From IMG/VR virus record IMGVR_UViG_3300036790_000419, positions 32,001-96,000 of that record: a stretch of 64,000 bases of DNA; one strand, written 5' to 3'. A model generated the notes under the pieces. The model ran no database searches. It saw nothing but the letters and a program-made list of their open reading frames with translations, and had not been told where the DNA came from. This document shows positions 1-64,000 of the stretch, one piece after another. A program made the translations under genes and the position numbers. Positions within the stretch are counted from its first letter, which is position 1. Each line of letters begins with the position of its first letter. The stretch is from a virus.

Positions 1-60
1 CGCTGCGAGCGGCACACGCGGCGAGCCGGCGGCGCGCGGCTGTAAGCGCCTCGCGCTGCG

Positions 61-95
61 GCGCCCCTGGCCTGTACTCGGCCAGGGGTGCTTTT
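61..95 (+). terminator. Intrinsic terminator
   Basis: GCGCCCCTGGCC / GGCCAGGGGTGC hairpin followed by TTTTC. Confidence 0.6.
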
Positions 96-199
96 CGTTA
101 CCCTCCGTAGAGCTTTCAAGATCATTCTTACCTTCCCTCACCGGCCGGCAACCGACTTTGGTCACTGTCCGTGTAATTAGCCCTGCTGTGGCATACCTA

Positions 200-230
200 G
201 CTTGACTCCAGTCAAGCTCTCACCTATCCT
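200..230 (+). promoter_or_regulatory. Housekeeping-sigma promoter with palindromic operator
   Basis: TTGACT(202-207)-N17-TATCCT(225-230); GCTTGACT-CC-AGTCAAGC perfect inverted repeat over -35. Confidence 0.75.
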
Positions 231-261
231 GGTGAGCACAGGCAACCGAGAGGCAGGCACC

Positions 262-576
262 ATGGAATGCGACTACAGGCCAGTAGCGGGCGACCCGGCC
301 ATCCGCGTGTGCGCGGCGCACGACCCGGAGCTAGGGCTGTACGGCGGCGAGTTCTGCGCCGGCGAGGCTGTCACGGTGGACGGCGCGCACATGGCGCACG
401 TGGCGGACGCGCTGCAGCTCGCCGACCGCGCGCTTGACGCCGGCGAGGCGTGCGACCGCGCGGCGGCGATGCTGCGCGCGTCGGTGGCGCTGCAGGACGC
501 GGCTGACAGGTACGGCCGCCGGGAGATGTCACCGCGCGCGTTCCGCTCTGCGGTGCGCGGGCACGCGGCGCGCTAG
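262..576 (+). CDS. Hypothetical early protein
   Basis: ATG 262 after the repeated leader GGCAACCGAGAGGCAGGCACC; downstream of promoter. Confidence 0.65.
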   Translation: MECDYRPVAGDPAIRVCAAHDPELGLYGGEFCAGEAVTVDGAHMAHVADALQLADRALDAGEACDRAAAMLRASVALQDAADRYGRREMSPRAFRSAVRGHAAR

Positions 577-589
577 CGCCCCGCCCCTT

Positions 590-621
590 AGCACCCCCGG
601 GCACGTGCCCGGGGGTGCTTT
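590..621 (+). terminator. Palindromic hairpin/terminator
   Basis: 30-bp perfect palindrome AGCACCCCCGGGCACGTGCCCGGGGGTGCT followed by TT. Confidence 0.55.
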
Positions 622-724
622 CACGTGCCCGGGGGTGCGCGTGCCTGCGGCGAGGCGGCCATGCCCGCTACGGCGCTGTGCGCGCCGCCAGCCACCGCGC
701 GGCCGGGCTGGCATCCGGCTAGCT

Positions 725-755
725 GCTTGTCCTGAGTCAAGCCATGCTGTAGGTT
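725..755 (+). promoter_or_regulatory. Housekeeping-sigma promoter with operator variant
   Basis: TTGTCC-N17-TAGGTT; GCTTGTCCTGAGTCAAGC. Confidence 0.65.
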
Positions 756-785
756 GGCGGTATGGCAACCGAGAGGCAGGCACCC

Positions 786-968
786 GTGACGGGCGACGAT
801 CTTATTACCCTGGTGACTGAGGCAGGCAGCATGAGCGAGGCGCGCGCCATCATGGGCACAGCGCCTCGCGCGGCAGTATTCAGCGCGGCTGACATCCTGT
901 ACGTGGACTGCGGTGACCACGGCATGCGGTGGACTCGCAACGCGGTACTCAGCGAGGCGCGCGCCTAG
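786..968 (+). CDS. Hypothetical early protein
   Basis: GTG after the second copy of the 21-bp leader (764-784). Confidence 0.55.
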   Translation: MTGDDLITLVTEAGSMSEARAIMGTAPRAAVFSAADILYVDCGDHGMRWTRNAVLSEARA

Positions 969-1179
969 CCTCGCGCGGGGGCGCGGCGACCTGGCCGCGC
1001 CCCCTCCCCCGTTCGACATGCTGCCGCGGCGCGCGCCGGCGGGGCCGCGTCGTCCGGGTCCCATAGACGGACTATGGAGGCTCGCCTCCGCGCCGGCTTA
1101 GCTCGTGCCCGCCCCGCGCCGGGAAAATAAAACCCGCCGGAGTCCCGTTTCCCGCGGTCAGCGCGCCGTAGTACCCGCC

Positions 1180-1872
1180 ATGGGAGAAATAATCCGCCTG
1201 CTCGACCTGGGCTGCTCGGCGGGCGGCACGTCGTGGGGCTACCACCTGGCCGGGCAGGACTCGGCGCGGCGCGGCGGCCCCGCCGTCGAGGTGACCGGCG
1301 CGGACATCGCGCCGCAGCCCCGGTTCCCCTGGCCGGGCAGGTTCATCCGGGCGGACGCCACCACGATGGACTTGTCCGGCTACGACGCCTACGCGTGCTC
1401 CATGCCGTGCCACGACCACACGCCCCTGAAGTCGGTGGCGGGCACCGACGGCACCGGCCACCTGCTGGGCGACCTGCGCACCCGGCTGGAGGCGACCGGG
1501 AGGCCGTACGTCATCGAGAACGTGCCCGGCGCCCCCATGCGCGCCGACGTGCGGCTGTGCGGCTGCATGCAGGACCCGCCGCTGCGCACCTACCGGCTGC
1601 GCTGGTTCGAGGCCAGCGCGCACTTCGCCCCCGGCGAGGTCACCCAGCTCCCGCACCGCGACCACAGCGCGAGGACGGCCACTAAGCAGCGGCGCAAGCT
1701 GTGGGACGAGGGCTGGCACGTCTCGGTCACCGGCGACGTGGGCACCTACGTCGGCCCGCAGGCGATGGGCATCGACTGGATGAGCGGCAACGAGCTGAGC
1801 CTGGCGGTCCCGCCGGCCTACACCCGGTACGTGGGGCGGTTCCTCATCGCGGCGGTCCTGCGCGGCCGGTGA
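1180..1872 (+). CDS. Short DNA (cytosine-5) methyltransferase-like protein
   Basis: LLDLGCSAGG SAM motif, MPCH (PC motif), YVIENV motif, RxR. Confidence 0.7.
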   Translation: MGEIIRLLDLGCSAGGTSWGYHLAGQDSARRGGPAVEVTGADIAPQPRFPWPGRFIRADATTMDLSGYDAYACSMPCHDHTPLKSVAGTDGTGHLLGDLRTRLEATGRPYVIENVPGAPMRADVRLCGCMQDPPLRTYRLRWFEASAHFAPGEVTQLPHRDHSARTATKQRRKLWDEGWHVSVTGDVGTYVGPQAMGIDWMSGNELSLAVPPAYTRYVGRFLIAAVLRGR

Positions 1873-1920
1873 CGGCAAGGCCCCGCCGCTGAGTGCCCGC
1901 GGCCGTTCTAGGCTTGCCCC

Positions 1921-2262
1921 GTGGCGTTTACCTGCCCCCGGTGCCGGCGCACGTCGCACCACCCCGGGGACGCCCGCCAGGGCTACTGCGGCGCGTGCCG
2001 CGACTGGACAGCCAGCGCCCTCGTTTACCAGTGCGCGGCGTGCGGGCTGCGGGCGGCCGTGCCCCCGTTCGGCAGCACCTGGTGGTGCCCGTGCGGAGCG
2101 CCCGGGCCGGTGCAGCCCGGTGACTGGTCTAGCGGGGAGGTAACAGTTTCGCGTACTGATTGCGGGTTTCCCGGCGCTGATTGCGCGGGGCGCCCGCCGG
2201 AAGCGGATGACGGGTCATGGGAAGACGCCATGGAGTGGCTGCCCGGTGACGCGGAGTGGTAA
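1921..2262 (+). CDS. Cys-rich zinc-binding hypothetical protein
   Basis: Several CxxC pairs; TAGGCT 6 nt before GTG (leaderless). Confidence 0.55.
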   Translation: MAFTCPRCRRTSHHPGDARQGYCGACRDWTASALVYQCAACGLRAAVPPFGSTWWCPCGAPGPVQPGDWSSGEVTVSRTDCGFPGADCAGRPPEADDGSWEDAMEWLPGDAEW

Positions 2263-2278
2263 TGAGCCCCGGAAGTGA

Positions 2279-2369
2279 TATCACAAGGTGCTAGCTGATA
2301 TCTTTTCAGCCTCCAGGTGATATCAGCTAGCACCTTGTGATAGCTATCAGCGGGTGATATCTTTTCAGC
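2279..2369. promoter_or_regulatory. 24-bp inverted repeat with TGATATC boxes (putative RHH operator)
   Basis: TATCACAAGGTGCTAGCTGATATC (2279-2302) / reverse complement (2319-2342); TGATATCTTTTCAGC repeated at 2296 and 2355. Confidence 0.7.
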
Positions 2370-2651
2370 GTGGGCAAGGGCGATTTCCTTCTCCGGCTGG
2401 ACCCGGAACTGCTCGCCGAGGTGCGCAAGGCGGCCGAGGGCGAGGGCGTTTCCGTGTCCGGCTTCATCCGGGAGGCTGTCGCCCTGCGGCTGAGCCAGGG
2501 CAGTTTCCCCAGGCCAGCGTCCCGCGCGGACCTGCTGGCGGAAATCGCCGATGTCGCGTCCAAGGTCAGGGCGGGCTTCGTCCTGGTGCCCGCGGCCGAG
2601 GTTCCCGCCCCCGGCTCGTGGTCGGGCCTCATGGACGGGGAGGTCCCGTGA
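2370..2651 (+). CDS. Arc/ribbon-helix-helix DNA-binding protein
   Basis: FLLRLDPELLAEVRKAAEGEGVSVSGFIREAV is a typical RHH pattern. Confidence 0.75.
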   Translation: MGKGDFLLRLDPELLAEVRKAAEGEGVSVSGFIREAVALRLSQGSFPRPASRADLLAEIADVASKVRAGFVLVPAAEVPAPGSWSGLMDGEVP

Positions 2652-3018
2652 GCCGTGAACTAGACCAATTTCGGCTCGGGCGTATAAGAACTTATCTTTG
2701 GCCGGCCGTGAGGGTTTGCAATTCGAGTCACGCTGTTCCCCGGCCCCTGAGCCGGCTGGCTTCAGGCAGCCGGGCGCTACACCGCCCGGCCCCGGTTAAC
2801 GTCCCCCGCCGACACCATAGATCCGCGGGACCCGGGCACAGCCCCGGGTGCGCTGCGACGGCCGGGCCCCCGGGCCCCCCCGGCGCAAGTGCCTCGGCGC
2901 AAGGTTCCCCCTCCCGGCCGTTTGTCACCAGCATCGGCGGCCGGCTCCGGCTGGAAGCTGCCGGGGGTTCCTGCCGGGCAGGCAGCCACTTTCACCTTTC
3001 TGAAAACAGGAGGTGCCC

Positions 3019-3261
3019 GTGGCCGGCCGGGTGACCGCCGGGCAGTCGCTGCTGACGGCGCTGGCCGGCCTGACCGCCTACCAGGCCGGCCTGCCGGCGG
3101 GCGAGCTGCTGGCACTGGGCGCCGGGGAGCCGGGCGAGTCGTTCGCCGCCGCCGTCGGCATCGCCGCCCTGCTGGCGGAGGAGGTGCGCCGGCTGGGCGG
3201 CGACCCGGACGTCATCTTGCGGGGTGTCTACGACAAGGCCAGTAGCCTTGCCTACTCCTGA
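3019..3261 (+). CDS. Hypothetical protein
   Basis: AGGAGG SD before GTG; GC3-rich codons. Confidence 0.5.
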   Translation: MAGRVTAGQSLLTALAGLTAYQAGLPAGELLALGAGEPGESFAAAVGIAALLAEEVRRLGGDPDVILRGVYDKASSLAYS

Positions 3262-3265
3262 TCTA

Positions 3266-3295
3266 CTTGACTCAAGTAAACCGCCCCGCTAACCT
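3266..3295 (+). promoter_or_regulatory. Housekeeping-sigma promoter with operator variant
   Basis: TTGACT-N17-TAACCT; CTTGAC-TCAA-GTAAAC. Confidence 0.65.
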
Positions 3296-3352
3296 GAGGT
3301 CATCAGCTGGCGGGGCTTACCCTTGCCCCGGAACTAAACGGAGGGCAGGCTC

Positions 3353-4063
3353 GTGATGGCATGGACTGAGGAAGACCGCGAGAGGATGCTCGCGGCCGGC
3401 CGGCGGGCGGACCCGGCGCCCGGGCGGCTGTACGCCACCTGCGCGCAGAGCCGGCGCGCTCCGGGCAAGTTCCTGGGGGCGCTGTCGTACCAGCCGGACG
3501 GCGCGCGGTTCGGGCACGGCGGCCAGCGCCTGCAGTGGCTGTGCGGGCACGACCACGACGGGCGGGACGGGGCCCGGGCGTGCGCGTCGGGCGAGCTGGC
3601 CCGGCGGGTGCCGGCGTCCGGCTCCTCCCAGGACCGGGTCTACACCCAGCGCAACCGGGATTACCCTGACGACACCGACATCTGCTTCGAGCGCGGCAAC
3701 GGCACTACCGTGGTCCGCCTCACCCCGGCCGACCTGCCGAAGCTTCTCGCCGCCGCAGGCGGCCTGGCTCCCGGCCTGGAAGAGCTGCGCGCCCGCGCGG
3801 CGGCGCTCACGAGCGCCGCGCTGGGCGAGGCTGCCCCGGACGTCGCGGACTGGGCGCTGCGGAGCACGCGGCTGGTGGACTACGCCTACATCGCCGGGCA
3901 GGTTGACTTCTCAGCCGGCAACGGCCGCCGCGCGGCCCTGGACTACCTGGCCGGCAAGCTGGAAGAGGCCCGCCGCGACTTCGAGCCCGCCTGCGGCGAG
4001 ATCGGCCCCGGCCCGGACGTGCTCGCCCTGGAGCGCGTCATCGCGATGCTGGACGGCGCCTGA
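3353..4063 (+). CDS. Hypothetical protein
   Basis: GGAGG SD, codon bias, first gene of a tightly overlapping operon. Confidence 0.6.
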   Translation: MMAWTEEDRERMLAAGRRADPAPGRLYATCAQSRRAPGKFLGALSYQPDGARFGHGGQRLQWLCGHDHDGRDGARACASGELARRVPASGSSQDRVYTQRNRDYPDDTDICFERGNGTTVVRLTPADLPKLLAAAGGLAPGLEELRARAAALTSAALGEAAPDVADWALRSTRLVDYAYIAGQVDFSAGNGRRAALDYLAGKLEEARRDFEPACGEIGPGPDVLALERVIAMLDGA

Positions 4064-4476
4064 TGGCCGGCCTGGTCATCGCGCTGCTGACCGTCGCGTG
4101 GGTCGTGAAGGACTCCAGCCCGCTGCTGCGCCGCCTGCGGTACCGCGAGCTGCCGGCCGCGCTGGTCATCTGCCTGGCCGGCCGGCAGCGCCGCCGCGCC
4201 CTGTGCGGGATCCTGGACCGCCGCGCCCGGCTCAGCCGGCCGCTGCCCGCCCCGGTGCGCAGGGGGCCGCCGTCGGCGCTGGCATTCACCGGTTCCCCGT
4301 CCCCGCGGGCCGACGCTGGGGCCTACGCGGAGCTGGCCGGGTTCATGCGCGGCGGCATGATCTCGGCCGACGAGGCCCGCGCCCGGGTCGCCGGGTTCAC
4401 CGCCGGGTTCACCGCCTGGTCGGACCCGCGCCCCTGGCCGAGCCCGCCGGGCCGCCGCGCGGGGGAGCCCCGGTGA
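4063..4476 (+). CDS. Hypothetical protein, N-terminal hydrophobic segment
   Basis: TGATG overlap with the previous gene. Confidence 0.5.
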   Translation: MAGLVIALLTVAWVVKDSSPLLRRLRYRELPAALVICLAGRQRRRALCGILDRRARLSRPLPAPVRRGPPSALAFTGSPSPRADAGAYAELAGFMRGGMISADEARARVAGFTAGFTAWSDPRPWPSPPGRRAGEPR

Positions 4477-4769
4477 GCCCGCGCACCACGGAGAACGTGG
4501 CAGCCGACCTGGTGCGCCTGGCCGTGGCCGGCTCGCCGGACCCCGCTGTCCGCGCTGAGGTGGAAGCCCGGGTGCGCAAGCTGACGGCCGAGGCGTGCGG
4601 CATCACCGCCGCCGCGACCGCGGCGGAGGCCCGCAGGTCGCTCGCGCGGGCCTGGGGCGCCTGGCTGGAGCTGGCCATGTCCACGGGGGTGCTGCGCGAC
4701 GTCCTGGACCTGGAGCCGGCCCTGCGCCGCCGGTTCCTGCTCTTCCTGGAGGGCAAGAAGGATGGCTGA
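4473..4769 (+). CDS. Hypothetical protein
   Basis: GTGA overlap; codon bias. Confidence 0.5.
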   Translation: MSPRTTENVAADLVRLAVAGSPDPAVRAEVEARVRKLTAEACGITAAATAAEARRSLARAWGAWLELAMSTGVLRDVLDLEPALRRRFLLFLEGKKDG

Positions 4770-5082
4770 CGGCGCGTTCCTGCGGTTCGAGGACCCCTAC
4801 GGCACGGGCAAGGCCTACGCGGAGCTGCCGGCCGGCGAGTACGGCTACAGCGACTCCCAGGGCCTGTACGAGTGGCGCCGGGTGCCGTACGACCACCCGG
4901 AGGGCTCGCTGCTGCCCGGCCCCGGAACGATCCTGGTCCGCATCCACTACTCCGGCGGCGACCGCCAGGGCAGCAGCGGCGGCCAGGTGTGGGCCTCCGG
5001 CCCGGAGCCCCCGGGCCGCGTGCTCCCGTACCCGCACGAGCTGGGCTTCCACGCCGCTGTCAGCCCCGCGAGGCTGAACTGA
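4762..5082 (+). CDS. Hypothetical protein
   Basis: Overlapping operon gene, codon bias. Confidence 0.55.
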   Translation: MADGAFLRFEDPYGTGKAYAELPAGEYGYSDSQGLYEWRRVPYDHPEGSLLPGPGTILVRIHYSGGDRQGSSGGQVWASGPEPPGRVLPYPHELGFHAAVSPARLN

Positions 5083-5426
5083 TGCCGGGGCTCATCGCCG
5101 GCTTCACCCATGTCCAGCGGGGCAGGTCCGCCTACAGGGGCGCGCTGCGGGTAACCCCGAAGTCGGTGCCCCGCTGGACCTGCGCCTGCGCCCCTGACCA
5201 CCTGACGGCCGCCGGGGCCGTGAAGTGCGCGGAGGCCGAGCTGGAGCGGCGCGGGCAGGGCGGCCGGGAGGTTTTCACCCTGCTGCGCTGCAAACCGTGC
5301 GACCGCTGGCTGGCGGACGGGCCCGGCCCGGTGGCCTGCCCGTGGTGCTCGGTGCCGCTGGAGCGGGTGAAGCTGGCGGTACTGGGCCGCGGCGCCGCTG
5401 TTGACCCCGGCCGCAGGAAACACTAG
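5082..5426 (+). CDS. Hypothetical zinc-binding protein
   Basis: TGATG overlap; CxxC pairs. Confidence 0.5.
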   Translation: MPGLIAGFTHVQRGRSAYRGALRVTPKSVPRWTCACAPDHLTAAGAVKCAEAELERRGQGGREVFTLLRCKPCDRWLADGPGPVACPWCSVPLERVKLAVLGRGAAVDPGRRKH

Positions 5427-5454
5427 ACTCAAGTCAAGAAAGTAGGAGGCCAGC

Positions 5455-5766
5455 TTGAGCAACGACGCTGCCGTCGCCGTGCCGGACGGGTTCACCCGCC
5501 CGGAGCCGCCGTACGAGGCACCTGACGGCCAGCACTGGGAGGCCGCGCGGGAGGGCCCTGAGTGGGACGTCGCCGGGCCGGGCAGGAAGTGCCGGTTCCG
5601 CGGCGCGTCCGAGCGCGCCTGCGGCGAGCCCGCCGGCCTCGTGCGGCTGCGCGGCATCAAGACGCGCATCCCCTGGAACTACTGCCTTGCCCACGCCTAC
5701 GGGCGCTGGGCGGAGGACGGGAAGGTCATGACATGGAAGCTGAGGGACGACCCGCCGGAGGGGTAG
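5455..5766 (+). CDS. Hypothetical protein
   Basis: AGGAGG SD before TTG; preceded by operator variant CTAGAC-TCAA-GTCAAG (5423-5438). Confidence 0.55.
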   Translation: MSNDAAVAVPDGFTRPEPPYEAPDGQHWEAAREGPEWDVAGPGRKCRFRGASERACGEPAGLVRLRGIKTRIPWNYCLAHAYGRWAEDGKVMTWKLRDDPPEG

Positions 5767-6110
5767 AGGCCTGGCTGGAAGCCGACGGCGCGGAGTTCCG
5801 CGGCGGAGCCGCCGGGCTGGACACCGACGGGTTCGCCAGTCGCACCCTGGAGGTGCTAGGGGCTGTCGTGCCGCTGCCGGACGCCACCGCCGACGACTTC
5901 GGCCGGGTGGACTCCGCGGAGCGGCTGCGCACCCCGGAGGCCTGGCAGGAGTGGCTGGGCGAGTGGACCGGCCGGATGGCCTGGGCCGGGGACCGCCAGG
6001 TGCACGAGACCAACTTCATGGCCCGGGCGAAGCCCGGCGAGGTGACCGGCGGCTACGTCAAGTCGGCCGCCACCCGTGACGGCCTGCCGCTCTGGGAGAA
6101 GGCGACCTGA
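5733..6110 (+). CDS. Hypothetical protein
   Basis: Codon bias; start uncertain. Confidence 0.45.
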   Translation: MEAEGRPAGGVEAWLEADGAEFRGGAAGLDTDGFASRTLEVLGAVVPLPDATADDFGRVDSAERLRTPEAWQEWLGEWTGRMAWAGDRQVHETNFMARAKPGEVTGGYVKSAATRDGLPLWEKAT

Positions 6111-6712
6111 TGGACCTGGCCCCGCTGGAAATCAGCAAGGACGAGGCACGGGAGAAGCTGGCCGAGTACCAGCAGGCGCTCCTGGCCGAGCGCTCGGCCG
6201 AGGACGAGGCCATCGCGGCCGGCTACCGCGCCGCCTCGCGCGGCCTGCCGGTCATCAGCCTGACCCGGACTATCGCGGCCGGCGGGTTCCACGGTAACGG
6301 GCTGCCCCGGCTGGCGGTCATCGGCGCGGGGGCGACTGAGTGCTACGCCAGGTGGGACGGCGGAGCCCTGGTTTACGCTGACCGCGACGACTGGATGGTT
6401 AACCGCGGTGCCCTGGTCGGCGCGCACTCGGTACGGGTGCCGGTGGCCGCCGACGACCTGCCCGGCGACTTCCGGCGGGTCTGGCACCGCGGGCACGCGC
6501 TGGTCCCGCTCATCCCGCCCCGGCACCGGCCGAAGCCCCGTCGGCTGCGGCACTGCCACGTCCTGTGGGAGGTGGAGGAGTGGACGCTGACCCCGCCGCA
6601 CGACCCGGCGCTGCTGCGGCATATCCGTGGCGACCTGTGGGCCGTACTGGCCGTCTGGGACCTGACCGAGCTTGAGCGCCTGGTCCTGACGCAGCGGGTT
6701 ACCGCACGGTGA
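6110..6712 (+). CDS. Hypothetical phage protein
   Basis: TGATG overlap, strong codon bias. Confidence 0.6.
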   Translation: MDLAPLEISKDEAREKLAEYQQALLAERSAEDEAIAAGYRAASRGLPVISLTRTIAAGGFHGNGLPRLAVIGAGATECYARWDGGALVYADRDDWMVNRGALVGAHSVRVPVAADDLPGDFRRVWHRGHALVPLIPPRHRPKPRRLRHCHVLWEVEEWTLTPPHDPALLRHIRGDLWAVLAVWDLTELERLVLTQRVTAR

Positions 6713-6918
6713 GCTTTGCGTCCGAGCACCCCGTTTCCTGCGCGCGCCGGGAAGACCTCAGCTGCCAGGCCAGCCACCCGGGCAGCCGACGGGACGCCAT
6801 GGCCGCGGACCGGAAGGGCTGGTTCCACAGCAAGGCTGAGGAGCTGGCCTGGTGCCCCGATCACGTGCCGGACTGGGTTCCGGCCTGGCGCGCCAGGCAG
6901 CGGGCCGTCAGCCGGTGA
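6709..6918 (+). CDS. Small hypothetical protein
   Basis: GTGA overlaps on both sides. Confidence 0.5.
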   Translation: MSFASEHPVSCARREDLSCQASHPGSRRDAMAADRKGWFHSKAEELAWCPDHVPDWVPAWRARQRAVSR

Positions 6919-7319
6919 CTGAGCCGCTGCCCCGCCGCTACGGCAGCCTGTGGCTGCCCGCGCTCGGCCTGCGGGTACTTGACCGGCCGTGCCGGCGCCC
7001 CGGCACGGCCGAGGCCCGCCTGCGGGTGTGGCACGCCTCGGAGGGCGGCTTCTTCGCCGTCGTCACCGACCCGGGCACGCGCCGCGGCATCCCCGAGCTG
7101 GCCGCGGCCGAGGACACCTGGCGGCGGCTGGCGGGGCAGTACGGGCACCCGCTCGGGATGGCGGAGCTGTGGCCGGGCGGCGAGGTTGACCTGGTCCTGC
7201 CGCCGCGCGAGGGGCAGCTCGGCTGGCTGCAGGCTTACCCGCACCGGCCCGGGCACTCCCTGGCGGGCGTGGTCGCCACCTGGTGGGCGGTCAACGGAGA
7301 CGTGATTCTCGCGCCATGA
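6915..7319 (+). CDS. Hypothetical protein
   Basis: GTGA overlap; codon bias. Confidence 0.5.
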   Translation: MTEPLPRRYGSLWLPALGLRVLDRPCRRPGTAEARLRVWHASEGGFFAVVTDPGTRRGIPELAAAEDTWRRLAGQYGHPLGMAELWPGGEVDLVLPPREGQLGWLQAYPHRPGHSLAGVVATWWAVNGDVILAP

Positions 7320-7351
7320 CTTGACATGAGTCAAGTAACCTCCCTAGACTC
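7320..7351 (+). promoter_or_regulatory. Palindromic operator/promoter
   Basis: CTTGAC-ATGA-GTCAAG; TTGACA with TAGACT at 19-nt spacing; followed by GGCAACCGAG leader. Confidence 0.6.
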
Positions 7352-7391
7352 GGGACAAGAGGGCAACCGAGTACAGGGGAGAGGCACACTC

Positions 7392-7559
7392 ATGGCTGAT
7401 AACCGGGCCGGCCGGTCACGCGAGGCCGGGAACCGCAACCGCGAGCAGCGCTTGCAGGCCAGGCGCTTGCAGGCCCGGCAGGAATTCTGGGACGTGGCGG
7501 GCGAAGGCGGCGGCAGGCCGCACCGGCGGTCGCGCCAGCTTCGCCGGAGGTCCCGGTGA
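7392..7559 (+). CDS. Small Arg-rich protein
   Basis: GGGGAGG SD; GTGA overlap with next gene. Confidence 0.45.
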   Translation: MADNRAGRSREAGNRNREQRLQARRLQARQEFWDVAGEGGGRPHRRSRQLRRRSR

Positions 7560-9274
7560 GCCTCCTCAAGGGCATGACCGCCGTCAGCGGCTTCGACCCT
7601 GACGAGGCCGCCGTTTCCCGGCGCGTGCCGGCGGACGGCACGCTGACTGTCACCGACACCGCGCTGACGCGCGCGCTGACCGCCGCCGGGCGCGGCCTGG
7701 TGACCGGCGGCGGCGGGTACGCGGTCGCCGCCGGGGCCGGGCTCGGGGTGTGCGCCGTCGCCGGGCTCAACCCGATGACGGACCTGCTCGTGGTCGGCGC
7801 GTGCGGCGCTCACGTCGCCCAGCGGGCCCTTGACGGCTGGGCCTGGCACTTCGCCGGCGGCCGGGCCGCGCAGCGCCGCCGGCGCAAGTACCAGGGCGAG
7901 GCCACCCCGCTTGAGGTGCGCGCCTCGCTGTCGCCCGCGTTCGCGGCGAGGAAGATGCGGCGGCTCGCCCCGGGCCTGCCCGCGCCGCAGTCGTACCTCT
8001 CGCTCGGCTACACCGTGCACCGGCCGCGGCAGGCCGTCGCCGTCTCCCGCGCGGAGACCGTCGCCGTCATCGGCGTGCCGCAGACCATCAAGACCGCGCT
8101 CATCAGCCGCTGGATCCTGGAAGCGCCCGGCCCGGTGCTCGCTACCTCCTCGCGTGCCGACCAGTACCGGCACACTGTCGCCGTGCGGGAGACGGCGGGC
8201 GCGGTGCTGGTGCTCGACGCCGACGGGTACGGTCCTGGCACCAACTTCGCGTGGTCGCCCGTCGCCGGGTGCCGCGTCCCCGCCGTGGCCATCCGCCGGG
8301 CCGGCGACTTCATGCACGCCAGCCCGCGCGACCCGTCCGGCAAGGACGCCTGGCACGAGGACCGCGGCGCGAAGCTGCTGCGCTGGGCGCTGCATGCCGC
8401 CGACCTGGCCGGCAAGGACATATTCGACGCGCGGTCCTGGGTGCTGAACCCGGAGGCCGAGGGCTTCCTCAAGGCGCTGCGCGGCGAGGCCGCCGCGCCC
8501 GGCTGGGGCGACGCCCTGGAGACGCTGCTCACCATGGACGGCGAGATGCTGAACAGCGCCGTCGCCTCCGCCGACGCCGCGCTCGGGTGGATGGACGACC
8601 CGGACCTGCTGGCCGTGGCGTGCCCGCGCCCGGGCCAGGGGCTCGACGTCGCCGCGTTCCTGCGCGAGGGCAGCGGGACCGTCTACCTGATCGGCTCGGA
8701 GAGGCCCTACGGCTCGCTCACCCCGTTTTTCAGCGCGTTCGCCACCGAGTTCCTGGAGCAGGCCCGCGTCCTGGCCGAGCAGCAGGGCGGCCGGCTGAAG
8801 GTCCCGGTGCTCGTGGCGGCCGACGAGGCCGCCACCACGGCGAAAATCGACTTCCCGCGCTGGTGCGCGGTCACCGCCGGCTACAACATCACGGTGGTCG
8901 CCGGCTTCCAGGCCGTCAGCCAGATTGACACCGGCTGGGGCGGCCCCGCCGTGACCGAGACCATCCTGGAGCTGATGTCCACCAAGGTCGTCGCCGGCGG
9001 CGGCACCAGCCCGGCCGCCCTGGAGCGGCTGTCGACGATCTGCGGCAAGCGGGAGACCTGGCGCAAGGAGCCCGGCGGCAAGGTCTACGCGGAAGAGCCC
9101 GTCTTCCCGCCCGAGCGCCTGCGCCAGCTGCCCCGGTTCAACGCCCTGGTCGTGCAGCGCGAGGCCAAGCCGGTCCAGGTTCGCATCTCACCCGTCTGGG
9201 AGCATCCCGCTCACCAGGAAGTCGTCATCACCGACGCACCGGGGCCGCAGGCCCCGGACAGCACCGAGGAGTAG
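7556..9274 (+). CDS. VirD4/TraG-like (type IV coupling protein family) ATPase
   Basis: N-terminal hydrophobic segments; degenerate Walker A GVPQTIKT; PVLATSS; WSPVAGC; Walker B VAADEAA; FQAVSQI; PERLRQLP. Confidence 0.7.
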   Translation: MSLLKGMTAVSGFDPDEAAVSRRVPADGTLTVTDTALTRALTAAGRGLVTGGGGYAVAAGAGLGVCAVAGLNPMTDLLVVGACGAHVAQRALDGWAWHFAGGRAAQRRRRKYQGEATPLEVRASLSPAFAARKMRRLAPGLPAPQSYLSLGYTVHRPRQAVAVSRAETVAVIGVPQTIKTALISRWILEAPGPVLATSSRADQYRHTVAVRETAGAVLVLDADGYGPGTNFAWSPVAGCRVPAVAIRRAGDFMHASPRDPSGKDAWHEDRGAKLLRWALHAADLAGKDIFDARSWVLNPEAEGFLKALRGEAAAPGWGDALETLLTMDGEMLNSAVASADAALGWMDDPDLLAVACPRPGQGLDVAAFLREGSGTVYLIGSERPYGSLTPFFSAFATEFLEQARVLAEQQGGRLKVPVLVAADEAATTAKIDFPRWCAVTAGYNITVVAGFQAVSQIDTGWGGPAVTETILELMSTKVVAGGGTSPAALERLSTICGKRETWRKEPGGKVYAEEPVFPPERLRQLPRFNALVVQREAKPVQVRISPVWEHPAHQEVVITDAPGPQAPDSTEE

Positions 9275-9278
9275 GACA

Positions 9279-9863
9279 TTGCCCCTGACCCACCCGCACC
9301 GCCGCAGGCTGCCGAAGCACGCCCGGCACATCGCCCGGCAGATGCTGCGGCCCCGTGCCGCCTCGCGCGCCAGCGTCCTGATGTCGCACGTGCAGCAGCT
9401 CGACAGCGCCGTCAACCTCCGGGACTACCCGGACCGGCTGCCCCCCGACAGCGACCGGCATTCTCCCGGTGTCCGCGTCATCGCCGGCCCCGAGACCCGC
9501 TCCCTGCTGCGGCAGCTGCTGGCCTCCCGGGACCTGCGCACCCAGCAGCAGCTCGTGCGCGAGATCCGCCACCAGGTTCAGAAGCGGGTCCTGGCCGCGC
9601 TGCGCCGCGCCCGCGCCATGGAGCGCGCCCGCGAGCGCCTCGGCAAGGTCGCCCGGGGTGCCCGCCACCACGGGGGCCGGCTGCTCGGCTGGCTTCGCTC
9701 CGCTGCCGGACGCGCCCGCGGTGCCCGGGAGACCCGTACCGTCGGCAACCGCAAGCCCGTGACCCGTGCGCGCACGGGGGGCCAGGCCCGCACCCGCGAG
9801 CCCGTGGCCCGCACCCGCAAGCCCGCCGAGCGGGCTACCCGGGCCCGGACCGCGCGGCAGTGA
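9279..9863 (+). CDS. Highly basic hypothetical protein
   Basis: Open frame with codon bias; Arg-rich C-terminal ARTR repeats. Confidence 0.5.
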   Translation: MPLTHPHRRRLPKHARHIARQMLRPRAASRASVLMSHVQQLDSAVNLRDYPDRLPPDSDRHSPGVRVIAGPETRSLLRQLLASRDLRTQQQLVREIRHQVQKRVLAALRRARAMERARERLGKVARGARHHGGRLLGWLRSAAGRARGARETRTVGNRKPVTRARTGGQARTREPVARTRKPAERATRARTARQ

Positions 9864-10196
9864 TATTGACGCTCTCCGGTCAGGGGCCGTAGCCTCTGAC
9901 CGGAGAGCCCGAGAGGCCCAGTCCGCACCCGGCGCACCCGGGCGGGGACAGGTGCCCCGGGCCTGCCTCCGCTTCGGCAGGAGGCTCTATGAGGCCAGTT
10001 GCAGTCCCTTCGGCAGGGCAGCGACTGGCTTCACGCCTTTTCCGCAGCGCGCCGGCCTGGGATAACCGGGCCGTAATTGACAGGCACCCGGTTCCGCGGC
10101 CGGCTGGTGAGGCTGGCGGGGAGGGAACCGGGTGCCTTTCATGTCGACGCGAGCGCCACCGCACCTGGCGCGCTGTAGATCGCATGCGAGTCCAGT

Positions 10197-10937
10197 TTGC
10201 CTTACGAGCTGCTATATTCCAACCTCGGGGCCCCCTGGCCCTCGCTCGCGGAGCGCACGGTGACCGTGGGCGGGGTCCGCGTGCCCTTCGCCGAGGCGCT
10301 GCGCGCCGCTGAGATCCTGCGAGCCAGCCGGACGTCCGCCATCGCGCCGGTGCTGCGCTCGGCGGGCTCGCCGCTGGCCGGGTGCGATTACCTCGCCGCC
10401 GCCGCGCCCTACCTCGCCGCGGCCCGCGCCGTCCCCAAGACCGGCCGCGCCGGCGCGGCCGGCCGGCACGTCGCCAAGGACGCGTTCCTCCAGGCCGTCG
10501 CCCTGGCGCTGGCCGTCGCCCGCGAGCAGGACCTGGCTGACGCGCTGGAGGCGTTCACCTCCGACGAGCGGTACGCCGTGGCCATCGCCCGCGCCGCTGT
10601 CGACGCCCGTGAGCGCGCCTACGCCGCCGGGGTGCGCTCGGCCGTCCGCTCGGCCGTCGCCCGCGCTGTGGCCGCCTGCGGGGCCGTGCCGGGGCAGTTC
10701 TCGTGCTCGGCCGCCACCGCGTGCGGGACGGGCTGCTGCCGGTTCGCCGCGCCCGCGTACCGCGCGGCCGCCGCCCCGGCCGCCCCCGGCCGGTTCACCC
10801 GGCCGGCCAACCACACGGACGCCGGGCGGGGCTTCACCGAGGCCGGGGCCGCCACCGAGATCGCCGCCCGGGGCGGGCCCGCCCGCGGGGTGCAGGTCTG
10901 GGACGCCGATGCCCTGGCCGGCGGCGAGGCGGCGTGA
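10197..10937 (+). CDS. Ala-rich hypothetical protein
   Basis: Codon bias; start uncertain (in-frame TAG at 10176). Confidence 0.45.
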   Translation: MPYELLYSNLGAPWPSLAERTVTVGGVRVPFAEALRAAEILRASRTSAIAPVLRSAGSPLAGCDYLAAAAPYLAAARAVPKTGRAGAAGRHVAKDAFLQAVALALAVAREQDLADALEAFTSDERYAVAIARAAVDARERAYAAGVRSAVRSAVARAVAACGAVPGQFSCSAATACGTGCCRFAAPAYRAAAAPAAPGRFTRPANHTDAGRGFTEAGAATEIAARGGPARGVQVWDADALAGGEAA

Positions 10938-11045
10938 GGCCTGCTGGAGCAGGATCCCGATGCCCTCGTGCGGGGGCTCATGCTGCTCACCCCGTACCAG
11001 CGAGCCGCGCCGCGGCTCGCGCTCGCCGCGGCCGATTCCCCCGGC

Positions 11046-11327
11046 ATGTCACTGGTTACCAGCGCCGAGCAGGCTGCCGAGAAGGTCTTCCGCGAGGTGG
11101 AGGCCAAGGTTGAGGAGTTCGACGGGGAGGCGCTGGCCGAGGCCCGGCGGCTGCTCGCTGACGCGAAGGCGGCGGAGTCCCGGCTGGTGGTCCTGCTGGG
11201 CAATTACCGGACCGAGATCGGGGCGCTGGTCGCGAAGTACGGGCCGGAGGTCGTGACGGACGTCGACGCCGAGCTGGCGAAGCTGCTGGCCCAGGTCGAG
11301 GGGCTGTTCGGCACCGCCGGGCGGTGA
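11046..11327 (+). CDS. Coiled-coil hypothetical protein
   Basis: ATG 13 nt after CGAT box. Confidence 0.55.
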   Translation: MSLVTSAEQAAEKVFREVEAKVEEFDGEALAEARRLLADAKAAESRLVVLLGNYRTEIGALVAKYGPEVVTDVDAELAKLLAQVEGLFGTAGR

Positions 11328-11752
11328 GGGTCCCCCGTGCGGCTGCCATTATGGGCCTTGCCGACGGCACCACCACCGGCACCGGGCTTTCCCTGGCCCT
11401 GTACATCGCTCACCAGTCGCACCTGGCCGTGTGGCTGGCAGGGCTGTCCGGGGGCCTGGCCGCGTTTCCTGGCATGTCTTCGGGCCGCTATCAGTCGGAC
11501 CCGGGCGACGGCATCGGCGGCGCGGTCGTCTGCGGTGCGGCTACAACTGCCGGATCAGTGCTGGTCGCACTTCCTTTCGCGTTTGCGTCAGGGCGCGCTG
11601 CTCTCCTTGCGGGTGGCCTCGTCACCCTTGCCCTGTGCTCTGTCGTCGCTGTGATAAGGCCGGACACCGGGTGGCGGGCGTGGGCGCTGAGCTACGGGAT
11701 TACCGCCGTAGCGGCCGGGCTGTGCATCGGTGCCGGCGTCATGACGCAGTGA
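11324..11752 (+). CDS. VIT1/CCC1-like membrane protein
   Basis: IMGLADG and GLSGGLAAFPGMSSGRYQS resemble VIT1 family motifs; about 5 hydrophobic segments. Confidence 0.5.
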   Translation: MRVPRAAAIMGLADGTTTGTGLSLALYIAHQSHLAVWLAGLSGGLAAFPGMSSGRYQSDPGDGIGGAVVCGAATTAGSVLVALPFAFASGRAALLAGGLVTLALCSVVAVIRPDTGWRAWALSYGITAVAAGLCIGAGVMTQ

Positions 11753-11765
11753 CGATCGCAGGGGC

Positions 11766-12074
11766 GTGGCGTTCGTCAGGTTCCTGGTCCACTTCTTCGG
11801 CTGTGACTACGGGGCCGCCTACGGGAGGTTCGTCCCCTACGACTTCTGGTCGGGCGTCGCCGGCTCGTTCCTGGTCGGGGTGGTCGTCTTCGGCGGCACC
11901 TGGTACCTGAGCCACACCTGCCACGGGTCGGCGTGGTGCCTGCGCTGGGGAAAGTACCAGGCGGCGGGCGGGACGTTCAAGCTCTGCCGGCATCATCACC
12001 CTGACCTGCGCGGCCAGCGCCCGCACCGCGAACTCATCGAGCGGCTGCACCGCGAGCACCAGGCCCGGACGTAG
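11766..12074 (+). CDS. Membrane protein with Cys/His C-terminal tail
   Basis: One TM segment, then CH..WC..LCRHHHP. Confidence 0.55.
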   Translation: MAFVRFLVHFFGCDYGAAYGRFVPYDFWSGVAGSFLVGVVVFGGTWYLSHTCHGSAWCLRWGKYQAAGGTFKLCRHHHPDLRGQRPHRELIERLHREHQART

Positions 12075-12082
12075 CAGCAGGC

Positions 12083-14875
12083 ATGACGCCCGTCCTGCCT
12101 GACGCTGCCCGGATGTCCCGCGACGCCCGCCGTACCGCTGCCGCCCGCGTCCGGGCCCTGGACGACATCCAGCCGTTCCCCGGGCTGGAGTGGTTCAACT
12201 CCGCGCCGTGCGAGAGGCACGAGTCGCTGAACATCCTGTGCCGCCGCTGCGGCGTCAGGCTGCGCAGGCACCAGCGGATCGGGGCCTCGTGGATGTACCT
12301 GGGGCTCCCGGGCCTGCTGGGCGACACCATGGGGCCTCAACCACTAGACGCCAAGGTGCTGACACCGGGCGGCTGGGCTCTTATGGGAGAGTTGCAGGGC
12401 GGGGACGAGGTAATCGACCCAGACGGTTCGTCGTCGGAGGTCGCTGAGGTCATCCCGCAGGGCACCCAGGACGTCTACCGGATCACGTTCTCGGACGGGA
12501 CCTCGGCTGAGTCCACGCTCGGGCACCTGTGGGAGGTTCGGGGTATGGGCAACGACCGGTACCGGTACAAGACCCGGGTCGGTCGTGAGCAGCGGGACGT
12601 GTCTGCGTGGAAGGTCCGCACGCTGGGCGAGATCCGGGCCCTGAAAGGTAATTTCGCCGTTCCGCTCATGCGACGGGCTCCGGATCTCGCTGTTGCGGAC
12701 GGAACCCTCCCCCTGGACCCTTATTTGCTCGGCCTCCTGCTGGGCGACGGGTCACTGAGCAAGCACACCCCGGAATTCGGCTCTGCGGACCAGGAATTGC
12801 TGACGGCTGCGAAGGAACTTCTCCCGAAAGGCTGGGGCTGGACGTTCACGCAGTATCGCACGGGGTGCGAGTGGTACCGCTTGAACGGCAGTCAGCCCGT
12901 TTTGCGGTCACTCGGCCTGTTCGGCAAGCGGGCCTGGGAGAAGGCGGTTCCCGAGCAGTACAAGTGGGCTTCTGCCGAAGCCCGGCTGGCCCTGCTCCAG
13001 GGGCTCATGGACACGGACGGAAGCTGGGCGGCGTGTGCTGGCGCGGAGTTCGGCTCTGCGTCGCGCCAGCTTGCTGAAGATGTTGCGGATCTGGGCCGTT
13101 CGCTTGGCTTGCGTACGTCGTCGGTGCGGGCCAAGAAGACCAGCTACACCTATAAGGGGGAGAAGCGGCAAGGGCGGGATGCCTACCGGGTAACCGTTGC
13201 TCCCGCGCCTGGCCGGATTCTGTTCCGGCTCGCTCGAAAGGTCCGGCCTGCACCCCGTCAGCGCGCGCACGGGGACATGACCAATGCCGGAGCGCGGTCG
13301 CATCATCAGCGTGACCAGCGGGTCAAGTGGATTCGCACGATCGAGTACGCCCGGACCGTGCCGGTGCAGTGCATCCGGGTGACCGCGCCATCGCAGCTGT
13401 ACGTTACCGATGACTGGACCGTCACCCACAACAGCGGCAAGACCGCCCAGATGCTGGCGATGCTCGCCATGTGCAAGCAGAACGGGGAGCTGGGGCTGCA
13501 CAACCGGGCGGTCATCGTCTGCCGGGCCGCCGCGACCTGGGACCCGTGGGGGAACGAGCTGGGGCGGCTGCTGCCCGGCATCAGCGCCTACGTCGCCGAC
13601 GGCACCCGCGAGCAGCGCATCCGCGGCTACATGGGCAACTGGGAGATCGCGGTCGTGTCCGACCGCACGCTGGGCGGCGCGCACGGCAAGCGGCAGTCCC
13701 GCGAGGGCGACGTGGCACTGCTTGAGCAGTTCCCGGTCGGGATCTTGATCTACGACGACGTGGACCCCCTGCGCAACCACCTCACCGAGACCAGCGCGGC
13801 GGTCAACCGGCTGGCCGCGCAGTGCCGGCGGGTCCACGGGGCGCACGCCACCCCGACGCAGAAGCGCCTGGCGGAGCTGTGGTGCATGGTGCAGCCGGCC
13901 GGCGGCCGGTCGGCCCTCGGGTCACTGGACTACTTCGAGACCAAGTTTTCCGGTCCGGTCTCCAGGACCATCCTCACCCGGGACCCGGACGACCCGACGG
14001 GCCGCCGCCGCGTCCGCAAGAAGGTGCAGCTCGGCAACGGGGGCGGGATCGTCTCCGACCCGAAGAAGGCAGCCGAGCTACGCCGGCTCATCTACCCCCT
14101 GGTGCTGCGGCGCACCGCCAAGGACATCGAGGGTGACGTGGCGATGCCCGCCGTCCAGTACAACCCGGTGTTCCTTGACCTGAACCCGCGCCAGCGGGCC
14201 CGCTACGAGGAACTGCGCCGGGGCACGCTGCGACGGCTCAGGGAAAGCGGCGAGGTGGTCACCCAGACGGAGGCCGCCGCGGCGTTCAACTACGGGTGGC
14301 AGATCTGCAGCGGCCTGGCCGCCATCGACGAGGGGCCGGGGGCTGACGACTCGTGCAAGTTCGACTGGCTGATGAACCTGCTCACCGGCGACCTGAGTGA
14401 CGAGAAGGCGGTCTGCTTCGTCTACTTCAAGAAGAACGTGGCGGCGCTCGCACGGCGGCTGCAGGCCGAGGGCATCGGCGGCGTGCTCATGTGGTCGGGC
14501 GAGACCGACAAGCGCGAGCGGGCCCGCCGGCTGGCGCGGTTCCACGAGGACCCCAAATGCCGGGTGCTCATCGGCACTACCACGATCGAGGCCAGCCTCA
14601 ACTTGCAGGTGGCCCGCCAGGTCGCCCTGGTCGACACCATCCTCAACCCGGCACGGATGGCCCAGATCGTGGGCCGGTGCGCCCGGGTGGGCAGCCAGTT
14701 CCCGACGGTGTACGCGCACCACCTGCTGGCCAGGCACACCCAGGAGGACGCCTACCTGCCGATGCTGCGGCAGGAGGGCGAGATCGCCGACACGGTGTGG
14801 GACGAGAAGCAGAGCCTGTTCACCGCGCTGAGCCCGCGGCAGATCATGCGCCTGGTGGCTTTCGGCAAGCTCTAG
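12083..14875 (+). CDS. SNF2-family helicase with intein
   Basis: LRRHQ, GDTMG[intein]SGKT Walker A, ATP motif III, LRRT, SLNLQ, QIVGRCARVG. Confidence 0.85.
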   Translation: MTPVLPDAARMSRDARRTAAARVRALDDIQPFPGLEWFNSAPCERHESLNILCRRCGVRLRRHQRIGASWMYLGLPGLLGDTMGPQPLDAKVLTPGGWALMGELQGGDEVIDPDGSSSEVAEVIPQGTQDVYRITFSDGTSAESTLGHLWEVRGMGNDRYRYKTRVGREQRDVSAWKVRTLGEIRALKGNFAVPLMRRAPDLAVADGTLPLDPYLLGLLLGDGSLSKHTPEFGSADQELLTAAKELLPKGWGWTFTQYRTGCEWYRLNGSQPVLRSLGLFGKRAWEKAVPEQYKWASAEARLALLQGLMDTDGSWAACAGAEFGSASRQLAEDVADLGRSLGLRTSSVRAKKTSYTYKGEKRQGRDAYRVTVAPAPGRILFRLARKVRPAPRQRAHGDMTNAGARSHHQRDQRVKWIRTIEYARTVPVQCIRVTAPSQLYVTDDWTVTHNSGKTAQMLAMLAMCKQNGELGLHNRAVIVCRAAATWDPWGNELGRLLPGISAYVADGTREQRIRGYMGNWEIAVVSDRTLGGAHGKRQSREGDVALLEQFPVGILIYDDVDPLRNHLTETSAAVNRLAAQCRRVHGAHATPTQKRLAELWCMVQPAGGRSALGSLDYFETKFSGPVSRTILTRDPDDPTGRRRVRKKVQLGNGGGIVSDPKKAAELRRLIYPLVLRRTAKDIEGDVAMPAVQYNPVFLDLNPRQRARYEELRRGTLRRLRESGEVVTQTEAAAAFNYGWQICSGLAAIDEGPGADDSCKFDWLMNLLTGDLSDEKAVCFVYFKKNVAALARRLQAEGIGGVLMWSGETDKRERARRLARFHEDPKCRVLIGTTTIEASLNLQVARQVALVDTILNPARMAQIVGRCARVGSQFPTVYAHHLLARHTQEDAYLPMLRQEGEIADTVWDEKQSLFTALSPRQIMRLVAFGKL
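12335..13432 (+). mobile_element. Class 3-type intein with LAGLIDADG homing endonuclease
   Basis: Starts PQPLDAKVLTP, block B TLGHLW, LLGLLLGDGS and LLQGLMDTDGS, block F VQCI, ends VTHN/S. Confidence 0.85.
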
Positions 14876-14908
14876 TCACTTGACTCAGGTAAAGATAAGA
14901 TGGCGGGT

Positions 14909-15634
14909 ATGGGACTAAGAATTCACAAGGCAATCGGCTGGGGGCTGACCAGCCTGGCTCCGGGTGAAGACGGGCAGGCCGACTCCCGCGTCAACTGGAA
15001 GGCCGAGCCGTTCAAGTACGAGGGGCGCACCGGGCGGGAGTACCTGGCCTGGCTGCGCGAGCAGGCGGAGGTTCGCCGCCGGAACGGCCTGCAGTGGTTC
15101 TCGATCGACTCCATGACCCTGGGCGACGCTGAGTGGCTGGATAAGTTCGGCGGCGAGCCGGTCTGGCAGACAGTCACCTACAGCCCCGAGTACGGGCTCC
15201 CCGAGGTGCTGGTCATCCGGCCCTTCGTCTGCACGGACTGGTCCCGGACGGACGACATGATCGACTACTCGGCCGAGAGACTCAGTCACCCGGATGCGGA
15301 GAACTGGTGGGCACCCGTCCGCGGGGGCATTCACCCGTTCGAGGGCCTGTTCATGGATGCCGAGACCGGTGAGAGCCTGCCGCACGCCGTCGTCCAGTGG
15401 GTCCGCCTCGTCAACGGCCTGACCGAACGCGGTGTCTCTGACGAGGAGGCCAGGCTGGGGCTGGCAGCGGCGGTGCGCGCGTGGACGCCGTACAGGTCGC
15501 AGGCCGAGGCGAAGGCACGCATCGTGCCGCGGGTGCCGGAGGAGGTCCGCGACCTCGCGGAGTACCTAGACCTGTTCACCGACGCTGCGGTCTGGCGGCA
15601 GCTCCGGCCGGTGCTCTACACGTACTGGTCGTAG
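14909..15634 (+). CDS. Hypothetical protein
   Basis: Long ORF; operator variant CTTGAC-TCAG-GTAAAG at 14879-14894; start may be 14900. Confidence 0.6.
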   Translation: MGLRIHKAIGWGLTSLAPGEDGQADSRVNWKAEPFKYEGRTGREYLAWLREQAEVRRRNGLQWFSIDSMTLGDAEWLDKFGGEPVWQTVTYSPEYGLPEVLVIRPFVCTDWSRTDDMIDYSAERLSHPDAENWWAPVRGGIHPFEGLFMDAETGESLPHAVVQWVRLVNGLTERGVSDEEARLGLAAAVRAWTPYRSQAEAKARIVPRVPEEVRDLAEYLDLFTDAAVWRQLRPVLYTYWS

Positions 15635-16018
15635 CTACCGCACGTCCACGGTCGCCCCGGCGACCTGGAGTGCCTCTACGGCCTTTTCCGCGGTCGCGCG
15701 GTCTGCGTTCTCCAGTACGGTGACCGGAGCCCGCTCCACCAGGTCCTTGGCCTCCTTGAGGCCCAGCTTGGTGAAGACCCGGACCTCCTTGATGACCTGG
15801 ATCTTCTTGGGGCCCGCGTCCTCGATGACGACATCGAACTCCGTCTGCTGGTCTTCCTCCTCCGGTGGCGCGTCAGCGACGGCGGGCGGCGTGCCGTTGA
15901 CCGACACGGCGGCGGTCACCCCGAATGTCGTCTCGAAGTCCTTCACGAACTCCGCCAGTTCCAGCACGGTCATTTCCCTGAACGCACCCATCAGGTCGGC
16001 GCTGCTCAGCTTCGCCAT
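15635..16018 (-). CDS. rplL: 50S ribosomal protein bL12 (L7/L12)
   Basis: [49 protein letters not shown]; AAGGAGG SD. Confidence 0.95.
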
Positions 16019-16095
16019 CTGTCCTCCTTGGCCTGATTGTGACCGTCATCGTAGCGGGCTCCCGCTGTCGGTGATGCGTGACGATCACGCGGGAC

Positions 16096-16299
16096 ATGGC
16101 ATCTACACGGGTTGAATGGTTCCTGGCGGCCAAGAAGGCGCTGCGCGCTCACCGGGACTGGACCGACGAGCAGGTGGCGAACCACTGCGGCATCCCGCTC
16201 GCCGTCGCCGGCGAGATCATCCGCCCGGCCCGTCAGGAGGTCGAGCAGGACCAGACGGACCCGGCCTCGCGGCACGCGAAGCGGATGACCGGTGACTGA
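16096..16299 (+). CDS. Small helix-turn-helix-like protein
   Basis: WTDEQVANHCGIP; CGAT box 14 nt upstream. Confidence 0.5.
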   Translation: MASTRVEWFLAAKKALRAHRDWTDEQVANHCGIPLAVAGEIIRPARQEVEQDQTDPASRHAKRMTGD

Positions 16300-16984
16300 G
16301 GCAGAGGTCCGGGCGCGGATCGGCGAGCTGGTCACGGAAATCGTGCCGTCGGCCCGGTCGGAGGCCTACCGGGTGTGGCAGCGCGCCCCGCACGCCCTGG
16401 AGATGGACGAACTCGAAGCCCTGGCCCTGTCGGGCCTGGCCGCCGCTGCGGCCCGCTGGCCCGTGTACTGCGCTTCCCGGGGGTACAGCCCGACGGCCTG
16501 GGAGTTCTTCAGGGCTTACGTGACCAGGCGCATGCGGGGCGCGATGCTCGATCACCTGCGGTCGCAGGACTGGGTGACCCGCAGTGCCCGGACCAGGGCC
16601 AAGGCGCTGCGCGAGGCAGGCCAGGACCGCGGGCTGAGCGACGCCGAGCTGGCACGGGCGACGGGCATGGGCATCGACGAGGTGCGTGCCACCGCCGCCG
16701 CCGTCTCCGCGCGCCCGGTGTCGATCGACGCCGAGCCCTACGACGTGGCCGGGACCGACGACGTGGAGGGCCAGGCCGTGGTGTCGCAGGTCCTCGCCGC
16801 GATGACGGGAGTGATTAGCCGCCTGAGCGATCACGGGCGCGTGATACTGGTTTTGCACTATTACCAGGGCATGACCGTCCCCGAGCTTGCCCCGTACGTC
16901 GGCGTAACACCAGATGAGGCCGCCAGGCTTCACCAGGAGGCGATCCTGGAGTGCCATCGGGCAATGCTGGGGGTAGTGGCGTGA
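16292..16984 (+). CDS. RNA polymerase sigma factor, FliA/WhiG-like
   Basis: AYVTRRMRGAMLDHLRSQDWVTRSAR is the sigma28-family region 2 signature; region 4 ILVLHYYQGMTVPELA. Confidence 0.85.
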   Translation: MTEAEVRARIGELVTEIVPSARSEAYRVWQRAPHALEMDELEALALSGLAAAAARWPVYCASRGYSPTAWEFFRAYVTRRMRGAMLDHLRSQDWVTRSARTRAKALREAGQDRGLSDAELARATGMGIDEVRATAAAVSARPVSIDAEPYDVAGTDDVEGQAVVSQVLAAMTGVISRLSDHGRVILVLHYYQGMTVPELAPYVGVTPDEAARLHQEAILECHRAMLGVVA

Positions 16985-17319
16985 AGTACGAGCTGTACGC
17001 GGTTGAGATCGAGGTCTGCTCGAACCCGCTGACTTACGAGCTGGAGCACCGCCGCGATGAGCACGGACAGGGTTCCCCGCTTACCTGGGAGACAAGGGCA
17101 GGCGCGGAGGCTTACATCGAGGGCATCAAGCGCGAGGCCGGTGACCTCGAACTGGACATCTTCCAGGTGGTGCCGCTGACCGGCGAGACGGACAGCGAGA
17201 ACGAGGACTCGTTTGACTTCCTGACGGAAGCAGAGCGGGCCAGCTCGGCACCCGCCGGGGTTCCTTACCGTGAGCTGACCGACGCTGAGGCGGCGGCCGA
17301 GGAAGCGACATGGGGCTGA
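16981..17319 (+). CDS. Acidic hypothetical protein
   Basis: GTGA overlap. Confidence 0.55.
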   Translation: MKYELYAVEIEVCSNPLTYELEHRRDEHGQGSPLTWETRAGAEAYIEGIKREAGDLELDIFQVVPLTGETDSENEDSFDFLTEAERASSAPAGVPYRELTDAEAAAEEATWG

Positions 17320-17753
17320 CTGCCCTTGAAAAGCAGGCCGGGCGGGCGTTCCGCGACGCTGCCCAGGCTGTCCTCGACAGCCGGAACAGGCTGGACCCGC
17401 CTGGCGTGTTCGTCTTGCCGCTGTGGCGGGTGGTCCGGCACGAGTGCCCGGCTGCGGGCGGGGCCTCTATCGGCATCACGCTGCGCGAGGAGTGCGAGGA
17501 GAGCCCGGAATACTGGGGCTGCTACTGCGGAACCGTTACCACCTGGGGCACGCCGAACTTTCCGCACGAGGACTGCGATGGCAGTAGCGTCATTGCTGTG
17601 GTCGGGCGGTTCGCGTTCGTCTGGAAAGAGGGGAAGTGCTCCGGGTGCGGCCTGACCGTCCGCACCCGCCGCGGGCGCTTCGTTGCCGATCGCCCGCTCA
17701 GCCACGGAAGGACCAGCGGTGAGCAGCGACGACCGGCCAGCCCACATCCTTGA
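17310..17753 (+). CDS. Cys-rich hypothetical protein
   Basis: Overlapping operon gene. Confidence 0.5.
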   Translation: MGLTALEKQAGRAFRDAAQAVLDSRNRLDPPGVFVLPLWRVVRHECPAAGGASIGITLREECEESPEYWGCYCGTVTTWGTPNFPHEDCDGSSVIAVVGRFAFVWKEGKCSGCGLTVRTRRGRFVADRPLSHGRTSGEQRRPASPHP

Positions 17754-18300
17754 GATCCCCGAGTCCCTCGGGCGCGACGTGGACGCCTTCTACGCGGGCA
17801 AGAGGCCCGCGCCGCCCGTGGAAGCGTTCATGTCCGACGCCGCCCTTCAGCAAGTAGAGCAGCAGACCCGCGCCGCATCTGCGCCGGTCCACGCCGAGGA
17901 CCTGGTGCCTATCAGCAAGGCGGAAGCCGCCGCGCGCACCACGTTCGACGGCGAGCACCTGCCGAGGGTGCCGGCGACAAGGCGCGTTATCCCTGCGCCG
18001 TTCCGCCGCCCCCGGTTCGACCTGGACCGGCACGGGCGCGACTGGACTACCTGCCGGGCCGACGACGTGGCCCCGGGGGACATGGTGGCGGTGGACGGGA
18101 CGTCGTTCCGGGTCGCTGCGGTCGAGCCCGTGCTCAGGTACGAGGTGGTCGCCGGCATCCCCGACGTAGCAGTAGGCATGAAGGTCATCATCACCGGGAT
18201 AGCCGGTAACCAGCTCGTGTTCGAGCCTGGCTCCAACGTCAGGGCCTTCCGCCTGGCCGAGTTATGGCCACCTGGGCGGGATGGCGGGGGCTGGATCTAG
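17719..18300 (+). CDS. Hypothetical protein
   Basis: GGAAGGA SD before GTG; codon bias. Confidence 0.55.
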   Translation: MSSDDRPAHILEIPESLGRDVDAFYAGKRPAPPVEAFMSDAALQQVEQQTRAASAPVHAEDLVPISKAEAAARTTFDGEHLPRVPATRRVIPAPFRRPRFDLDRHGRDWTTCRADDVAPGDMVAVDGTSFRVAAVEPVLRYEVVAGIPDVAVGMKVIITGIAGNQLVFEPGSNVRAFRLAELWPPGRDGGGWI

Positions 18301-18947
18301 GGTGTGGTGTTGGTATCTCCACCGACGGCTACGTCAAGGCCGGGGCCAAGATGACCGGGATCGACCTGAACCCGGACGTCGGCGAGTACTACCCGGGTGA
18401 GTTCCAGTGCCGGGACATGCTGACGGTGGGCACCGAGGAGCTGCGCAGCTACGATTTCGTGCACGTCGGGCCGCCGTGCCAGCGGTGGAGCAGGATGCTC
18501 AGCTGCCGCCCCGGCCTGGCTGAGCGGTATCCCGACCTCATCACCCCGATGCGGCCCCGGCTCATCGAGGCCGGCGTGCCGTACGTCATCGAGAACGTGG
18601 AGAACGCGCCGCTGGAGGGCGCGGTCTGGCTGTGCGGGCTCATGTTCGGCTTTGAGCTGTACCGGCACCGCGGGTTCGAGGCGGGCAACGGCCTGGTAAT
18701 CCCGAGGCTCCGCCACCCGGAGCACACGATGCCCGCCAGCAAGGCTGGGCACTGGGTGCCGGGTACGGTGATGTCGATCGCCGGGCACGCCGCTCCCATC
18801 GCCCGGGCCCGGCAGTTGATGGACGTGGCCCGGCACGTGCCGCGCGAGATGCTGGTGGAGGCCGCCCCTGGCTACATGACCGCCTACGTGGCCGCGCACA
18901 TGACGGCCTACCTGAGCAGGGAGGCGGCGTTATGGCGGACGCTGTAG
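18264..18947 (+). CDS. Short DNA (cytosine-5) methyltransferase-like protein (second paralogue)
   Basis: LDLGCGVG, GPPCQ, YVIENV, LCG, RHR. Confidence 0.75.
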   Translation: MATWAGWRGLDLGCGVGISTDGYVKAGAKMTGIDLNPDVGEYYPGEFQCRDMLTVGTEELRSYDFVHVGPPCQRWSRMLSCRPGLAERYPDLITPMRPRLIEAGVPYVIENVENAPLEGAVWLCGLMFGFELYRHRGFEAGNGLVIPRLRHPEHTMPASKAGHWVPGTVMSIAGHAAPIARARQLMDVARHVPREMLVEAAPGYMTAYVAAHMTAYLSREAALWRTL

Positions 18948-20380
18948 CGCACGGCAAGACGGTGCTGGCGGCCGTCGCCGCTGACGGCGGGTCGATCTCG
19001 GCGCTGGACTACGCGGCTGCCCGGGTCGGCGGGGAGCATTTTCCCGACCCGGTGCAGCGGTCCCTGTTCCTGCTGCTGACGCGGTACGCCGACCAGACCG
19101 GCGGTGTCATGACCCGCGCGGCGCTGAGCGACCTGCTGCGCGGCCGGAAGCCGGGCACCGTGCAGATGTACGAGGAGGCATACGACGCCGTCGCGGCGGC
19201 GGTGCCTCAGTTGCACGAGTTCCGGCACTCGGTCAGCCAGCTGCGCGAGCTGGCGGCCGAGCGCGCCACCGATGAGGCCCTTGCCGCGGGCAAGCTGATT
19301 ATGCGGCAGGAGGTCCGCCTGGAAGACGGCCGGGAGCTGTTCGGGCACGCTGACGCGCGCGAGTACGTCCAGGTGGCCCTGGCTGAGGCTGAGCAGCTTT
19401 CCAGCACGTCCGACACCCCGGAGGGCGACGTCGCCGCCGAGGGGGACGAGGTGCTGGCCGCCTATGCCGCCGCGAAGGAGCTGCGCAGGTCCGGCAAGCC
19501 GGTCGGCGTCCAGTTCGGCCTCCCGGACCTGGACCGCGCCCTGGGCGGCGGCCTCGGCAAGGGGCTGTCGCTGGTGGTGGCCGGCACGACGGTGGGCAAG
19601 TCCAGTCTGTGCGTGCAGCTTGCCTGGTACAACGCGGTCATCGAGGGCCGCGACGTCCTGGTTTTCACCACCGAGCAGCACCGTGACGAGGTGCGCGTCA
19701 AGCTGGTCGCCCGGCACTCGCGCCACCCGAAGTTCGGCCTCGGCCGCGGGCTCGACAGCCTGAAGATCGTCTCCGGGTGGCTCAGCGAGGACGAGGAGAG
19801 GGCCCTGGCCTGGGTGGCCGGGGACCTGAAGGCCGGCGGCTACGGTGAGCTGCAGGTCGTGCAGATGCCCGAGCACTGCACGACCTCGGTCATCGCGGGC
19901 CGGGCCGAGGCGATGGCCCGCCGCCGCAGGCCCGACCTGATGGTGTTCGACTACCTGCAACTGTGCGACCCTGAGCGCCGCAGCCGCGAGTCCAAGGAGC
20001 ACGAGAACCAGTCCGGCATCGTCAAGGGCGCGCACCGCTGGGCGCAGACGGCCTTCCACGGCCGGGGCGTTCCCCTGGTCTCCCCCTGGCAGGCCAACCA
20101 GGGCGGCTCCCAGGCGCTGCGCGGCAGCGGCGGGTTCTCGCTGGACACGCACATGTCGCAGACCAAGGAGGCCGGCAACACGGCGGCGACGGTGCTGTCC
20201 CTGGCCATGCCCGAGGAGGACAACTCCAGGGGCCGTGACGTGAAGCTGGTGCTGACGGTGGAGAAGAACCGCAACGGGGTGCGCGGCGGCCGATTCCACG
20301 TGACCGCGGACTACGCCACCAGCCACTTCACGGACCGCGTGGCCCTGGAGGAGGACCCGATCGACTTCGAGGTCGAGTGA
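18932..20380 (+). CDS. dnaB: DnaB-like replicative helicase
   Basis: LDRALGGG, AGTTVGKSS Walker A, VFDYLQL, WQANQ, EKNRNG. Confidence 0.8.
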   Translation: MADAVAHGKTVLAAVAADGGSISALDYAAARVGGEHFPDPVQRSLFLLLTRYADQTGGVMTRAALSDLLRGRKPGTVQMYEEAYDAVAAAVPQLHEFRHSVSQLRELAAERATDEALAAGKLIMRQEVRLEDGRELFGHADAREYVQVALAEAEQLSSTSDTPEGDVAAEGDEVLAAYAAAKELRRSGKPVGVQFGLPDLDRALGGGLGKGLSLVVAGTTVGKSSLCVQLAWYNAVIEGRDVLVFTTEQHRDEVRVKLVARHSRHPKFGLGRGLDSLKIVSGWLSEDEERALAWVAGDLKAGGYGELQVVQMPEHCTTSVIAGRAEAMARRRRPDLMVFDYLQLCDPERRSRESKEHENQSGIVKGAHRWAQTAFHGRGVPLVSPWQANQGGSQALRGSGGFSLDTHMSQTKEAGNTAATVLSLAMPEEDNSRGRDVKLVLTVEKNRNGVRGGRFHVTADYATSHFTDRVALEEDPIDFEVE

Positions 20381-20381
20381 C

Positions 20382-20933
20382 GTGCCCCGCAAGAGGTCGC
20401 TGTACGCCGTCGCCAACGAGCGGGTCTCGTTCGACACGGCGATGGCCTGGGCGGGCGCGGGCAGCACCGGCGCGCGCGAGCGCGGCATGAAGGTGACCTG
20501 CCCGTCTTGCGGCGAGCAGGGGGCGTTGCGCGTCTACCCGGACCACGGCTGGTGTTTCGGTGAGCAGCAGTACTTCTCACCGGTCGGCCTGCTGGCCGAG
20601 GTCTGGGACATGGACCGGGAGGAGGCGGCGATCAAGGCCCTGGACAGGATCGGCTACGTGCCGGCCAGCTACGCCCACCTGTGGGACGAGGCACAGCGTG
20701 AGTGCGAGCCCGCGCTTGACGACTTGTCGGCGGCGCTGCGCACCTGGTGCGAGGCGAGCTGCCCTGACTGGAGGGCCCGGCAGTACGACGACGCGGTGGC
20801 GCGCGCGCTGTCCCGCTGCCTCGGCCTGCTGCCCGCGGTGCGGACGGAGGCTGACTGCCGCAAGTGGCTTACGGTAAGTAAAACGGTCATGGGGCGGGTG
20901 CTGTCGCGGGCTAGCAGGAATAGCTTGACATGA
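20382..20933 (+). CDS. Primase-type zinc-finger protein (no TOPRIM domain seen)
   Basis: CPSC..ALRVY..WCFG..SPVGLL..EEAAIKAL; directly after DnaB. Confidence 0.5.
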   Translation: MPRKRSLYAVANERVSFDTAMAWAGAGSTGARERGMKVTCPSCGEQGALRVYPDHGWCFGEQQYFSPVGLLAEVWDMDREEAAIKALDRIGYVPASYAHLWDEAQRECEPALDDLSAALRTWCEASCPDWRARQYDDAVARALSRCLGLLPAVRTEADCRKWLTVSKTVMGRVLSRASRNSLT

Positions 20934-20995
20934 GTTAAGCTTAATACCTGAGACAGACGCGCGCCCCGGGCTGGGGCAGGCAGGAGAGAACGGTT

Positions 20996-21388
20996 ATGGC
21001 AAGTTTGGAAGACCTGGACGACGGGGGAATCCCGGTCCTTGAGGGCTGGCTGAGCCTGCCCGCGGTCGGGGACCTGCTGGGGGTCACGCGCCAGCGGATC
21101 TACCAGATGGGGCTGAACGAGCGCAAGTTCGCGACCATCCGCAAGATTCCCGGCAAGGCCCCGGACGATCCCGGCAAGCGGGCCCGCCCGGCGGTATACG
21201 TCGTGAAGACCGAGGAAGCGGAACGGTTCCTGGCGGAGCAGCGCGCGGCCATCGCGAGGCACGACAGCGCCGGCAACCCGCTGAACGAGGCCGGCCTCGT
21301 GGTGGACCCGGGCACCGGCAGGGTGCCAGGGCAGGGGACACAGGGCTCTTACGCGCTGACCCCGGCCGGGGCAGCCGCTGCGCAGTAG
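20996..21388 (+). CDS. Helix-turn-helix DNA-binding protein
   Basis: WLSLPAVGDLLGVTRQRIYQM; operator CTTGAC-ATGA-GTTAAG upstream at 20924-20939. Confidence 0.7.
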   Translation: MASLEDLDDGGIPVLEGWLSLPAVGDLLGVTRQRIYQMGLNERKFATIRKIPGKAPDDPGKRARPAVYVVKTEEAERFLAEQRAAIARHDSAGNPLNEAGLVVDPGTGRVPGQGTQGSYALTPAGAAAAQ

Positions 21389-21397
21389 GGTGGCGGC

Positions 21398-21649
21398 ATG
21401 CGCGTGCCCGATTCCCTTGACGCGTCCGTGCCGGCAGCCCTGGATGACCGGGCCCCGTGGTTCGAGTGGATGGCGAAGACATGGCCCGACCGGGCTACTG
21501 CCGTCGGCTGTCATGAGGCGGTACACCGCCTGGAAGTCGAGCGCGCGGCTCAGGTGCCTGTCATCAACGTCACCGTGCCCGGCGTGCCGGGGCATTTCAC
21601 GGGCACGCCGGACGGGCCGGTGGCGTACTCGCCGGACTCCCTCACGTGA
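21398..21649 (+). CDS. Hypothetical protein
   Basis: Codon bias, GTGA overlap with next gene. Confidence 0.45.
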   Translation: MRVPDSLDASVPAALDDRAPWFEWMAKTWPDRATAVGCHEAVHRLEVERAAQVPVINVTVPGVPGHFTGTPDGPVAYSPDSLT

Positions 21650-21897
21650 GGGTCTCGGTGCTGGCCCGGCAGCCGGTGCCGCACCGGGTCACCCTCGCCC
21701 TCGCCTTCGAGTGCGTTATCCCGTCATCCCGCTACGACGACGTGACGTACAACGTGTGCCTGCTGGCTGACGGCACCTGGGCGTGCGAGTGCTCAGGCTA
21801 CAACTGGGCGGCGCGGGCTGACGGGGAGTGCCGGCACATCGACACCGGAAGGGAAGAGCGCGAGCGCCGCATGACGCTCGCGTTCCTGCTTTGCTGA
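21646..21897 (+). CDS. SWIM zinc-finger protein
   Basis: YNV..WACEC..CRH. Confidence 0.6.
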   Translation: MRVSVLARQPVPHRVTLALAFECVIPSSRYDDVTYNVCLLADGTWACECSGYNWAARADGECRHIDTGREERERRMTLAFLLC

Positions 21898-21913
21898 GAA
21901 CGTAGGAACGACC

Positions 21914-22153
21914 ATGAGCACCTTTCCCTGGACTGAGGACCCGCCAGGCGCGCGGGAGTTCCCGGCTTACTGCCGGGGCTGCAGCATCCCGATCCGGCAG
22001 CTGAACGCCGAGAGCGAGCTGTGGGAGGACCCGGCCGGCCTGACCGTCTGCGTCAAGGCCCGCCTGGTGGACGTCGGCGGCGGCAAGCGGCCGGACTTCA
22101 TCCTCCACCAGCCGATGCCTGACGGCCTGGTCGGCGCTCCGCTGCAGCCGTGA
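21914..22153 (+). CDS. Hypothetical protein
   Basis: CGTA box 13 nt upstream; CxxC. Confidence 0.5.
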   Translation: MSTFPWTEDPPGAREFPAYCRGCSIPIRQLNAESELWEDPAGLTVCVKARLVDVGGGKRPDFILHQPMPDGLVGAPLQP

Positions 22154-22494
22154 GCGGCGAGCGCCAGAGGCAGCCGGAGGTCGCGCTCTTTGTCTACCAC
22201 CGGGCAGCCTGGCAGTGCCAGATGCCCGAGTGCCTGTGCCCGGACGGGCGGAAGATCGACCGGCGGCTGCGCGGGACCAATGACCTGTGGGAGCCCAGCA
22301 TCGACCACATCAAGCCGCTGGCGGCCGGAGGGGCGGACACGCTGAGGAACAAGCGCGCTGCTCACAGGGAGTGCAACCGGGCGGCGGCGGAGCTGCAACT
22401 GCAGGGCGCGGCCAGGGGGAGGCCTGCGCCTGAGCCGCTGACCAGCAGCATCGGCGATCTTTACCCGGACCTCGCGAAACGCCTCGGGTTGTGA
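22150..22494 (+). CDS. HNH endonuclease
   Basis: CQMPEC..SIDHIKPLAAGG..NKRAAHRECN. Confidence 0.85.
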   Translation: MSGERQRQPEVALFVYHRAAWQCQMPECLCPDGRKIDRRLRGTNDLWEPSIDHIKPLAAGGADTLRNKRAAHRECNRAAAELQLQGAARGRPAPEPLTSSIGDLYPDLAKRLGL

Positions 22495-22760
22495 GAGAGC
22501 AGGGCCGGTGCTCAGGCTGCCAGGCGTCCGGTGGCCTGAAGAAGGTCACCCAGCACGTCATGACGTGCCCGAAGTGGGCCGCCCTGTACCGCTCGGACCC
22601 GGCCGCCGCGCTCATGCCGGCCGAAGAGCACGCGCGCTGGGCGCGCGAGGAGCGCGACGGCGAGCACCAGGCCGACCTGCAGCGCCGGGTCTCCGATACC
22701 CAGGACCGGCGGGCGGCGTCGGTCGCCCGGTTCAAGGTGAAGGACCCCCTGGAGGACTGA
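22491..22760 (+). CDS. Hypothetical zinc-binding protein
   Basis: CSGC..H..C; overlaps on both sides. Confidence 0.55.
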   Translation: MREQGRCSGCQASGGLKKVTQHVMTCPKWAALYRSDPAAALMPAEEHARWAREERDGEHQADLQRRVSDTQDRRAASVARFKVKDPLED

Positions 22761-23056
22761 TGGCGACCACGGGCGCGTGGCAGGAGCTGTTCGGCAGCGG
22801 CCGGAAGTGGCGCGTGGCCGAGGAGGTGTCCGGTGAGGTGAAGGAGGCCGGCTTCACGGTGAAGTTCGCCCGCGGCCGGTTCGAGCTGCCGGAGGGCGCG
22901 GCGTTCCGGTCCCTGCTGTCGACCAACCTCGGGCGGCGTGGCCTCATCCTGGTCGAGACGAGCCCTGACGGATCGCAGGACATCCCCCTCTCGCGGATCG
23001 CCGTCGGCGAGCACTCTGTTGCCCGGGCGCGCAAGGAGTTCAGTGCCGTGTGGTGA
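22760..23056 (+). CDS. Hypothetical protein
   Basis: GGAGG SD, TGATG overlap. Confidence 0.55.
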   Translation: MATTGAWQELFGSGRKWRVAEEVSGEVKEAGFTVKFARGRFELPEGAAFRSLLSTNLGRRGLILVETSPDGSQDIPLSRIAVGEHSVARARKEFSAVW

Positions 23057-23069
23057 TTCCCCCGGTCAA

Positions 23070-23099
23070 CTTGACGTGAGTCAAGCAAGAGACTAGTCT
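23070..23099 (+). promoter_or_regulatory. Housekeeping-sigma promoter with palindromic operator
   Basis: CTTGAC-GTGA-GTCAAG; TTGACG-N17-TAGTCT. Confidence 0.75.
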
Positions 23100-23138
23100 C
23101 GACCTACTGGTGAGGTTGGTTTCAATGGGGAGTTCCGT

Positions 23139-24344
23139 GTGGCATCTTCTCGTTCGGCTGTCTGCACTGCACCCGCAGACTACGCAGAACTGTTCCTGGA
23201 GTACGGGGACGACATCCGGCGGGTGGTGTGGCGGCAGCTAGGTTCTGTCGCTCAGCCCGCTGACGTCGATGATGGCGTGCAGTACATCGTTCAGCAGCTC
23301 ATGCCGAACGAGAAGCGCCCGGGGGTGGTTGAGCAGTACCGGCCGGATCATGTCAGCGAGTACAACCACCGGCCGGTCACCTTCAAGGCGTTTCTGCTCG
23401 CCAAGGTCGCGCTCTACTGCCGCGGCATCGGTGAGGCCCTCGGCAGGCGTGCCGGGCGCGAGCTGCCCCTGGTCGACACCCGCGTCGGGGACGACGGCGC
23501 GACGCCGTGGCTCGACCTGCTGGGCGGCGTGACCGATGAGTACCCGTCGCTGACTGATAGCGAGGCGATGGAGCGGCTGCGCGCCGCGCTGGTCTCCTGC
23601 CCCCCCGTGTCCGGCCGCGAGCCCGTGCTGCCGTTGTTCGATGCCCTCTCGGAGCAGTTCGCCTCCGGGAGGACTGTCTCGGCTGCCGCGGTGCGCCGGA
23701 AGTTCGGCAAGACCCCCGAGCAGGCTGAGGCCTGGCTCGGTGAATTGCGCGACGCGCTGCGCGAGGTCGCCGCCACGGCCCTGAGCCCTGCTGCGGCTGA
23801 GCCCGTCACCGTGGTGCCTGAGCCGGCGGCCGTGCCCTCGGAGGCTGACGCGTGGCTCGCCGGGCTCAGCGGGGCCGCCTCCGGCGAGGTCACGTTCGCA
23901 CTCGGCGGCATGCGGCTGACTGCCGCCGAGGTGCGCGATGCCGTCGCCGCGCTCAGGGCGGCCGGCGGCAACCGGGTGATGCCCGCGTTCAAGGACGCCG
24001 GCCACCGGCTCGCCGGCGCGGGCAAGACCTGGTACCTGGAGTTCGCCGATGAGGTGATGGAGGCCTACCCGGAGCTGCGCACGCCGGTGCGCCGTCATGC
24101 CGAGGGTCACTTCGGCCGCGTCAAGCAGGCACTCATTTTCGGCCTGGAGCGCTTCCTGGACGCCGTTCCCGTGGACGCCGTTCCCGTGGATGAGTCTGTG
24201 CGCGAGGCTGTGCCCGAGGTTACCGCGATGCCCAGCGACGCTCTGTGGGCGGACCTGGAGTCCGTCCTGGCCCGGTTCCCGGGGCTCGGTGCCGACGAGG
24301 TGGGCGCCGTCCTGGAGACGGCCCGGCTGCTGGGGGCGGCATGA
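23139..24344 (+). CDS. Sigma-70 region 2-like (ECF-like) protein with C-terminal extension
   Basis: YAELFLEYGDDIRRVVWRQLG..DVDDGVQ..TFKAFLLAKV resembles ECF sigma region 2. Confidence 0.45.
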   Translation: MASSRSAVCTAPADYAELFLEYGDDIRRVVWRQLGSVAQPADVDDGVQYIVQQLMPNEKRPGVVEQYRPDHVSEYNHRPVTFKAFLLAKVALYCRGIGEALGRRAGRELPLVDTRVGDDGATPWLDLLGGVTDEYPSLTDSEAMERLRAALVSCPPVSGREPVLPLFDALSEQFASGRTVSAAAVRRKFGKTPEQAEAWLGELRDALREVAATALSPAAAEPVTVVPEPAAVPSEADAWLAGLSGAASGEVTFALGGMRLTAAEVRDAVAALRAAGGNRVMPAFKDAGHRLAGAGKTWYLEFADEVMEAYPELRTPVRRHAEGHFGRVKQALIFGLERFLDAVPVDAVPVDESVREAVPEVTAMPSDALWADLESVLARFPGLGADEVGAVLETARLLGAA

Positions 24345-24535
24345 AGCTGACCCCTGAGCAGCTAGAGCGCGTTCGCCGCGTAGCCCGGCGGTGGGAGCAG
24401 TTTGTCGCGCCGTGCGAGATCTCGTACGCCGACGTCTACAACCCGTGCCTGCCGGAGGATGTGCCCGGCGAGCCCGGCCGCTTGCGGTGCGTCACTTGCG
24501 GGCTCCGCCAGCGACTGGCCCTGGAGGCGCCGTGA
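24341..24535 (+). CDS. Small hypothetical protein
   Basis: ATGA overlap. Confidence 0.45.
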   Translation: MKLTPEQLERVRRVARRWEQFVAPCEISYADVYNPCLPEDVPGEPGRLRCVTCGLRQRLALEAP

Positions 24536-24966
24536 AGATCGGGCTGTACGAAGTCACCGGCGAAGAACTCGTGCTGGCCGAGGAGCAGTGGGCCTACAGT
24601 TCCACGGTCGAACGGTGCCGCCTGTGGGCCGTCAGCATGTGCCGGATGGCCCGTGGCCATGACTGGTACCTGGAGATCGACCCCGATGACGGGGTGTCGC
24701 TCTACTGCCGCAAGTGCTGGGCGGACACCAACGACCTGTACCCGGACGGGATTGACCTGCTGGGCGGCGACTTCGAGGTCTACCCGGGTTACGCGCTCAA
24801 CTTGCGGTCGGGCTCGGTTTTCGTGAACGGCGACTACCGCGAGGGCCACGTCTACGGCTGGCGGGGGCCGGTCACCGTCGAGCTGTATACGGAGAAGTAC
24901 ACCAGCATGGACTGGATCGGCTACGAGTACGACGCCTGGATTGAGGTGGAACCCCGTGACTCCTGA
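24532..24966 (+). CDS. Hypothetical protein
   Basis: GTGA overlap, codon bias. Confidence 0.55.
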   Translation: MKIGLYEVTGEELVLAEEQWAYSSTVERCRLWAVSMCRMARGHDWYLEIDPDDGVSLYCRKCWADTNDLYPDGIDLLGGDFEVYPGYALNLRSGSVFVNGDYREGHVYGWRGPVTVELYTEKYTSMDWIGYEYDAWIEVEPRDS

Positions 24967-25612
24967 CCAGGTTCTCGCCGAGCTGGCCGGCTCCCTTCCC
25001 CCGGCCACGCTGGTGCTCGGCCCCGGGTCGTGGCCCCTGGTCACCCTGGCGGCCGGCCCGGAGTGGCTGCTGCGGTACGACTTGTCCGCGGGCGACGCGC
25101 GCCAGGTTCGCGAGAGCGTCTGGCTACTGCCGTGCGGGAACCTGCGCGTGGTGGCGCTCTGCCTGGACAAGGCGTCGCAGCAGGTTCAGAACATGCTGCT
25201 CAAGATCCTGGAGGAGCCGCCGGCGTCTACCCGGTTCGTACTCGCCGCCGAGAGCCGCCCGCTGCCCACCGTGCTGTCCCGCTGCCGGGTGCTGGTGCTC
25301 GGCGGCGGGCCCGCCGCCGAGCCGCCGGACGCGCGGGACAAGGCCGCGGTCGCCGCCGTGCTGCGCGCTGCCCGCTCGGGGCAGGCCGCGCTGCTGGCCC
25401 GGAGTCTCCGGGACTGGCTCCCGGCGCAGGCACGGCTGCTCGGGCAGTGGGCGGCCGAGGCCGCCTCCGGGCAGTGGCGGGTGTTCGGGCCGGATACCGC
25501 GCCCGGCGTCAGCCCTGAGCAGGCGATGCGCCTGCTGGCCGAGCTGGCGCGCTACGCGGGCACCCGGCTCGGGGCGCTGGCCGCCCTGAGCGCCGTCTTC
25601 TCGCCGGGGTGA
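24941..25612 (+). CDS. DNA polymerase III delta-prime-like clamp loader subunit
   Basis: QNMLLKILEEPPASTRFVL..LPTVLSRC. Confidence 0.75.
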   Translation: MRWNPVTPDQVLAELAGSLPPATLVLGPGSWPLVTLAAGPEWLLRYDLSAGDARQVRESVWLLPCGNLRVVALCLDKASQQVQNMLLKILEEPPASTRFVLAAESRPLPTVLSRCRVLVLGGGPAAEPPDARDKAAVAAVLRAARSGQAALLARSLRDWLPAQARLLGQWAAEAASGQWRVFGPDTAPGVSPEQAMRLLAELARYAGTRLGALAALSAVFSPG

Positions 25613-25678
25613 TTAGGGGAGAGATCCTGTGCTCCCGATTGAACGTGACACTGCCCCCGTCACGTCAGGAGAGTCGCC

Positions 25679-26164
25679 GTGGTCCACCCGAACGGCCAGC
25701 CCCGCAAGGCCAACCGCAAGCAGCCTGGCGACGGCCGGGTGCCGGGCCCGCCGCCCGGCCGCCCGGTGGCGCAGGGGCAGCTTCCCCAGGCGCAGCAGGC
25801 TAGGGTTGCCCAGCCACCGGTCCCGCCGTCGCTGGAGGGCCTCTCTGCCGAGTTCGAGGCCCTCATCGCCTCAAACCAGGCCAAGTTCGCCGAACTCGCC
25901 GCGCAGGGCGCCGCGCCCGACCCGTTTTTCCTGGTGCACGCCCGGATCAACCACCTGATTGACGCCATCGCGCAGGCGACCGGCCCCAGCGGGCCGCGCT
26001 GGGCGGCGATGACCCGGCTCGGGTTCGAGAAGTACATCGCGGGCGAGCTGGAGCAGGCTGGCCCGGCCACCCGGCGCATGCAACTGGCTGAGGGAGCCCG
26101 CTACACGCCCGCGATGATCCGCGCCCTGGCTGCCCAGACGGGAACACTGCGCCATCCGCAGTAG
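25679..26164 (+). CDS. Hypothetical protein
   Basis: AGGAG SD; codon bias. Confidence 0.55.
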   Translation: MVHPNGQPRKANRKQPGDGRVPGPPPGRPVAQGQLPQAQQARVAQPPVPPSLEGLSAEFEALIASNQAKFAELAAQGAAPDPFFLVHARINHLIDAIAQATGPSGPRWAAMTRLGFEKYIAGELEQAGPATRRMQLAEGARYTPAMIRALAAQTGTLRHPQ

Positions 26165-26169
26165 AGGGC

Positions 26170-27105
26170 ATGGCTAGTTACCTCCAGTGGTCGAGGAAGA
26201 AACCCCTCCGCAAGGTCACCTGGGTATGCGGCCCTGAGCCCGTGCTGGTGCGCGAGGTCGTGGCGGCGCACCGGGCGGGAGCCCCGCCTGACCAGTGCAC
26301 GGCGGTGTTCGCCGGCGAGGCTCCCGGGTACGAGGCCTGGGACCACCTGCTGGCCGACCCGCTGCCGGGCGGCCGGCGGACGGTGGTCTACGGCGCGGAG
26401 AAGCTGGAGAGCCTGGAGAACGTGGCCCTGCTGGCCGCCGAGGCCGCGGACACCACTTTTACAGTCTTCGTGTCCGGGGAGACTGATTTCGGGCGCGAGA
26501 GCGGCAAGCTGGTACCGTACCTGGCCGCACTGCAGGCCTCGAAGGCCGCGCAGCTCATCCGCTGCTGCGAGCCGAGCAGGGCTGAGGACCGGACAGCCCT
26601 GGTGGCCTCCTGGTGGCCCGGCGCGACCCTCAGCTTCGCCTACGACGTGCTCAGCCGGTGCGGGAGCCTGGAGCGCGCCTGGCTGGCGTGCGAGCAGGCC
26701 CGGATGGCCTGCCTGCCGCCGGAGCCCGCGATGGCCGCCGTCACCTGCCCGGCTGAGCCCGGCGGCGAGTTCGCCGACCTGCTCATGAGCGGGAACAAGG
26801 CCGCTGCCGTGACGGCGGCCGGGCAGGTGAGCCGGGGCGAGCTGGGAGCGGTCATCGGCCTGCTGGCGTCGCGGCTGGCGGTCGCCGAGCAGATTGGCGA
26901 GGGAGTCCGGCACGGCATGCGCCCGCGCGAGGCTGCCAGCCGCGAGCATGTCGACCGGTTCGTGGCCAGCCGGGTTATCCCGTACCTCGGCGCGTACGGG
27001 TCCGACCGCATCCGCCGCCTGCGCCGCGTGCTCGCCGGGTCTGAGGCTGCCTGGCGGTCCGGCTCGCCGACTGGCGTGGCGGAATCCCTCGTAGCACTCT
27101 GGTGA
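26170..27105 (+). CDS. DNA polymerase III delta-like clamp loader subunit
   Basis: VTWVCGPEPVLV, PLPGGRRTVVYGAEKL resemble HolA; size and context. Confidence 0.55.
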   Translation: MASYLQWSRKKPLRKVTWVCGPEPVLVREVVAAHRAGAPPDQCTAVFAGEAPGYEAWDHLLADPLPGGRRTVVYGAEKLESLENVALLAAEAADTTFTVFVSGETDFGRESGKLVPYLAALQASKAAQLIRCCEPSRAEDRTALVASWWPGATLSFAYDVLSRCGSLERAWLACEQARMACLPPEPAMAAVTCPAEPGGEFADLLMSGNKAAAVTAAGQVSRGELGAVIGLLASRLAVAEQIGEGVRHGMRPREAASREHVDRFVASRVIPYLGAYGSDRIRRLRRVLAGSEAAWRSGSPTGVAESLVALW

Positions 27106-27106
27106 C

Positions 27107-27289
27107 ATGGGCTGCAGCGACTGCAAGGCTGACCTGGCACGGGCTCAGCAGGACCTTGACGAGGTCACCACGGAGCGGAATCAGCTCCTGGCCATCGTGG
27201 GCGCCGCCATGAGCGTGGTGACCGCTGAGCAGCTCGCCGAGATGCGCCGCCGGATCGCCGCGCGTGACTCGGGTGGCCTGTCCGTATAG
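27107..27289 (+). CDS. Small coiled-coil protein
   Basis: Fills the gap between genes. Confidence 0.45.
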   Translation: MGCSDCKADLARAQQDLDEVTTERNQLLAIVGAAMSVVTAEQLAEMRRRIAARDSGGLSV

Positions 27290-27295
27290 GTGAGC

Positions 27296-29836
27296 ATGGA
27301 CGCTGACCTTGAGGGCCTGTCAAGCCACGAGCTGGCTGAAGTTCAGCTTGAGGCGAAGCTCAAGGGGGCCCCGAGCTACGCCCTGCTTACCGACCTGGAC
27401 GAGATCCGTGCCCGCGTGCACGCGCTCATCGCGGAGAAGAAGCCGTTCGGTTTCGACTGTGAAACAGGGTACCTGGGGGACTCGCGCGAGGGCGCGTCGC
27501 TGCACGCGGAAGAGAACCTCCTGGTGGCCTACCAGTTCACCAACAGCCTGGACTGGGCCCGGATGATCCCCCTCGGGTTCGACTCCGGGCCGAACGTCGA
27601 CAACAAGGCGGCGGCGGCCCTGCTGTGGGAGATGCACCACGCGACTGACGACGAGGGCCGCCCTCTCGGGGTGGCGCACGGCGCTATCGCCGAGCTGCGG
27701 TGGATGGCCCGGTGGTTCCTGCGCCACTTGTGGGACCACCCGCTGTTCGGCCGCCAGGTCCGCGAGGCGCACGGCTACTACCCGGTCAGGTCGTGCACGC
27801 TGCTGGAGAGCTTCGCTGAGGGGGTCAACCAGTTCCACGGCCTCAAGGCGTCCACGTTCGACAACTACGGGCACCGGATGCGCGAGCTGACTGACGGGTC
27901 GGACAGCCTGCTGGGCCGGCTGCTGGGCCGGGTGCCGACCAAGAAGGAGAAGAAGTCGGTCCGGTTCAACGTCTTCGACCCCAGTGACCCGGAGGTCACC
28001 GCCTACGCGTGCGAGGACGCGGTGTGGTGCCTGCGCCACCACGCTGACCGCTGGCCGAAGGTGCGGGACACGTTCATCTACAAGGTCGAGATGAACGTGC
28101 TGCCCGTTGTCTGCGCGATGACAGATGCCGGGCTCGCCTACGACTGGAACCTGATGCGGGCCAAGGCGGCGGAGGCCAGTGACTTCTGCGCCCGGCTGCT
28201 CGCGGAGGTCATCGAGGACTTCGAGGAGCTGGCCGGGGAGAAGCTGCCCCCGGACTTCAACTTCAACAGCAACGCGCAGTTCGCGGACCTGCTCTACGGC
28301 AAGTGCGGCATGCCGGTGCTGCACAAGACTCCCGGCGGCAAGCCCAGCGTGGACGCCAAGAACGCGCTGCCCGGCCTGGCCGGGAAGTACCCGCAGGTCA
28401 AGAAGTACATGGGCTGGAAGAAGCTCACCGACCTGCAGGTCAAGTTCCTGAACAGCTACGAGACGGCCTTCTGCTGGGCGGCCGACGGGCGCGCGCACCC
28501 GACCCTCAACCAGCACGGCACCATCGGCGGCCGGTTCGCCTGCGAGGACCCAAATTATCAGCAATCGCCCAAGAAGTACCATTACGAGCTGCGCGACGGC
28601 ACGGTGTTCGACTTCAACTTCCGCGACGTCATCATCGCGGCCCGGCCCGGAGGCCGTCCCTGGTGGGAGTGGGTACTGCTGGACGCGGGATGCACGGACC
28701 TGCCGGAGCCTGACGGGCACGGGTACTACGTGCTCGGGTTCGACTACAGCCAGATCGAGCTGCGGGTCATGGCCGGCGAGGCTGGCGAGACCGCGCTGCT
28801 GGAGGCGTTCGCCCGCGGCGAGGACGTGCACAGCCGCACCGCCGCGCTGATGCTCGGCATCCCGTTCGAGCAGGTGACCGAGGATGCGAGAGCTGTCGGG
28901 AAGACGAGGAACTTCGCGTCGATCTACGGCCAGGGCATCAGGGCGCTCGCGGACCAGCTCGGCATCAGCGAGGACGAGGCCCGGGAGAAAGACCTGCAGT
29001 ACAAGACCGCGCACCCGCACATGGGCCCGTACCGGAACAAGATCATCGCCCGCGCCCGCCGCGACGGGTACATCACCACCAAATTCGGCCGCCGGATCAC
29101 TCTTCACCGGATCAGGGACGAGAACCCCAGGGTCCGGGCGGCCGAGGAGATGACCGCTGGCAACGCGGTCATCCAGGGCCCGGCTACCGGCGAGTACGTC
29201 AAGGTGGCCATGGTGCGCGCGGTGCGCGCCCTGGAGAAGGCCGGGCTGTCCGGCCGGGTGCGACTGGTCATGAACATCCACGACGCCCTGGAGTTCGAGG
29301 TGCGCAAGGACGTGCCCCCGATCGAGGTCATGAGCGTGCTGCAGCCCGCGGTCGTCTACCCGGTCACCGGCCCGGGTGAGCCGTGGCCGGAGATGGTCGC
29401 CGAGTGGCACCTGGGCGGGTCCTGGGGCTCGGTGAAGGACATCCACACCGAAGACGGCCGGATCGTGCTCGGCAAGAAGGACAAGTGCGAGCGCTGCCGC
29501 CCGGCCTCCGCGCCGGAGCCTGTTCCCGTAGTCGCCGGGCGGCCGGAGCCCCCGGTTCCCGCCCCTGAGCCTGGCCTGCCCCGCAACGTCATCGTGGTGG
29601 CCCGTGAGACACCGTCGCGCGAGCAGGTGACGCGGCTGGCCGGCTTCCTGCGGAAGCTGCCCGGCCGGAACCTGGTGGAGCTGCACCTGCCTGACGGGAA
29701 CATCCCGGTTAAGTTCCCCTGCGGCCTGTCGCCGGCGCACGAGTCGCACGTGGCGGTCATCCTCGGCGGCGCTGCGGTGCACTACGCGGCGGACTCCGTG
29801 GACGATCGCGCGCTTACCGCCGGCCTCGGGTTGTAG
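27296..29836 (+). CDS. polA: DNA polymerase family A with 3'-5' exonuclease and extra C-terminal domain
   Basis: FDCET (ExoI), YACEDA (ExoIII), FDYSQIELR (motif A), KTRNFASIYG (motif B), IHDAL (motif C). Confidence 0.92.
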   Translation: MDADLEGLSSHELAEVQLEAKLKGAPSYALLTDLDEIRARVHALIAEKKPFGFDCETGYLGDSREGASLHAEENLLVAYQFTNSLDWARMIPLGFDSGPNVDNKAAAALLWEMHHATDDEGRPLGVAHGAIAELRWMARWFLRHLWDHPLFGRQVREAHGYYPVRSCTLLESFAEGVNQFHGLKASTFDNYGHRMRELTDGSDSLLGRLLGRVPTKKEKKSVRFNVFDPSDPEVTAYACEDAVWCLRHHADRWPKVRDTFIYKVEMNVLPVVCAMTDAGLAYDWNLMRAKAAEASDFCARLLAEVIEDFEELAGEKLPPDFNFNSNAQFADLLYGKCGMPVLHKTPGGKPSVDAKNALPGLAGKYPQVKKYMGWKKLTDLQVKFLNSYETAFCWAADGRAHPTLNQHGTIGGRFACEDPNYQQSPKKYHYELRDGTVFDFNFRDVIIAARPGGRPWWEWVLLDAGCTDLPEPDGHGYYVLGFDYSQIELRVMAGEAGETALLEAFARGEDVHSRTAALMLGIPFEQVTEDARAVGKTRNFASIYGQGIRALADQLGISEDEAREKDLQYKTAHPHMGPYRNKIIARARRDGYITTKFGRRITLHRIRDENPRVRAAEEMTAGNAVIQGPATGEYVKVAMVRAVRALEKAGLSGRVRLVMNIHDALEFEVRKDVPPIEVMSVLQPAVVYPVTGPGEPWPEMVAEWHLGGSWGSVKDIHTEDGRIVLGKKDKCERCRPASAPEPVPVVAGRPEPPVPAPEPGLPRNVIVVARETPSREQVTRLAGFLRKLPGRNLVELHLPDGNIPVKFPCGLSPAHESHVAVILGGAAVHYAADSVDDRALTAGLGL

Positions 29837-29844
29837 TAGTCCCT

Positions 29845-30150
29845 ATGGAGATAAAGCGAGGATGGGCCACCGACTGGGGCAAGGTCCGGTTCGACGTGCT
29901 GGTGGAGGAAGTCGACCTGCTGCGCATGCTGGCCGCGCGCGGCGACGAGGGCCCGGAGGCGACGCGCCTGTGCATGACCACCGGGGACGTCATGCAAATC
30001 ATGGACGCCGAGGCGCAGGCGTTCGTGCACCTTTCCCTGGCCAAGCAGGAGCCTGCCCAGCGCGAGCAGCACATGACGAAGATCGCCGAGTACCGCGCTG
30101 AGCGTGACCGCCTGCTGGACAAGTACGCGCCGAGGAAGTCGCCCGCGTGA
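29845..30150 (+). CDS. Hypothetical protein
   Basis: Codon bias. Confidence 0.55.
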   Translation: MEIKRGWATDWGKVRFDVLVEEVDLLRMLAARGDEGPEATRLCMTTGDVMQIMDAEAQAFVHLSLAKQEPAQREQHMTKIAEYRAERDRLLDKYAPRKSPA

Positions 30151-30650
30151 GCGACGCCCCGGCGGATGGGCCGGCGCACCGCAAGCAGTGCGCGGACCTG
30201 CTGAACGAGCTGGCCGGGCTGCGCGCCTTCCCCGTGCCGTCGCACGACGCGACCCCGGACACGGTGCACGAGGCGCTGCGCGAGCTGCGCGGCCGGCTGG
30301 ACCGGGCCGAGGTCATCCTGACCGAGGTCGTCAGCCTCCGTCACCGGGCGCGGCGCGAGTACCGGAGGCTGGCCTTCGACCTGGACGAGGCCTATGACGC
30401 GGCGCTGGGGCCGCAGTCGACGACGGCAATTCGCCGGGAGTTCGAGAGCATCAAGGACCGGGAGGTTACGGCCCGGGTCAAGACCTCCGCCACGCGCCGC
30501 GACGCCAAGCGGGCCGACCGCGAGGCGGACGTCTTCGAGCAGGCTGAGGATGCCGCGAAGCGGATGTTCTTCGGCATGCGCGACATCCGCGCCGAGCTGC
30601 TCACCACGCTGGACAAGTACCTGCCTTGGCGCGCGTCCATGGAATTCTGA
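30147..30650 (+). CDS. Helical coiled-coil protein (possible recombination mediator)
   Basis: GTGA overlap; all-helical; next to SSB/RecA. Function is inference. Confidence 0.5.
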   Translation: MSDAPADGPAHRKQCADLLNELAGLRAFPVPSHDATPDTVHEALRELRGRLDRAEVILTEVVSLRHRARREYRRLAFDLDEAYDAALGPQSTTAIRREFESIKDREVTARVKTSATRRDAKRADREADVFEQAEDAAKRMFFGMRDIRAELLTTLDKYLPWRASMEF

Positions 30651-30673
30651 CAGGCAGCGCCGATCGTGGCGGC

Positions 30674-30835
30674 ATGAAGGCGACAGAGGCGATCGAGGAA
30701 ATCGAGCGCGCCGTGCATGAGTTCGGGGACTACGAGCTGCAGATTCCCGACCCGGTTGAGCGCTGGTGGTACCCGGTGGACCGGATTGAGGTCGTACCCG
30801 AGGTGCAGGCAATCAGGGTTGTCTCTGATCACTGA
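30674..30835 (+). CDS. Small hypothetical protein
   Basis: ATG 13 nt after CGAT box. Confidence 0.5.
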   Translation: MKATEAIEEIERAVHEFGDYELQIPDPVERWWYPVDRIEVVPEVQAIRVVSDH

Positions 30836-30899
30836 GGCTCGTCGGCGGCCGGGCGTATTAACAGCCAAGAGCGTAACCAGCCGACAGGAGACACCGCAG

Positions 30900-32027
30900 A
30901 TGCCGAGAGACGTAATCAGTGACAAGCTCGTTAGCAGCGACCGGGTAGAGCTGTTCGACGCCCTGAAGATGGAGACCGGCGAGTGGGCCCGGCTGTGCGT
31001 GCCCGCCGACGAGAACATCTGGTGGGAGTACGTCCACTCCATGCGCGCGCCCGTCCTCGATGACGAGGACATGCCCGTCATCGAGGACAAGAAGCGCCGG
31101 GACGGCTCCAGCGCCGGCCAGGGCTACTTCATGGGGTTCGTCGGGCAGCGCATCTGCCTCGGCGACCCGGCCATCCTGGAGGACAAGAAGCTGGACCCAG
31201 CCCGCTGCCCGGCGTGCGCCTCGGCCGCGCGCGGGACCGCGGGCATGACTCCCGACCGCCGGTTCGCGGTGCCGGTCGTCCGGTACCAGTGCAAGAAGCG
31301 CAACAACACCGACCTGCCGGCCACGCCTGGCGGCAGCGTGCTGGTGTGGAAGATGAACCAGAAGATGTACAACGAGCTGGTCAAGGACAACAAGAAGGCG
31401 ATCCGGGAGCTACTGGAGATCCCCGAGGGCAAGGAGTTCCCCCTCCGGGTCGCCGACATCGCGGTGTTCTGCGAGAACGGGGACTTCAGCCGCATCGTCT
31501 TCAAGCCGCCGATGCGCCCGGCCTGGGGCAAGGACCCGAGGTACGCCGCCTGGATCAAGGAGCTGAAGGCCGACGAGGGCCTCTGGCCGACCGACGCGCA
31601 GCTGAAGGCGGCGTGCGGCCGGGACGGGGACCGCGAGTACATGGCCCTCGACGTGGCGAGCGTGGAGGACCGCTGGCGCAAGGCCGAGCGGGCCGGCAAG
31701 GACGGCGCGCGCCGGCCGGGCCCGGCCGGGGACGGCCCGGTCTCCGGCGGCCAGTCGGCGGCTGACCTGGACAAGAGCCTGGACGCCCTGCTCACCGACC
31801 ACCCGGGCGGCCTGGACGAGTTCGCGTCGCGTGAGGCAGAGGCTCCCGTGGCGGACGACCCGTTCGCTGAGGACTCCGCGCCGGCTGCGGCGGGCGCCGC
31901 AGCCGGGCAGCCGGCCGACCCGTGGGCTGAGGACTCCGCGCCAGAGGCCACGCCGGCTGCCGCCGCTCCCGCAGCTTCTGGCGGGGCACCGCGGGCGCAG
32001 GCGTTCGAAGACATCCTGGGCGACTAG
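30900..32027 (+). CDS. Putative single-stranded DNA-binding protein
   Basis: AGGAG SD; H/C zinc-like residues; flexible acidic tail ending AFEDILGD; replication context. Confidence 0.55.
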   Translation: MPRDVISDKLVSSDRVELFDALKMETGEWARLCVPADENIWWEYVHSMRAPVLDDEDMPVIEDKKRRDGSSAGQGYFMGFVGQRICLGDPAILEDKKLDPARCPACASAARGTAGMTPDRRFAVPVVRYQCKKRNNTDLPATPGGSVLVWKMNQKMYNELVKDNKKAIRELLEIPEGKEFPLRVADIAVFCENGDFSRIVFKPPMRPAWGKDPRYAAWIKELKADEGLWPTDAQLKAACGRDGDREYMALDVASVEDRWRKAERAGKDGARRPGPAGDGPVSGGQSAADLDKSLDALLTDHPGGLDEFASREAEAPVADDPFAEDSAPAAAGAAAGQPADPWAEDSAPEATPAAAAPAASGGAPRAQAFEDILGD

Positions 32028-32089
32028 GTGCCGGGAACTGCGGGGAAGGGCTGCCCGGTGAACCCGGGCAGCCCTTACGGGGAGGCGCC

Positions 32090-32674
32090 ATGAGGGCGCT
32101 CGGGCTCGACCCGTCGCTGAACAGCGCCGGGGGAGCGAAGATCGACTCCCTGGGCAGCCCGGCCGCCCTCTTCCTCTGGAAGCCGCCTGCCAGGCTGCGC
32201 GGCCCGGAGCGGATGGCCTGGCACCTGGACCAGCTGGCCGAGGTGGCGGAAGAGTGCGACCTGGTCCTCATCGAGGGCATCGCCGGCAGCGGGGTCCTGG
32301 GCGTTTCGGCGCACCTGGAGCTGGCCGGCCTGCACTGGGTCATCCGGCACTGGCTCCACAAGGCCGGCATCCCGTGCGCCGTCGTCCAGCCGTCCCTGCG
32401 GCAGATGTACCTGACCGGCAAGGGCAACGCGAAGAAGGAAGACTGCCTGCTGGCCGCCGAGCGGCGCTGGCCGGACGTCGGCTTCACCGGCACCGACGAC
32501 GCTGACGCCTACACCCTGGCCCACATGGGCGCGGACCACCTCGGCTTCGCGCCGGTCCGGATGCCAGCGGACCGGCGCGCGGTCCTGACCAGGATCGTGC
32601 CCGCCAAGAAGACCAAGCCCGCTCATCCGGCCATTGCCTGGCCCGTGCTCAAGGAGGCCGTCAGTGCCGGCTAA
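32090..32674 (+). CDS. RuvC-like Holliday junction resolvase
   Basis: [26 protein letters not shown]. Confidence 0.85.
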
Positions 32675-33773
32675 GCCGCAGGGGAAGGACCCGCTTGAAG
32701 AGGCGCTCGCGAAGATCAGGCGCGAGCACGGCCAAGGTGCCATCATGCGCCTGGGCGACGAGGAGCGCGTGCCGGCGGAGGTCATCGACTCCGGCTCCCT
32801 CGCGCTGAACAGGGCGCTCGGCATCAACGGGCTGCCCCGTGGCCGGATCGTGGAGATTTACGGCCCGGAGAGCAGCGGCAAGACCAGCCTCGCGCTGCAC
32901 GCCGCCGCCAGCGTGCAGAAGGCCGGCGGCCTGGTGGCGTTCATCGACGCGGAGCACGCGCTGGACCCGGTCTGGGCGAACATTCTGGGCGTGGACGTGG
33001 GCGAGGACTACAAGGGGGCCGTGGACTACGAGAGCGGCGCCATGTACGTCTCCCAGCCGGACACCGGCGAGCAGGGGCTGGAGATCACGGACACGCTGGT
33101 CAAGTCGGGGGCGTTCGCGCTCATCATCGTCGACTCGGTGGCGGCGCTGGTGCCCAAGGCCGAGATCGAGGGCGAGATGGGCGACAGCCACGTCGGCCTC
33201 CAGGCCCGCCTCATGTCCCAGGCCCTGCGCAAGCTCACCGGCGCGTGCAGCGACACGAAGACCACGATCATCTTCATCAACCAGCTGCGCGAGAAGATCG
33301 GGGTCATGTTCGGCAGCCCTGAGACGACCACGGGAGGCAAGGCGCTCAAGTTCTACGCCTCCATCCGGCTGGACGTCCGGCGGATCGAGACGCTCAAGGA
33401 CGGGGGCGACGTCACCGGCTACCGGGCGCGGGTCAAGGTGGTGAAGAACAAGATGTCGTCGCCCTTCAAGACCGCCGAGTTCGAGTTCCTGGCTGGCGAG
33501 GGCATCTCCCGGGCCGGCGAGCTTATCGACCTGGGCATCGAGGCGGGCATCGTCCGCAAGGCCGGGGCCTGGTACAACTACGGCGACCTGCAGCTTGGCC
33601 AGGGCAAGGAGAAGGCCCGGCTGTTCCTGCGGGACAACCCGGAGACGGCTCTGGAGATCGAGGTCAGGATCCTCACCGGGAGCGACAGCGTGAAGGTTCT
33701 GCCCGCCGGGAGGGCCGAGCCGGCTGACCTCCGCGCGCCGTGGGAAATGGACGACGCCCCGGTGAAGGCCTGA
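32664..33773 (+). CDS. recA: RecA recombinase
   Basis: [45 protein letters not shown]. Confidence 0.97.
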
Positions 33774-33825
33774 TAATTCGCGCCCGTCCGTAGTAGGTGG
33801 AGTCAGGCCAACGCGAGGAGGTCAC

Positions 33826-35013
33826 GTGGACTTCACCACCGTTTCATTCGGCGGCGCCGGCCAGCTGCTCACCGTGGCGCAGGCCCGGGAGCAGCTGGCG
33901 GTCACCGACCAGCTCGGCTTCACCACTTTCTGGACCGGTGAGCTGCCTATTACGGCCGAGTACGGCAAGGGCTGGTTCGAGGGAATGTCGACCGCGCCCG
34001 CGCCGGCGTGGCTCACCCTGGCGGAGGGCACTTACCAGCTCACCCACCAGGCGGCCAAGCAGCTCGGCTCAACGTGCCGGGCCAACCAGAAGTACCAGGA
34101 GTTCATCCCCCCGGAGATGCTGTCGCGGCAGGTCACCTGGGCGCTGAGGGAAGGCCTGCACAAGAAGAACGGCGACGGGCTGGAGCTGAAGCTGCTGCTC
34201 AGCGACCAGTCTGGCCGGAATGCCGACGACACGGCGGACGTCCCGCTGGCGGTCGCGCAGACCCGCGCCACGGTTGAGCCGTTCTCCAACGTCCGGCTGC
34301 TCGACGTCATCCTGCTCGCGATCCGGGCCAAATTGGGTAATGAGGCAGCGGCTGGCGCCCTGATCGACTACAAACTGTTCCATGACCTGGAGCACACCAG
34401 CTTCCGGGTCGTCGTCCCCCTGGCCCAGGCGGTCATCGGGGGGACGGGCACCGGGGACGACGCGTGGTGCTACGGCATCGAGGTGTCCAACTCGCTGATC
34501 GGGCTCAAGCAGACGGTCATCTCCGGGTACCTGCTCCGGTTCGCCACCACGGCGGGCCTGACGGACGTGGAGCACGGGGCCGGCGGGTTCAGCCGCCGCG
34601 GGTCCACCCCGGAGGCGGTCTACGCCTGGGCCGCCGAGGCCGCCGAGGACATCCTCGGCGGGATGGAGTCGGCGTTCAACGGGCTGCGGGTCCTGCCGGG
34701 CCGCGTGGTGGACGGCGAGTACGGCTCGGTGATGGAGCAGTACTTCCTGCTCAGGCCGGTGAGCAGGGACTTGCAGCTCCGGATCGTGACTGACCTGGAG
34801 GAGTCCCCGGCCGGCGAGCTGACCATGTACGACCTGGCCACCGTGTCGGCCGACGCGGCCAACCTGGACGGTTCCACCTGGCGGGACGTGCGCACCGTGC
34901 ACGACCTGGCGGGGTTCATCGTCCACCAGGGCGGCGGCATGTGCGACGGCTCGCTGGCGAACGGGTGCCGGCGACTGCTGCCCGAGGGCTGGGAAGCCCC
35001 GGAGGCTTCCTGA
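33826..35013 (+). CDS. Hypothetical protein (395 aa)
   Basis: GAGGAGG SD, long ORF with codon bias. Confidence 0.65.
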   Translation: MDFTTVSFGGAGQLLTVAQAREQLAVTDQLGFTTFWTGELPITAEYGKGWFEGMSTAPAPAWLTLAEGTYQLTHQAAKQLGSTCRANQKYQEFIPPEMLSRQVTWALREGLHKKNGDGLELKLLLSDQSGRNADDTADVPLAVAQTRATVEPFSNVRLLDVILLAIRAKLGNEAAAGALIDYKLFHDLEHTSFRVVVPLAQAVIGGTGTGDDAWCYGIEVSNSLIGLKQTVISGYLLRFATTAGLTDVEHGAGGFSRRGSTPEAVYAWAAEAAEDILGGMESAFNGLRVLPGRVVDGEYGSVMEQYFLLRPVSRDLQLRIVTDLEESPAGELTMYDLATVSADAANLDGSTWRDVRTVHDLAGFIVHQGGGMCDGSLANGCRRLLPEGWEAPEAS

Positions 35014-35068
35014 GAGACTGCGGCGGGGTCCAGCGCCTGGCGTTAGGGCCCCGCTGCCGCATTTATTG

Positions 35069-35098
35069 CTTGACTCTAGTTAAGAGAATGGGTAGTGT
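35069..35098 (+). promoter_or_regulatory. Housekeeping-sigma promoter with operator
   Basis: CTTGAC-TCTA-GTTAAG; TTGACT-N17-TAGTGT; ATG 6 nt later. Confidence 0.7.
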
Positions 35099-35104
35099 GA
35101 ACCT

Positions 35105-35266
35105 ATGAAGATCTCTGCCTCGAAGGTGATCGTTCGCCGTCAGTACCTGGTTGACTGCAAGGTCTGCGGGGAGGGCGTTGAGACTGACGAGGAGTTCTGG
35201 GACCGCCAGTCGGCCGAAGAGGCCGTCAAGCGCCACCTGGATGAGCATGAGCGGGGGGAATGGTAG
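35105..35266 (+). CDS. 53-aa C2H2-like zinc protein (leaderless; absent from the ORF track)
   Basis: MKISASKVIVRRQYLVDCKVCGEG..AVKRHLDEH..W*. Confidence 0.6.
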   Translation: MKISASKVIVRRQYLVDCKVCGEGVETDEEFWDRQSAEEAVKRHLDEHERGEW

Positions 35267-35478
35267 CCGTGTTTCCGCCGGAACTACAGGTTAAGCAGTA
35301 CGTGGCTCGGCTGAAAGGTGCTTTCGGACTTCACTGGTATGTCTACAGGACCGGATCTGACCGGCACTACCTGTTTGTTTGCGCTGAGAACTCGAATATC
35401 CAGATGCCGGTGCTCAAGTCCAGCCTGAAGGACGACGTGCGCAGCGCCCTGGCGAGCGGGTGGGGCCATGCCGGCTGA
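35260..35478 (+). CDS. Hypothetical protein
   Basis: Overlaps neighbours. Confidence 0.45.
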   Translation: MVAVFPPELQVKQYVARLKGAFGLHWYVYRTGSDRHYLFVCAENSNIQMPVLKSSLKDDVRSALASGWGHAG

Positions 35479-35668
35479 GCCCCGCATCCTGGTGGCGGTC
35501 ATCCGCTGCCCGCTGCGGCTATGCGGGTCCGAGCTGGAGGGCACGTGGCTGGAGCCGGAGGACGCGGAGGAAGACACCCCGGAGAAGGCCCTGCAACTGT
35601 GCCCGGAGTGCGGCCACCGGTGGGCGGCGGAATGGCCGGGTTTTTCCTTTAAGACGGAGGCGGGCTAG
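35468..35668 (+). CDS. Zinc-ribbon protein
   Basis: CPLRLC..CPECGH. Confidence 0.55.
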   Translation: MPAEPRILVAVIRCPLRLCGSELEGTWLEPEDAEEDTPEKALQLCPECGHRWAAEWPGFSFKTEAG

Positions 35669-35830
35669 TGGCCGGGATGAGTGACGCTGACTGGGAGCGC
35701 CTTGACGCCCTGGCGCTAAACACGGAAGTCGAGTTCGAGGTACCGCTGGGCTTCCTGGAGCTGCCGCGCCCGCCGCGAGTGCAGCGCCTCATAGACGACG
35801 AGATGGTGCGTGACCTGCAGGAGCGCCGGC

Positions 35831-36772
35831 GTGCTGAACCGCATTGAGGTCCGCAACTACCAGAGCCTGCGCGAGGCGGATATCCCGCTCGGGTGGTTCA
35901 CCGTCATCACCGGGCCGACCAACTCCGGCAAGAGCGCGCTGTTCCGCGCGGTGCGGATGCTCGCGCTCAACGCCCGGGGCACCGGCTACGTCAGCCGGGG
36001 GCAGAAGTCGTGCAGCGTGGCGGCCGGCGACGGCCAGTGGATCGTCCGCCTCACCCGGTCGGCCGCGCGCGGCGGGAAGAACGAGTACCAGGCGGCCGTG
36101 CGCGAGGACGGCGGCTGGCAGGTCTCGAAGGACACCAAGCTGGGCGGCCAGGTGCCGCAGCGGGTGGCGGGGCTACTGAACCTGACCGAGCTGAACTTCG
36201 CCTGCCAGCTTGACCCGCCGTACCTGCTGAGCCTGCCGGGCACGGAGATCGCGCGGAGGCTGGGCGACCTGACCAATGTCTCGCTGGTGCTGGGTGCCGC
36301 CGCCGCGGCGAACCGGGTCCGCAAGCAGCACCAGCGGGACCTGGACGCCGCCCGCGGGCGGCGCGAGGCCCTGCTGGAGGAGGCACAGGAGTTCGCCGGG
36401 ATCAGGGAGCGCCGCAGGGCCTGCACAGCGGCCGAGCAGGCCCTGGCCCTGGCCCAGGCTACGGAGGCGTCCGCCGGGCGGCTGCGGAGCCTGGCGGGCC
36501 GCCTGGAGGCCGCTGAGCGGGCTGCCGCCGCCGCCCGGGCTGAGGCAGCCCGCCAGGCTCCGCCGTCGCTGGCGAAGCTGGACGCGCTCGCGGGCAGGCG
36601 CCTCCGCCTCCGGGAGATGACGGCAGCGCTGGCCGCGGCCGAGCGCGACGCGCACCGGTACCGCGAGGAGGCCGGGCGCGAGCGCGGGCACGAGGCGGGC
36701 GCGGAGAAGCTGCTGCACGGCGTCCTGGCCGAGGCCGGCCAGTGCCCGGTCTGCGGGAGCATCGTCGCCTAG
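35831..36772 (+). CDS. Rad50/SbcC N-terminal half ending at zinc hook
   Basis: IEVRNYQS, GPTNSGKS Walker A, Q-loop (CQLD), coiled coil, terminal CPVCG. Confidence 0.8.
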   Translation: MLNRIEVRNYQSLREADIPLGWFTVITGPTNSGKSALFRAVRMLALNARGTGYVSRGQKSCSVAAGDGQWIVRLTRSAARGGKNEYQAAVREDGGWQVSKDTKLGGQVPQRVAGLLNLTELNFACQLDPPYLLSLPGTEIARRLGDLTNVSLVLGAAAAANRVRKQHQRDLDAARGRREALLEEAQEFAGIRERRRACTAAEQALALAQATEASAGRLRSLAGRLEAAERAAAAARAEAARQAPPSLAKLDALAGRRLRLREMTAALAAAERDAHRYREEAGRERGHEAGAEKLLHGVLAEAGQCPVCGSIVA

Positions 36773-36813
36773 TTCCCGATACTGCCTGCTGAGTCGACAG
36801 GCGGGAGCCCGGG

Positions 36814-37815
36814 ATGTCCAACGCGGCCGGGGAAGACCGGAGCAGCTTCCAGAGGGTCAGCTCCTGGGGCGGGAACGCGTTCGCGTTCGCTAAGGCCACC
36901 GAGGGGACTAACTGGTCTGATCCCGCGTTCGCGTCCAACTGGGCGGGCGCGGCGGCCCAGGGCAAGGTCCGCGGGGCCTATCACTTCTTCCACCCCGCCG
37001 ACAGCCCGTCGGCGCAGGCGCAGTTCTTCGTGTCGTCCGTCAAGGCTCACGGCCTGCGCGCGGGCGACGTCCTCATCGCGGACGTGGAGATCGCGGTCGG
37101 CGAGAGAACGGAGACTTACGGCACCTGGCAGGCCTCGGCCCGCTCGCACGAGGGGCTGAAGGGCGCCGCGCCGCACCTGAGTGCCGCCTCGGTGGGGCCG
37201 GGCGCGCTGCAGTTCCTGCAGGACGTGGCGGCCCTGGCCGGGCCGCACTGCAAGGTGCTGCTCTATACCGACGTCTCCATGGCGCAGAGCCTGCTGGGGG
37301 CGTGCTCGGGCTACCCGCTGTTCATCGCTTACTACGCGTCCGCCCCGGTCGCGCCCGCGCCGTGGAAGACGTGGACCTTCTGGCAGAACGGGGCCAAGGG
37401 CCCGGGCGGCGGGGACCTCGACTACTTCAACGGGAACGAGGCCGCGCTGGCGAAGTGGGCGAATCCGGCCCCTGCCCCCCTGCCGCCCGGCTGGGTGTAC
37501 CCGCCGGTGCAGAAGCTGACCGCGGCCGGCGGGGAGACCAGCGTACGGCTGAGCTGGGACGCGCCCGTCCAGCCGCCCGGTGAGGCCCCGATGCCTGGCA
37601 TCGGCTGGTACCAGGTCGCCGTTACGCGGGGCCCGAGGCTGGAGGGAGCGCAGCTGGCGAGCTACCCGAGGTGGGTGCGCAAGGGCAGCAACCCCGAGGC
37701 GTGGCAGGGCGGCTCGATCCCGCGCGGGACGCAGTGCACGGCGGGCGTGCGCGCGGCTGACGAGAGCAAGCAGCACGCCCCGGCGTGGGAGACGGTGACG
37801 TTCAGCACGACGTAG
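36814..37815 (+). CDS. GH25 muramidase (endolysin) with C-terminal FN3-like domain
   Basis: FAKATEG, RGAYHF, ADVE, LLYT, WTFWQ, DLDYFNG. Confidence 0.85.
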   Translation: MSNAAGEDRSSFQRVSSWGGNAFAFAKATEGTNWSDPAFASNWAGAAAQGKVRGAYHFFHPADSPSAQAQFFVSSVKAHGLRAGDVLIADVEIAVGERTETYGTWQASARSHEGLKGAAPHLSAASVGPGALQFLQDVAALAGPHCKVLLYTDVSMAQSLLGACSGYPLFIAYYASAPVAPAPWKTWTFWQNGAKGPGGGDLDYFNGNEAALAKWANPAPAPLPPGWVYPPVQKLTAAGGETSVRLSWDAPVQPPGEAPMPGIGWYQVAVTRGPRLEGAQLASYPRWVRKGSNPEAWQGGSIPRGTQCTAGVRAADESKQHAPAWETVTFSTT

Positions 37816-37830
37816 TCCGTACTAAACAGC

Positions 37831-38832
37831 GTGAGCCTGATTCTCGCTGTCAACGACATCCACGCCACCAGGCGACCGCCGAGCAGCTGCACTGGCAGCT
37901 ACTGGCCCGACCTGCTGAACCTGCTGCACCAGACGGTCGGCGTCGCCCGTGAGCGCGGGGCCAGCGCCGTGGTGTGGGCCGGCGATGTCCTGCACCACAA
38001 GGAGCCGCGCCGGACCGACCACGGCCTGATGCAGGACCTCATCCGGGTCATCCAGGCCCACCCGTGCCCGCTGTTCATCGTGCCGGGCAACCATGACCTC
38101 CGCTTTGACCGGCTGGACTCGATCGAGGACACCCAGCCGCTCGGGGTGCTCTACCTGGCCGGCGCGCGCCGCCTGGAAGGGTGGGCTGACGACGCGGAAG
38201 GTGCCCTGGAGTTCCCGCTGTACGGCGTGCCGTGGCAGCAGCAGTGGAGCCGGGAGGCACTCGGCACGGCCCTGCGCGGCTACACGGACCCGACTGGCGG
38301 GGAGTGGAACCGCCCGGTCCTGGTCGTCGCCCACGCGCCGCTCTACCCACCGGGCCGGGAGCCCGGCTACGAGGGAGCCGAGTTTACCCCGGCGTCCTGG
38401 TGGGCGGACGCTATGGGCGGGGCCGGGCACCTGCTGTACGGGCACATCCACGAGCCGCACGGGGTGTGGCGGTACGGCACCGGTAAGGGCGTGACGTTCT
38501 GCAACTTCGGGGCGCTGAGCCGGGGCAGCCTGGACGAGTACAACCTGGAGCGCGAGGTGGGTGCCGCCCTGTGGGACAGCGAGACCGGCGGGTTCGAGTT
38601 CGTGCCGCTGAAGGCGAGGCCCGCCTCGGAGGTGTTCCGGCTGGCGGAGCACGAGCAGGCTGTCACCGCGCAGCGCCGCATGGACGGCTTCCGGGCCGCG
38701 GTCAGCGCGGTGACGCTGGGCGTGCTGAGCGTGGAGTCGGTCATCGCGCACATCCGGACGCTTGGTGTCGGCCGCCCGGTGGAGAACCTGGCCGAGGAGC
38801 TGCTCACGGCCCAGCTGGGGGGTACACGGTGA
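37831..38832 (+). CDS. Mre11/SbcD-like metallophosphoesterase nuclease
   Basis: DIH, AGDVLH, PGNHD, GHIH, NFGALSR. Confidence 0.85.
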   Translation: MSLILAVNDIHATRRPPSSCTGSYWPDLLNLLHQTVGVARERGASAVVWAGDVLHHKEPRRTDHGLMQDLIRVIQAHPCPLFIVPGNHDLRFDRLDSIEDTQPLGVLYLAGARRLEGWADDAEGALEFPLYGVPWQQQWSREALGTALRGYTDPTGGEWNRPVLVVAHAPLYPPGREPGYEGAEFTPASWWADAMGGAGHLLYGHIHEPHGVWRYGTGKGVTFCNFGALSRGSLDEYNLEREVGAALWDSETGGFEFVPLKARPASEVFRLAEHEQAVTAQRRMDGFRAAVSAVTLGVLSVESVIAHIRTLGVGRPVENLAEELLTAQLGGTR

Positions 38833-39341
38833 ACCGCGGAGACCTGAAGACGGCCGTACTGTTCGACCTGGACAGCTGCCTGGCCGACACACGGCACCGC
38901 TGGCACCTGTCGCCGATGGCCGACCCGTCGTCTACCTGGGCGCGGTACTGCGCGGCCCGGATAGGCGACACGCCCATTCCCGGCACCGTGACCGCGGCCC
39001 GGCTGCACTACCCGCACCACCAGGTGAACATCTGCTCAGGCAGCGAGGCGTCGGCTGAGCAGGTCACGCGGATCTGGCTGGACCGGCACCGCGTCCCGTA
39101 CGACGGGCTGGCACTGCGCACCGACCCGGACGCCTCGAACGCGGACTGCAAGGTCCGCTACATCGAGTTCCTGCGGTCGCTCGGCATCGAGACGGTGCTG
39201 TTCTACGAGGACCACCCGGACGTGGCCAGGGATATCGAGGAGCGTACCGGCGTGCCCGTGGCCTGCGTTAACGCGCGCTACCCGGAGGACGCGCACAAGT
39301 TCCGGCAGACGGCGTTCGACAACAGGGGCGGTGGCCTGTGA
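38829..39341 (+). CDS. HAD-family phosphatase (polynucleotide kinase phosphatase-like)
   Basis: FDLDSCLAD, CSG, K, FYED. Confidence 0.75.
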   Translation: MNRGDLKTAVLFDLDSCLADTRHRWHLSPMADPSSTWARYCAARIGDTPIPGTVTAARLHYPHHQVNICSGSEASAEQVTRIWLDRHRVPYDGLALRTDPDASNADCKVRYIEFLRSLGIETVLFYEDHPDVARDIEERTGVPVACVNARYPEDAHKFRQTAFDNRGGGL

Positions 39342-40177
39342 GCGACGACGGGGCCCTGCGGCTTAGCTGGTCGCGGCTTCGAAATCACGACGAGTGCCCG
39401 GCCAAGGGCGACCTGCTGCGCCGGCATAAGTCGCCGGCCACCAACATCCGCGACTTCTACCACGGCAACGTGGTCGACCTGGCCATGCGCCGCTGGCTGG
39501 GCCAGGAGCACCCGGAGCCGGGGTGGATGGCCGCGCAGGTCGACGCGATCTTCGAGGAATCCGAGGTGATCGCGAAAGACACCGGTGACGGGGTCGTCCA
39601 CTGGAAGTCGCCGACCGACAAGTCCGAGACGCTGGACTTCTGCCGCGAGCTGGTGACCCGGCTGGAGCCCATCCTGGTGAAGTACGCGCTGCCGTTCACC
39701 TGGCAGCCGGCGGTGCGGTTCAAGGTGCCCGTCCGGATCCAGGACCTGGACGGGCACTGGCGCGAGGTCGTCCTCATCGGCGAGATGGACCTGCTGGTGC
39801 GCGACGTGAACGGCCGGCTAGCGGTGTGGGACCTGAAGGCCACCCGCAACAACGCCTACTACAAGAAGGTGCTCGGCCAGCTCGCGTTCTACGCCATCGC
39901 CGTGAAGGCACTGCACGGGCAGTTCCCGGCGATGACAGGGCTTATCCAGCCGATGTGCGACCAGCGGGTGCTCCCGGTCACCGTCGACCACGACGCGGTC
40001 GCGCAGATGGCCGGGCGCATCACCAAGGCCGCGCGCGACATCCTGGCCGGCCGACTTGCCCCAAAAGCTGACCGGCACGATTGCACGGGGCCGTACGGCT
40101 GCCCCGTGCTGCACGCCTGCCCGGCGTTCAGGGTGGGCTCGGGCAAGCCGGGCCGCCTGTCACGGGCTGCGGCGTAG
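39338..40177 (+). CDS. PD-(D/E)XK RecB/Cas4-like exonuclease
   Basis: LSWS..CP, GEMDLL, WDLKA, QLAFY, C-terminal C..C..C. Confidence 0.8.
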   Translation: MSDDGALRLSWSRLRNHDECPAKGDLLRRHKSPATNIRDFYHGNVVDLAMRRWLGQEHPEPGWMAAQVDAIFEESEVIAKDTGDGVVHWKSPTDKSETLDFCRELVTRLEPILVKYALPFTWQPAVRFKVPVRIQDLDGHWREVVLIGEMDLLVRDVNGRLAVWDLKATRNNAYYKKVLGQLAFYAIAVKALHGQFPAMTGLIQPMCDQRVLPVTVDHDAVAQMAGRITKAARDILAGRLAPKADRHDCTGPYGCPVLHACPAFRVGSGKPGRLSRAAA

Positions 40178-40184
40178 TACGGGC

Positions 40185-40436
40185 ATGGGCATCGAGGAGA
40201 CGGTAGCGCGACTGCGCGAGGACGTGACCGCCGCCCAGCGCCGGCATGCCGGCGCGGACGCGCGAGCCACTCAGGCTGAGGCGCGCGCGGCGGCGGCCCG
40301 GGAGGACATGCAGGCTGAATTCGGCGTGAGCACCGTGCCGGCGGCCCGGCAGCGGCTCGCTGACCTGGAGCGGCAGCTTGAGGAAGAGGCGGCCGGGGTG
40401 CGCGAGCAGCTCGAACTAGCGGGAGGCACAGTATGA
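40185..40436 (+). CDS. Small coiled-coil protein
   Basis: Heptad-rich helices; ATGA overlap with dnaN. Confidence 0.6.
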   Translation: MGIEETVARLREDVTAAQRRHAGADARATQAEARAAAAREDMQAEFGVSTVPAARQRLADLERQLEEEAAGVREQLELAGGTV

Positions 40437-41590
40437 GCGAGGCTCCGGGCAAGGCTGACTACGGCTCGCTGGAGTTCACCGCGCGGAGGTTCCAGATCGC
40501 GCAACTGGCTGAGTGGGCGCTGCCCGCCGTCCCGTCGTCGCCGACCCTGGCGGTGAACGGCTGCTTCCAGGTCTCAGTGAGCCCGGAGCGGCTGCGCGTG
40601 GCGGCCACCGACCAGCAGACCGCCGTCTTCGCCGAGGTGCCGGCGGTCATCACGCAGTCGACAGGCGAGGTTTTCATCCCCGCGCGGAAGCTGCGGGCCA
40701 TCCTGGCCGAGGCCTGCGAGGGCGACGTCACTATCGCGGTCAAGGGCAGTACCGCGCTGGTGACCGCGGGCCCGTCCACCTGGAGCCTGCGCCTGCCGCC
40801 CCCGGACCGTTACACGGGGCTGCCGGACCTGGCCGCCGCCAGCTTCGCCCCCGTCAGTCGCGAGGTGCTGCTGACAGCGCTGGGCACGGTGCGGCACGCG
40901 GTCGGCAAGGACCAGGGGCGCCCGACGTACACCCAGGTCCGCGTCGGCCCTGACAGCGACGGAACGTTCGCCTGCGCGGCCTCCACCAGCCAGTTCGCCC
41001 GCGCGCCGGTGCCCGGCTTTCCCGGTGAGATGCTCATCCCCGGGCACGCGCTCGATGACCTGGTCAAGCTCCTGTCTAAGGTTCCGGTGGACAACGCTGA
41101 GGTGGCCGAGGCAGGGCCGTACGCGGTGTTCCGCGCCGGGGAGGTCACGCTGGCCGCGCTGCGGGTGGCGAAGAAGTTCCCGGACGTCGGCCAGTTGTTC
41201 CTGCAGCAGGTTCAGGGCAACGACATGGTGCTGAAAGTCGACCGGGAGCAACTGACCGCCGCGCTGCGCCGGGTGCGGATCAATTCCGACGCGAGCACCT
41301 CGGCGGTCGCGCTCATCGCCGACGACGGCCGGCTGACCGTCACGTCCCGGGACAAGGACGCCAGCAGCGCCGAGGAGGTCATCCCGGCGGCGTGGGAGGG
41401 CGGCCAGCGCATCCTGGTCGTCAACGCGGTGTTCTTGCTGGCCATGCTCGCCGCGCACCCGTCGGCCACCTGCGACTTCCGGGTGGGCAAGGACCGCGGC
41501 AAGGCCCGCGCCCCCCTGGTGCTGGAGGACAGCGAGAAGAAGGTCACCGGGATCTGCACGTCGATGCCCCCGGCACTGGTGGGCTATTAG
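40433..41590 (+). CDS. dnaN: DNA polymerase III beta sliding clamp
   Basis: LRVAATD, FIPARKL, KKFPDV, LTAALRRV; 385-aa three-domain pattern. Confidence 0.85.
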   Translation: MSEAPGKADYGSLEFTARRFQIAQLAEWALPAVPSSPTLAVNGCFQVSVSPERLRVAATDQQTAVFAEVPAVITQSTGEVFIPARKLRAILAEACEGDVTIAVKGSTALVTAGPSTWSLRLPPPDRYTGLPDLAAASFAPVSREVLLTALGTVRHAVGKDQGRPTYTQVRVGPDSDGTFACAASTSQFARAPVPGFPGEMLIPGHALDDLVKLLSKVPVDNAEVAEAGPYAVFRAGEVTLAALRVAKKFPDVGQLFLQQVQGNDMVLKVDREQLTAALRRVRINSDASTSAVALIADDGRLTVTSRDKDASSAEEVIPAAWEGGQRILVVNAVFLLAMLAAHPSATCDFRVGKDRGKARAPLVLEDSEKKVTGICTSMPPALVGY

Positions 41591-41607
41591 AAAGAGAGGC
41601 GAGCAGC

Positions 41608-42054
41608 ATGAGTTACCCGCACTTTTCCGGGGACTGCGACGAGTACCACGAGCTGGTCCGCGACTTCGGCGGCGAGCGCCCGCGCATTGTGTGCCTGTGC
41701 GGCTCAACGCGGTTCTACGCGCAGTTCCAGGAAGCGAACTACCGCCTCACCATGCAGGGCGAGATCGTCCTGTCTGTCGGGTTCTACCCGCACGCGGCGG
41801 CTGAGCACGGTCACGGCGAGGGCGTGGGGCACGACTCGGCGGAGAAGGTCTCGCTTGACGAACTGCACAAGCGCAAGGTCGACCTGGCCGACTACGTGTA
41901 CGTCGTGTCCGAGGGCGGCTACTTCGGCGACTCTACGGCCGGGGAGATCGTCTACGCGGTGAGGAACAGGAAGCAGGTCTTGTTCGCCGAAGAGGTGGCA
42001 CGTGACCGGGCTTACGGGATGGGCTTGCTCGGAGTTGCGCCGGTGAGCCCTTGA
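41608..42054 (+). CDS. Hypothetical protein, nucleoside deoxyribosyltransferase-like pattern
   Basis: IVCLCGSTRF..LHKRKVDLAD..GDSTAGEIVYA. Confidence 0.5.
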   Translation: MSYPHFSGDCDEYHELVRDFGGERPRIVCLCGSTRFYAQFQEANYRLTMQGEIVLSVGFYPHAAAEHGHGEGVGHDSAEKVSLDELHKRKVDLADYVYVVSEGGYFGDSTAGEIVYAVRNRKQVLFAEEVARDRAYGMGLLGVAPVSP

Positions 42055-42704
42055 CCGACCTCGCCGCGCTCGCCGATGCGGTCCAGGCCACCCGCCGGAA
42101 CCTGGACCGCCAGGCGGGCCGCGCGCAGCAGGTGGCCGAGGCCGGCCTGGCGGCCGAGGCTGAGATCGCGCGCCTTGAGGACCTGGCCGGCGTCTGCGCC
42201 AGGACCGCCGCCCTGCTGACGACGATCGGCGAGGAGCGGCAGGAGAGCGCCCGGCAGGCGTTCGAGGACCTGGCGACGCGGGCGCTGCGGGACATCTTCG
42301 GCGAGGACCTGTCGTTTCACCTGGTGCCCGGCGAGACGGGCGGCCAGGTGACCCTGGAGCCGGTTATCCGGTCGGAGTTCGGCGGCGAGGTCCTGGAGAC
42401 CAGCGTGCTCGACGCGCGCGGGGTGGGCATGGCAGTCGTGGTCGGCTTCGTCCTGCGGCTGGTCATGGTGCTGCTCAGTCCGCAGGCACGCAAGGTCCTG
42501 TTCCTGGATGAGACGTTCGCGTTTGTCAGCGCTAGCTACCGGTGCCAGCTGGCCCGGTTCCTGCGTGAGGTGGCCGGCGAGAACGGCGCGCAGGTCGTTA
42601 TGATTACCCACGACCCGGTCTACACCGAGGAGGCCGACGTGCTGGTGCGCCTGGCTCTCGGTCCGGACAAGGTGACCCGGGTGTTCGAAGGGGAGAGTGA
42701 GTAG
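42051..42704 (+). CDS. Rad50/SbcC C-terminal ABC-ATPase half
   Basis: Coiled coil, signature-like RGVGM, Walker B LFLDE, H-loop MITH. Confidence 0.8.
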   Translation: MTDLAALADAVQATRRNLDRQAGRAQQVAEAGLAAEAEIARLEDLAGVCARTAALLTTIGEERQESARQAFEDLATRALRDIFGEDLSFHLVPGETGGQVTLEPVIRSEFGGEVLETSVLDARGVGMAVVVGFVLRLVMVLLSPQARKVLFLDETFAFVSASYRCQLARFLREVAGENGAQVVMITHDPVYTEEADVLVRLALGPDKVTRVFEGESE

Positions 42705-42706
42705 CC

Positions 42707-43000
42707 GTGCCGCTGCCAGGTGAAGGCCAGGTGGCCGAGTTCGACCGCGAGGCGGCCCGCAACGTGGTCCGGTGCGTCGTTCTCGCGGCGGACAGCGAGA
42801 TCCGGCGGGCGCCGGTCCCGTTCAGCAGCGTCCGCAACCCGGACGGCTCGCGGCAGGCTGAGACGCAGAGCGAGCGCGAAACCCGGCTGGTCCGCACGGC
42901 GGTCATGCACCTGCTGGAGCAGGGCCTGGTGGTGCTCCCGCCGGACATCGCGGAGATGCTGGACGACTGGATTCCCCTTGAGCGCGCTGGGACGGACTAG
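42707..43000 (+). CDS. Hypothetical protein
   Basis: Codon bias. Confidence 0.5.
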   Translation: MPLPGEGQVAEFDREAARNVVRCVVLAADSEIRRAPVPFSSVRNPDGSRQAETQSERETRLVRTAVMHLLEQGLVVLPPDIAEMLDDWIPLERAGTD

Positions 43001-45963
43001 TGACCGGCCGCAGCCCTGACTCAATCGCCCGGTGGCTGGACGGGAATCTGTTCCGGTTCGACGGCCCGTCCCAGATGCTGGGCACCGAGCCGAACGCCGC
43101 CCGCCGCCCGTGGGACGCGGCGAAGACCCGCTGGCTGCTCGCCGCGTCCTGGGACTACAGCCAGGCGGCCGGCAACATGGCGATCCCCGCCGTCTACGAC
43201 GCCATCCACAAGGCGGGGACGTACAGCCTGGCCGACCGCTGGTACCTGCCTGCCACCCCGCGCGACATGGACCTGCTGGAGCGCGGCCAGGTGCCGGCGT
43301 TCGGCATCGAGAGCCGGCGCCAGGCGCTCGACTTTGACGTGGTGGCCACCAGCATCTCCTACACCGTGCTGTTCATGAACTTCTGCAAGACCCTCTCCAT
43401 GAGCGGTATCCCGCTGCGCTGGGAGGACCGCGCGGGCGACCCGGGGGCTTACCCGATGGTCATGGCCGGCGGCCAGGCCTACTGCGCGCCCGAGTTCATG
43501 GCCCCGGTGGCAGACTGCGTATGGCTGGGTGAGGCCGAGGACGAGCCCGGTAACCCCGGCATGGCCGCGGTCTGCGAGGCCATCGCCCAGATGAAGGCGG
43601 ACGGCCTGTGGCGCGAGGAGCGGGCGCTGTGCTACCGGATGCTGGCCCGCGAGTTCAACTTCCTGTACTTCCCGCGCTTCACCGCCGTGGACTACCGCTA
43701 CGAGGACCGCGGGCTGCCTGAGCTGACCAAGATGGTGTCCGGCTACCGCTCGCTGCTGCCGGGCGTCGGCCCGCGCTTCAAGGCCAGGCGGGTGGTCAGC
43801 CTGAATAACGCGGACCTGATGACGTCCGCGCCGGTGCTGTTCGCCGACCCCGGCATGGGCTCGGGCGACGTCGAGGTAGCGCGCGGCTGCCCGGCCTGGT
43901 GCTCGTTTTGCCGTCTCTCGTGGGCCACCAAGCCCTACCGGCAGGAGGACACGGCTCGCTCGCTGGCTCGCGCGAAGACGTGGCGCGACAACATGGGCAG
44001 TACTGACATTTCCCTGGTCGCCCCTGACCCGCCTATGCACACCCAGATGAAGAAACTGGTCGCCGGGCTGCTGGAGAACGTCACCGGCAAGGTGGACGCG
44101 TCCAGCATGCGGATCGATGACTACCTCAGCGACCCGGACCTCTCCCTGCTGCTGCAGGTCTCGGGCACCACCGCGCTCACCCTCGGCCTGGAGGCCGGCG
44201 CGCAGCGGATACGCGACCTGGCCGGCAAGGGCACCAGCGACGACGACGTGGCGAAGGCGGTCACGGCGGCGATCCGGGCCGGCATCAGGAAGATCAAGAT
44301 CTACTTCATCACCAACTGGCCGGGCGAGGAGCAGGCCGACGTGATGAAGGTGGTGGCCCTGGGCAAGCGCCTGGCTGACATCCGTGACAGCTTTGGCGAG
44401 GCCGCGGCCGGGGTGCAGATCATCTTCTCCTGGACGCCGCTGCTGATCGAGGCGCAGACCCCGCTGCAGTGGTTTGCCGTCACCCCGCCGGACTACATGC
44501 TGCAGCAGGCGCTCGACGAACTCCGCGATCACCGGATCTGGGTCAAGATCGGCAGCAAGGCGTCGCCGCCGAAGCTGGCGTTCTTCCAGGCCTGCCAGCG
44601 AGCGAGCCGCGACGCGGGCGAGGCGATCGTAGACGTTATCGAGAATTACGGGACGGCTTCATGGGGCGGCTTCCCGAAGGACATGCGGGAAAAGCTCGAC
44701 GAGGCGATGAGAGTTCACGGTTTCCGCAACGGGCTCGACGACATATTCGGCGAGCGGTTCTACGAGGACCTGCTCGGCTGGGAGATGATCGACACCGGCG
44801 TGAAGCGCTCCCTCATGTGGCGGGCCTACCGGGACATGGTGGAGCTGCTCGAAGGCACGGACGCCGGGACTTACGACAGTGATATCCCCGAGGGATATCA
44901 CGGCAACGAGTGGGTGCCGCGCTGCGACCAGCAGTGCTCGGGCAGTGCGTGCGGGGTGTGCGACCGCGGCGACCTGGAGCTGCGCCGCGAGTACGTTCAG
45001 GCCGTCGACCGGGACCTGGCTGCCGACCCGGTGCGCCCGCTCGACCAGTCCACCGTCGCGCAGCGCGTCCGGCTGCGGGTGGAGCGCCCGGAGGTGTTCC
45101 GCTTCGTCACCGGCACGTTCCTGGAGTACGCGATCCGCCGGGCCGCCTACCGGGCGCACCGCGACGGGTTCCCCGCGCTCGCCGCCGAGTCGGTGCGCCT
45201 GGTGTCGGCGGGAACCGGCTACCGCGAGCGCAGCGCCGGCGTCGACTATGCCGAGTTCGGCCTGACCGCGCCCGCCGACGGTGACGCGGTCGGCGAGTTC
45301 CTGGCCCGCATGGCAGTGCACGTGCACCCGCACTTGCACTGGAGCGGGAACTACGCGGTGCTCCCGGCGGCGGCGAAGCTGCCCGCGCGCCCGGTCGGCC
45401 TGTGGGAGCTGGAGGTGGCCGACGACCCCGCGGTCCTCGCCCGGCGGCTGCGCTGGTGGGACGAGGCGGAGGCGGTGCCGGTGCTGATCCGCGCGGACAG
45501 CTTCTACGCCGGCACGACCGCCGGGCCCGGCGACGCCAAGGAGCACGTCACTGATTTCTGGGTGACCCGCGACGGGCAGCGGACCGTGCTGCGCATGCTG
45601 CTGAACGGCCGGCTCGGCCCGTACCAGGCGTACGCCGCGCTGTCCGGCAAGGCCAGCTGGCTTGAGGCCGCGCGTTACACCGCCCGCCGACTGGAGTTCT
45701 TCAGCGGCGGCGCTCAGCCGTGCGAAGGGTGCGGGCTGCCCGTGCCGGCCAGCCTGCTCGACGTTCCCTGGAGCGAGCGGTTCTGCCCGCGCTGCGGCGA
45801 CGCAGCCGAAGGGAAGGTTACCGCGGCGCTCTCGGGCGCCGGCGTATTACAGGTACCTGCCTTACGCACACCCTGTGGAGGAACCTGTGGATACTCCCGG
45901 ATACCGGAAGCCCGCTCACCAGTACGGCCAGCCTTACGGCACCTCGCCGGGGGCCGGCGATAG
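43000..45963 (+). CDS. Large radical SAM protein with fused C-terminal domain
   Basis: EVARGCPAWCSFC (CxxxCxxC), AFGIESRR..DFDV, VWLGEAE, GLEAGAQRIR, KIYFI; Cys cluster CDQQCSGSACGVC. Confidence 0.8.
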   Translation: MTGRSPDSIARWLDGNLFRFDGPSQMLGTEPNAARRPWDAAKTRWLLAASWDYSQAAGNMAIPAVYDAIHKAGTYSLADRWYLPATPRDMDLLERGQVPAFGIESRRQALDFDVVATSISYTVLFMNFCKTLSMSGIPLRWEDRAGDPGAYPMVMAGGQAYCAPEFMAPVADCVWLGEAEDEPGNPGMAAVCEAIAQMKADGLWREERALCYRMLAREFNFLYFPRFTAVDYRYEDRGLPELTKMVSGYRSLLPGVGPRFKARRVVSLNNADLMTSAPVLFADPGMGSGDVEVARGCPAWCSFCRLSWATKPYRQEDTARSLARAKTWRDNMGSTDISLVAPDPPMHTQMKKLVAGLLENVTGKVDASSMRIDDYLSDPDLSLLLQVSGTTALTLGLEAGAQRIRDLAGKGTSDDDVAKAVTAAIRAGIRKIKIYFITNWPGEEQADVMKVVALGKRLADIRDSFGEAAAGVQIIFSWTPLLIEAQTPLQWFAVTPPDYMLQQALDELRDHRIWVKIGSKASPPKLAFFQACQRASRDAGEAIVDVIENYGTASWGGFPKDMREKLDEAMRVHGFRNGLDDIFGERFYEDLLGWEMIDTGVKRSLMWRAYRDMVELLEGTDAGTYDSDIPEGYHGNEWVPRCDQQCSGSACGVCDRGDLELRREYVQAVDRDLAADPVRPLDQSTVAQRVRLRVERPEVFRFVTGTFLEYAIRRAAYRAHRDGFPALAAESVRLVSAGTGYRERSAGVDYAEFGLTAPADGDAVGEFLARMAVHVHPHLHWSGNYAVLPAAAKLPARPVGLWELEVADDPAVLARRLRWWDEAEAVPVLIRADSFYAGTTAGPGDAKEHVTDFWVTRDGQRTVLRMLLNGRLGPYQAYAALSGKASWLEAARYTARRLEFFSGGAQPCEGCGLPVPASLLDVPWSERFCPRCGDAAEGKVTAALSGAGVLQVPALRTPCGGTCGYSRIPEARSPVRPALRHLAGGRR

Positions 45964-46036
45964 CGACTGGGCCGGCGAGGGCTACAGCAAGGTGCCGGAT
46001 CCTGAGGTACTGGAGCCCGTTGACCAGCCTGCCTGA
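45887..46036 (+). CDS. Small hypothetical protein overlapping the radical SAM 3' end
   Basis: GGAGG SD before GTG; CGTATTA box at 45843. Confidence 0.4.
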   Translation: MDTPGYRKPAHQYGQPYGTSPGAGDSDWAGEGYSKVPDPEVLEPVDQPA

Positions 46037-46256
46037 GCCGCTAGTCGAGCGGGGTGCCGGCTGTCCTTACTGCGGCGGTTCCGCCGAGCCCGAGCAGGAC
46101 GGCGACGTCGTGTACTTCGCCTGCCCGGCGTGCGAGGGCGAGTTCGGCCACCGCAAGGCTGACCGGGGCACGTTCTGCGCGGCCGGCCTGCCCGTTGCCG
46201 GGCCACCGCCCGGCCCCCCGGTCATCGCGGCCACCATCAGGAGGAGACCCGAGTGA
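46020..46256 (+). CDS. Zinc-ribbon protein
   Basis: CPYCG..CPACE. Confidence 0.5.
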   Translation: MTSLPEPLVERGAGCPYCGGSAEPEQDGDVVYFACPACEGEFGHRKADRGTFCAAGLPVAGPPPGPPVIAATIRRRPE

Positions 46257-47401
46257 GCGAGCCCCTGCACCTGAAGTACCGGCCCCGGACGTTCGCCGAT
46301 GTCGCCGGGCAGCGCCCGTCTGTCGCCGTCTTGTACCGGATGTGCAAGCTGGGCAGCGTGCCCGGCGGGATGCTCTTCTACGGCGAGCGGGGCTGCGGCA
46401 AGACGACGATGGCCCGGATCGTGGCCAAGGCCCTCAACTGCGAGGCGGGCCCCGGGCCGGCCGGGAGCTGGCCGTGCGGGGCATGCGCGAGCTGCGAGGC
46501 GGTTGACGGCGACACCAGCCCGGACGTGGAGGAGCTGGACGCCGCGAGCAACGGCGGAGTCGAGCAGGTCCGGGACATCCGCACCAGGGCCTACTACGGC
46601 GCCGTCGGCGGCGGCCGGAAGGTCTACATCGTCGACGAGGCGCACGGCCTGTCCGGGCCCGCGTTCGAGTCCCTCCTGAAGGTCCTGGAGGAGCCGCCGC
46701 CCGGCGTGGTGTTCATCTTGGTCACCACTCAGCTCAGCGCTATCCCCCGCACGGTGCGCAGCCGGTGCAGCCCGTTCCGGTTCGACCCGCTGCCAGTCGG
46801 GGTCATCCGGGACCGGCTGGCGGCCATCTGCCAGGCTGAGGGGACCGCCGCCGAGCCCGCGCTGCTGACCGCCATCGCCGAGGCCGCCCGCGGCGGCATG
46901 CGCGACGCCGTGGTCCGGCTTGACCAGGTGTCCTCGGTCGGCATCACCTCGCTGTCCATGTGGCGCGAGCTGACCGGGGAGACCGATTTCGCCCCTGCCC
47001 TGCTGGCCGCGGCGGCTGACGGCGACCCGGGGGCCATGTACGCCGCGATGGACCGCGCGCTGGCCACGTACGGCGACCCGGGGCAGGTCGCCCGCGAGGT
47101 CGTCTTCTGCCTGCGCGACCTGCTGGTGCTGTCGTGCGGCGCCGACGTCGCCGCGCAGGGCGAGGCGCTGGCGGCCCGCCGCGAGCTTGCCGGCCGCCTC
47201 GGCGTGCCCCGGGTGCAGGCGGCGATGGCCGTGCTGTGGGACCTGCAGACCAGGACCCGGGTTGATGACCGGGAGACCGCCCTGACCCTCGCGCTGTCCG
47301 TGGTCGCCCGGAAGCTGGGCCAGCAGCCCCCGCCGATTGCCGCCAGCGGGAGCCAGAAGGCCTCCTTTGATGAGATCAAGGATGCCCTGGGGGCACTGTG
47401 A
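46253..47401 (+). CDS. dnaX: DNA polymerase III gamma/tau clamp-loader ATPase
   Basis: KYRPRTFADVAGQ, GERGCGKTT, PCGACASC, ELDAASN, VDEAH, SRC, GGMRDA. Confidence 0.93.
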   Translation: MSEPLHLKYRPRTFADVAGQRPSVAVLYRMCKLGSVPGGMLFYGERGCGKTTMARIVAKALNCEAGPGPAGSWPCGACASCEAVDGDTSPDVEELDAASNGGVEQVRDIRTRAYYGAVGGGRKVYIVDEAHGLSGPAFESLLKVLEEPPPGVVFILVTTQLSAIPRTVRSRCSPFRFDPLPVGVIRDRLAAICQAEGTAAEPALLTAIAEAARGGMRDAVVRLDQVSSVGITSLSMWRELTGETDFAPALLAAAADGDPGAMYAAMDRALATYGDPGQVAREVVFCLRDLLVLSCGADVAAQGEALAARRELAGRLGVPRVQAAMAVLWDLQTRTRVDDRETALTLALSVVARKLGQQPPPIAASGSQKASFDEIKDALGAL

Positions 47402-47631
47402 GCGCTAGCTGGGAGACCCGCCACCCGTCGGTTCGCGAGAAGTGCCGCTGGCTTGAGCCGAACCCGAACCTTCCGCCGGGCGTGCCGGCCACCGTGGCCG
47501 GCATGTTCCGCGACATGAGGAACCAGCTGCTGGCGGTGCTCGACGACGGTCCCCAGCTCTCGCTCGGGCTGCAGCACCTGGTCGACGGCAAGGACTGCCT
47601 GGTGCGCCAGGCCCTCGCGGACACCGACTAG
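47398..47631 (+). CDS. Small helical-hairpin protein
   Basis: GTGA overlap; LP..VA..F..L..GPQLSLGLQHLVDGKDCLVR. Confidence 0.6.
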   Translation: MSASWETRHPSVREKCRWLEPNPNLPPGVPATVAGMFRDMRNQLLAVLDDGPQLSLGLQHLVDGKDCLVRQALADTD

Positions 47632-48186
47632 ATGGCCCTCTGCTTCAACGAGGAGTGGATGAGCCAGGGCCAGCTCGACGTGCTGGCGGCCCTGGCCCAG
47701 TCCACCGGCTACCTTGACGGCGCGGCCGTCGAGATCGGCACCTGGCAGGGCCGTAGCGCTATCCCTATCGCCAACGCGATCCGCCCGAGGACCCTGCACG
47801 TCGTCGACCACTGGGAGGGCGACGGCCCGGAGTCGGCCGCGGCCGGCATCGGCATCGACCCGGAGCTGGTCAAGCGGGACAACTACGGGATCTTCCTGGC
47901 CAACGTCGCCGAGGCCACGCAGGGCAACGTCCAGGTCTGGAAGGCGGACTGGCGGGAGTTCGCGGCCAAGTGGGACCGCCCGATCGGGTTCCTGCACCTG
48001 GACGCCGCGCACACCACGGCGGAGGTGTCCGACTGCATCGCCGCGCTGCTGCCGCACGCCGTGCCCGGCGCCGTCTTCGCCGGCGACGACTGGAACTTCC
48101 CGACGGTGGCGGCCGGGGTCCGCGAGCAGTTCCCGGACAGCCAGCTCAGCGTCCAGTTCGGCAAGCTCTGGTGGGTGACCCTGTGA
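47632..48186 (+). CDS. Class I SAM-dependent methyltransferase (sugar O-methyltransferase-like)
   Basis: VEIGTWQGRS, VVDHW, LHLDAAH, GDDW. Confidence 0.8.
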   Translation: MALCFNEEWMSQGQLDVLAALAQSTGYLDGAAVEIGTWQGRSAIPIANAIRPRTLHVVDHWEGDGPESAAAGIGIDPELVKRDNYGIFLANVAEATQGNVQVWKADWREFAAKWDRPIGFLHLDAAHTTAEVSDCIAALLPHAVPGAVFAGDDWNFPTVAAGVREQFPDSQLSVQFGKLWWVTL

Positions 48187-48998
48187 AACTGTGGGATACC
48201 TGCATGCTCCGCGATGAGCTGGACATCCTCGAATGCCACCTGACGGAGTACGAGGACACTGACATCTGGCGGCACGTCATCGTGGAGGCCCCGCTGACGT
48301 TCACCGGCCAGCCGAAGCCGTTGTACTTCGCGGAGAACAGGGAACGGTTCGCCCCGTGGGCTGACCGGATCGTCCACCTGGTCGACGACGAGCTGCCGGA
48401 GACGCACGACCCCTGGGTCCGCGAGCGCCACCAGCGCGACTTCGCCATGCGCGGCCTGGAGGGCTCGACACCCGATGACGTCCTCATCGTCGCCGACGTC
48501 GATGAGCTGCTCTTCCGCGAGACCCTGAGGGTGCGGCCCGACCCGCTGCTCGGGGTGGGCCTGCAGCTGCTGTACGGCGCGGTGGACCGGCTCGGGAACG
48601 TGCAGGTCATGTCGTCGCTGGCCCGGCGGGGCGTGGTCTCCTCGCTGAATGAGGTGCGCGAGCGCCGGGAGTCCTACCCGAGGGTTGAGCTGGGCGGCTG
48701 GCACTTGTCCTGGCTGGGCGGCCCGGAGGTGATCCGGCGCAAGGCACTGTCGTTCAGCCACACCGAGGCGGTGCCGAAGATCTGCGGGGACAGTGCCTCG
48801 CCGGGTATCGCTTACGAGATGTGGGCGAAAGGCTGGGTGGAGGCGGACGGGGAGACTTACCCTGGCACCACCGACGTGGACCCGGACGCGACCTGGCCCA
48901 AGTGGATCTGGCAGTCCTGGGACCCGGTGCGGCGGCGCCGCCGCCGGCACGGACCCGCGCCGGCCTCCTGGTTCCGCCCGAGGGAGAGCGCATGCTGA
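48183..48998 (+). CDS. Glycosyltransferase, GT17-like
   Basis: ELDILE, IVEA..TFTGQPKPLYF, RERHQR, ADVDE, GGWHLSW, SFSH. Confidence 0.8.
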   Translation: MKLWDTCMLRDELDILECHLTEYEDTDIWRHVIVEAPLTFTGQPKPLYFAENRERFAPWADRIVHLVDDELPETHDPWVRERHQRDFAMRGLEGSTPDDVLIVADVDELLFRETLRVRPDPLLGVGLQLLYGAVDRLGNVQVMSSLARRGVVSSLNEVRERRESYPRVELGGWHLSWLGGPEVIRRKALSFSHTEAVPKICGDSASPGIAYEMWAKGWVEADGETYPGTTDVDPDATWPKWIWQSWDPVRRRRRRHGPAPASWFRPRESAC

Positions 48999-49771
48999 AT
49001 GACACCGCCCTGCTCATCACCGCCTGGAAGCGGCCGGAGTACCTGCGCCGTACCCTCGCCTCGTGGGCCGCCGCCGCGGACGTGGGCGAGCTGCGCATGG
49101 TCGCCGTCGCCCTCGGCTGGTCGAGTCACATGGATGACCAGATGGACGTCATCGCCGAAGCCGAGCAGGTACTGGGCCGCAAGGTCGTCGTGCTGAAGGA
49201 CAGCACGGAGGCCGCGCACGGTTCCGGCATGCACCGCGCGCTTGGCGAGGCCATAGACCGGGTACTCGACGGGTTCAGCCCGGAGTTCGTGCTCTGCGGC
49301 GAAGAGGACGTCATCGTCTCCAGTGACGTGCTGCGCTACATGGCCTGGGCGCAGGCCCAGTACACCGACAACGTGCTGTGCATCTGCGCGCACAACCGCG
49401 GCGGGGCAGGCTGGGACGGCCTGAGCGCGCCGCGCCAGGACGACGAGGCCGACCAGTCGGCGGTGCGGCTGCTGCCGTACTTCAACCCCTGGGTGTGGTG
49501 CACCTGGCAGCACACCTGGAAGGCGACGATCCGCCCGGTGTGGGACTGGGACTGCGACAGCGGCGTCGCGTTCAACGAGTCCGGCTACGACTGGAACCTG
49601 CAGCGGCTGTCCGGCACCGGGCCATGGCTGAACCTGGTGCCGGACGCCGCGCGCAGCCAGACCATCGGGGAGTACGCCGGGGTGTACTCGAACCCGGGTA
49701 TCTTCCCGCTGCAGCAGGCCCGGTCGTTCCGCGAGGAGCGCGAGAACGTGCGGTACTGGCTGAAAGACTAG
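48992..49771 (+). CDS. GT-A fold glycosyltransferase
   Basis: ITAWKRPEYLRRTL, GEEDVIVSSD, FNPWVW, YDW, RSQTIG. Confidence 0.75.
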   Translation: MLNDTALLITAWKRPEYLRRTLASWAAAADVGELRMVAVALGWSSHMDDQMDVIAEAEQVLGRKVVVLKDSTEAAHGSGMHRALGEAIDRVLDGFSPEFVLCGEEDVIVSSDVLRYMAWAQAQYTDNVLCICAHNRGGAGWDGLSAPRQDDEADQSAVRLLPYFNPWVWCTWQHTWKATIRPVWDWDCDSGVAFNESGYDWNLQRLSGTGPWLNLVPDAARSQTIGEYAGVYSNPGIFPLQQARSFREERENVRYWLKD

Positions 49772-49776
49772 GGCTG

Positions 49777-49929
49777 ATGGACCTGCCCGACGATGAGAAG
49801 CAGGGCCTGGGCGAATGGGAGCTGGACTGCGCGGCCCGGCTGCAGTCCGAGTACGGCGTCAGTTACGGCAAGGGCTGGGTGCGCCTGACGACAGAGCCCG
49901 GCTGCCCGCATCACGGGGCGCCCGATTAG
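49777..49929 (+). CDS. Small hypothetical protein
   Basis: Fills the gap; codon bias. Confidence 0.35.
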   Translation: MDLPDDEKQGLGEWELDCAARLQSEYGVSYGKGWVRLTTEPGCPHHGAPD

Positions 49930-49935
49930 AGGTGC

Positions 49936-50376
49936 GTGGCTAGCAACTGGGACAAGTTCGACGGGCTGTTCACCTGCCCGAAGAGCGTAGAGGACGGCGA
50001 CCTGCGCACCTCTTACGAGGAGTTCTACTCGACCGCGCGCGGCGAGTGCGAGGGCCTGGACATGTCGTCGGCACAGGTCATGCGCACCAGTGTGATGCTC
50101 AACTGGTTCTTCAAGCACCAGCAGACTTCCCGGCGCGGCTACGGCACCGACGACGGCTACCAGCACCCGGGCCAGGAGAAGGACGCGATCCTGGCCTGGG
50201 AGCAGATCGCCAAGACCTGGGACGACGTCCGGCTGAAGAGCCGCCGCGCCGACCCCGGCGGCATGGCCCCGGAGAAGGTCCGCGACGTCTTCCTGCTGGT
50301 GCTCAGCCAGGTGGAGGACCCTGGCCTGCGCGCCGTGCTGCAGGACAAGTTCGTTGAGGCGCTGAGCGGGGCCTGA
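49936..50376 (+). CDS. Hypothetical protein
   Basis: GTG 13 nt after CGAT box. Confidence 0.6.
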   Translation: MASNWDKFDGLFTCPKSVEDGDLRTSYEEFYSTARGECEGLDMSSAQVMRTSVMLNWFFKHQQTSRRGYGTDDGYQHPGQEKDAILAWEQIAKTWDDVRLKSRRADPGGMAPEKVRDVFLLVLSQVEDPGLRAVLQDKFVEALSGA

Positions 50377-50383
50377 TAGACAG

Positions 50384-50426
50384 CCGATCAGAGTACGTAT
50401 ACGTTGCCTGTACGTACTCTGATCGG
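50384..50426. promoter_or_regulatory. 16-bp inverted repeat (putative operator)
   Basis: CCGATCAGAGTACGTA-N11-TACGTACTCTGATCGG just before the SD of the next gene. Confidence 0.65.
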
Positions 50427-50434
50427 AGGCTGCT

Positions 50435-50839
50435 GTGTCCAACACCACCGTTTCCCTCCCGGACGACCTGCGCGGCTACGCCAGGGCTGCCGGGGTCAAC
50501 CTGTCCGGTCTGCTGCAGCAGGCCGTCCGCGCGCACCGGGCCGAGCACGACAGCCTGGAGGCGAAGTTCCGCGAGGAGCTGGAGAAGTACCGCAGCGACC
50601 CGGAGCGCCAGGCTGAGTTTGCGCGCCTTGGGGCAGGCAACGGGCTCGCCCAGTTCAGGCCGTGCCCGGCCTGCGGTACCGCGGTGGACGAGGCCGAGGG
50701 CTGCATGGCCATGTTCGAGCCGTACGACGCCGCTCCGGTGGCCTTGCTCGCGCACTACCCCGACGACATGCGCCGGGCGAACCTGCGGTACTGGGCGGAC
50801 AGCGGCTGCGCGGATGTCACCCTGGGCATGCCGGAGTAA
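50435..50839 (+). CDS. CcdA-like ribbon-helix-helix protein with CxxC tail
   Basis: NTTVSLPDDLRGYARAAGVNLSGLLQQAV. Confidence 0.6.
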   Translation: MSNTTVSLPDDLRGYARAAGVNLSGLLQQAVRAHRAEHDSLEAKFREELEKYRSDPERQAEFARLGAGNGLAQFRPCPACGTAVDEAEGCMAMFEPYDAAPVALLAHYPDDMRRANLRYWADSGCADVTLGMPE

Positions 50840-50861
50840 GCCGCCGGGCGATTACCAGGGC

Positions 50862-52397
50862 ATGGCGGGAGCCCTGGAGCTGCTGGAGGCCGAGCACGAG
50901 ACGCGCGAGGCGCACGGGCACCTCATGCGCGAGTGCCCGTGGTACCAGCACGTCGCCAAGGGCGGCCGGGACCATCCTGACCTGCATTGCAGGCCCGCAA
51001 CAGGTGGTGAGGGCGGCGCGCTGGTCAAGTTCACCCCGCGCACCCCGGAGGCGTCCACGGTCGTCAAGCCGACGGTGCCCCCGGGCGGCCCCGGCCTGTT
51101 CCACATGAAGGGCCATCATCTTCCCGCCTACGTGGAGCACCTGTACCCGCACCTGGTAGCCAGGTACGGCAAGCAGGAGGCGTACAAAGTTGCCGTCGGG
51201 GTGGTCAAGAAATGGGCAGCGGGCGTCAACCCGGGCGGTAAGCGCCCGACGAAGACGCATCCCGATGTCCGGGCCGCCGCCGCGAAGAACGTGGCCGAGT
51301 GGGAGAAAGAGAAAGCCGAGGCGCACGAGCACCGTGCCGCCACCTCGGCCGTCGAGCTGGCGGTGGCGACCGCTCCGGGTGCGCGCCCGTTCCTCCTGCC
51401 GTCGCCACCTGGCGGACGGTATTCCCAGTACGGGATGTACCAGAACCCGGTGCAGGCCGTCAGTCCCAGCCCGCCGCTGCCGCCGGCCGTGACCCTGCCG
51501 ACCGCGGCCGAGGTGCGCGCGGTCATCCCGCTGGTGCCTGACTGCAGCGATGCCAGCCTGTCGGCGACCGCGCGCAAGTTCCTGGAGCAGGCCGCCTGGA
51601 AGCTGAACAAGGACGACCCGCTCGCGGCCCTCGCCGTGATGCGCAGCGCCGAGACGGCCCTGTACGCCGCGCACAAGGCCGACCAGGGGAACATGCTGCC
51701 CTCGGCTTACACCGCCAACGTGTTCACCCGCGTCCCGCCGGCCGCCCAGTCGTCGGCGACCACGGTGATGAAGCAGGGCTACGACAAGATGCTGGCGTGG
51801 CGGAAGGCGGAGCAGGCGCTGGGCGCGCTGTCCGACCGCATCCGCAAGCGGTACTTCCACGGTGTTTTCTCGGGCCCTTCGCAGATGGCCCGGATGACGG
51901 AGGGTGACATGAGCGCACTGGACAAGCTCGCGCTGGCCGTGGTGACGGGCAAGGACGTCTCCGAGCCCGCGGAGTCCGACACCTCGGGCGCGGCGCCGCT
52001 CATCCAGCCGCCCGAGGACCTGCTGAACATCACCGACCCGGACGCGTCGCGCGAGCTGGCCGCGCTGCCCGTGCTCGACAAGGCACGGGTGAGTGCCTAC
52101 CTGGCCAGGGCCCGGGACATGCGCCGCACCAACCCGGCCGGGGCCGCCCAGTCCGCGATGCGGGCCGCCATGGTCGCGAAGGAGTCCGGGGCGCACGACC
52201 TGGCCCGGCACATCCGCCACCACGTCCAGGCGCTGGCTGACACGGGCAACATGACCGTCACCGCGGACGCCGCCGGGCGGATGCAGGCCGGCGGGAAGGC
52301 CGTCAGCCCGCGTGACAGCCCGGGGCCGTCCTCCGACAACCCGAACGGCCCGGCGAAGCTGAGCGCGGTGGACGCGCTGCTCGCCGCTGCCCGGTAG
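50862..52397 (+). CDS. Putative virion/head morphogenesis protein
   Basis: ATG 13 nt after CGAT box; upstream of terminase. Function inferred from context. Confidence 0.55.
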   Translation: MAGALELLEAEHETREAHGHLMRECPWYQHVAKGGRDHPDLHCRPATGGEGGALVKFTPRTPEASTVVKPTVPPGGPGLFHMKGHHLPAYVEHLYPHLVARYGKQEAYKVAVGVVKKWAAGVNPGGKRPTKTHPDVRAAAAKNVAEWEKEKAEAHEHRAATSAVELAVATAPGARPFLLPSPPGGRYSQYGMYQNPVQAVSPSPPLPPAVTLPTAAEVRAVIPLVPDCSDASLSATARKFLEQAAWKLNKDDPLAALAVMRSAETALYAAHKADQGNMLPSAYTANVFTRVPPAAQSSATTVMKQGYDKMLAWRKAEQALGALSDRIRKRYFHGVFSGPSQMARMTEGDMSALDKLALAVVTGKDVSEPAESDTSGAAPLIQPPEDLLNITDPDASRELAALPVLDKARVSAYLARARDMRRTNPAGAAQSAMRAAMVAKESGAHDLARHIRHHVQALADTGNMTVTADAAGRMQAGGKAVSPRDSPGPSSDNPNGPAKLSAVDALLAAAR

Positions 52398-52440
52398 TCC
52401 GATTACCCGGAGCGGAATCCGCACGCTCCCGGGAGGCACG

Positions 52441-53253
52441 GTGTCACTGGATAAGATCCTCGCCCTGGCTGGGGCTGTCCCCGAGGCCCCGGACCTGGAC
52501 GCTGAGCTGCTGCTCGCTGTCCAGGTGGCGAGCGGGGAGCTGGCCCTGCTGCTGGCGTCCGATGACGACAGCGGCGATGAAGACCGAGGCCGCGGGGACA
52601 AGTCCGGCAAAGACGGCGACGACGAGGACAGCAGCGGCGGAGAGCATTCTGGCCACGCTACCTACAAGGCGATGGTCAAGAGGAACATCCCGCCGAAGAG
52701 GGCCGCGGCGATGTGCGCCAAGTCAGACAAGAACGTCAAGGCCTCCCAGCTGGCGAATTCGCTGGCGGTGCTGCTGGCCGGCGAGCCGGGCCGGGACATC
52801 TCGCTGGTCACCCTTACCCCGGACAGCGAGACCGCCGAAGGGCGCAAGAAGGCCGCCTCCTCCGGGCATGCCCTGGCCGACGGGTCATATCCAATAGAGG
52901 ACAAGAAGCACCTGCACTCGGCCGCGGTGCTCGCTGCTTCCGGGCACGGCAACGCCTCGGCCGCCAAGGCGCTGATCCGCAAGCGGGCCAGGGAGCTGGG
53001 GGTGGACGTGAACACGCTGCCCGGGTTCGGGGGGTCCGGCAAGGAGAACGACAAGGCCGCCGCGTCGATGGTGGCCCTGGCCAAGCAGGCGGGCGGCGGG
53101 GTCGCGATGCACCACGCGCCGATGACCGGCACCCACAGCCACGCGCACGCGGTCGGCGCGACGCACGAGCACGACCACCAGCACTTCGGCGACAACAACC
53201 ACAGCGGCGGCCCGCTGCACCGTCCGGGCTCCGAGCCGCGAAGGGACTGGTAA
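52441..53253 (+). CDS. Putative head-associated protein with His-rich tail
   Basis: ALADGSYPIED..LHSA..IRKRARELG motif; GGGAGG SD; CCGATTA box at 52399. Confidence 0.55.
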   Translation: MSLDKILALAGAVPEAPDLDAELLLAVQVASGELALLLASDDDSGDEDRGRGDKSGKDGDDEDSSGGEHSGHATYKAMVKRNIPPKRAAAMCAKSDKNVKASQLANSLAVLLAGEPGRDISLVTLTPDSETAEGRKKAASSGHALADGSYPIEDKKHLHSAAVLAASGHGNASAAKALIRKRARELGVDVNTLPGFGGSGKENDKAAASMVALAKQAGGGVAMHHAPMTGTHSHAHAVGATHEHDHQHFGDNNHSGGPLHRPGSEPRRDW

Positions 53254-53255
53254 CC

Positions 53256-53438
53256 GTGTTCGGCTGGCTGTCCTCGCTGTTCTTCGCCATCGCGTTCATC
53301 CTGTACGCGGCCAAGGCCGGCACCTCGCTGCCCTGGACCCCGGAGGGCTTCACGATCCTCGGCCTGCTGTGCCTGGCCCTGCACGTGGCGTTCTGGTGGT
53401 ACCCGGTCGGCCGCCGCCCCGGGCCGCCGGTCGCGTGA
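53256..53438 (+). CDS. Small two-TM membrane protein
   Basis: Two hydrophobic helices; GTGA overlap with terminase. Confidence 0.55.
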   Translation: MFGWLSSLFFAIAFILYAAKAGTSLPWTPEGFTILGLLCLALHVAFWWYPVGRRPGPPVA

Positions 53439-55402
53439 CCGCCGCCGGCGCGGCTGCCGCGGCCCTGCTCGGGTCGTCCGGCGGCGCGGGCACGTCCGCT
53501 ACCGGGCCCGGCATCTTCGAGGAGGAGCCGGTCCCGCTTGACGTCTTCGTCCGGGACCGGGCCTACCTGGCCAACCCGCCGCTGAGCGAGGTCCAGTACG
53601 AGGCGGTCCGGCACGCTGAGCGGGTCTACTACCTGCCGACCTACGAGCTGCTGGCGGCCAGCGCCGACAAGGAGGTGAGGAACTACTGGTCGCAGCCGAC
53701 GCGCATGGTCAACTTCCTGGAGCTGGAGTGGGGGAAGGGCGGGGGCAAGGACCACACCTGCCGGATGATCGCCATGCGGGTCTGCTACCTGCTGCTGTGC
53801 CTGAAGTCCCCGCAGGATTACTACCAGATGCCCGAGCAGGATTCGATTCACGTCCTGAATGTCGCATCATCTTCGAAGCAGGCCCAGCGCGCGTTCTTCG
53901 CCCCCATGCGCCGCGCGGTGCAGCGGCCGGGCTGCTGGTTCCAGCGCAAGGCCGGCATCGACATCATCGACGCCGCCGCCCGCCAGCAGCGCGGCGCCCG
54001 CGGGGAGCGCACCGTCACGCTGCTGGACACCATCCGGTTCGAGCACAACATCGAGGCTGTCTCCGGCCACTCCGACGCCGACAGCCAGGAGGGGCTCAAC
54101 CTCATCCTCGGCATCGCCGACGAGATCGACGCGTTCCGCTCGGCCGCGGAGCTGGCTCGCAACGCCTCGGCCAAGCAGCGCGAGTCGTCCTCCTCGGCCG
54201 AGGCGATCCTCGACATGATCCGGACCAGTGCCACCACCCGGTTCCCGGAGACCTTCAAGAACGTGCACATCTCCTACCCGCGCTACCTGGGCAGCACCAT
54301 CCAGCAACTGGTCGCCAAGGGCAAGGCTGACAACGAGGCGCGCGGTGAGCGGAGCCGCTACTACGTGTCCGGCCCGCTGGCTACCTGGGAGGCCAATCCC
54401 CGCATCAGCGGGAAAGAGGCGTTCGCGGAGGACTACGAGAAGGACCCGGCGCTGGCCGAGGCGAAGTACGAGTGCAAGCCGCGCCGCGCGATTAACCCGT
54501 ACTTCGCCAACGAGGAGGCCATCCGCGACTGCCTGGTGGAGTACGCCCAGCCGCCGGTGAGCGTGGCCTACGTGCGCGAGGGCGCGACCTGGAGGCCGCT
54601 CTACACCTTCAGCCCCGGGTTCTTCCCGGTCAAGGGTGCCTTGTACGCCATGCACGCTGACCTGGCGGCCACCGGCGACCGGGCCGGCGTGACGATGGCG
54701 CACGTCAAGCGCTGGCAGGACCACGCCCTTGTCGGCTACGACGAGGAAGGCCTGGAGATCAAGGTCCAGGAGCGCCGCCCGGTGGTGAAAGCCGACTTCA
54801 CCATCAGCTACGAGGCGGACGCCGGCGCGAGGCCGCCGATGGAGATCCAGATTCGCTGGGCGAGGATGTTGTGCCTTGAGCTGCGCCGGATGGGATTTCC
54901 GGTAGTTTTCTTCTCATTCGATCAGTGGCAGTCAAAAGACTCCATGCAGATCCTGGAATCGCACGGAATAGAGACTGACCGGTTCTCCACCGACGTGTCC
55001 GAGGAGGGCTGGCGGACGCTGCGGGACGTCATGTACGAGGGCCGCCTGGAGATGCCCGCGCGCGAGCTGACCGTCATCGAGCTGCTCGGGCTGTCGCGGC
55101 TGCCGAACGGCAAGATCGACCACCTGGGTGACAGCTCCAAGGACGAGGCCGACTCCCTGGCCGGCGCGGTTTCCGGCGCGCTGAGGACCGGCGGCCAGGA
55201 GGACGCGAGCGGCAAGCGCGCCTACCCCGGCCAGGCCTCGTTCTACGGCCCGGCCGCTGAGATCCCCTCCCCGGCTGGAATGCCCGCGGCGATGTCAGTG
55301 CTCGGCCCGGATAACTTCATGCCGGCGGACCGCCCCGGCATGGAGTACGGCAGCAGCTACCTGGACGACTGGGGCTCGGCCAGCGGGGACTACCAGCAGT
55401 AA
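53435..55402 (+). CDS. Terminase large subunit
   Basis: WGKGGGKD Walker A, IADEID Walker B, ISYPR, HADLA, FDQWQS, IDH..SKDEADSLAG. Confidence 0.85.
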   Translation: MTAAGAAAAALLGSSGGAGTSATGPGIFEEEPVPLDVFVRDRAYLANPPLSEVQYEAVRHAERVYYLPTYELLAASADKEVRNYWSQPTRMVNFLELEWGKGGGKDHTCRMIAMRVCYLLLCLKSPQDYYQMPEQDSIHVLNVASSSKQAQRAFFAPMRRAVQRPGCWFQRKAGIDIIDAAARQQRGARGERTVTLLDTIRFEHNIEAVSGHSDADSQEGLNLILGIADEIDAFRSAAELARNASAKQRESSSSAEAILDMIRTSATTRFPETFKNVHISYPRYLGSTIQQLVAKGKADNEARGERSRYYVSGPLATWEANPRISGKEAFAEDYEKDPALAEAKYECKPRRAINPYFANEEAIRDCLVEYAQPPVSVAYVREGATWRPLYTFSPGFFPVKGALYAMHADLAATGDRAGVTMAHVKRWQDHALVGYDEEGLEIKVQERRPVVKADFTISYEADAGARPPMEIQIRWARMLCLELRRMGFPVVFFSFDQWQSKDSMQILESHGIETDRFSTDVSEEGWRTLRDVMYEGRLEMPARELTVIELLGLSRLPNGKIDHLGDSSKDEADSLAGAVSGALRTGGQEDASGKRAYPGQASFYGPAAEIPSPAGMPAAMSVLGPDNFMPADRPGMEYGSSYLDDWGSASGDYQQ

Positions 55403-55573
55403 GAAAGGGAGGCTGGCCCGCGGGCCAGCCTCCCTCGCTTCGCCATCTGCCCATGCCCGCCCGTGCGACCGGAAAGGCACTTCCAGTGTGCAGCCTCCGG
55501 AGGCCGTTGTCGCCCGCGCGAACGATTCCGAACGAAGGAAAACGCCCGCGTACGGAACTGGTAGGTTCCGGTC

Positions 55574-55777
55574 GTGCCGTGGTTCCGCCGCAAGCCGTTC
55601 CGGCTCCTGTGCCCGTACTGCGGCAGCTGCTTCTTCTGGGCCCGGGTCAGCCTGGCACGCAAGGGGTACGACCGGCCCCCGGCCATCACCTCGCTGCGCT
55701 ATGACCTGACGTGTGACGATTGCGGCTTCGTGGCCGATTACCAGGATTTCATTGACCAGCACCGGGGCTGGCTGTGA
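55574..55777 (+). CDS. Zinc-ribbon protein
   Basis: CPYCG..CDDCG. Confidence 0.5.
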   Translation: MPWFRRKPFRLLCPYCGSCFFWARVSLARKGYDRPPAITSLRYDLTCDDCGFVADYQDFIDQHRGWL

Positions 55778-56055
55778 GTATCCCGTTCGAGGCACTGGTT
55801 GAGTACGCGGCCGGCCTTGCCGAGGAGGACATGGAGGAGGGCCTGGACCAGCTCGCGGCGCGGGCCGGGACCGTGCCCGGGCGGCTGGCCGACGCGATGG
55901 TCGCGGCCAGGCTGGTGCGGCTGAACCCGGCGGAGGTCCGCGCGTCCGTGCACCCGGCGGTCCGCAGGGCGGTGGAGGCCGACCGGGGCGGGGTGGCTAG
56001 CGGCGCCGCGGCCAGCCTCTTTACCCAGCCAGAAATTCCCCTGGATTTAGCTTGA
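55774..56055 (+). CDS. Hypothetical protein
   Basis: GTGA overlap. Confidence 0.5.
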   Translation: MSIPFEALVEYAAGLAEEDMEEGLDQLAARAGTVPGRLADAMVAARLVRLNPAEVRASVHPAVRRAVEADRGGVASGAAASLFTQPEIPLDLA

Positions 56056-56080
56056 CACCAGTCAAGCAGGGTAGTAACGT
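56050..56080 (+). promoter_or_regulatory. Housekeeping-sigma promoter with operator, driving the RNA island
   Basis: GCTTGAC-ACCA-GTCAAGC; TTGACA-N17-TAACGT. Confidence 0.8.
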
Positions 56081-56086
56081 AGTAGC

Positions 56087-56340
56087 TACCCGGGATGCGA
56101 CCCAACCAGCCGCACCCGGGGTTCACCGCAAAGAACTGGCGCGGGTTAGGCCCGCTCCGCTACCGTAAGGATCATGATGTCAAGGTCATCGAGTAAGCAG
56201 TGGCAGCGAGGGCACGAGCCCTTCGCAGCCGCCGTGCTGCCCGAAGACAACTGCATCCCGGCGAACAAGGCGGTCGTTGTGTAGCGGCCAACCTGCACCA
56301 GCAGACCGCCTCGGGAGAAGCCTCCTGAAGGCGGTTTTTA
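56087..56340 (+). ncRNA. ~250-nt structured ncRNA (Ms1-like candidate or attenuator leader)
   Basis: Bounded by promoter and hairpin+U-tract; CCGGGATGC/GCATCCCGG long-range pairing; no ORF. Confidence 0.5.
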
Positions 56341-56357
56341 GTTGGACAACTCAACAT

Positions 56358-56430
56358 AGGGACGTAGTTCAGCGGCCAGAACGGCAGCTTCCAACACTGC
56401 GCGCCGGGGGTTCGAGTCCTCCCGTCCCTG
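56358..56430 (+). tRNA. tRNA-Trp(CCA)
   Basis: Cloverleaf; A1-U72, G73; C31:A39 mismatch. Confidence 0.75.
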
Positions 56431-56728
56431 CGACCGTCAGCAACGGCGAGAGCCCGCGCAGGCGCATGTCAATGCAGCTTGAGAACTCCACAGCGTGAGC
56501 ATCAGCGGCGGGCGCCATCCCGTCGCACATGACTGGCAGCCGGGTGCGCTCACACCGTGCCCGGCTGCCGATCAACGCCCGGTTCACGGCATGCCGTGAC
56601 GATGGGCAAGCACCGTGCCGTCCGCCGGCCTCCGGGCTCGCGTTCCACCGTAGGGGTGTGCGGCCTGGCTCCGGCCAGGTGGCGGCGGTACTTGGTGTCA
56701 AGAGTTTTTGCACGATATGCAAAGCAAT

Positions 56729-56801
56729 GGGGCCTTAGCTCAGCTGGTAGAGCATCTGCTCGGCAGACAGAAGGTCGGGGGTTCGATCCCCCCAGGCTCC
56801 A
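56729..56801 (+). tRNA. tRNA-Ala(GGC)
   Basis: Cloverleaf; G3:U70; C33. Confidence 0.8.
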
Positions 56802-56803
56802 CA

Positions 56804-56874
56804 GCGGCGGGTTGCCGGTTCGAATCCGGTCCGGTCCACGCATGGGCTGGTAGCTCAAATGGACAGAGTGTCGC
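56804..56874 (+). ncRNA. Circularly permuted tRNA-like RNA (YrlA-type module)
   Basis: T arm, then loop-closed acceptor stem, then D arm; ends pair GCGGC/GTCGC. Confidence 0.65.
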
Positions 56875-56878
56875 ATCT

Positions 56879-56951
56879 GGGGACGTAGCTCAGCTGGTAG
56901 AGCAGCCGCCTCGCAAGCGGCGTGTCGCGGGTTCGATTCCCGCCTTCTCCA
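56879..56951 (+). tRNA. tRNA-Ala(CGC)
   Basis: Cloverleaf; G3:U70. Confidence 0.9.
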
Positions 56952-57107
56952 CTTAGGGCACTACTGCCGCGCGTCGGCCGGCGCAAGGCGAGAGAGGGCA
57001 GCTGACCTCTCTGGTGCCTTACCGTTCACCCGTGCGGTAAAACCGGGGACCAGCGGAGCCGAATGTCCGGGGCACCGGGCTGAGGGTGGGGTAAGCCTCC
57101 GCAACAT

Positions 57108-57185
57108 CGGGGTGTGGCGCAGCTTGGCTAGCGCGCTACGTTCGGGACGTAGAGGTCGTGAGTTCAAATCTCACCACTCCGACCA
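57108..57185 (+). tRNA. tRNA-Pro(CGG)
   Basis: Cloverleaf with CCA. Confidence 0.93.
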
Positions 57186-57245
57186 GGATCTCAATGGCTC
57201 AAGTGAGGCGGCAGTAAAGGGCCACGCCCTGCCGGAGATCCGTAA

Positions 57246-57317
57246 CGGGATGTAGTTCAGTGGAAGAGCGCCTGGTTTGGGACCAGGATGTCGCGGGTTC
57301 GAGCCCTGCCATCCCGA
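57246..57317 (+). tRNA. tRNA-Pro(TGG)
   Basis: Cloverleaf. Confidence 0.9.
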
Positions 57318-57466
57318 CTGCTGGTCAGAGCCGCGTGGCGTGCGGGCCCTTAGCGGGGCACTCAGGGTTCGAGTCCCTGCCTGGTCAGCCGCTCCGGTAA
57401 TAGGGACGCCAGCAGCGGACGCGCGCTGGCGGTCGGTGAAACCCCGTTGCGAATCCGGAGCACCCT

Positions 57467-57539
57467 GGGGCCTTAGCTCAGATGGCAGAGCGCCCGGTTG
57501 AAACCCGGAAGGTCGGAGTCTCGGAATCTCCAGGTCCCG
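57467..57539 (+). tRNA. tRNA-Phe(GAA), aberrant T loop
   Basis: Acceptor, D and anticodon arms present; T arm degenerate. Confidence 0.6.
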
Positions 57540-57553
57540 CGCAGTAACACAAT

Positions 57554-57626
57554 GGGGATGTGGCCGAACGGTTACAGGCACTTGCCTTCCAAGCAAGCTA
57601 CGCGGGTTCGACCCCCGTCATCCCCT
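57554..57626 (+). tRNA. tRNA-Gly(TCC)
   Basis: Cloverleaf. Confidence 0.9.
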
Positions 57627-57754
57627 CTGGTACGGGCCGGACTCATACTCCGGTTGCGTGCAAGTAACCGGTCCGCGGCTGTCGGGCTGCGGACCGGGAG
57701 CGCCTGGGCTGCCCGGAGGGGCCGACACCCTCTCCGGGGGCACCAGTACTCAAT

Positions 57755-57826
57755 GCGCCGCGAGCATGTACGGCTATGCAGCGGACTCTTAATCCACGGA
57801 ACGGGGTTCAAGTCCCTGGCGGCGCA
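57755..57826 (+). tRNA. tRNA-Lys(CTT)
   Basis: Cloverleaf; loop CTCTTAA. Confidence 0.8.
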
Positions 57827-57870
57827 CTTCACCTGGCTTCGCCGATTTTCGGCAGAGTTCGGTGTTATTC

Positions 57871-57945
57871 GGGCGAGTAGAGCAACCTGGCAGACCCTCC
57901 GCTCCCAAAAAGCGGGATGTGCGGGTTCGAATCCCGCCTCGCCCA
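57871..57945 (+). tRNA. tRNA-Leu(CAA), short variable arm
   Basis: Cloverleaf; loop CCCAAAA (C33). Confidence 0.65.
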
Positions 57946-58049
57946 CGCCGGCTGGCAAGGCCGTCCTGCGAATCCTTGCCCGGCCTCTCCTGTGGGGAGA
58001 GCAAAGGCCGTTACAGGAGGGGGAGAAAAGGCCCCTCCCGTCAATTCAG

Positions 58050-58122
58050 TGGGGTATGGCGCAATTGGCAGCGCAGGTGCGTCTGGTGCACAAGGTTCTA
58101 GGTTCGAGTCCTGGTACCCCAG
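58050..58122 (+). tRNA. tRNA-Gln(CTG)
   Basis: Cloverleaf; U1-A72. Confidence 0.88.
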
Positions 58123-58125
58123 CGA

Positions 58126-58198
58126 GCTGGAGAATGCGGGTTCGAATCCTGCCCGGCGAGAGAGATCTCGCCGGTGGCTTAATCGGCAAAGCGCCAGC
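58126..58198 (+). ncRNA. Circularly permuted tRNA-like RNA (YrlA-type module)
   Basis: GCTGG-AGAAT-T arm-9-bp acceptor closed by GAGA tetraloop-D arm-G-CCAGC. Confidence 0.75.
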
Positions 58199-58234
58199 AA
58201 CCCCGGGCACGGACGGTATCCCGGCCCGGGGCCC

Positions 58235-58308
58235 GCCCTTGTAGCTCATCTGGCAAGAGCGCCCGCCCCGTAAGCGGAAGGTCCCGCGTTCGACTCGCGG
58301 CAAGGGCT
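58235..58308 (+). tRNA. tRNA-Thr(CGT)
   Basis: Cloverleaf; C33. Confidence 0.85.
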
Positions 58309-58419
58309 CGTAGTGTCCCGCCGAAGGCGTCACAGGCCCTCATGCCGGCTCCGTTCCAGGTGCCGTGCGGGGTTCGAGTTCTGCTCGTTTCTCCCTCGAT
58401 CGCGCGTCGCGATCATTAT

Positions 58420-58493
58420 GCCCGGATAGCTCAGACGGCGAGAGCGTATCCCCGGTACGGATGAGGCCCCGAGTTCGATTCTCGGTCCGGGCT
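58420..58493 (+). tRNA. tRNA-Thr(GGT)
   Basis: Cloverleaf; C33. Confidence 0.85.
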
Positions 58494-58504
58494 CGCAAGT
58501 TCAC

Positions 58505-58578
58505 GCGGATGTAGCTCAGTTGGTTAGAGCGTGACGTTGCCAACGTCAAGGTCGCCGGTTCGAGTCCGGTTATCCGCT
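58505..58578 (+). tRNA. tRNA-Gly(GCC)
   Basis: Cloverleaf. Confidence 0.93.
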
Positions 58579-58579
58579 C

Positions 58580-58662
58580 GGGTGAGTGGCGTAATGGCAG
58601 CCGCGCACGGTTCAGGCCCGTGTGTCCGCAAGGACGTGAGGGTTCAAGTCCCTCCTCGCCTA
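58580..58662 (+). tRNA. tRNA-Leu(CAG)
   Basis: Cloverleaf with long variable arm. Confidence 0.9.
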
Positions 58663-58772
58663 CTTCGAGGTTGTCCACCGTGGCCGCGGGCCGCTGCGCC
58701 TGCCGTGCGAGAGCACGGGTTCCAGGACGGCGGTTAGTTTCCCTGCTAGCGGGAGCGAACGGTGACCTACAC

Positions 58773-58856
58773 GGACGCGTGGCTCAGTGGCTACAGCAGC
58801 GCCCTGCTAAGGCGTACAGGGGTAACCCTGCGGAGGTTCGAGTCCTCCCGCGTCCG
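58773..58856 (+). tRNA. tRNA-Ser(GCT)
   Basis: Cloverleaf with long variable arm. Confidence 0.9.
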
Positions 58857-58941
58857 CTTCTGCGCCGGATACCAGCCGAGTCCGTCAGGTGGTGACGCAG
58901 GCGCAGTGCCCGTGGGGGACGGCAACCCGCGACGGGCGCCC

Positions 58942-59029
58942 GGAAGCGTAAGTCGAGCCGGCCTACCGACAGCGGTCCCGAAAACCGTGAGGGGTAACTC
59001 CCGTGTGGGTTCGAGTCCCACCGCTTCCT
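58942..59029 (+). tRNA. tRNA-Ser(CGA)
   Basis: Long variable arm; C33. Confidence 0.8.
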
Positions 59030-59196
59030 CCGCACATGATTGAGGCGGCACCCACGGGCCGCTTGCGGGTACCGCCTCAATGTGTAATCAGCCAGGCTGG
59101 TGATCCAGTCCAGAAGGAAGGAACCACGTGCCTTTACGAGCAGCCTAGTTTACTGCTCGCGTTCGCAAGCATACGCACAGTCACAGTGATTGTCGA

Positions 59197-59273
59197 GGGC
59201 GGGTAGCTCAGCAGGTTGGAGCACTTCCCTGATAAGGAAGAGGCCGCTGGTTCGATCCCAGCCTCGCCCACCA
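59197..59273 (+). tRNA. tRNA-Ile(GAT)
   Basis: Cloverleaf with CCA. Confidence 0.92.
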
Positions 59274-59274
59274 C

Positions 59275-59349
59275 GGCGGTATAGCTCAGCCGGTGAGAGC
59301 GCCCCGCTCATAACGGGAGAGGCCGGGGGTTCGAGCCCCTCTACCGCTA
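59275..59349 (+). tRNA. tRNA-Met(CAT) elongator (or Ile2)
   Basis: Cloverleaf; loop CTCATAA. Confidence 0.85.
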
Positions 59350-59350
59350 C

Positions 59351-59424
59351 GGGCCGCTAGCTCAACTGCGCAGAGCGGCTGACCTTTAATCAGCGGGTTC
59401 GGGGTTCGAGTCCCCGGCGGCCCA
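59351..59424 (+). tRNA. tRNA-Lys(TTT)
   Basis: Cloverleaf; loop CCTTTAA (C33). Confidence 0.85.
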
Positions 59425-59432
59425 CTAGCCTG

Positions 59433-59588
59433 GTGCGCGTGAGGAACCTCGCGCTCCGGGCAGCTGAGCGCCTGCACGTCATCTTCGACGCCGTCCCGGT
59501 TTACGAGGACGAGCGGTGGTACAGGTACGGAGACTGGGGCTGCCGGGCGTCCAACTGGGTGCGCCGGCAGCGGAACAAGCGCCGGTAG
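59433..59588 (+). CDS. Small ORF inside the tRNA array
   Basis: 51-aa frame with GC3-rich codons; stop overlaps the tRNA-Arg 5' end. Confidence 0.35.
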   Translation: MRVRNLALRAAERLHVIFDAVPVYEDERWYRYGDWGCRASNWVRRQRNKRR

Positions 59589-59655
59589 CTCAGTCGGACA
59601 GAGCAGGCGGCTTCTAACCGCCAGGCCGCGGGTTCGAGCCCCGCCTGGCGCACCA
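59579..59655 (+). tRNA. tRNA-Arg(TCT)
   Basis: Cloverleaf with CCA. Confidence 0.93.
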
Positions 59656-59658
59656 CAC

Positions 59659-59731
59659 GGTCCTGTCGTCTAGCGGCCCAGGATGCCTGATTCTCGATCA
59701 GGTCGCGCGAGTTCGAATCTCGCCAGGACCA
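59659..59731 (+). tRNA. tRNA-Glu(CTC)
   Basis: Cloverleaf. Confidence 0.9.
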
Positions 59732-59825
59732 CGCAGAGCCTGCTACGCGGGAGACGGCCATTGCCAAAGCAGGTACTCTGAGGTCCGCGCCGGGAGCTGG
59801 CTGAAATCCGCTCGGCAGGACGCAA

Positions 59826-59899
59826 GCCCCTCTCGACTAGCGGTCCAGGTCGCCTGCCTTTCAAGCAGGATGACACCGGTTCGAATCCGGTGGGGGGAA
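59826..59899 (+). tRNA. tRNA-Glu(TTC)
   Basis: Cloverleaf; 1:72 mismatch. Confidence 0.8.
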
Positions 59900-59930
59900 C
59901 GAGGGCCTCCGGGGTAACCTGGGGGCGCGA

Positions 59931-60008
59931 CGCGGAGTAGGGGAGTTCGGTTGTCCCCGCGGCGCTTTCATAACGCCGAGATCGCGGGTCCGAATCCCGC
60001 CTCCGCCA
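59931..60008 (+). tRNA. Initiator-like tRNA-Met(CAT) with 9-nt anticodon loop
   Basis: CGCGGAG start with C1 mismatch; loop CTTTCATAA; T loop TCCGAAT. Confidence 0.65.
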
Positions 60009-60099
60009 CGAGGCCCGGCACTGGCGGCCGGCGAAAGCCCCGGGGAATACGTGGCTGGCCCTGCTGGATAAGGGCTAAACAGCCGGGGGCCTCAGTCGA

Positions 60100-60172
60100 T
60101 CCGGCGTAGCTCAATCGGCAGAGCAGCGTCCCGTTAAGGCGAGGGTTCCCAGTTCGAGTCTGGGCGCCGGAG
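60100..60172 (+). tRNA. tRNA-Asn(GTT)
   Basis: Cloverleaf; C33. Confidence 0.85.
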
Positions 60173-60277
60173 CGCGTCAGTCTGGGATACGAGGGGCAGC
60201 AGCCCTGCCGCGGCCCGCGCGGCGGTCGCCGAAGCGGGACGAGTGCCGGGGCTCCCCAGTCAGCCGCCGGCACACAT

Positions 60278-60353
60278 GGTCTTGTAGGGGAGCCTGGCCG
60301 TCCCCGCCGCCCCGTCAAGGCGAAGATCGCGGGTTCGAATCCCGCCAGGACCG
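60278..60353 (+). tRNA. tRNA-Asp(GTC)
   Basis: Cloverleaf; C33. Confidence 0.85.
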
Positions 60354-60377
60354 CTTTCTCACCCGGGGCCGGGGCGT

Positions 60378-60512
60378 TTAGACACCGGAGCGCTTGCGCC
60401 GCTCGCCCAGCTCGGTCCGCCCGAGCCGGTACAGGGCGCGGTAGCCGCCGAGCCTCAGCCCGATCCAGATGCCGGAGCCGAAGGCGATGACCAGGAGGAT
60501 GAAAATGCCCAC
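60378..60512 (-). CDS. 44-aa single-pass membrane protein antisense to the tRNA array
   Basis: MGIFILLVIAFGSGIWIGLRLGGYRALYRLGRTELGERRKRSGV*; operator variant at 60534-60549. Confidence 0.55.
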   Translation of the reverse strand: MGIFILLVIAFGSGIWIGLRLGGYRALYRLGRTELGERRKRSGV

Positions 60513-60554
60513 GTGATTAAACGGTACCTGGTTCTTTACCAGTGTCTAGGCACT

Positions 60555-60629
60555 GCCCCTGTAGCTCAACGGGAGAGCGCCGTCTCGACAAGGCGGAGGG
60601 AGGTGGTCCGACACCACCTAGGGGCACCA
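60555..60629 (+). tRNA. tRNA-Val(GAC)
   Basis: Cloverleaf with CCA; C33, T loop TCCGACA. Confidence 0.75.
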
Positions 60630-60630
60630 T

Positions 60631-60704
60631 GCACTAGTAGCTCAGCGGACAAGAGCAGCGGCCTACGGAGCCGCGTGGCGGGGGTTCGAGTCCCTCCTAG
60701 TGCA
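60631..60704 (+). tRNA. tRNA-Arg(ACG)
   Basis: Cloverleaf. Confidence 0.9.
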
Positions 60705-60715
60705 CGCGAGTACAA

Positions 60716-60787
60716 GGGCGCATAGCTCAGCGGAAGAGCGCTCGGTTCACACCCGAGAGGCCGGCGGTTCGATCCCTTCTGCGCCCA
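60716..60787 (+). tRNA. tRNA-Val(CAC)
   Basis: Cloverleaf. Confidence 0.9.
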
Positions 60788-60788
60788 C

Positions 60789-60863
60789 GGTCGGTATAGC
60801 TCAACGGCAGAGCGCTGGACTGTGGCTCCAGACATACGAGTTCGATTCTCGTTACCAACCCCA
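60789..60863 (+). tRNA. tRNA-His(GTG)
   Basis: G-1, C73, CCA. Confidence 0.88.
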
Positions 60864-60864
60864 T

Positions 60865-60948
60865 GGCGGAGTGACCCGAGATGGCAAGGGGGCCGGCTGT
60901 AAACCGGCTGCGCGAGCATGGCAGGTTCGAGCCCTGCGTCCGTCACCA
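60865..60948 (+). tRNA. tRNA-Tyr(GTA)
   Basis: Long variable arm, CCA. Confidence 0.9.
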
Positions 60949-60949
60949 A

Positions 60950-61023
60950 GGTCTCATAGCTCAGTGGAACAGAGCACCCGCCTCCGGAGCGGGGGGCCGG
61001 CGGTTCGAGTCCGTCTGAGACCA
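60950..61023 (+). tRNA. tRNA-Arg(CCG)
   Basis: Cloverleaf. Confidence 0.9.
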
Positions 61024-61111
61024 CGACTGAGTTCACCGCCGTGACCTGGCAGCGGGTAGCGGTGGGCCAGTAAAGCGGGGCGTGCTGCCGGCTACGCCTG
61101 CCCCGTCCAAT

Positions 61112-61187
61112 GGCGGTATGGCCGAGTGGTACAGGCGCACGCCTGCAAAACGTGCTTACCCGGGTCCGATTCCCGGTGCCGCCTCCA
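61112..61187 (+). tRNA. tRNA-Cys(GCA)
   Basis: U73, CCA; T loop TCCGATT; C31:A39. Confidence 0.82.
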
Positions 61188-61188
61188 G

Positions 61189-61261
61189 GACCCTGTAGCT
61201 CAGCGGACAGAGCTGCTTCCCCCTAAGGAGCGAGTCGCTGGTTCGAGTCCAGCCAGGGCCG
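61189..61261 (+). tRNA. tRNA-Arg(CCT)
   Basis: Cloverleaf; C33. Confidence 0.82.
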
Positions 61262-61394
61262 CCTTCGGTGCTCACGCTGTGGCAGCCTGGAGACGGGAGA
61301 CCGGGTACGGGCTCGGCTTCGCGGGTCTGAGATCGTTTCCGGTCTCCCGTCACACCAGGGTACATGCACATCACTGCGTTACGCTGGCCCTATT

Positions 61395-61431
61395 ACTCCC
61401 TGTTGTCCTCTTGAGGCTGACAGGGGTTTTT
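61395..61431 (+). terminator. Intrinsic terminator after the tRNA array
   Basis: CCCTGT...ACAGGG hairpin followed by T run. Confidence 0.6.
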
Positions 61432-61542
61432 GCGTTCCGGTCACGTTTTGAGGGAAACAGTTCCGCCGGCCGGCGGGGTGCGACATAGTGGACTGTTTCC
61501 CCGTGACAAGCACAGGGGGCCTATGAGTGAGGGGTTTTACCT

Positions 61543-62478
61543 ATGAAGCTCAGCAGGCGGCTTGCTGCCGTCATTGCGGTACCTGCCCTGGCGCTGGGGA
61601 CCGGGCTGGCCGCGGCCGGCACCGCGCACGCCGCGCCAGGTGTCACCCAGCCCGCTGTGACCGACACCTGGGGTTTCGCCGGCGACGAGGCCGCGGCTAA
61701 CTCCGGGACCAATTTCACCCACTTCTCCGCCCTGGTCGGCGCGGGCACGCAGTACAGCGCGGCCAACCCGGCGCTGCCGTCTGTCGGCAGCGTGCTGAAC
61801 GGCGCGGGCTCCGCCTGGCACCCGGTACCGCTGAGCGGCTCGCTGGGCAGGGCGCTGGCCTCGGTTGAGGCTGCGGGCCTGCAGTTCGGCGCGCACGGCA
61901 GCGAGACCGCCTCGCTGGGCGTGCTGCGGGCTGGCAGCCGCAATGACGTGGTGGCCGTCATCACCGGCCACGGCAGCCTTTCCTACGCGGTGCTGGCCTC
62001 CTACCCGGTGGCGGACACCGTCGGCCTGGACCTGCTGCACGACGGCAGATCGGCCTACACGTTCCGTGGCCGGCACATCCAGGCTGGCGCGGTGGCGTTC
62101 AGCACCGAGGACGTCCGCGCCGGCATCAGCTCGGTGAAGACGATCGACAGCTCGCACGTCAGCGGCGGCGTCATCAGCGGCGGCTTCCACACCGCCCTGG
62201 GCGGCATCCTGTCCGGTGCCCGCGCGGCGCAGGGCGGCGTCAGCGCGTTCGCCTCTGACCCGGTGCCCGACACCGCCGGCGGCATCGTGGTCCGGCTGGC
62301 GCACCTGCACCTGGACGCCAACGCCACCGCGGGCGAGACCTTCTCCGAGGGCTTCCAGTCCGGCGCGGCCTGGGCGGTCATCCCGTACGCGGCCTCGGTG
62401 AGCAACCGCACCGTCGCGGAGTCCACCGTCTTCGCCTCCGACCACATCTCGGTCGCGGAGCTGAGCACGCAGCACTAG
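61543..62478 (+). CDS. Secreted protein with signal peptide
   Basis: MKLSRRLAAVIAVPALALGTGLAAAGTAHA/A signal peptide; GC hairpin at 62496-62529 after stop. Confidence 0.7.
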   Translation: MKLSRRLAAVIAVPALALGTGLAAAGTAHAAPGVTQPAVTDTWGFAGDEAAANSGTNFTHFSALVGAGTQYSAANPALPSVGSVLNGAGSAWHPVPLSGSLGRALASVEAAGLQFGAHGSETASLGVLRAGSRNDVVAVITGHGSLSYAVLASYPVADTVGLDLLHDGRSAYTFRGRHIQAGAVAFSTEDVRAGISSVKTIDSSHVSGGVISGGFHTALGGILSGARAAQGGVSAFASDPVPDTAGGIVVRLAHLHLDANATAGETFSEGFQSGAAWAVIPYAASVSNRTVAESTVFASDHISVAELSTQH

Positions 62479-62550
62479 CCAGCCCTGTCTCACGCGGGCA
62501 GCCCCGGGCGACGTCGCCCGGGGCTGCCTGTGCTTCCCGATTAACCGGGC

Positions 62551-62850
62551 ATGCACCTCACGGGAATGTGGCACGAGTTCATGGCCGCCGCCGGCAATGC
62601 CCCGGGCGCGCAGAAGGGTGACGTCATCGTCACCCTGATGGACCCGGTCGGCGGGGTCGGCGAGGTCACGGTCCCCAGCAGTGACGTGACCATCGCGGCC
62701 GAGGCCGGCAACCTGATCGGCGTGCAGCTCAAGATGCCGGACGGGCGCCGCCTGTTCGTGTCCGCAGCCAACCTGGCCGGCATGATCGACGCGCCGCGCG
62801 AGGAGGCCCGGGAGGACAAGCCGGCCCGGGCGCGGCAGCCTGGCAGGTAG
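62551..62850 (+). CDS. Hypothetical protein
   Basis: ATG 13 nt after the CGAT of a CCGATTA box. Confidence 0.6.
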   Translation: MHLTGMWHEFMAAAGNAPGAQKGDVIVTLMDPVGGVGEVTVPSSDVTIAAEAGNLIGVQLKMPDGRRLFVSAANLAGMIDAPREEAREDKPARARQPGR

Positions 62851-62866
62851 CCCCGATTAAGGGGGC

Positions 62867-64000
62867 ATGACTACACCGGGCGGCGGGCAGGGCTCCTACA
62901 GCTCCAGCGTGCAGCCGCCTGGTGGCCTCGGGGTTAGCAGTCAGGGCTACGGCCAGGAGGGCTACGTCCTGCAGGACGAGCAGACGCTTGTCCAGCCGCC
63001 CGACGAAGCTCTCAATTTTGCCACCGGCGTCCCGTACTTCCTCCCCTTCGCCACCCCGTACCGGGACTCGTGGGAGGTCTTCCGCGACGACCCGGTCAGC
63101 ATCCGCCAGCTGGTCACCATGCGCCGCCGCGACGGCCAGGCCAGGGCGCTGTACCGGCTGCTGACCAAGCCGCTGCTGAGCGCGATGAAGAACGCCGACG
63201 TGGTGCCCGCCGACGGGGTGACCGGCGGGGTGGAGGAGGCCCGGTTCTGCAAGGACCTGCTGTTCGCGCCGCGGGCGCAGGGCGGCATGTCTCAGTCGTT
63301 TGACAAATTCGTCAAGCAGATGCTGCTCGCGCTGTTCAACGGGTTCAGCGCCTGGGAGATGGTCTACTGGGTCCCCAAGACCGGGCCGAACAAGGGCAAG
63401 TGGACGCTGCGCAAGATGGACTGGCGCCCTTCGGAGACCCTCACCTTCCTGCTTGACGGCCAGGGCGAGTTCAACGGCTTCCGGCAGCGCACGTTCTTCC
63501 AGGGCCGGACGATCGACGTCAAGATCGCGAAAGAGACCGCGCTGTACTACGCGCACGAGGAAGCCGAGCGGCCGTTCTACGGCGTGTCCATGTTCGAGAG
63601 CGCCTTCTACCACTACGACAAGAAGGAGAAGCTCTACTACATCGCTCACCTGGCGGCGCAGCGGGCCGCGGTGGGCCTGCGGGTGGGCACGATGGTGCCG
63701 AATGCCCCGGCTGAGGACAAGAACAACTTCATCCGGGCGCTGGCCCAGCTCGGGCTCGCGCAGTACATCGCGCTGCCCACCGCCGACTGGACGGTGCAGA
63801 CCCTCAACGAGTCAGCCAGCCGGTTCGACTTCCTGGGGCTGATCAACCACCACAACAGCCAGATGTCCAAGAGCGTTCTCGCCCAGTGGTTCGACAACGA
63901 GCAGGGAGGCGGCCAGGGGGACAGCACGCTGGTCGACTTCGGCAAGCAGGACGACGTCACCTACTTCCTGATGCTGGAGGGCATCCTGGAGGAGATGGCC
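62867..64000 (+). CDS. Portal protein (DUF935/Mu gp29-like), truncated by window end
   Basis: MRRRDGQARALYRLL, ALFNGFSAWEMVY, PFYGVSMFESAF, INHHNSQMSKSVLAQ; CCGATTA box upstream. Confidence 0.8.
   Translation, partial: MTTPGGGQGSYSSSVQPPGGLGVSSQGYGQEGYVLQDEQTLVQPPDEALNFATGVPYFLPFATPYRDSWEVFRDDPVSIRQLVTMRRRDGQARALYRLLTKPLLSAMKNADVVPADGVTGGVEEARFCKDLLFAPRAQGGMSQSFDKFVKQMLLALFNGFSAWEMVYWVPKTGPNKGKWTLRKMDWRPSETLTFLLDGQGEFNGFRQRTFFQGRTIDVKIAKETALYYAHEEAERPFYGVSMFESAFYHYDKKEKLYYIAHLAAQRAAVGLRVGTMVPNAPAEDKNNFIRALAQLGLAQYIALPTADWTVQTLNESASRFDFLGLINHHNSQMSKSVLAQWFDNEQGGGQGDSTLVDFGKQDDVTYFLMLEGILEEMA

Follow-up and report, generated by a model that had tools for sequence, protein, structure and literature searches.

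A CGAT box 13 nt before start codons as candidate −10-only promoter for the FliA/WhiG-type sigma factor of a soil phage

The DNA analyzed here (the window: the whole stretch of 64,000 nt, in whose coordinates positions are given unless marked as genome positions) is part of the 149-kb genome of a soil phage; a nucleotide search against cultured phages gave no match. At seven sites, all on the + strand, CGAT(T/C) begins exactly 13 nt 5′ of an ATG or GTG (11033, 11753, 30661, 49923, 50849, 62538, and 62854), and the spacing reported in a previous reading of the sequence alone (the sequence-only reading) was exact on re-checking in 7/7. The first site (CGATTC, 7 nt, ATG 11046; 11033–11048) is of the leaderless type and leads into the gene at 11046–11327; its box is kept in the orthologs of genomes G001 and G002, and in G003 AGGAGG precedes the same ATG, which confirms 11046 as the start codon. 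In the same leaderless arrangement, CGATCG is followed after 7 nt by GTG 11766 (11753–11768; gene 11766–12074, then a helicase gene at 12083–14875), with the box kept in G003 and lost in G002, and again by ATG 30674 (30661–30676) of a 53-aa gene (30674–30835), with both box and protein conserved in G001 and G002. The other sites consist of CGATTA and 7 nt. That before GTG 49936 (49923–49938; gene 49936–50376) contains the TAG stop of the upstream gene and is conserved in G001, G002, and G003. That before ATG 50862 (50849–50864; gene 50862–52397, 511 aa) is kept in G001; in G002 and G003, the same ATG is preceded by neither box nor Shine-Dalgarno (SD) sequence, and the frame from upstream appears to extend to it. 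The box at 62538 lies 5 nt behind an 18-bp GC-rich hairpin (62493–62532; −43.4 kcal/mol) and precedes ATG 62551 (whole feature 62493–62553) of the gene at 62551–62850; orthologs keep a hairpin of other sequence and then the box. As a terminator, this hairpin was rejected by the T-tract rule. The last box (62854) stands before ATG 62867 of the portal gene (phrog_113, E = 2.7e-22), which runs off the window (62854–64000); G002 and G003 share both box and start.

Other boxes on the + strand lie further from their start codons. CCGATAC at 36776 and CCGATTA at 52399 had been described as preceding leadered lysin and head genes. At the former (CGATAC, 36777–36816), ATG 36814 follows the box after 37 nt, with GGGAG before it, and the lysin label was borne out: the gene (36814–37815) encodes a GH25 endolysin (PF01183, E = 1.8e-27). 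Its box was found in four genomes, leadered in three and at exactly −13 without leader in G003. At the latter (CGATTA, 52400–52443), GTG 52441 follows after 41 nt, with GGGAGG before it; the box occurs in four genomes (as CGATAA in G003), and most of the short leader is conserved as well. The head label found no support, as the gene (52441–53253) has no head-family match in PHROGs or Pfam and the gene for the major head protein is located beyond the window. Two further boxes, at 16082 and 25636, are absent from the site list of the sequence-only reading. CGATTG at 25636 (25636–25681) is intergenic, lies 43 nt before GTG 25679, at the same distance from the start in all four genomes, and is followed by a leader that contains a hairpin and has AGGAGA as its SD. 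The operon headed by this box includes the DNA polymerase gene (27290–29836; phrog_17, E = 1.5e-70). CGATCA (16082–16087) heads the sigma factor operon (feature 16082–16299), 14 nt before ATG 16096, which opens a conserved 67-aa ORF (16096–16299; no Pfam match) overlapping the sigma start by 8 nt. Box and ATG are conserved in four genomes, with a spacing of exactly 13 and ggcATG in G003, and the frame ahead of this ATG shows no conservation. This box is proposed as a putative autoregulatory promoter of the operon. As to what switches the operon on in the first place, a conserved element upstream of it recurs nowhere else in the genome. Searches of PHROGs and Pfam gave no function for most box-led genes.

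The association of the box with start codons is real and far above chance. Positional enrichment of CGAT at −13 over start codons, a check proposed in the sequence-only reading, was evident when the starts were those of the longest ORFs, that is, picked blind to the motif: 12 of the 187 + strand genes of the genome carry CGAT at this offset, compared with 0.64 expected from control offsets 4–60 (maximum 3; Poisson P = 6e-12 for offset 13). Restricted to the window, the same kind of starts gave 4–5 of 80 against 0.4 (P ~1e-4). Independently of gene calls, CGAT is followed by RTG at offset 13 on the + strand of the window 13 times versus ∼4 times at other offsets, and in the whole genome 31 times versus ∼9. 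Among these matches, those at 13458, 16828, 31058, 47223, 49527, and 55717 are intragenic and look like chance background. The longer pattern CGATY-N5-GGC-RTG occurs six times in the window, 6/6 on the + strand, whereas dinucleotide shuffles of the window contained it 0.25 times on average and at most twice. CCGATTA is likewise distributed unevenly, with 15 copies on the coding strand and one on the opposite strand.

Numbered from the first base of the start codon as +1, the box reads (−14)CCGATTA(−8). A profile was compiled from 59 sites in four genomes, in which CGAT is invariant through the selection of the sites itself. C−14 is present in 73%, the core continues as CGATT, −12 is always G, T or A is favored at −9 and A or G at −8, and T occurs at −7 in 1/59; C precedes the start in 83%, with a purine at +1. 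Transcription start sites in actinobacteria usually have this same context of C−1 and a +1 purine (PMC3898074). Upstream of −15, the 59 sites hold zero information, and a search for k-mers at flexible spacing enriched none, yielding nothing but GC-rich, coding-like words. Thus, the previous remark that no clear TAAA −35 element is seen was confirmed by two approaches. The statement that an SD is mostly missing between box and start was substantiated as well: the mean duplex energy with the anti-SD is −2.0 kcal/mol at box-led starts versus −6.45 kcal/mol elsewhere (P = 2.5e-6). The box itself has no anti-SD complementarity. Where CCGATTA occurs without a start codon at +13, C-purine is found at exactly +12/+13 in 8 of 21 copies, some of them clearly intragenic, against a background of 18%, an excess at leadered boxes that is only suggestive. 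The stop codon of the upstream gene often lies in or next to the box (CGAT/TAA, CGAT/TAG, or a GTGA overlap), and several box-led genes begin 72–540 nt from the previous ORF. A terminator hairpin before the box was rejected as a general rule (enrichment of upstream hairpins, P = 0.07). Two boxes are preceded by a strong hairpin ending 5–15 nt before them, which leaves no room for a further promoter element there.

Five relatives carry the sigma factor (63–83% identical) and have kept the box at orthologous starts. Their box counts on coding and other strand are 5:0, 6:0, 8:0, 12:1, and 15:0; two actinophages with distant portal similarity and no homolog of the phage sigma factor by tblastn have one and zero matches. 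Across 39 ortholog pairs, CGAT at −13 was retained in 31, and identity forms a footprint, being 0.39 at −50 to −16, 0.81 at −14 to −9, 0.36 at −7, and 0.90 at −1. The sequence flanking the box is randomized among the relatives. Box and SD substitute for each other at orthologous starts. Conserved boxes are also found 37–116 nt upstream of SD-led starts, and leadered boxes at the genes for endolysin, major head protein, tail fiber, and others are conserved in four genomes; at several of these, the leader sequence has diverged. The Microbacterium phage Magritte, a distant cultured relative (portal 50% identical, sigma homolog 29–31% identical), shows the same design in the form CCGATAT. Of its five CCGATATCCCTGA boxes, three have an ATG at a distance of 13 nt, and two are leadered with an SD. 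Two of the three ATGs are independently annotated starts, one of these two being that of the scaffolding gene. In Magritte coordinates, box+13 falls at 5353, 18374, and 70419, and the leadered boxes are at 21966 and 68581. Since Magritte and the five relatives form a single lineage, common descent accounts for part of this agreement.

The candidate reader of the box is a 230-aa protein encoded at 16292–16984 on the + strand, which aligns with TIGR02479 (FliA_WhiG) over positions 2–219 of 224 at 87.8 bits. The alignment is full length and the score is below the curated cut-off of 189.6, which places the protein outside the curated family, as a diverged relative. Among solved structures, it is closest to E. 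coli FliA (6pmi_F) and an actinobacterial WhiG-type sigma factor (6pfv_A). In the numbering of Pseudomonas aeruginosa σ28, with roles taken from PMC12784957, the residues reading the −10 and extended −10 element (Y76, R80, R82, D87, D93, and R97) are all present and invariant in four clade members; in the Magritte homolog, Y76 is replaced by F and R82 by T, with the other −10-reading residues kept. The region 4.2 readers of TAAA, S224 and Q228, correspond to D208 and R212 in the phage protein, again invariant in the clade. Exchange of both −35-reading residues would explain why no TAAA element accompanies the boxes. At 90% identity, the family falls into no fewer than 229 clusters, most of them of soil metagenome origin. 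The phage genome also holds a gene for another sigma factor, of the ECF type (genome 11274–11978), which was not visible to the author of the sequence-only reading. The ECF protein has no match among cultured phages and, by tblastn, no homolog in Magritte, which has a second, weak sigma-like match of its own. With such second factors around, co-occurrence with the box cannot single out the FliA-like protein.

The reading we favor, with a probability of roughly 0.7, is that CCGAT(T/A)N is the −10 element, and the sole sequence-specific element, of promoters read by the phage FliA/WhiG-type sigma factor. Host core RNA polymerase carrying this factor would recognize the box, the factor having kept the σ28 way of reading C−13, G−12, and a flipped A−11, plus C−14, and no longer reading a TAAA −35 element. 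Transcription would begin 7 nt downstream of the box, at a purine that follows a C. At about two thirds of the promoters, this purine (A or G) would itself open the start codon, which makes the mRNA leaderless and an SD unnecessary; at the others, a leader of 20–100 nt with a normal SD would follow. The predicted regulon comprises ∼25 promoters in the genome, including those of virion genes (portal, protease, major head, and tail fiber) and endolysin, with weaker CGATC or CGATTG variants putatively serving the helicase, DNA polymerase, and sigma operons; a box on the sigma operon implies positive feedback. The analysis establishes the motif with its position and conservation, the state of the sigma factor residues, and the missing SD; the transcription start, the sigma factor that reads the box, and the timing are what we infer. 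Since σ28 normally needs its −35 contact, the phage relative is assumed to act independently of one and might need a co-factor. The previous proposal, that this sigma factor drives leaderless late transcripts, is supported at the level of sequence analysis, having agreed with every computational test able to refute it: register, residues, relatives, and the switching between leadered and leaderless forms all concur. Its term "late" is too narrow, however, given that variant boxes also head the helicase, DNA polymerase, and sigma operons.

As WhiG is common in actinomycete hosts and the box fits the CGAT core of the host type, a WhiG/FliA-type sigma factor of the host might read the boxes, the phage factor doing something else or supplementing it. 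We regard this as unlikely: the phage has kept a sigma factor with intact −10 readers and changed −35 readers, and the operon of this factor carries its own box. In addition, the contact with a TAAA-type −35 element is called essential for the σ28 holoenzyme, which is crippled by the Q228A exchange (PMC12784957), whereas the phage promoters have no such element. A slightly poorer candidate is some other sigma factor, be it the ECF-type protein of the phage, whose presence favors the idea, or a principal or ECF factor of the host. Some ECF −10 elements start with CG. Promoters of the actinobacterial principal sigma factor, too, have no conserved −35 element (PMC3898074). The hallmark T−7 of their TANNNT motif, however, occurs at 1/59 sites, at which −12 is always G. 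ECF factors depend on an AAC-type −35 element, and none was found at the 59 sites in four genomes; moreover, Magritte has the boxes and, by tblastn, no ECF homolog.

The fixed spacing between box and start codon, an upstream stop that often falls in or beside the box, and the interchangeability of box and SD at orthologous starts would also suit a signal acting in the RNA, for SD-independent initiation or for termination-reinitiation, comparable to the start-associated sequences (SAS) of Cluster K mycobacteriophages. To this we give marginally less credence than to a different sigma factor, because conserved boxes lie 37–116 nt upstream of SD-led starts, and because the box has no complementarity to the anti-SD and matches a −10 element in register and per-position profile. 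Translational coupling is impossible at those box-led genes that are 72–540 nt away from the previous ORF or directly follow a strong hairpin. The endolysin gene, leadered in three genomes and leaderless in the fourth, likewise argues for a promoter rather than a signal for translation. Finally, high GC content combined with start codon choice does yield ∼4 CGAT-N9-RTG per window strand by chance, and the six in-gene matches are chance-like; as an explanation of the pattern as a whole, such a compositional artefact is extremely improbable, being refuted by shuffles, offset controls, strand bias, motif-blind starts, and ortholog conservation.

If the promoter reading is correct, the phage possesses a natural group-3 sigma factor working from the −10 element alone and exploits actinobacterial leaderless translation for its virion genes. 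Going further, we tentatively suggest, at somewhat less than even odds, that a −35-free sigma factor of FliA/WhiG descent may run nearly the whole post-early program in a lineage of soil actinophages that is both large and abundant. A 7-bp box would set RNA synthesis going from the first base of the start codon, one box would serve one leaderless cistron, CGATC/CGATTG versus CGATTA would grade replication versus virion genes, and the sigma factor would feed back on itself. In practical terms, the rule CCGAT(T/A)N plus 7 nt would fix start codons whose placement by gene callers and annotators is inconsistent (for example, that of Magritte gene 9), and would name Magritte gp47, annotated as "DNA binding protein", as a sigma factor. 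With at least 229 sigma clusters, mostly from soil metagenomes, it would extend to many uncultured phages. As Magritte and its host, Microbacterium foliorum, are in culture, the idea is directly testable, and the pair of box and sigma factor could be developed into a compact, orthogonal switch for gene expression in bacteria of high GC content.

A search of the literature, in a limited collection, retrieved no description of a phage FliA/WhiG-type sigma factor with CGAT-box promoters; several known systems resemble parts of the arrangement. The class-3 flagellar promoters of σ28 (FliA/SigD; TAAA-N15-GCCGATAA) are known from structure 6PMI and the P. aeruginosa open complex, in which the −10 element is (−15)GCCGATAA(−8), A−11 is flipped out, and −7 is neither flipped nor conserved (PMC12784957). 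Provided that transcription starts at the first base of the start codon, the phage boxes share with them the register −15 to −8, the CGA core, A at −11, C at −13/−14, and an unconserved −7, and the residues reading the −10 bases are conserved in the phage protein. They differ in having no −35 element, in the replacement of S224 and Q228, in favoring T over A at −9, in being phage-borne, and in that most of the transcripts are predicted to be leaderless. Streptomyces σWhiG belongs to the same family, is actinobacterial, and has a region 2.4/3.0 helix nearly identical to that of the phage protein; it is, however, a developmental host factor with few, bipartite targets (the whiH and whiI promoters), whereas the phage factor would serve ∼25 promoters consisting of a −10 element only.

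Leaderless transcripts, found for roughly one in four genes of M. tuberculosis (PMC3898074), likewise start at an ATG or GTG with C−1, a purine at +1, and T at +2, and have no conserved −35 element in actinobacteria. They depend on TANNNT and the principal sigma factor, however, in place of CCGATTA with T at −7 in 1/59 sites. In Cluster K mycobacteriophages, the SAS is, like the phage box, a short motif at a fixed short distance before many starts. The SAS carries an SD-like core and probably acts in translation; the phage box, by contrast, has no complementarity to the anti-SD and is also found far upstream of SD-led starts. The late promoters of T4 (TATAAATA), read by gp55, consist of a −10 element only, and here as there, a single box is repeated before many genes, which are late in T4. 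Sigma lineage and box are unrelated, T4 late transcription needs gp33 and the sliding clamp, and its transcripts are leadered. What T4 gp55 and the gp28 and gp33/34 cascade of SPO1 have in common with the mechanism proposed here is that a phage-encoded sigma factor redirects the RNA polymerase of the host.

Gene calling by codon-position GC resolved the 148,913-bp genome of this uncultured soil phage (70% G+C) into 194 genes, with 187 on the + strand, which thus holds nearly all of them; the window covers genome positions 32001–96000. The sequence-only reading had placed CGAT(T/C) exactly 13 nt before seven start codons, and all seven sites indeed precede ATG or GTG; the two sites described as leadered (box further upstream) also match the description. 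Six of the seven share CGATY-N5-GGC-RTG, for which dinucleotide shuffles expect 0.25 matches (maximum 2). When the spacing between CGAT and a following RTG was tallied irrespective of any gene call, the coding strand alone showed a peak at offset 13 (13 versus ∼4 in the window; 31 versus ∼9 in the genome). With start codons picked blind to the motif, CGAT was present at −13 in 12 of 187 genes, compared with a mean of 0.64 at other offsets (P = 6e-12). CCGATTA itself has 15 coding-strand copies and a single one on the opposite strand. The genome's first 43 kb lack gene-start box sites, which are densest in the virion module (94–141 kb).

A logo built from 59 sites in four genomes (this one and three related contigs, G001, G002, and G003, which carry the phage FliA/WhiG-type sigma) contains C−14 (73%), C−13, G−12, A−11, T−10, T−9 (90%), and A or G at −8, followed by C−6 (73%), G−2, C−1 (83%), and a purine at +1, the first base of the start codon. 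Upstream of −15 the information content is zero, in line with the earlier failure to see a clear −35 element, and a search that let the spacing vary did not reveal an upstream element either. That a Shine–Dalgarno (SD) sequence is mostly absent also held (−2.0 kcal/mol at box-led starts versus −6.45 kcal/mol; P = 2.5e-6).

Five related contigs of 124–152 kb, found via the sigma gene (sigma 63–83% identical), carry the box-plus-start pattern at coding:other strand ratios of 5:0, 6:0, 8:0, 12:1, and 15:0; the reversed-pattern control yielded 0–2 per strand. Compared ortholog by ortholog, starts retained the box while the flanking sequence was randomised: over 39 pairs, identity was 0.39 at −50 to −16, 0.81 at −14 to −9, 0.36 at −7, and 0.90 at −1, and CGAT was retained in 31 pairs. 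At a few orthologous starts, a canonical SD stands in place of the box. Two actinophages with a distantly similar portal and no homolog of the phage sigma by tblastn had 1 and 0 pattern matches.

The cultured Microbacterium phage Magritte (portal 50% identical) encodes a homolog of the sigma (29–31% identical), gp47, which is annotated as 'DNA binding protein' (L033:2749–3489) and, judged by its sequence, is a FliA-like sigma. CCGATAT is distributed 7:1 between coding and other strand in Magritte, and five copies have CCGATATCCCTGA in common. In three of these five, cATG follows, which again places CGAT at −13. Two of the ATGs are independently annotated starts (scaffolding gene, 18374; gene 98, 70419); the third lies at 5353 in the reading frame of gene 9, whose start the Magritte record (OR553905) places at 5332, whereas the box predicts 5353. 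The remaining two copies precede leaders with GAGGA or GAAGGAG that run up to the start codons annotated for genes 23 and 88. As Magritte shares the broad lineage, it extends the depth of the system, and its evidence is not fully independent.

The stop codon of the upstream gene often falls within the box, which could therefore be a translation signal serving coupling or reinitiation. However, conserved boxes also lie 37–116 nt upstream of SD-led genes (GH25 endolysin, major head protein, tail-fiber gene, a 97–99% conserved 220-aa protein, and the DNA-polymerase operon), and for several of these the leader itself differs from genome to genome. The endolysin gene occurs in both forms: three genomes have a leader, and in the fourth the box sits exactly at −13. 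Furthermore, 72–540 nt separate several box-led genes from the preceding ORF, strong hairpins end 5–15 nt before two boxes (the one preceding the box at 62538 is retained in relatives with a different sequence), and the box lacks anti-SD complementarity. C at −1 with a purine at +1 is, moreover, the actinobacterial context of transcription start sites (PMC3898074), which again argues for a promoter.

As to which sigma would read the box, the protein encoded at window 16292–16984 gave a full-length alignment to FliA_WhiG, scoring 87.8 bits, below the cut-off of 189.6; among solved structures it is closest to E. coli FliA and an actinobacterial WhiG-type sigma. Recognition by the principal sigma is argued against by the near absence of T at −7 (1 of the 59 logo sites). 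The phage possesses a second sigma, of the ECF type, encoded in the early region outside the window (L029:1441–2145, genome 11274–11978; TIGR02937, 51.8 bits, above cut-off), which might read the box; yet ECF sigmas require a −35 element, and tblastn gave no homolog of this one in Magritte. The reading to which we assign a probability of roughly 0.7 is that the phage encodes an alternative sigma serving a promoter class of its own: the original observation is confirmed and its interpretation supported with amendments, while start sites, sigma dependence, and timing are what we infer.

One amendment concerns the term 'late'. Box-led or box-preceded genes include those for portal, head maturation protease, major head protein, tail fiber, and endolysin, and boxes also precede the helicase operon (window 11753), the DNA-polymerase operon (window 25636), and the sigma operon (CGATCA or CGATTC, 13–14 nt before the conserved ATG 16096, which opens a 67-aa ORF overlapping the sigma gene start). 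'Late' is therefore too narrow, and 'everything after the early block' fits the regulon better. The form CGATTA accounts for 14 of the 20 lysis- and virion-module boxes and for none of the five in the replication module (Fisher P = 0.009), a skew suggesting graded promoter strength and positive feedback. The early region (genome 1–43000) has another motif set upstream, AAGGGCAGGCAC in 16 upstream regions plus CTTGACTCAAGTCAAGA, and these motifs form a separate early class without CGAT boxes.

Divergent from the sigma operon lies a gene for a ribosomal protein L7/L12 homolog (window 15635–16018, − strand; PF00542, 81.9 bits; PF16320, 45.1 bits). Between the two, ATTGTGACCGTCATCG (window 16036–16051) is conserved in the four genomes, had no further copy across the genome, and may be the promoter or operator first switching on the sigma operon. 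A CCGATTA copy at window 55734–55740, within a small gene (55574–55777) and ∼620 nt before the tRNA array, might drive that array; its position is not conserved in relatives. Two box-driven leaders contain hairpins, possibly 5′ structures with a regulatory or stabilising role: that at L048:19535–19570 is kept in relatives with a different stem sequence, and that at window 25644–25667 is nearly unchanged in G001 and G002 and not evident in G003. At genome 107510–107560 (L048:11510–11560), a 7-codon mini-ORF at box +13 ends in a TGA overlapping a GTG (GTGA) in frame with a long downstream ORF; the arrangement resembles a leaderless mini-ORF to which the real gene is coupled.

Clustered at 90% identity, the sigma family falls into at least 229 groups, the majority from soil metagenomes and many on ∼150-kb contigs; members are auto-labelled FliA by JGI. 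Our literature search for a CGAT-box promoter class in phages found no description. In the open complex of P. aeruginosa sigma-28, the −10 element is (−15)GCCGATAA(−8), with A−11 flipped out, −7 neither flipped nor conserved, G−12 and C−13 read by R80 and D87, and the extended −10 by R97 (PMC12784957). Y76, R80, R82, D87, D93, and R97 are invariant across the phage clade. The −35-reading residues S224 and Q228 correspond to D208 and R212 in the phage sigma, replacements that fit the missing −35. Numbered from the start codon, the phage box, (−14)CCGATTA(−8), is in the register of the sigma-28 −10 element, with −7 likewise blank.

Follow-up and report, generated by a model that had tools for sequence, protein, structure and literature searches.

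Described attenuators and the phage locus

In the classical leaders trpL, hisL, pheM and ilvGMEDA, one to three amino acids are sensed through codon runs, and the genes under control are those of enzymes. The phage leader described here resembles them in its mutually exclusive 2:3 and 3:4 helices, in the position of the ORF end over segment 2, and in negative feedback on supply. It differs in that nearly all amino acids would be sensed, mostly through single codons, in that tRNA genes are the controlled output, and in its 1:2 helix, which is weak and missing in deep members.

Attenuation by the uORF of whiB7/wblC in Actinobacteria is the subject of Lee, Lee and Roe (2022), as cited in PMC10287673. 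Sensing by the whiB7 uORF attenuator covers precisely the amino acids that the uORF encodes (PMC10274678). Expression of whiB7 rises when VapC5 cleaves tRNA, an effect linked by the authors to stalling (PMC10287673). Shared with the phage leader are the actinobacterial setting, a broad uORF (in M. smegmatis, all amino acids except Cys) and, in the mechanism proposed below, codon content that sets sensing and the direction of the response, with complete translation leading to termination and stalling leading to the antiterminator and read-through. The whiB7/wblC system combines a chromosomal transcription-factor target with an alanine-rich uORF, whereas the phage leader has 33 tRNAs as its output and a compact, near one-of-each uORF with 2-6 Ala per leader. 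Searches of the phage genome found no WhiB gene, tyrosine integrase or serine recombinase, and the lack of WhiB, the downstream tRNAs and the Ala content place the leader outside the whiB7/wblC class.

Among tRNA arrays, the Anabaena trn operon (L-array) has TrcR as its repressor and responds to translational stress with induction (PMC8421152, PMC10272220). Like the phage array under the proposed mechanism, it is long, moves horizontally and is activated by impaired translation; unlike the phage locus, it relies on a DNA-binding repressor acting at initiation, and its paper mentions no leader or attenuation. The role of phage tRNA arrays has been debated for decades between codon compensation and defence against host tRNA destruction, and phage tRNAs have been proposed to counter host anticodon nucleases (PMC10264068). 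A literature search, with most subscription journals outside its range, returned nothing on phage tRNA genes being controlled by attenuation.

Ms1 RNA (RF02566; PMC4191392, PMC9130861) offers a further comparison, being similar in length (230-300 nt), in its SigA-type promoter, and in a long hairpin followed by a terminator. The phage element differs from Ms1 in having no sequence or model similarity to it, in carrying a conserved ORF and an antiterminator, and in heading a tRNA operon instead of occupying the chromosomal Ms1 site. It sits between terminase-side genes and the phage tRNA array, not in the HAD hydrolase/morphological differentiation neighbourhood of Ms1.

The window, meaning the whole stretch of DNA analysed (64,000 nucleotides), is part of a virus record of 148,913 bases with about 70% G+C, presumably from a soil phage with an actinobacterial host. 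The closest cultured terminases belong to Microbacterium, Streptomyces and Gordonia phages, the top match being that of Microbacterium phage Magritte (46%), whose terminase has no adjoining tRNA array. The element under study comprises the 300 bases directly 5' of the first tRNA gene (Table 1). Elsewhere in this genome, a CcdA-like small protein is encoded at window 50435-50839, and sigma-70 region-2 matches lie at genome 11334-11540 and 48505-48573, one of them exceeding the Pfam cut-off. In the relatives L135, L140 and L226, an intein-like insertion splits the terminase gene; the one in L226 matches Pfam Intein_splicing.

Table 1. Features of the element and its surroundings, in window coordinates.
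Feature	Position	Strand	Remarks
Large terminase gene	53369-55402
Palindrome CTTGAC-N4-GTCAAG over the -35 box	56051..56066	.	candidate operator
SigA-type promoter, TTGACA-17 nt-TAACGT	56052..56080	+	layout kept in 14 homologs
-35 TTGACA	56052-56057	+	from sequence
-10 TAACGT	56075-56080	+	actinobacterial TAnnnT type; from sequence
Variable 5' untranslated part	56087..56165	+	small hairpins; contains the 'Ms1-like' 14-mer
Ribosome-binding site (AAGGA)	56167..56171	+	also pairs weakly with the ORF end in the window's clade
Leader ORF, ends TAG	56174..56284	+	36 codons (first ATG) or 35 (second ATG, 56177)
Segment 2, 5' arm of antiterminator	56269..56284	+	starts 13 nt before the stop codon in 14/14 homologs
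Segment 3, 3' arm of antiterminator	56294..56310	+	last bases double as terminator 5' arm
Intrinsic terminator (segments 3:4 + U-tract)	56305..56339	+	stem 56305-56335, -24.5 kcal/mol
33 co-oriented tRNA genes, tRNA-Trp first	56358-61263	+	between terminase and portal
rRNA-leader-like element, boxA-like TTGAGAACT + processing-stem arm	56479..56502	+	after tRNA-Trp
Trailer complementary to 56486-56502	61268..61283	+	after the last tRNA; stem around 32 tRNAs
Portal gene	from 62867

Promoter, leader ORF and homologs

The near-consensus promoter claimed in an earlier sequence-only reading of this DNA was found as described, and its layout is conserved in 14/14 homologs; a sigma-70 scanner did not list it among its calls. 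Transcription is predicted to start at ~56087. Across the 14 homologs, the distance from the -35 box to the ATG varies from 35 to 153 nt, with a 5' part of 0 to about 120 nt. The palindrome over the -35 box follows a pattern, TTGAC-N4-GT(C/A/T)AA, with 37 matches in the genome, most of which overlap the -35 box of SigA-type promoters in the genome's left arm; among the sites are ones near window positions 202, 3267, 7321 and 35070. The palindrome is a candidate operator that may tie the tRNA promoter to an early regulon. In L124, two tandem palindrome-bearing promoters lie 5' of the leader (12460-12590), with a GntR-like ORF, recognised by eye, upstream. In L163 (2780-2815), the predicted transcription start coincides with the ATG, and the test ORF may be leaderless.

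Relatives were gathered through terminase searches and a DNA pattern, with a peptide-alignment profile search adding more. All 14 distinct sequences carry, in order, a promoter, a ribosome-binding site, an ORF of 34-40 codons, an antiterminator, a terminator and then tRNA-Trp, the exceptions being in the spacing before tRNA-Trp in L123, which has an inserted gene, and in L226, which has a longer spacer. Every one of the 14 related phage tRNA arrays examined has the leader, and two relatives without an array there lack it. In L127/L132, with an 86% identical terminase and no tRNAs downstream, no promoter or leader was found at that place, and the family model gave no match at E<0.1 in L127 or in L136, another relative lacking the leader. 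The independent profile search yielded 11 small homologs carrying 17-20 amino acids, and all three for which DNA was retrieved stand at the head of tRNA arrays with the same switch. BLAST and tblastn against cultured phages found no homolog of the element or peptide, and a family-model search of 151 actinomycete genomes, weak because it had no positive control, was also empty. A leader pattern applied to bacterial genomes gave 40 matches, mostly in Reyranella, which were rejected as having neither tRNAs nor peptide similarity, and a second family-model match in L163 proved to be a tRNA-Gly and was discarded as false.

The region had been read as free of any ORF, which is wrong: a 36-codon ORF with its own ribosome-binding site lies there, shorter than the 50-aa cut-off of the initial ORF list. 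ORFs of 35 codons are easily overlooked, as that reading illustrates. In 14/14 array-bearing relatives, the ORF and ribosome-binding site occupy the same place between promoter and terminator, as in an attenuator. Six ORF lengths occur among the 14, always in frame between a homologous start and stop, with at least five net indels, every one a multiple of 3 (chance about 0.004); the spacers flanking the ORF vary in all three phases, unlike the ORF itself. Because start and stop are homologous and remain in frame over six lengths while the spacers vary, the comparison indicates that the leader is an ORF selected as an ORF.

The leaders carry 18-20 of the 20 amino acids, against 14.2 +/- 2.0 for stretches of equal length taken from proteins of this phage (P 0.001-0.04 per leader, values that are not independent among related homologs and cannot simply be multiplied), about 15 in base shuffles, and an average of 17 for a uniform draw from 20 amino acids. 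The other reading frames contain stops or have an ordinary composition of 11-18 amino acids. The excess is seen in each of three deep lineages, via different residue orders, and peptide identity to the window is only 16-19% in the deep members L161 and L163. Trp and Cys occur exactly once per leader and Phe and His are present in 14/14, with positions that shift from 12 to 26 codons before the end for Trp and from 8 to 20 for Cys. Ten codons, including the uncommon TCA, are common to all of the first 11 members.

In the window's leader, 18 amino acids are encoded by 27 different codons, all 18 appearing within the first 28 codons. Thr and Tyr are absent from it, though the array has tRNAs for both, so the roster fronting this near-complete tRNA set is incomplete in the window; 13 array anticodons have no exact codon in this leader. 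The leaders need 25-31 of 44 isoacceptor classes, the window's ORF sampling about 26 of 44, a spread that is modestly above synonymous recoding of the same peptide (P 0.004-0.39). The peptide has no Pfam family match. Taken from sequence comparison, these properties indicate that the leader is a codon roster rather than a folded protein.

Switch geometry, proposed mechanism and rival explanations

The terminator proposed earlier was confirmed, its stem being followed by a U-tract to 56339, and the alternative pairing 56269/56304 proved to be part of a longer antiterminator (-25.1 kcal/mol); antiterminator and terminator are mutually exclusive. A long-range pairing of 56090 with 56253, also proposed, stood only as a 9-nt complement, which is not formed in the predicted folds and not conserved, its 5' half being shared with no relative but the closest, L122. 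Folding of the region is much more stable than that of shuffled sequences (z -5.1). In 11 members the antiterminator (-20.6 to -25.1 kcal/mol) roughly matches the terminator (-21.9 to -27.6 kcal/mol) in energy. Over 11 sequences, the antiterminator helix is 94.5% paired, compared with 27-63% when slid, and shows compensatory and G-U changes, with limited covariation (1/10 pairs changed on both sides). For L126 and L222-L224, the predicted antiterminator is a weak one. The 1:2 helix, which pairs the ribosome-binding site with segment 2, appears in the consensus fold with compensatory changes in the main clade; it is weak or absent in many members and is therefore not claimed as general.

Equilibrium folding of the complete RNA favours the terminator in nearly every case, and the choice between the helices must therefore be made kinetically, as it is in known attenuators. 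Adding a ribosome mask to the equilibrium calculation gave no switching, and that approach was set aside; co-transcriptional folding alone reproduces the switch. The ribosome-footprint model folds only the RNA ahead of the ribosome, on a transcript just past segment 3; for the window, the co-transcriptional antiterminator probability was 1.0 as long as the A site lay within codons 1-28, and from codon 30 onward the helix no longer formed. The ORF end is placed such that a finishing ribosome blocks the antiterminator in this model. Without a ribosome, co-transcriptional folding predicts that the antiterminator forms first in 9/11 members.

The analysis supports an earlier suggestion that the element gates read-through into the tRNAs. 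The element is very probably a cis-acting, ribosome-mediated transcription attenuator that would switch the tRNA operon on when translation falters, and the leader ORF, overlooked in the sequence-only reading, would be the sensor on which the switch depends. Sequence analysis shows the ORF, the geometry, the exclusive helices, the conservation and the amino-acid diversity; translation in vivo and switching are what we infer. Host RNA polymerase would initiate near 56087, and a ribosome would load at the ribosome-binding site and translate the 35-36-codon test ORF. Having reached the last codons in step with the polymerase, the ribosome would cover segment 2, allowing the 3:4 terminator to form and ending transcription at about 56340, with only an attenuated RNA of ~250 nt produced. 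A stall at any of the first ~28 codons would let segment 2 pair with segment 3 first, blocking the terminator and allowing the polymerase to run into the 33 tRNA genes. Stalls could be caused by a tRNA that is cleaved, uncharged or scarce, or by a ribosome drug, and the new phage tRNAs would relieve the stall, closing a feedback loop. The phage probably makes its own tRNAs mainly upon ribosome stalling. For the trigger in infection we infer, as likely candidates, host tRNA cleavage or decay, or starvation.

The sequence-only reading had favoured a different role, in which the terminated ~250-nt RNA would be an Ms1/6S-like decoy holding sigma-free core RNA polymerase for phage sigma factors. 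The size would fit such a decoy, as would the dedicated promoter, the terminator and the long, irregular hairpin of the RNA, and the phage has a gene for at least one sigma-70 region-2 protein. The Rfam RF02566 covariance model gave no match at the locus even at E<=10; the same model recovers two genuine Ms1 genes at 235 and 147 bits. Local alignment of the element to two genuine Ms1 sequences gave scores of 19 and 17, where shuffles average 19 (P 0.57 and 0.92), and the family model built from the leader had no match at Ms1 loci. The 14-mer at 56099-56112, read as Ms1-like, does exist but resembles real Ms1 no better than chance, its best agreement with the genuine RNAs being 10/14, in one case away from the Ms1 5' end and in the other in a C-rich stretch. 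It was found in 1/13 homologs, the 5' segment being the least conserved part of the element, and its pattern in viral contigs gave over 100 matches, rejected because none extended to the element except by chance. No conserved central bubble was identified in the predicted hairpin. The position of that hairpin over the conserved ORF and the length variation of the 5' part also count against a decoy. The full Rfam scan that had been proposed returned only tRNAs and chance matches, both at gathering thresholds and at E<=10; for a T-box or other cis-regulator, Rfam gave at the locus only miRNA/IRES-level chance matches far below threshold. A decoy role is extremely unlikely.

Phages often use protein antiterminators, and the ORF could instead encode a small protein with a function of its own, such as host takeover, with the terminator ending its gene and the tRNAs reached through leaky or phage-protein-mediated read-through. 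Gene calls in public data do include the peptide family, and its close members show conservation. What is kept across the family, however, is the residue set and not the residue order, the peptide belongs to no Pfam family, and such a protein would leave unexplained both the fixed -13 overlap with the antiterminator and the tie to tRNA arrays. This account is very unlikely. A further explanation shares the switch with the attenuator reading, and only the selected signal differs: the leader would be a timing or dosage device for general transcription-translation uncoupling rather than a tRNA sensor, responding to fast Nus-modified polymerase or few free ribosomes, with the amino-acid diversity incidental. 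The predicted early formation of the antiterminator in 9/11 members without a ribosome means that any translation failure would switch the operon on, and whiB7 responds to ribosome drugs too. Yet the diversity, which general uncoupling does not require, exceeds both null models throughout the family, and three deep lineages attain it with differing residue orders. This account, too, is very unlikely.

Under the attenuator reading, a stall-dependent switch on the array would show which signal the phage was selected to answer. Leader-peptide attenuation would be extended from enzymes and regulators to tRNA genes, the phage leader would represent a compact, near-universal tRNA-depletion sensor, and one such leader would serve a whole array in an actinophage lineage. 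The leader may further, with a likelihood just short of even, be a phage audit of the whole host tRNA pool, an inducible counter-defence against anticodon nucleases (VapC, MazF or similar), in which cleavage of any tRNA would stall the ribosome and call up the full replacement set of phage tRNAs. If true, this would be direct evidence that phage tRNA arrays answer tRNA depletion.

tRNA array and its flanks

The element at 56479-56502 resembles a boxA-type sequence that actinobacterial genomes carry 120-150 nt upstream of 16S rRNA, and together with the trailer it forms a leader/trailer stem of about 17 bp that encloses 4.8 kb of tRNA genes. L120, L123 and L125 have this pair as well. The boxA-like element and the pairing trailer suggest that a single promoter yields one long transcript of the array, which is processed in the manner of rRNA.

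Conserved hairpins occupy 56432-56478 and 56503-56728, between tRNA-Trp and tRNA-Ala. Among them are a hairpin with a GNRA cap, which precedes the boxA-like tract, and a conserved GTTCACACCG ahead of tRNA-Ala; the RNA between these hairpins differs among relatives. Protein genes are present inside the tRNA arrays of L123 (12441-12830), L225 (3223-4335), L224 (3442-4095) and L126 (about 13165 onward). The inserted gene of L123 lies between the terminator and tRNA-Trp, has no Pfam match, and shows an HNH-like motif by eye. At window 59931-60009, the 'tRNA-SeC (TCA)' called by ARAGORN corresponds to tRNA-Met(CAT) of relatives and is nearly identical to the gene in L125, but has a 9-nt anticodon loop with two extra bases; it is probably a Met tRNA that has been damaged or mis-assembled rather than one for selenocysteine.

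Follow-up and report, generated by a model that had tools for sequence, protein, structure and literature searches.

About a quarter of the tRNAs carried by a lineage of GC-rich phages encode C in place of U33, which forms the U-turn of the anticodon loop and for that reason ranks as one of the most conserved nucleotides in all of biology. We read the C33 tRNAs as working variants kept by selection, probably altering their recognition by U33-reading host enzymes, and we give this reading a probability of about 40%. U33 and, less often, U55 are encoded as C in these genes, and the C most likely stays in the RNA. The DNA analysed here (the window) is a stretch of 64,000 nucleotides, positions 32,001 to 96,000 of IMG/VR record IMGVR_UViG_3300036790_000419, and belongs to a 149-kb, GC-rich genome (70% GC phages) whose hosts are probably actinomycetes. 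ARAGORN places 33 tRNA genes in it, all on the plus strand between the terminase and portal genes, and finds no further tRNA genes beyond the array in the 148,913-bp genome. The features used below are as follows, the portal gene continuing past the end of the window to genome position 96465.

53369..55402, + strand: large terminase, upstream flank of the array (PHROG 17415; tblastn), which served as query for relatives
56358..61263, + strand: tRNA array, 33 genes, all 20 amino acids (ARAGORN; Rfam RF00005), with syntenic arrays in L001-L007, L011, L055 and L120
56358..56431, + strand: tRNA-Trp(CCA), C31·A39 mismatch, U33 kept (ARAGORN)
56729..56802, + strand: tRNA-Ala(GGC), C33 at 56761, loop TCggcAG, C31·A39, G3·U70; identical loop in L001, L006 and L011
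57871..57946, + strand: tRNA-Leu(CAA), C33 at 57905 (Rfam, 44 bits)
58235..58309, + strand: tRNA-Thr(CGT), C33 at 58268 (Rfam, 54.7 bits)
58420..58494, + strand: tRNA-Thr(GGT), C33 at 58453 (Rfam, 58.2 bits)
58942..59031, + strand: tRNA-Ser(CGA), long variable arm, C33 at 58978; C33 in 5/5 clade orthologs
59351..59425, + strand: tRNA-Lys(TTT), C33 at 59384 (Rfam, 59.1 bits)
59931..60009, + strand: initiator-like tRNA-Met, 1:72 unpaired, C55 at 59990 (ARAGORN call SeC(tca))
60100..60173, + strand: tRNA-Asn(GTT), C33 at 60132 (Infernal alignment); C33 in 6/8 orthologs
60278..60354, + strand: tRNA-Asp(GTC), C33 at 60313 (Infernal alignment)
60555..60629, + strand: tRNA-Val(GAC), C33 at 60586 and C55 at 60608 (Infernal alignment); C33 in 6/9 orthologs
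61112..61187, + strand: tRNA-Cys(GCA), C55 at 61166, C31·A39, U33 kept (ARAGORN)
61189..61263, + strand: tRNA-Arg(CCT), C33 at 61221 (ARAGORN)
62867..64000, + strand: Mu-like portal protein, downstream flank (Pfam PF06074, PHROG 113)

An earlier sequence-only reading of this DNA had named ten tRNAs with C33, and precisely these ten of the 33 lack U33 before the anticodon of a 7-nt loop and carry C33 instead. They are elongators that together serve nine amino acids. Their numbering is borne out by the Infernal alignment to RF00005, in which the consensus loop CUuauAA is set against CCGUUAA, UCGACAA and CCGUCAA with the top posterior probability, and by orthologous tRNAs of related phages, which have the identical anticodon and a T at the equivalent site. 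With permissive filters, 32 of the 33 tRNAs reach the RF00005 gathering threshold of 29 bits (scores 32-69 bits), while Ser(CGA), which has a long variable arm and is a class II tRNA according to ARAGORN, goes to tRNA-Sec, a model belonging to the clan of RF00005, at 34.5 bits. ARAGORN reads the initiator-like Met as SeC(tca) because of an enlarged, 9-nt anticodon loop (ctttcataa); the L006 ortholog has a 7-nt loop, cccataa. The same reading had also reported TCC T loops (C55) in the initiator-like Met, Val(GAC) and Cys, and C31·A39 mismatches in Trp, Ala(GGC) and Cys, and both sets were recovered, the former as 3/33. The Phe tRNA has an odd CTC in its T loop, so the T54-U55-C56 rule is departed from there as well.

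C33 is a trait of the whole phage lineage, one that has been gained and reverted many times and that involves pyrimidines only. Twelve related uncultured phage contigs, with terminases at least 73% identical, hold this array in the same place, flanked by terminase and portal, and 18-36% of their tRNAs have C33. Every close relative has it in 6-10 tRNAs, and at 73-74% terminase identity it is present in 5/14 (L055) and 8/36 (L120). The comparison with related phages proposed in the sequence-only reading returns C33-rich arrays throughout the lineage, with a clade total of 71/291 tRNAs (24%). None of these 291 has A or G at position 33, and at least 49 flips between T and C are counted, in both directions. 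C33 also varies with isoacceptor and with the identity of the neighbouring base at 37: its distribution over isoacceptors is heterogeneous (permutation p = 2e-4), with 5/5 for Ser(CGA) and 11 isoacceptor families without any, and it is depleted five-fold next to G37 (p = 2e-4). The t6A-type (ANN-decoding) tRNAs are not enriched for it (24/89 vs 47/202). Because purines are excluded, C33 is scarce next to G37 and isoacceptors differ, selection acts on position 33.

Base composition does not produce this pattern. Phages matched for GC3 (about 0.89-0.94) carry just 1/84 C33 (G009 0/31, Magritte 0/25, phiCbK 1/28), and GC pressure was rejected as its cause. The 10/33 of the window exceeds what chance would give when set against 3/144 in non-clade phage arrays (Fisher p = 3e-6; this set leaves out phiCbK, added later at 1/28), and the clade differs from its outgroup relatives at p = 2e-7. 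The relaxation of U33 is specific to lineage and isoacceptor, so more than GC content must lie behind it. General loosening of constraint was likewise discarded, as stem mismatches and departures from U8 are equally common in outgroup arrays and in the clade. C55 and C·A mismatches are raised in the clade as well. The candidate host, assigned by metagenomic binning of one 3.1-kb contig, is a Streptosporangiaceae MAG from the SPRUCE peat site, the sole bacterial assembly with a contig of this lineage; none of its 43 tRNAs has C33 or C55, and only one has a C·A mismatch. Host-like tRNAs were therefore set aside as the source of C33, and a host that shares C33, which the sequence-only reading had named as grounds for abandoning its claim, is not what this MAG presents.

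That reading had also seen directional change in place of decay, and the stems agree: only C replaces U, mismatches are few and covariation is heavy. The C33 tRNAs average 0.50 mismatches per 17 stem pairs and the U33 tRNAs 0.54, compensatory change is found in 374/595 stem pairs with 97% of cells paired, and in families with frequent C33, 8-14 of the 17 stem pairs covary. Because the stems are intact and changes are compensated, it is hardly credible that the C33 genes are unexpressed or uncharged pseudogenes, even though an encoded CCA is missing from most of them; position 33 is never a purine, identity elements such as G3·U70 in Ala(GGC) are kept, and Rfam scores stand at 44-59 bits. A far closer rival, doubtful but serious, is tolerated drift, in which slightly deleterious U-to-C changes (C33, C55, C·A) would occasionally be fixed without any adaptive role, under a T-to-C mutation push in 70% GC phages for which each accessory tRNA matters little. 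Strong isoacceptor heterogeneity, with Ser(CGA) fixed for C, sits badly with drift, as do the 1/84 of the GC3-matched arrays, clade arrays that are overall no sloppier than those of the outgroups, and a C33 frequency unrelated to the evolution rate of the tRNA family (rho = -0.10). Nor are G·U pairs, the tolerated mirror product of A-to-G change, raised (6.7% vs 8.3%), and Val C33 persists in about 90% of a set of 161 mycobacteriophages whose GC content is 65%. What drift does explain is that C is still selected against, as its 24% at position 33 shows when set beside third-position pyrimidines, of which roughly 90-97% are C; it also fits the flips in both directions, the single direction of change at three kinds of U-requiring site and the lack of an either-or pattern between C33 and other loop changes.

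C-to-U editing, which the sequence-only reading had put forward, fares worse. Here an unrecognised phage enzyme would convert C33, C55 and the C opposite A to U post-transcriptionally, and the genomic C would be silent. The idea gains from the replacement of U by C at these three U-requiring site classes with no matching G-for-A excess, from 33 and 55 each occupying the second place in a U-turn loop of 7 nt, and from the many conserved clade-only ORFs without known function. We nevertheless consider it quite unlikely. The HxE...PCxxC motif of CDA-type deaminases occurs in no frame of the phage genome (G000, six-frame scan), Pfam and NCBIfam scans of about 165 ORFs hit no deaminase family, and PF00383 is absent from three complete relatives (G002-G004), so that no deaminase was found in the four complete genomes examined; the motif and Pfam scans agree with the sequence-only reading, which had recognised none in the window. 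The single weak motif match was rejected as a Cys-rich zinc-ribbon-like protein whose G010 ortholog is missing the motif. A host enzyme is unlikely because the candidate host is without C33 substrates. In addition, C stands at 24%, 5% and 7%, against roughly 90% expected if it were silent, and a level of C33 so far below that of third positions implies that C is still selected against, unlike at fully edited sites. An explanation from physico-chemical tolerance appears very improbable. Protonation lets C and C·A+ mimic U or a U-A pair, and a mildly acidic host cytoplasm, for example that of a peat-bog actinomycete, would favour C+ at 33 and 55 and C·A+ pairs. All three raised features would need such protonation, and the only bacterial assembly with this lineage comes from peat, but the tRNAs of that candidate host show the near-absence of these features described above. 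We also regard as unlikely a wider proposal with two forms: the lineage may make C act as U at 33, 55 and opposite A through an unrecognised non-CDA editing or modifying enzyme, perhaps a clade-only ORF, or actinomycete hosts may carry a broad U33-reading, tRNA-targeting defence that is escaped piecemeal.

If, as we prefer, the C33 tRNAs are selected for how host enzymes see them, C33 would still permit a usable anticodon fold at some decoding cost, and would be kept in particular isoacceptors through changed treatment of the phage tRNA by U33-reading host enzymes. We postulate a nuclease in the actinomycete host that reads U33; none dependent on this base is known. A yeast strain living on U33C tRNA-Gln is viable, with weaker CAG decoding (PMC3664417). 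[quoted passage not shown] For seven of the ten, position 33 is the only place where the loop of the C33 tRNA departs from its counterpart in the candidate host. Several observations count against this reading. The anticodon nuclease gamma-toxin cleaves wild-type and U33C substrates equally well (PMC2275089), C33 affects only about a quarter of the tRNAs with no preference for the t6A type, and it is not traded against other loop differences. The flips fit near-neutrality as well as shifting selection, and a U33-reading enzyme leaves the raised C55 and C·A unexplained. Nuclease evasion, as the sequence-only reading had it, accordingly stays plausible, but its description as systematic does not hold, with just a quarter of tRNAs affected and 47% of phage anticodon loops identical to those of the candidate host.

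A complete tRNA set with a quarter of its members on C33 indicates that the U33 rule can relax in a bacterial translation system, in genes that covary and are under selection like any working tRNA. Should C33 conceal phage tRNAs from host enzymes, it would be a new general route in the tRNA arms race between phages and bacteria; if it is merely tolerated, it gauges the real fitness contribution of U33; and editing or modification, if real, would have no precedent as a tRNA C-to-U editing system in bacteria or phages. Either way, a laboratory model is tractable, as Val tRNAs of C1 mycobacteriophages carry the same change.

Genomic C at a near-invariant structural U in many tRNAs recalls Methanopyrus kandleri, where CDAT8, in work by Randau and colleagues from 2009, reportedly edits C8 to U8 in 30 of 34 tRNAs. 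That organism encodes a dedicated deaminase and has C almost fixed at the site, whereas in the phage no deaminase was found and C is a flipping minority state. Phage copies of host tRNAs with an altered anticodon stem-loop are likewise known from the nuclease-insensitive phage tRNAs hypothesized by van den Berg et al. 2023 (PMC10264068) and from phage T5, whose tRNA-Lys/Thr/Asn defeat PARIS AriB (PMC11464382, PMC12409363), and the present array does contain tRNAs that have a cognate host tRNA and differ from it in the anticodon stem-loop. In the cases of AriB (positions 39-41) and VapCs (loop 36-38), however, the change alters the recognition or cleavage site of the nuclease, while here it falls on U33 and the nuclease is postulated; also unlike the nuclease-insensitive class, about half of the loops equal those of the candidate host. 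The C1 mycobacteriophages are also actinophages with large arrays, and they have C33 in Val(GAC) of 144/161 and Val(CAC) of 142/161 (loops TCgacAC and TCcacAC; sequences of PMC10264068 supplement 1a, a paper that makes no remark on position 33). Both Val isoacceptors are often C33 in the present clade, and Val C33 also occurs in the tRNA-Val(GAC) of Phabba and Paradiddles, but in C1 phages just these two tRNAs, about 2/33, have C33, compared with 10/33 over nine amino acids here. Finally, the cytoplasmic initiator tRNA-Met of animals and plants has a natural, functional C33 (PMC8887486), and so demonstrates that an anticodon loop can work without U33. That tRNA is a single P-site initiator with co-evolved t6A machinery, whereas the phage C33 tRNAs are elongators in a bacterial system, in which t6A enzymes reject C33 where tested (E. 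coli).

The 33 tRNA genes lie in a single array (window 56358-61263) between the terminase and portal genes, and this array holds every tRNA gene of the whole phage genome, G000, and covers all 20 amino acids. G000 is a single contig of 148,913 bp and 70% GC, of which the window is positions 32001-96000, and its + strand holds nearly all of its genes. The phage is tailed, and its genes identified with Pfam and PHROG include:

Window 53369-55402: large terminase
Window from 62867: Mu-like portal
G000: major capsid protein
G000: DNA polymerase A, DnaB-like helicase, clamp and clamp loader, and RecA

A promoter and terminator scan of the tRNA array gave no signal above shuffled sequences. The spacer after tRNA-Gln (window 58128-58196) contains a weak match to the Y RNA-like family YrlA (25.8 bits vs a gathering score of 69). 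In the initiator-like tRNA-Met (window 59931-60009), the 1:72 pair is unpaired, the T loop reads TCC, and the anticodon loop is 9 nt long (ctttcataa), which leads ARAGORN to read the gene as a UGA-reading SeC(tca); the ortholog in the related contig L006 has a 7-nt loop (cccataa). This tRNA-Met may be impaired or may decode unusually. Outside the window, at G000 114001-148913, a single ORF has matches to Globin, FAD_binding_6 and NAD_binding_1; such a flavohaemoglobin-like architecture is unusual in a phage. DivIVA and DUF2637 domains fall within the same stretch.

The sequence-only reading had reported that ten of these tRNAs encode C at the near-invariant U33 (hereafter C33). ARAGORN cloverleaves place a C directly 5′ of the anticodon in exactly those ten (Ala GGC, Leu CAA, Thr CGT, Thr GGT, Ser CGA, Lys TTT, Asn GTT, Asp GTC, Val GAC and Arg CCT), and Infernal confirms the numbering by aligning this C to column U33 of RF00005 at the highest posterior probability. 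With permissive filters, the Rfam tRNA gathering score was reached by 32 of the 33 genes, and the class II Ser CGA was taken by the related Sec model. The TCC T loops (C at position 55, C55) of the initiator-like Met, Val GAC and Cys, and the C31·A39 mismatches of Trp, Ala GGC and Cys, were likewise found where they had been described.

Searching cultured phages with the DNA of the array returned two short tRNA matches only, and there is no close cultured phage, the best being Microbacterium phage Magritte, whose terminase is 46% identical. Seven IMG/VR contigs (L001-L007, of which L002 and L003 are duplicates) have terminases 84-92% identical, each with a syntenic array of 33-37 tRNAs; L052, L053 and L055 (terminase 74% identical) and L120, which is genome G010 (73%), came from a profile search. 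C33 is present in every relative of this clade: each close relative has 6-10, L055 has 5/14 and L120 has 8/36, and C33 amounts to 71 of the clade's 291 tRNAs, none of which has A or G at position 33; C55 is found in 14/291. C33 is thus a genuine trait of the whole lineage, with strong statistical backing. No paper describing C33 was found in a literature search on C33 in phage tRNAs. One further contig, L011 (JBEKKH010000833.1; 3.1 kb; terminase 84% identical), holds the array's first five tRNAs, including an Ala GGC with C33, and is the only host clue found, since metagenomic binning places it with a Streptosporangiaceae MAG of SPRUCE peat; this host assignment is weak because it is based on binning. 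That host tRNAs might share C33 is not borne out in this candidate host, where all 43 of the MAG's own tRNAs have U33 and U55 (C33, clade vs MAG: p = 3e-5, Fisher).

That the C33 tRNAs are pseudogenes is the least probable of the explanations considered, because their stems are as intact as those of U33 tRNAs (0.50 vs 0.54 mismatches per 17 stem pairs) and 374 of 595 stem pairs have changed on both sides, reaching 8-14 of 17 in families with frequent C33. Identity among tRNA orthologs is only 70-82%, yet stem positions are paired in 97% of cases. These patterns indicate that the C33 tRNAs are RNA genes under structural selection. Position 33 has undergone at least 49 changes between T and C on the terminase tree, and its states are uneven across isoacceptors (permutation p = 2e-4). 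C33 is frequent in Ser CGA (5/5), Asn (6/8), Val GAC (6/9) and Thr GGT (5/7) and never occurs in 11 families (Trp, Pro CGG, Phe, Lys CTT, Gly GCC, Ser GCT, Ile, Arg ACG, Tyr, Arg CCG and Leu GAG), and it is five-fold rarer next to G37 than next to A37 (p = 2e-4). Its frequency shows no link with the evolution rate of the tRNA family (rho = -0.10) or with ANN-decoding (t6A) tRNAs (24/89 vs 47/202), and there is no either-or pattern with other loop differences from the candidate host (p = 0.89). These are working tRNAs in which the U-turn uridine is relaxed to pyrimidines only, and to a degree that depends on the isoacceptor.

C33 in more distant and cultured phages, with GC content where given
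G009 (terminase 49% identical): C33 0/31; GC3 0.94, tRNA GC 0.65, clade-like
Magritte: C33 0/25; GC3 0.89
L109: C33 1/18; GC3 0.58
Caulobacter phage phiCbK: C33 1/28, in tRNA-Ile(GAT); GC3 about 0.90
Mycobacterium phage Phabba: C33 1/25, in Val GAC
Streptomyces phage Paradiddles: C33 1/42, in Val GAC

Tolerated drift under GC pressure is the close rival of the reading that we favour, and only somewhat less probable. GC pressure may permit C33 but is not enough to cause it: the GC3-matched G009, Magritte and phiCbK have 0/31, 0/25 and 1/28, and the clade differs from its outgroup relatives at p = 2e-7 (Fisher), while C55 separates the clade from all others at p = 0.001 (Fisher). The clade's third-position C/(C+T) of 0.90-0.97 is equalled in G009 (0.95) and Magritte (0.90). 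On this ground, and because G·U pairs are not raised, a sense-strand T-to-C mutation bias was discarded. General sloppiness is equal in clade and outgroup arrays, both in stem mismatches per 17 pairs (0.29-0.53 vs 0.32-0.64) and in non-U8 (7-14% vs 12-17%). In the Magritte array (L010, 67500-74500) there is no C33, yet A replaces T at T-loop position 54 in 5/25 tRNAs (e.g. atcgaag); which "invariant" tRNA base is given up seems to differ from one phage lineage to the next. The distant relative L109 (IMG/VR 3300025875_000003; terminase 49% identical; GC 0.54) has an 18-tRNA array that includes a CTA-anticodon tRNA, a possible amber suppressor. A ribosomal protein L7/L12 homolog (window 15638-16018, - strand; Pfam PF00542, E = 2.9e-24, plus a dimerisation domain) also occurs in the complete relative G004 and not in G010, G009 or Magritte; it was rejected as a clade factor, being missing from the C33-rich G010.

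Positions 33 and 55 each provide the U-turn nucleotide in a loop of 7 nt. Among stem mismatches, 42% are C·A or A·C in the clade vs 17% in outgroup arrays (p = 5e-4). The mirror A-to-G change would yield G·U pairs, and these show no increase (6.7% vs 8.3%). With C in excess at 33, at 55 and opposite A, and no G·U excess, C is therefore specifically less costly than usual wherever clade tRNAs require U. A purely physico-chemical tolerance of C is a minor alternative that we consider very unlikely. C-to-U editing, which the sequence-only reading had also proposed, would make such a C silent, and C would then be expected at ~90%; the observed shares are 24% for position 33, 5% for position 55 and about 7% for C opposite A. 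A scan of G000 in all frames found no CDA-type zinc motif, about 165 ORFs yielded no family of deaminases, RNA ligases, kinases or tRNA-modifying enzymes, and PF00383 is absent from three complete relatives (G002-G004). Although many clade-only ORFs of unassigned function leave room for it, editing is unsupported and improbable. Among the motif matches rejected, one in L004 is HNH-like, three weak HxE/CxxC matches in G000 are small Cys-rich proteins, and the only conserved HxE/CxxC candidate (genome 9843-10253) loses its motif in G010. The window also encodes a B12-binding radical SAM protein of 987 aa (43000-45963) that matches the uncharacterised family TIGR03960 at E = 1.4e-54, a score under the cut-off of that family. 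The protein is conserved across the clade at 58-73% identity, and neither G009 nor Magritte has it.

The reading that we favour, with a probability of roughly 0.4, is that selection would keep C33 because it changes how U33-reading host enzymes recognise the phage tRNA; the readings weighed here leave a small share of probability to other causes. [quoted passage not shown] U33C substrates are cut normally by gamma-toxin (PMC2275089), and yeast dependent on a U33C tRNA-Gln(CUG) is viable but has the phenotype of cells that decode CAG poorly (PMC3664417). Position 33 goes unmentioned in the paper that put forward nuclease-insensitive phage tRNAs (PMC10264068); the sequences in its supplementary file 1a have C33 in Val GAC of 144/161 and Val CAC of 142/161 C1 mycobacteriophages, and U33 in the other common tRNAs. 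Phabba and Paradiddles likewise have a tRNA-Val with C33, and all their tRNAs other than Val GAC have U33.
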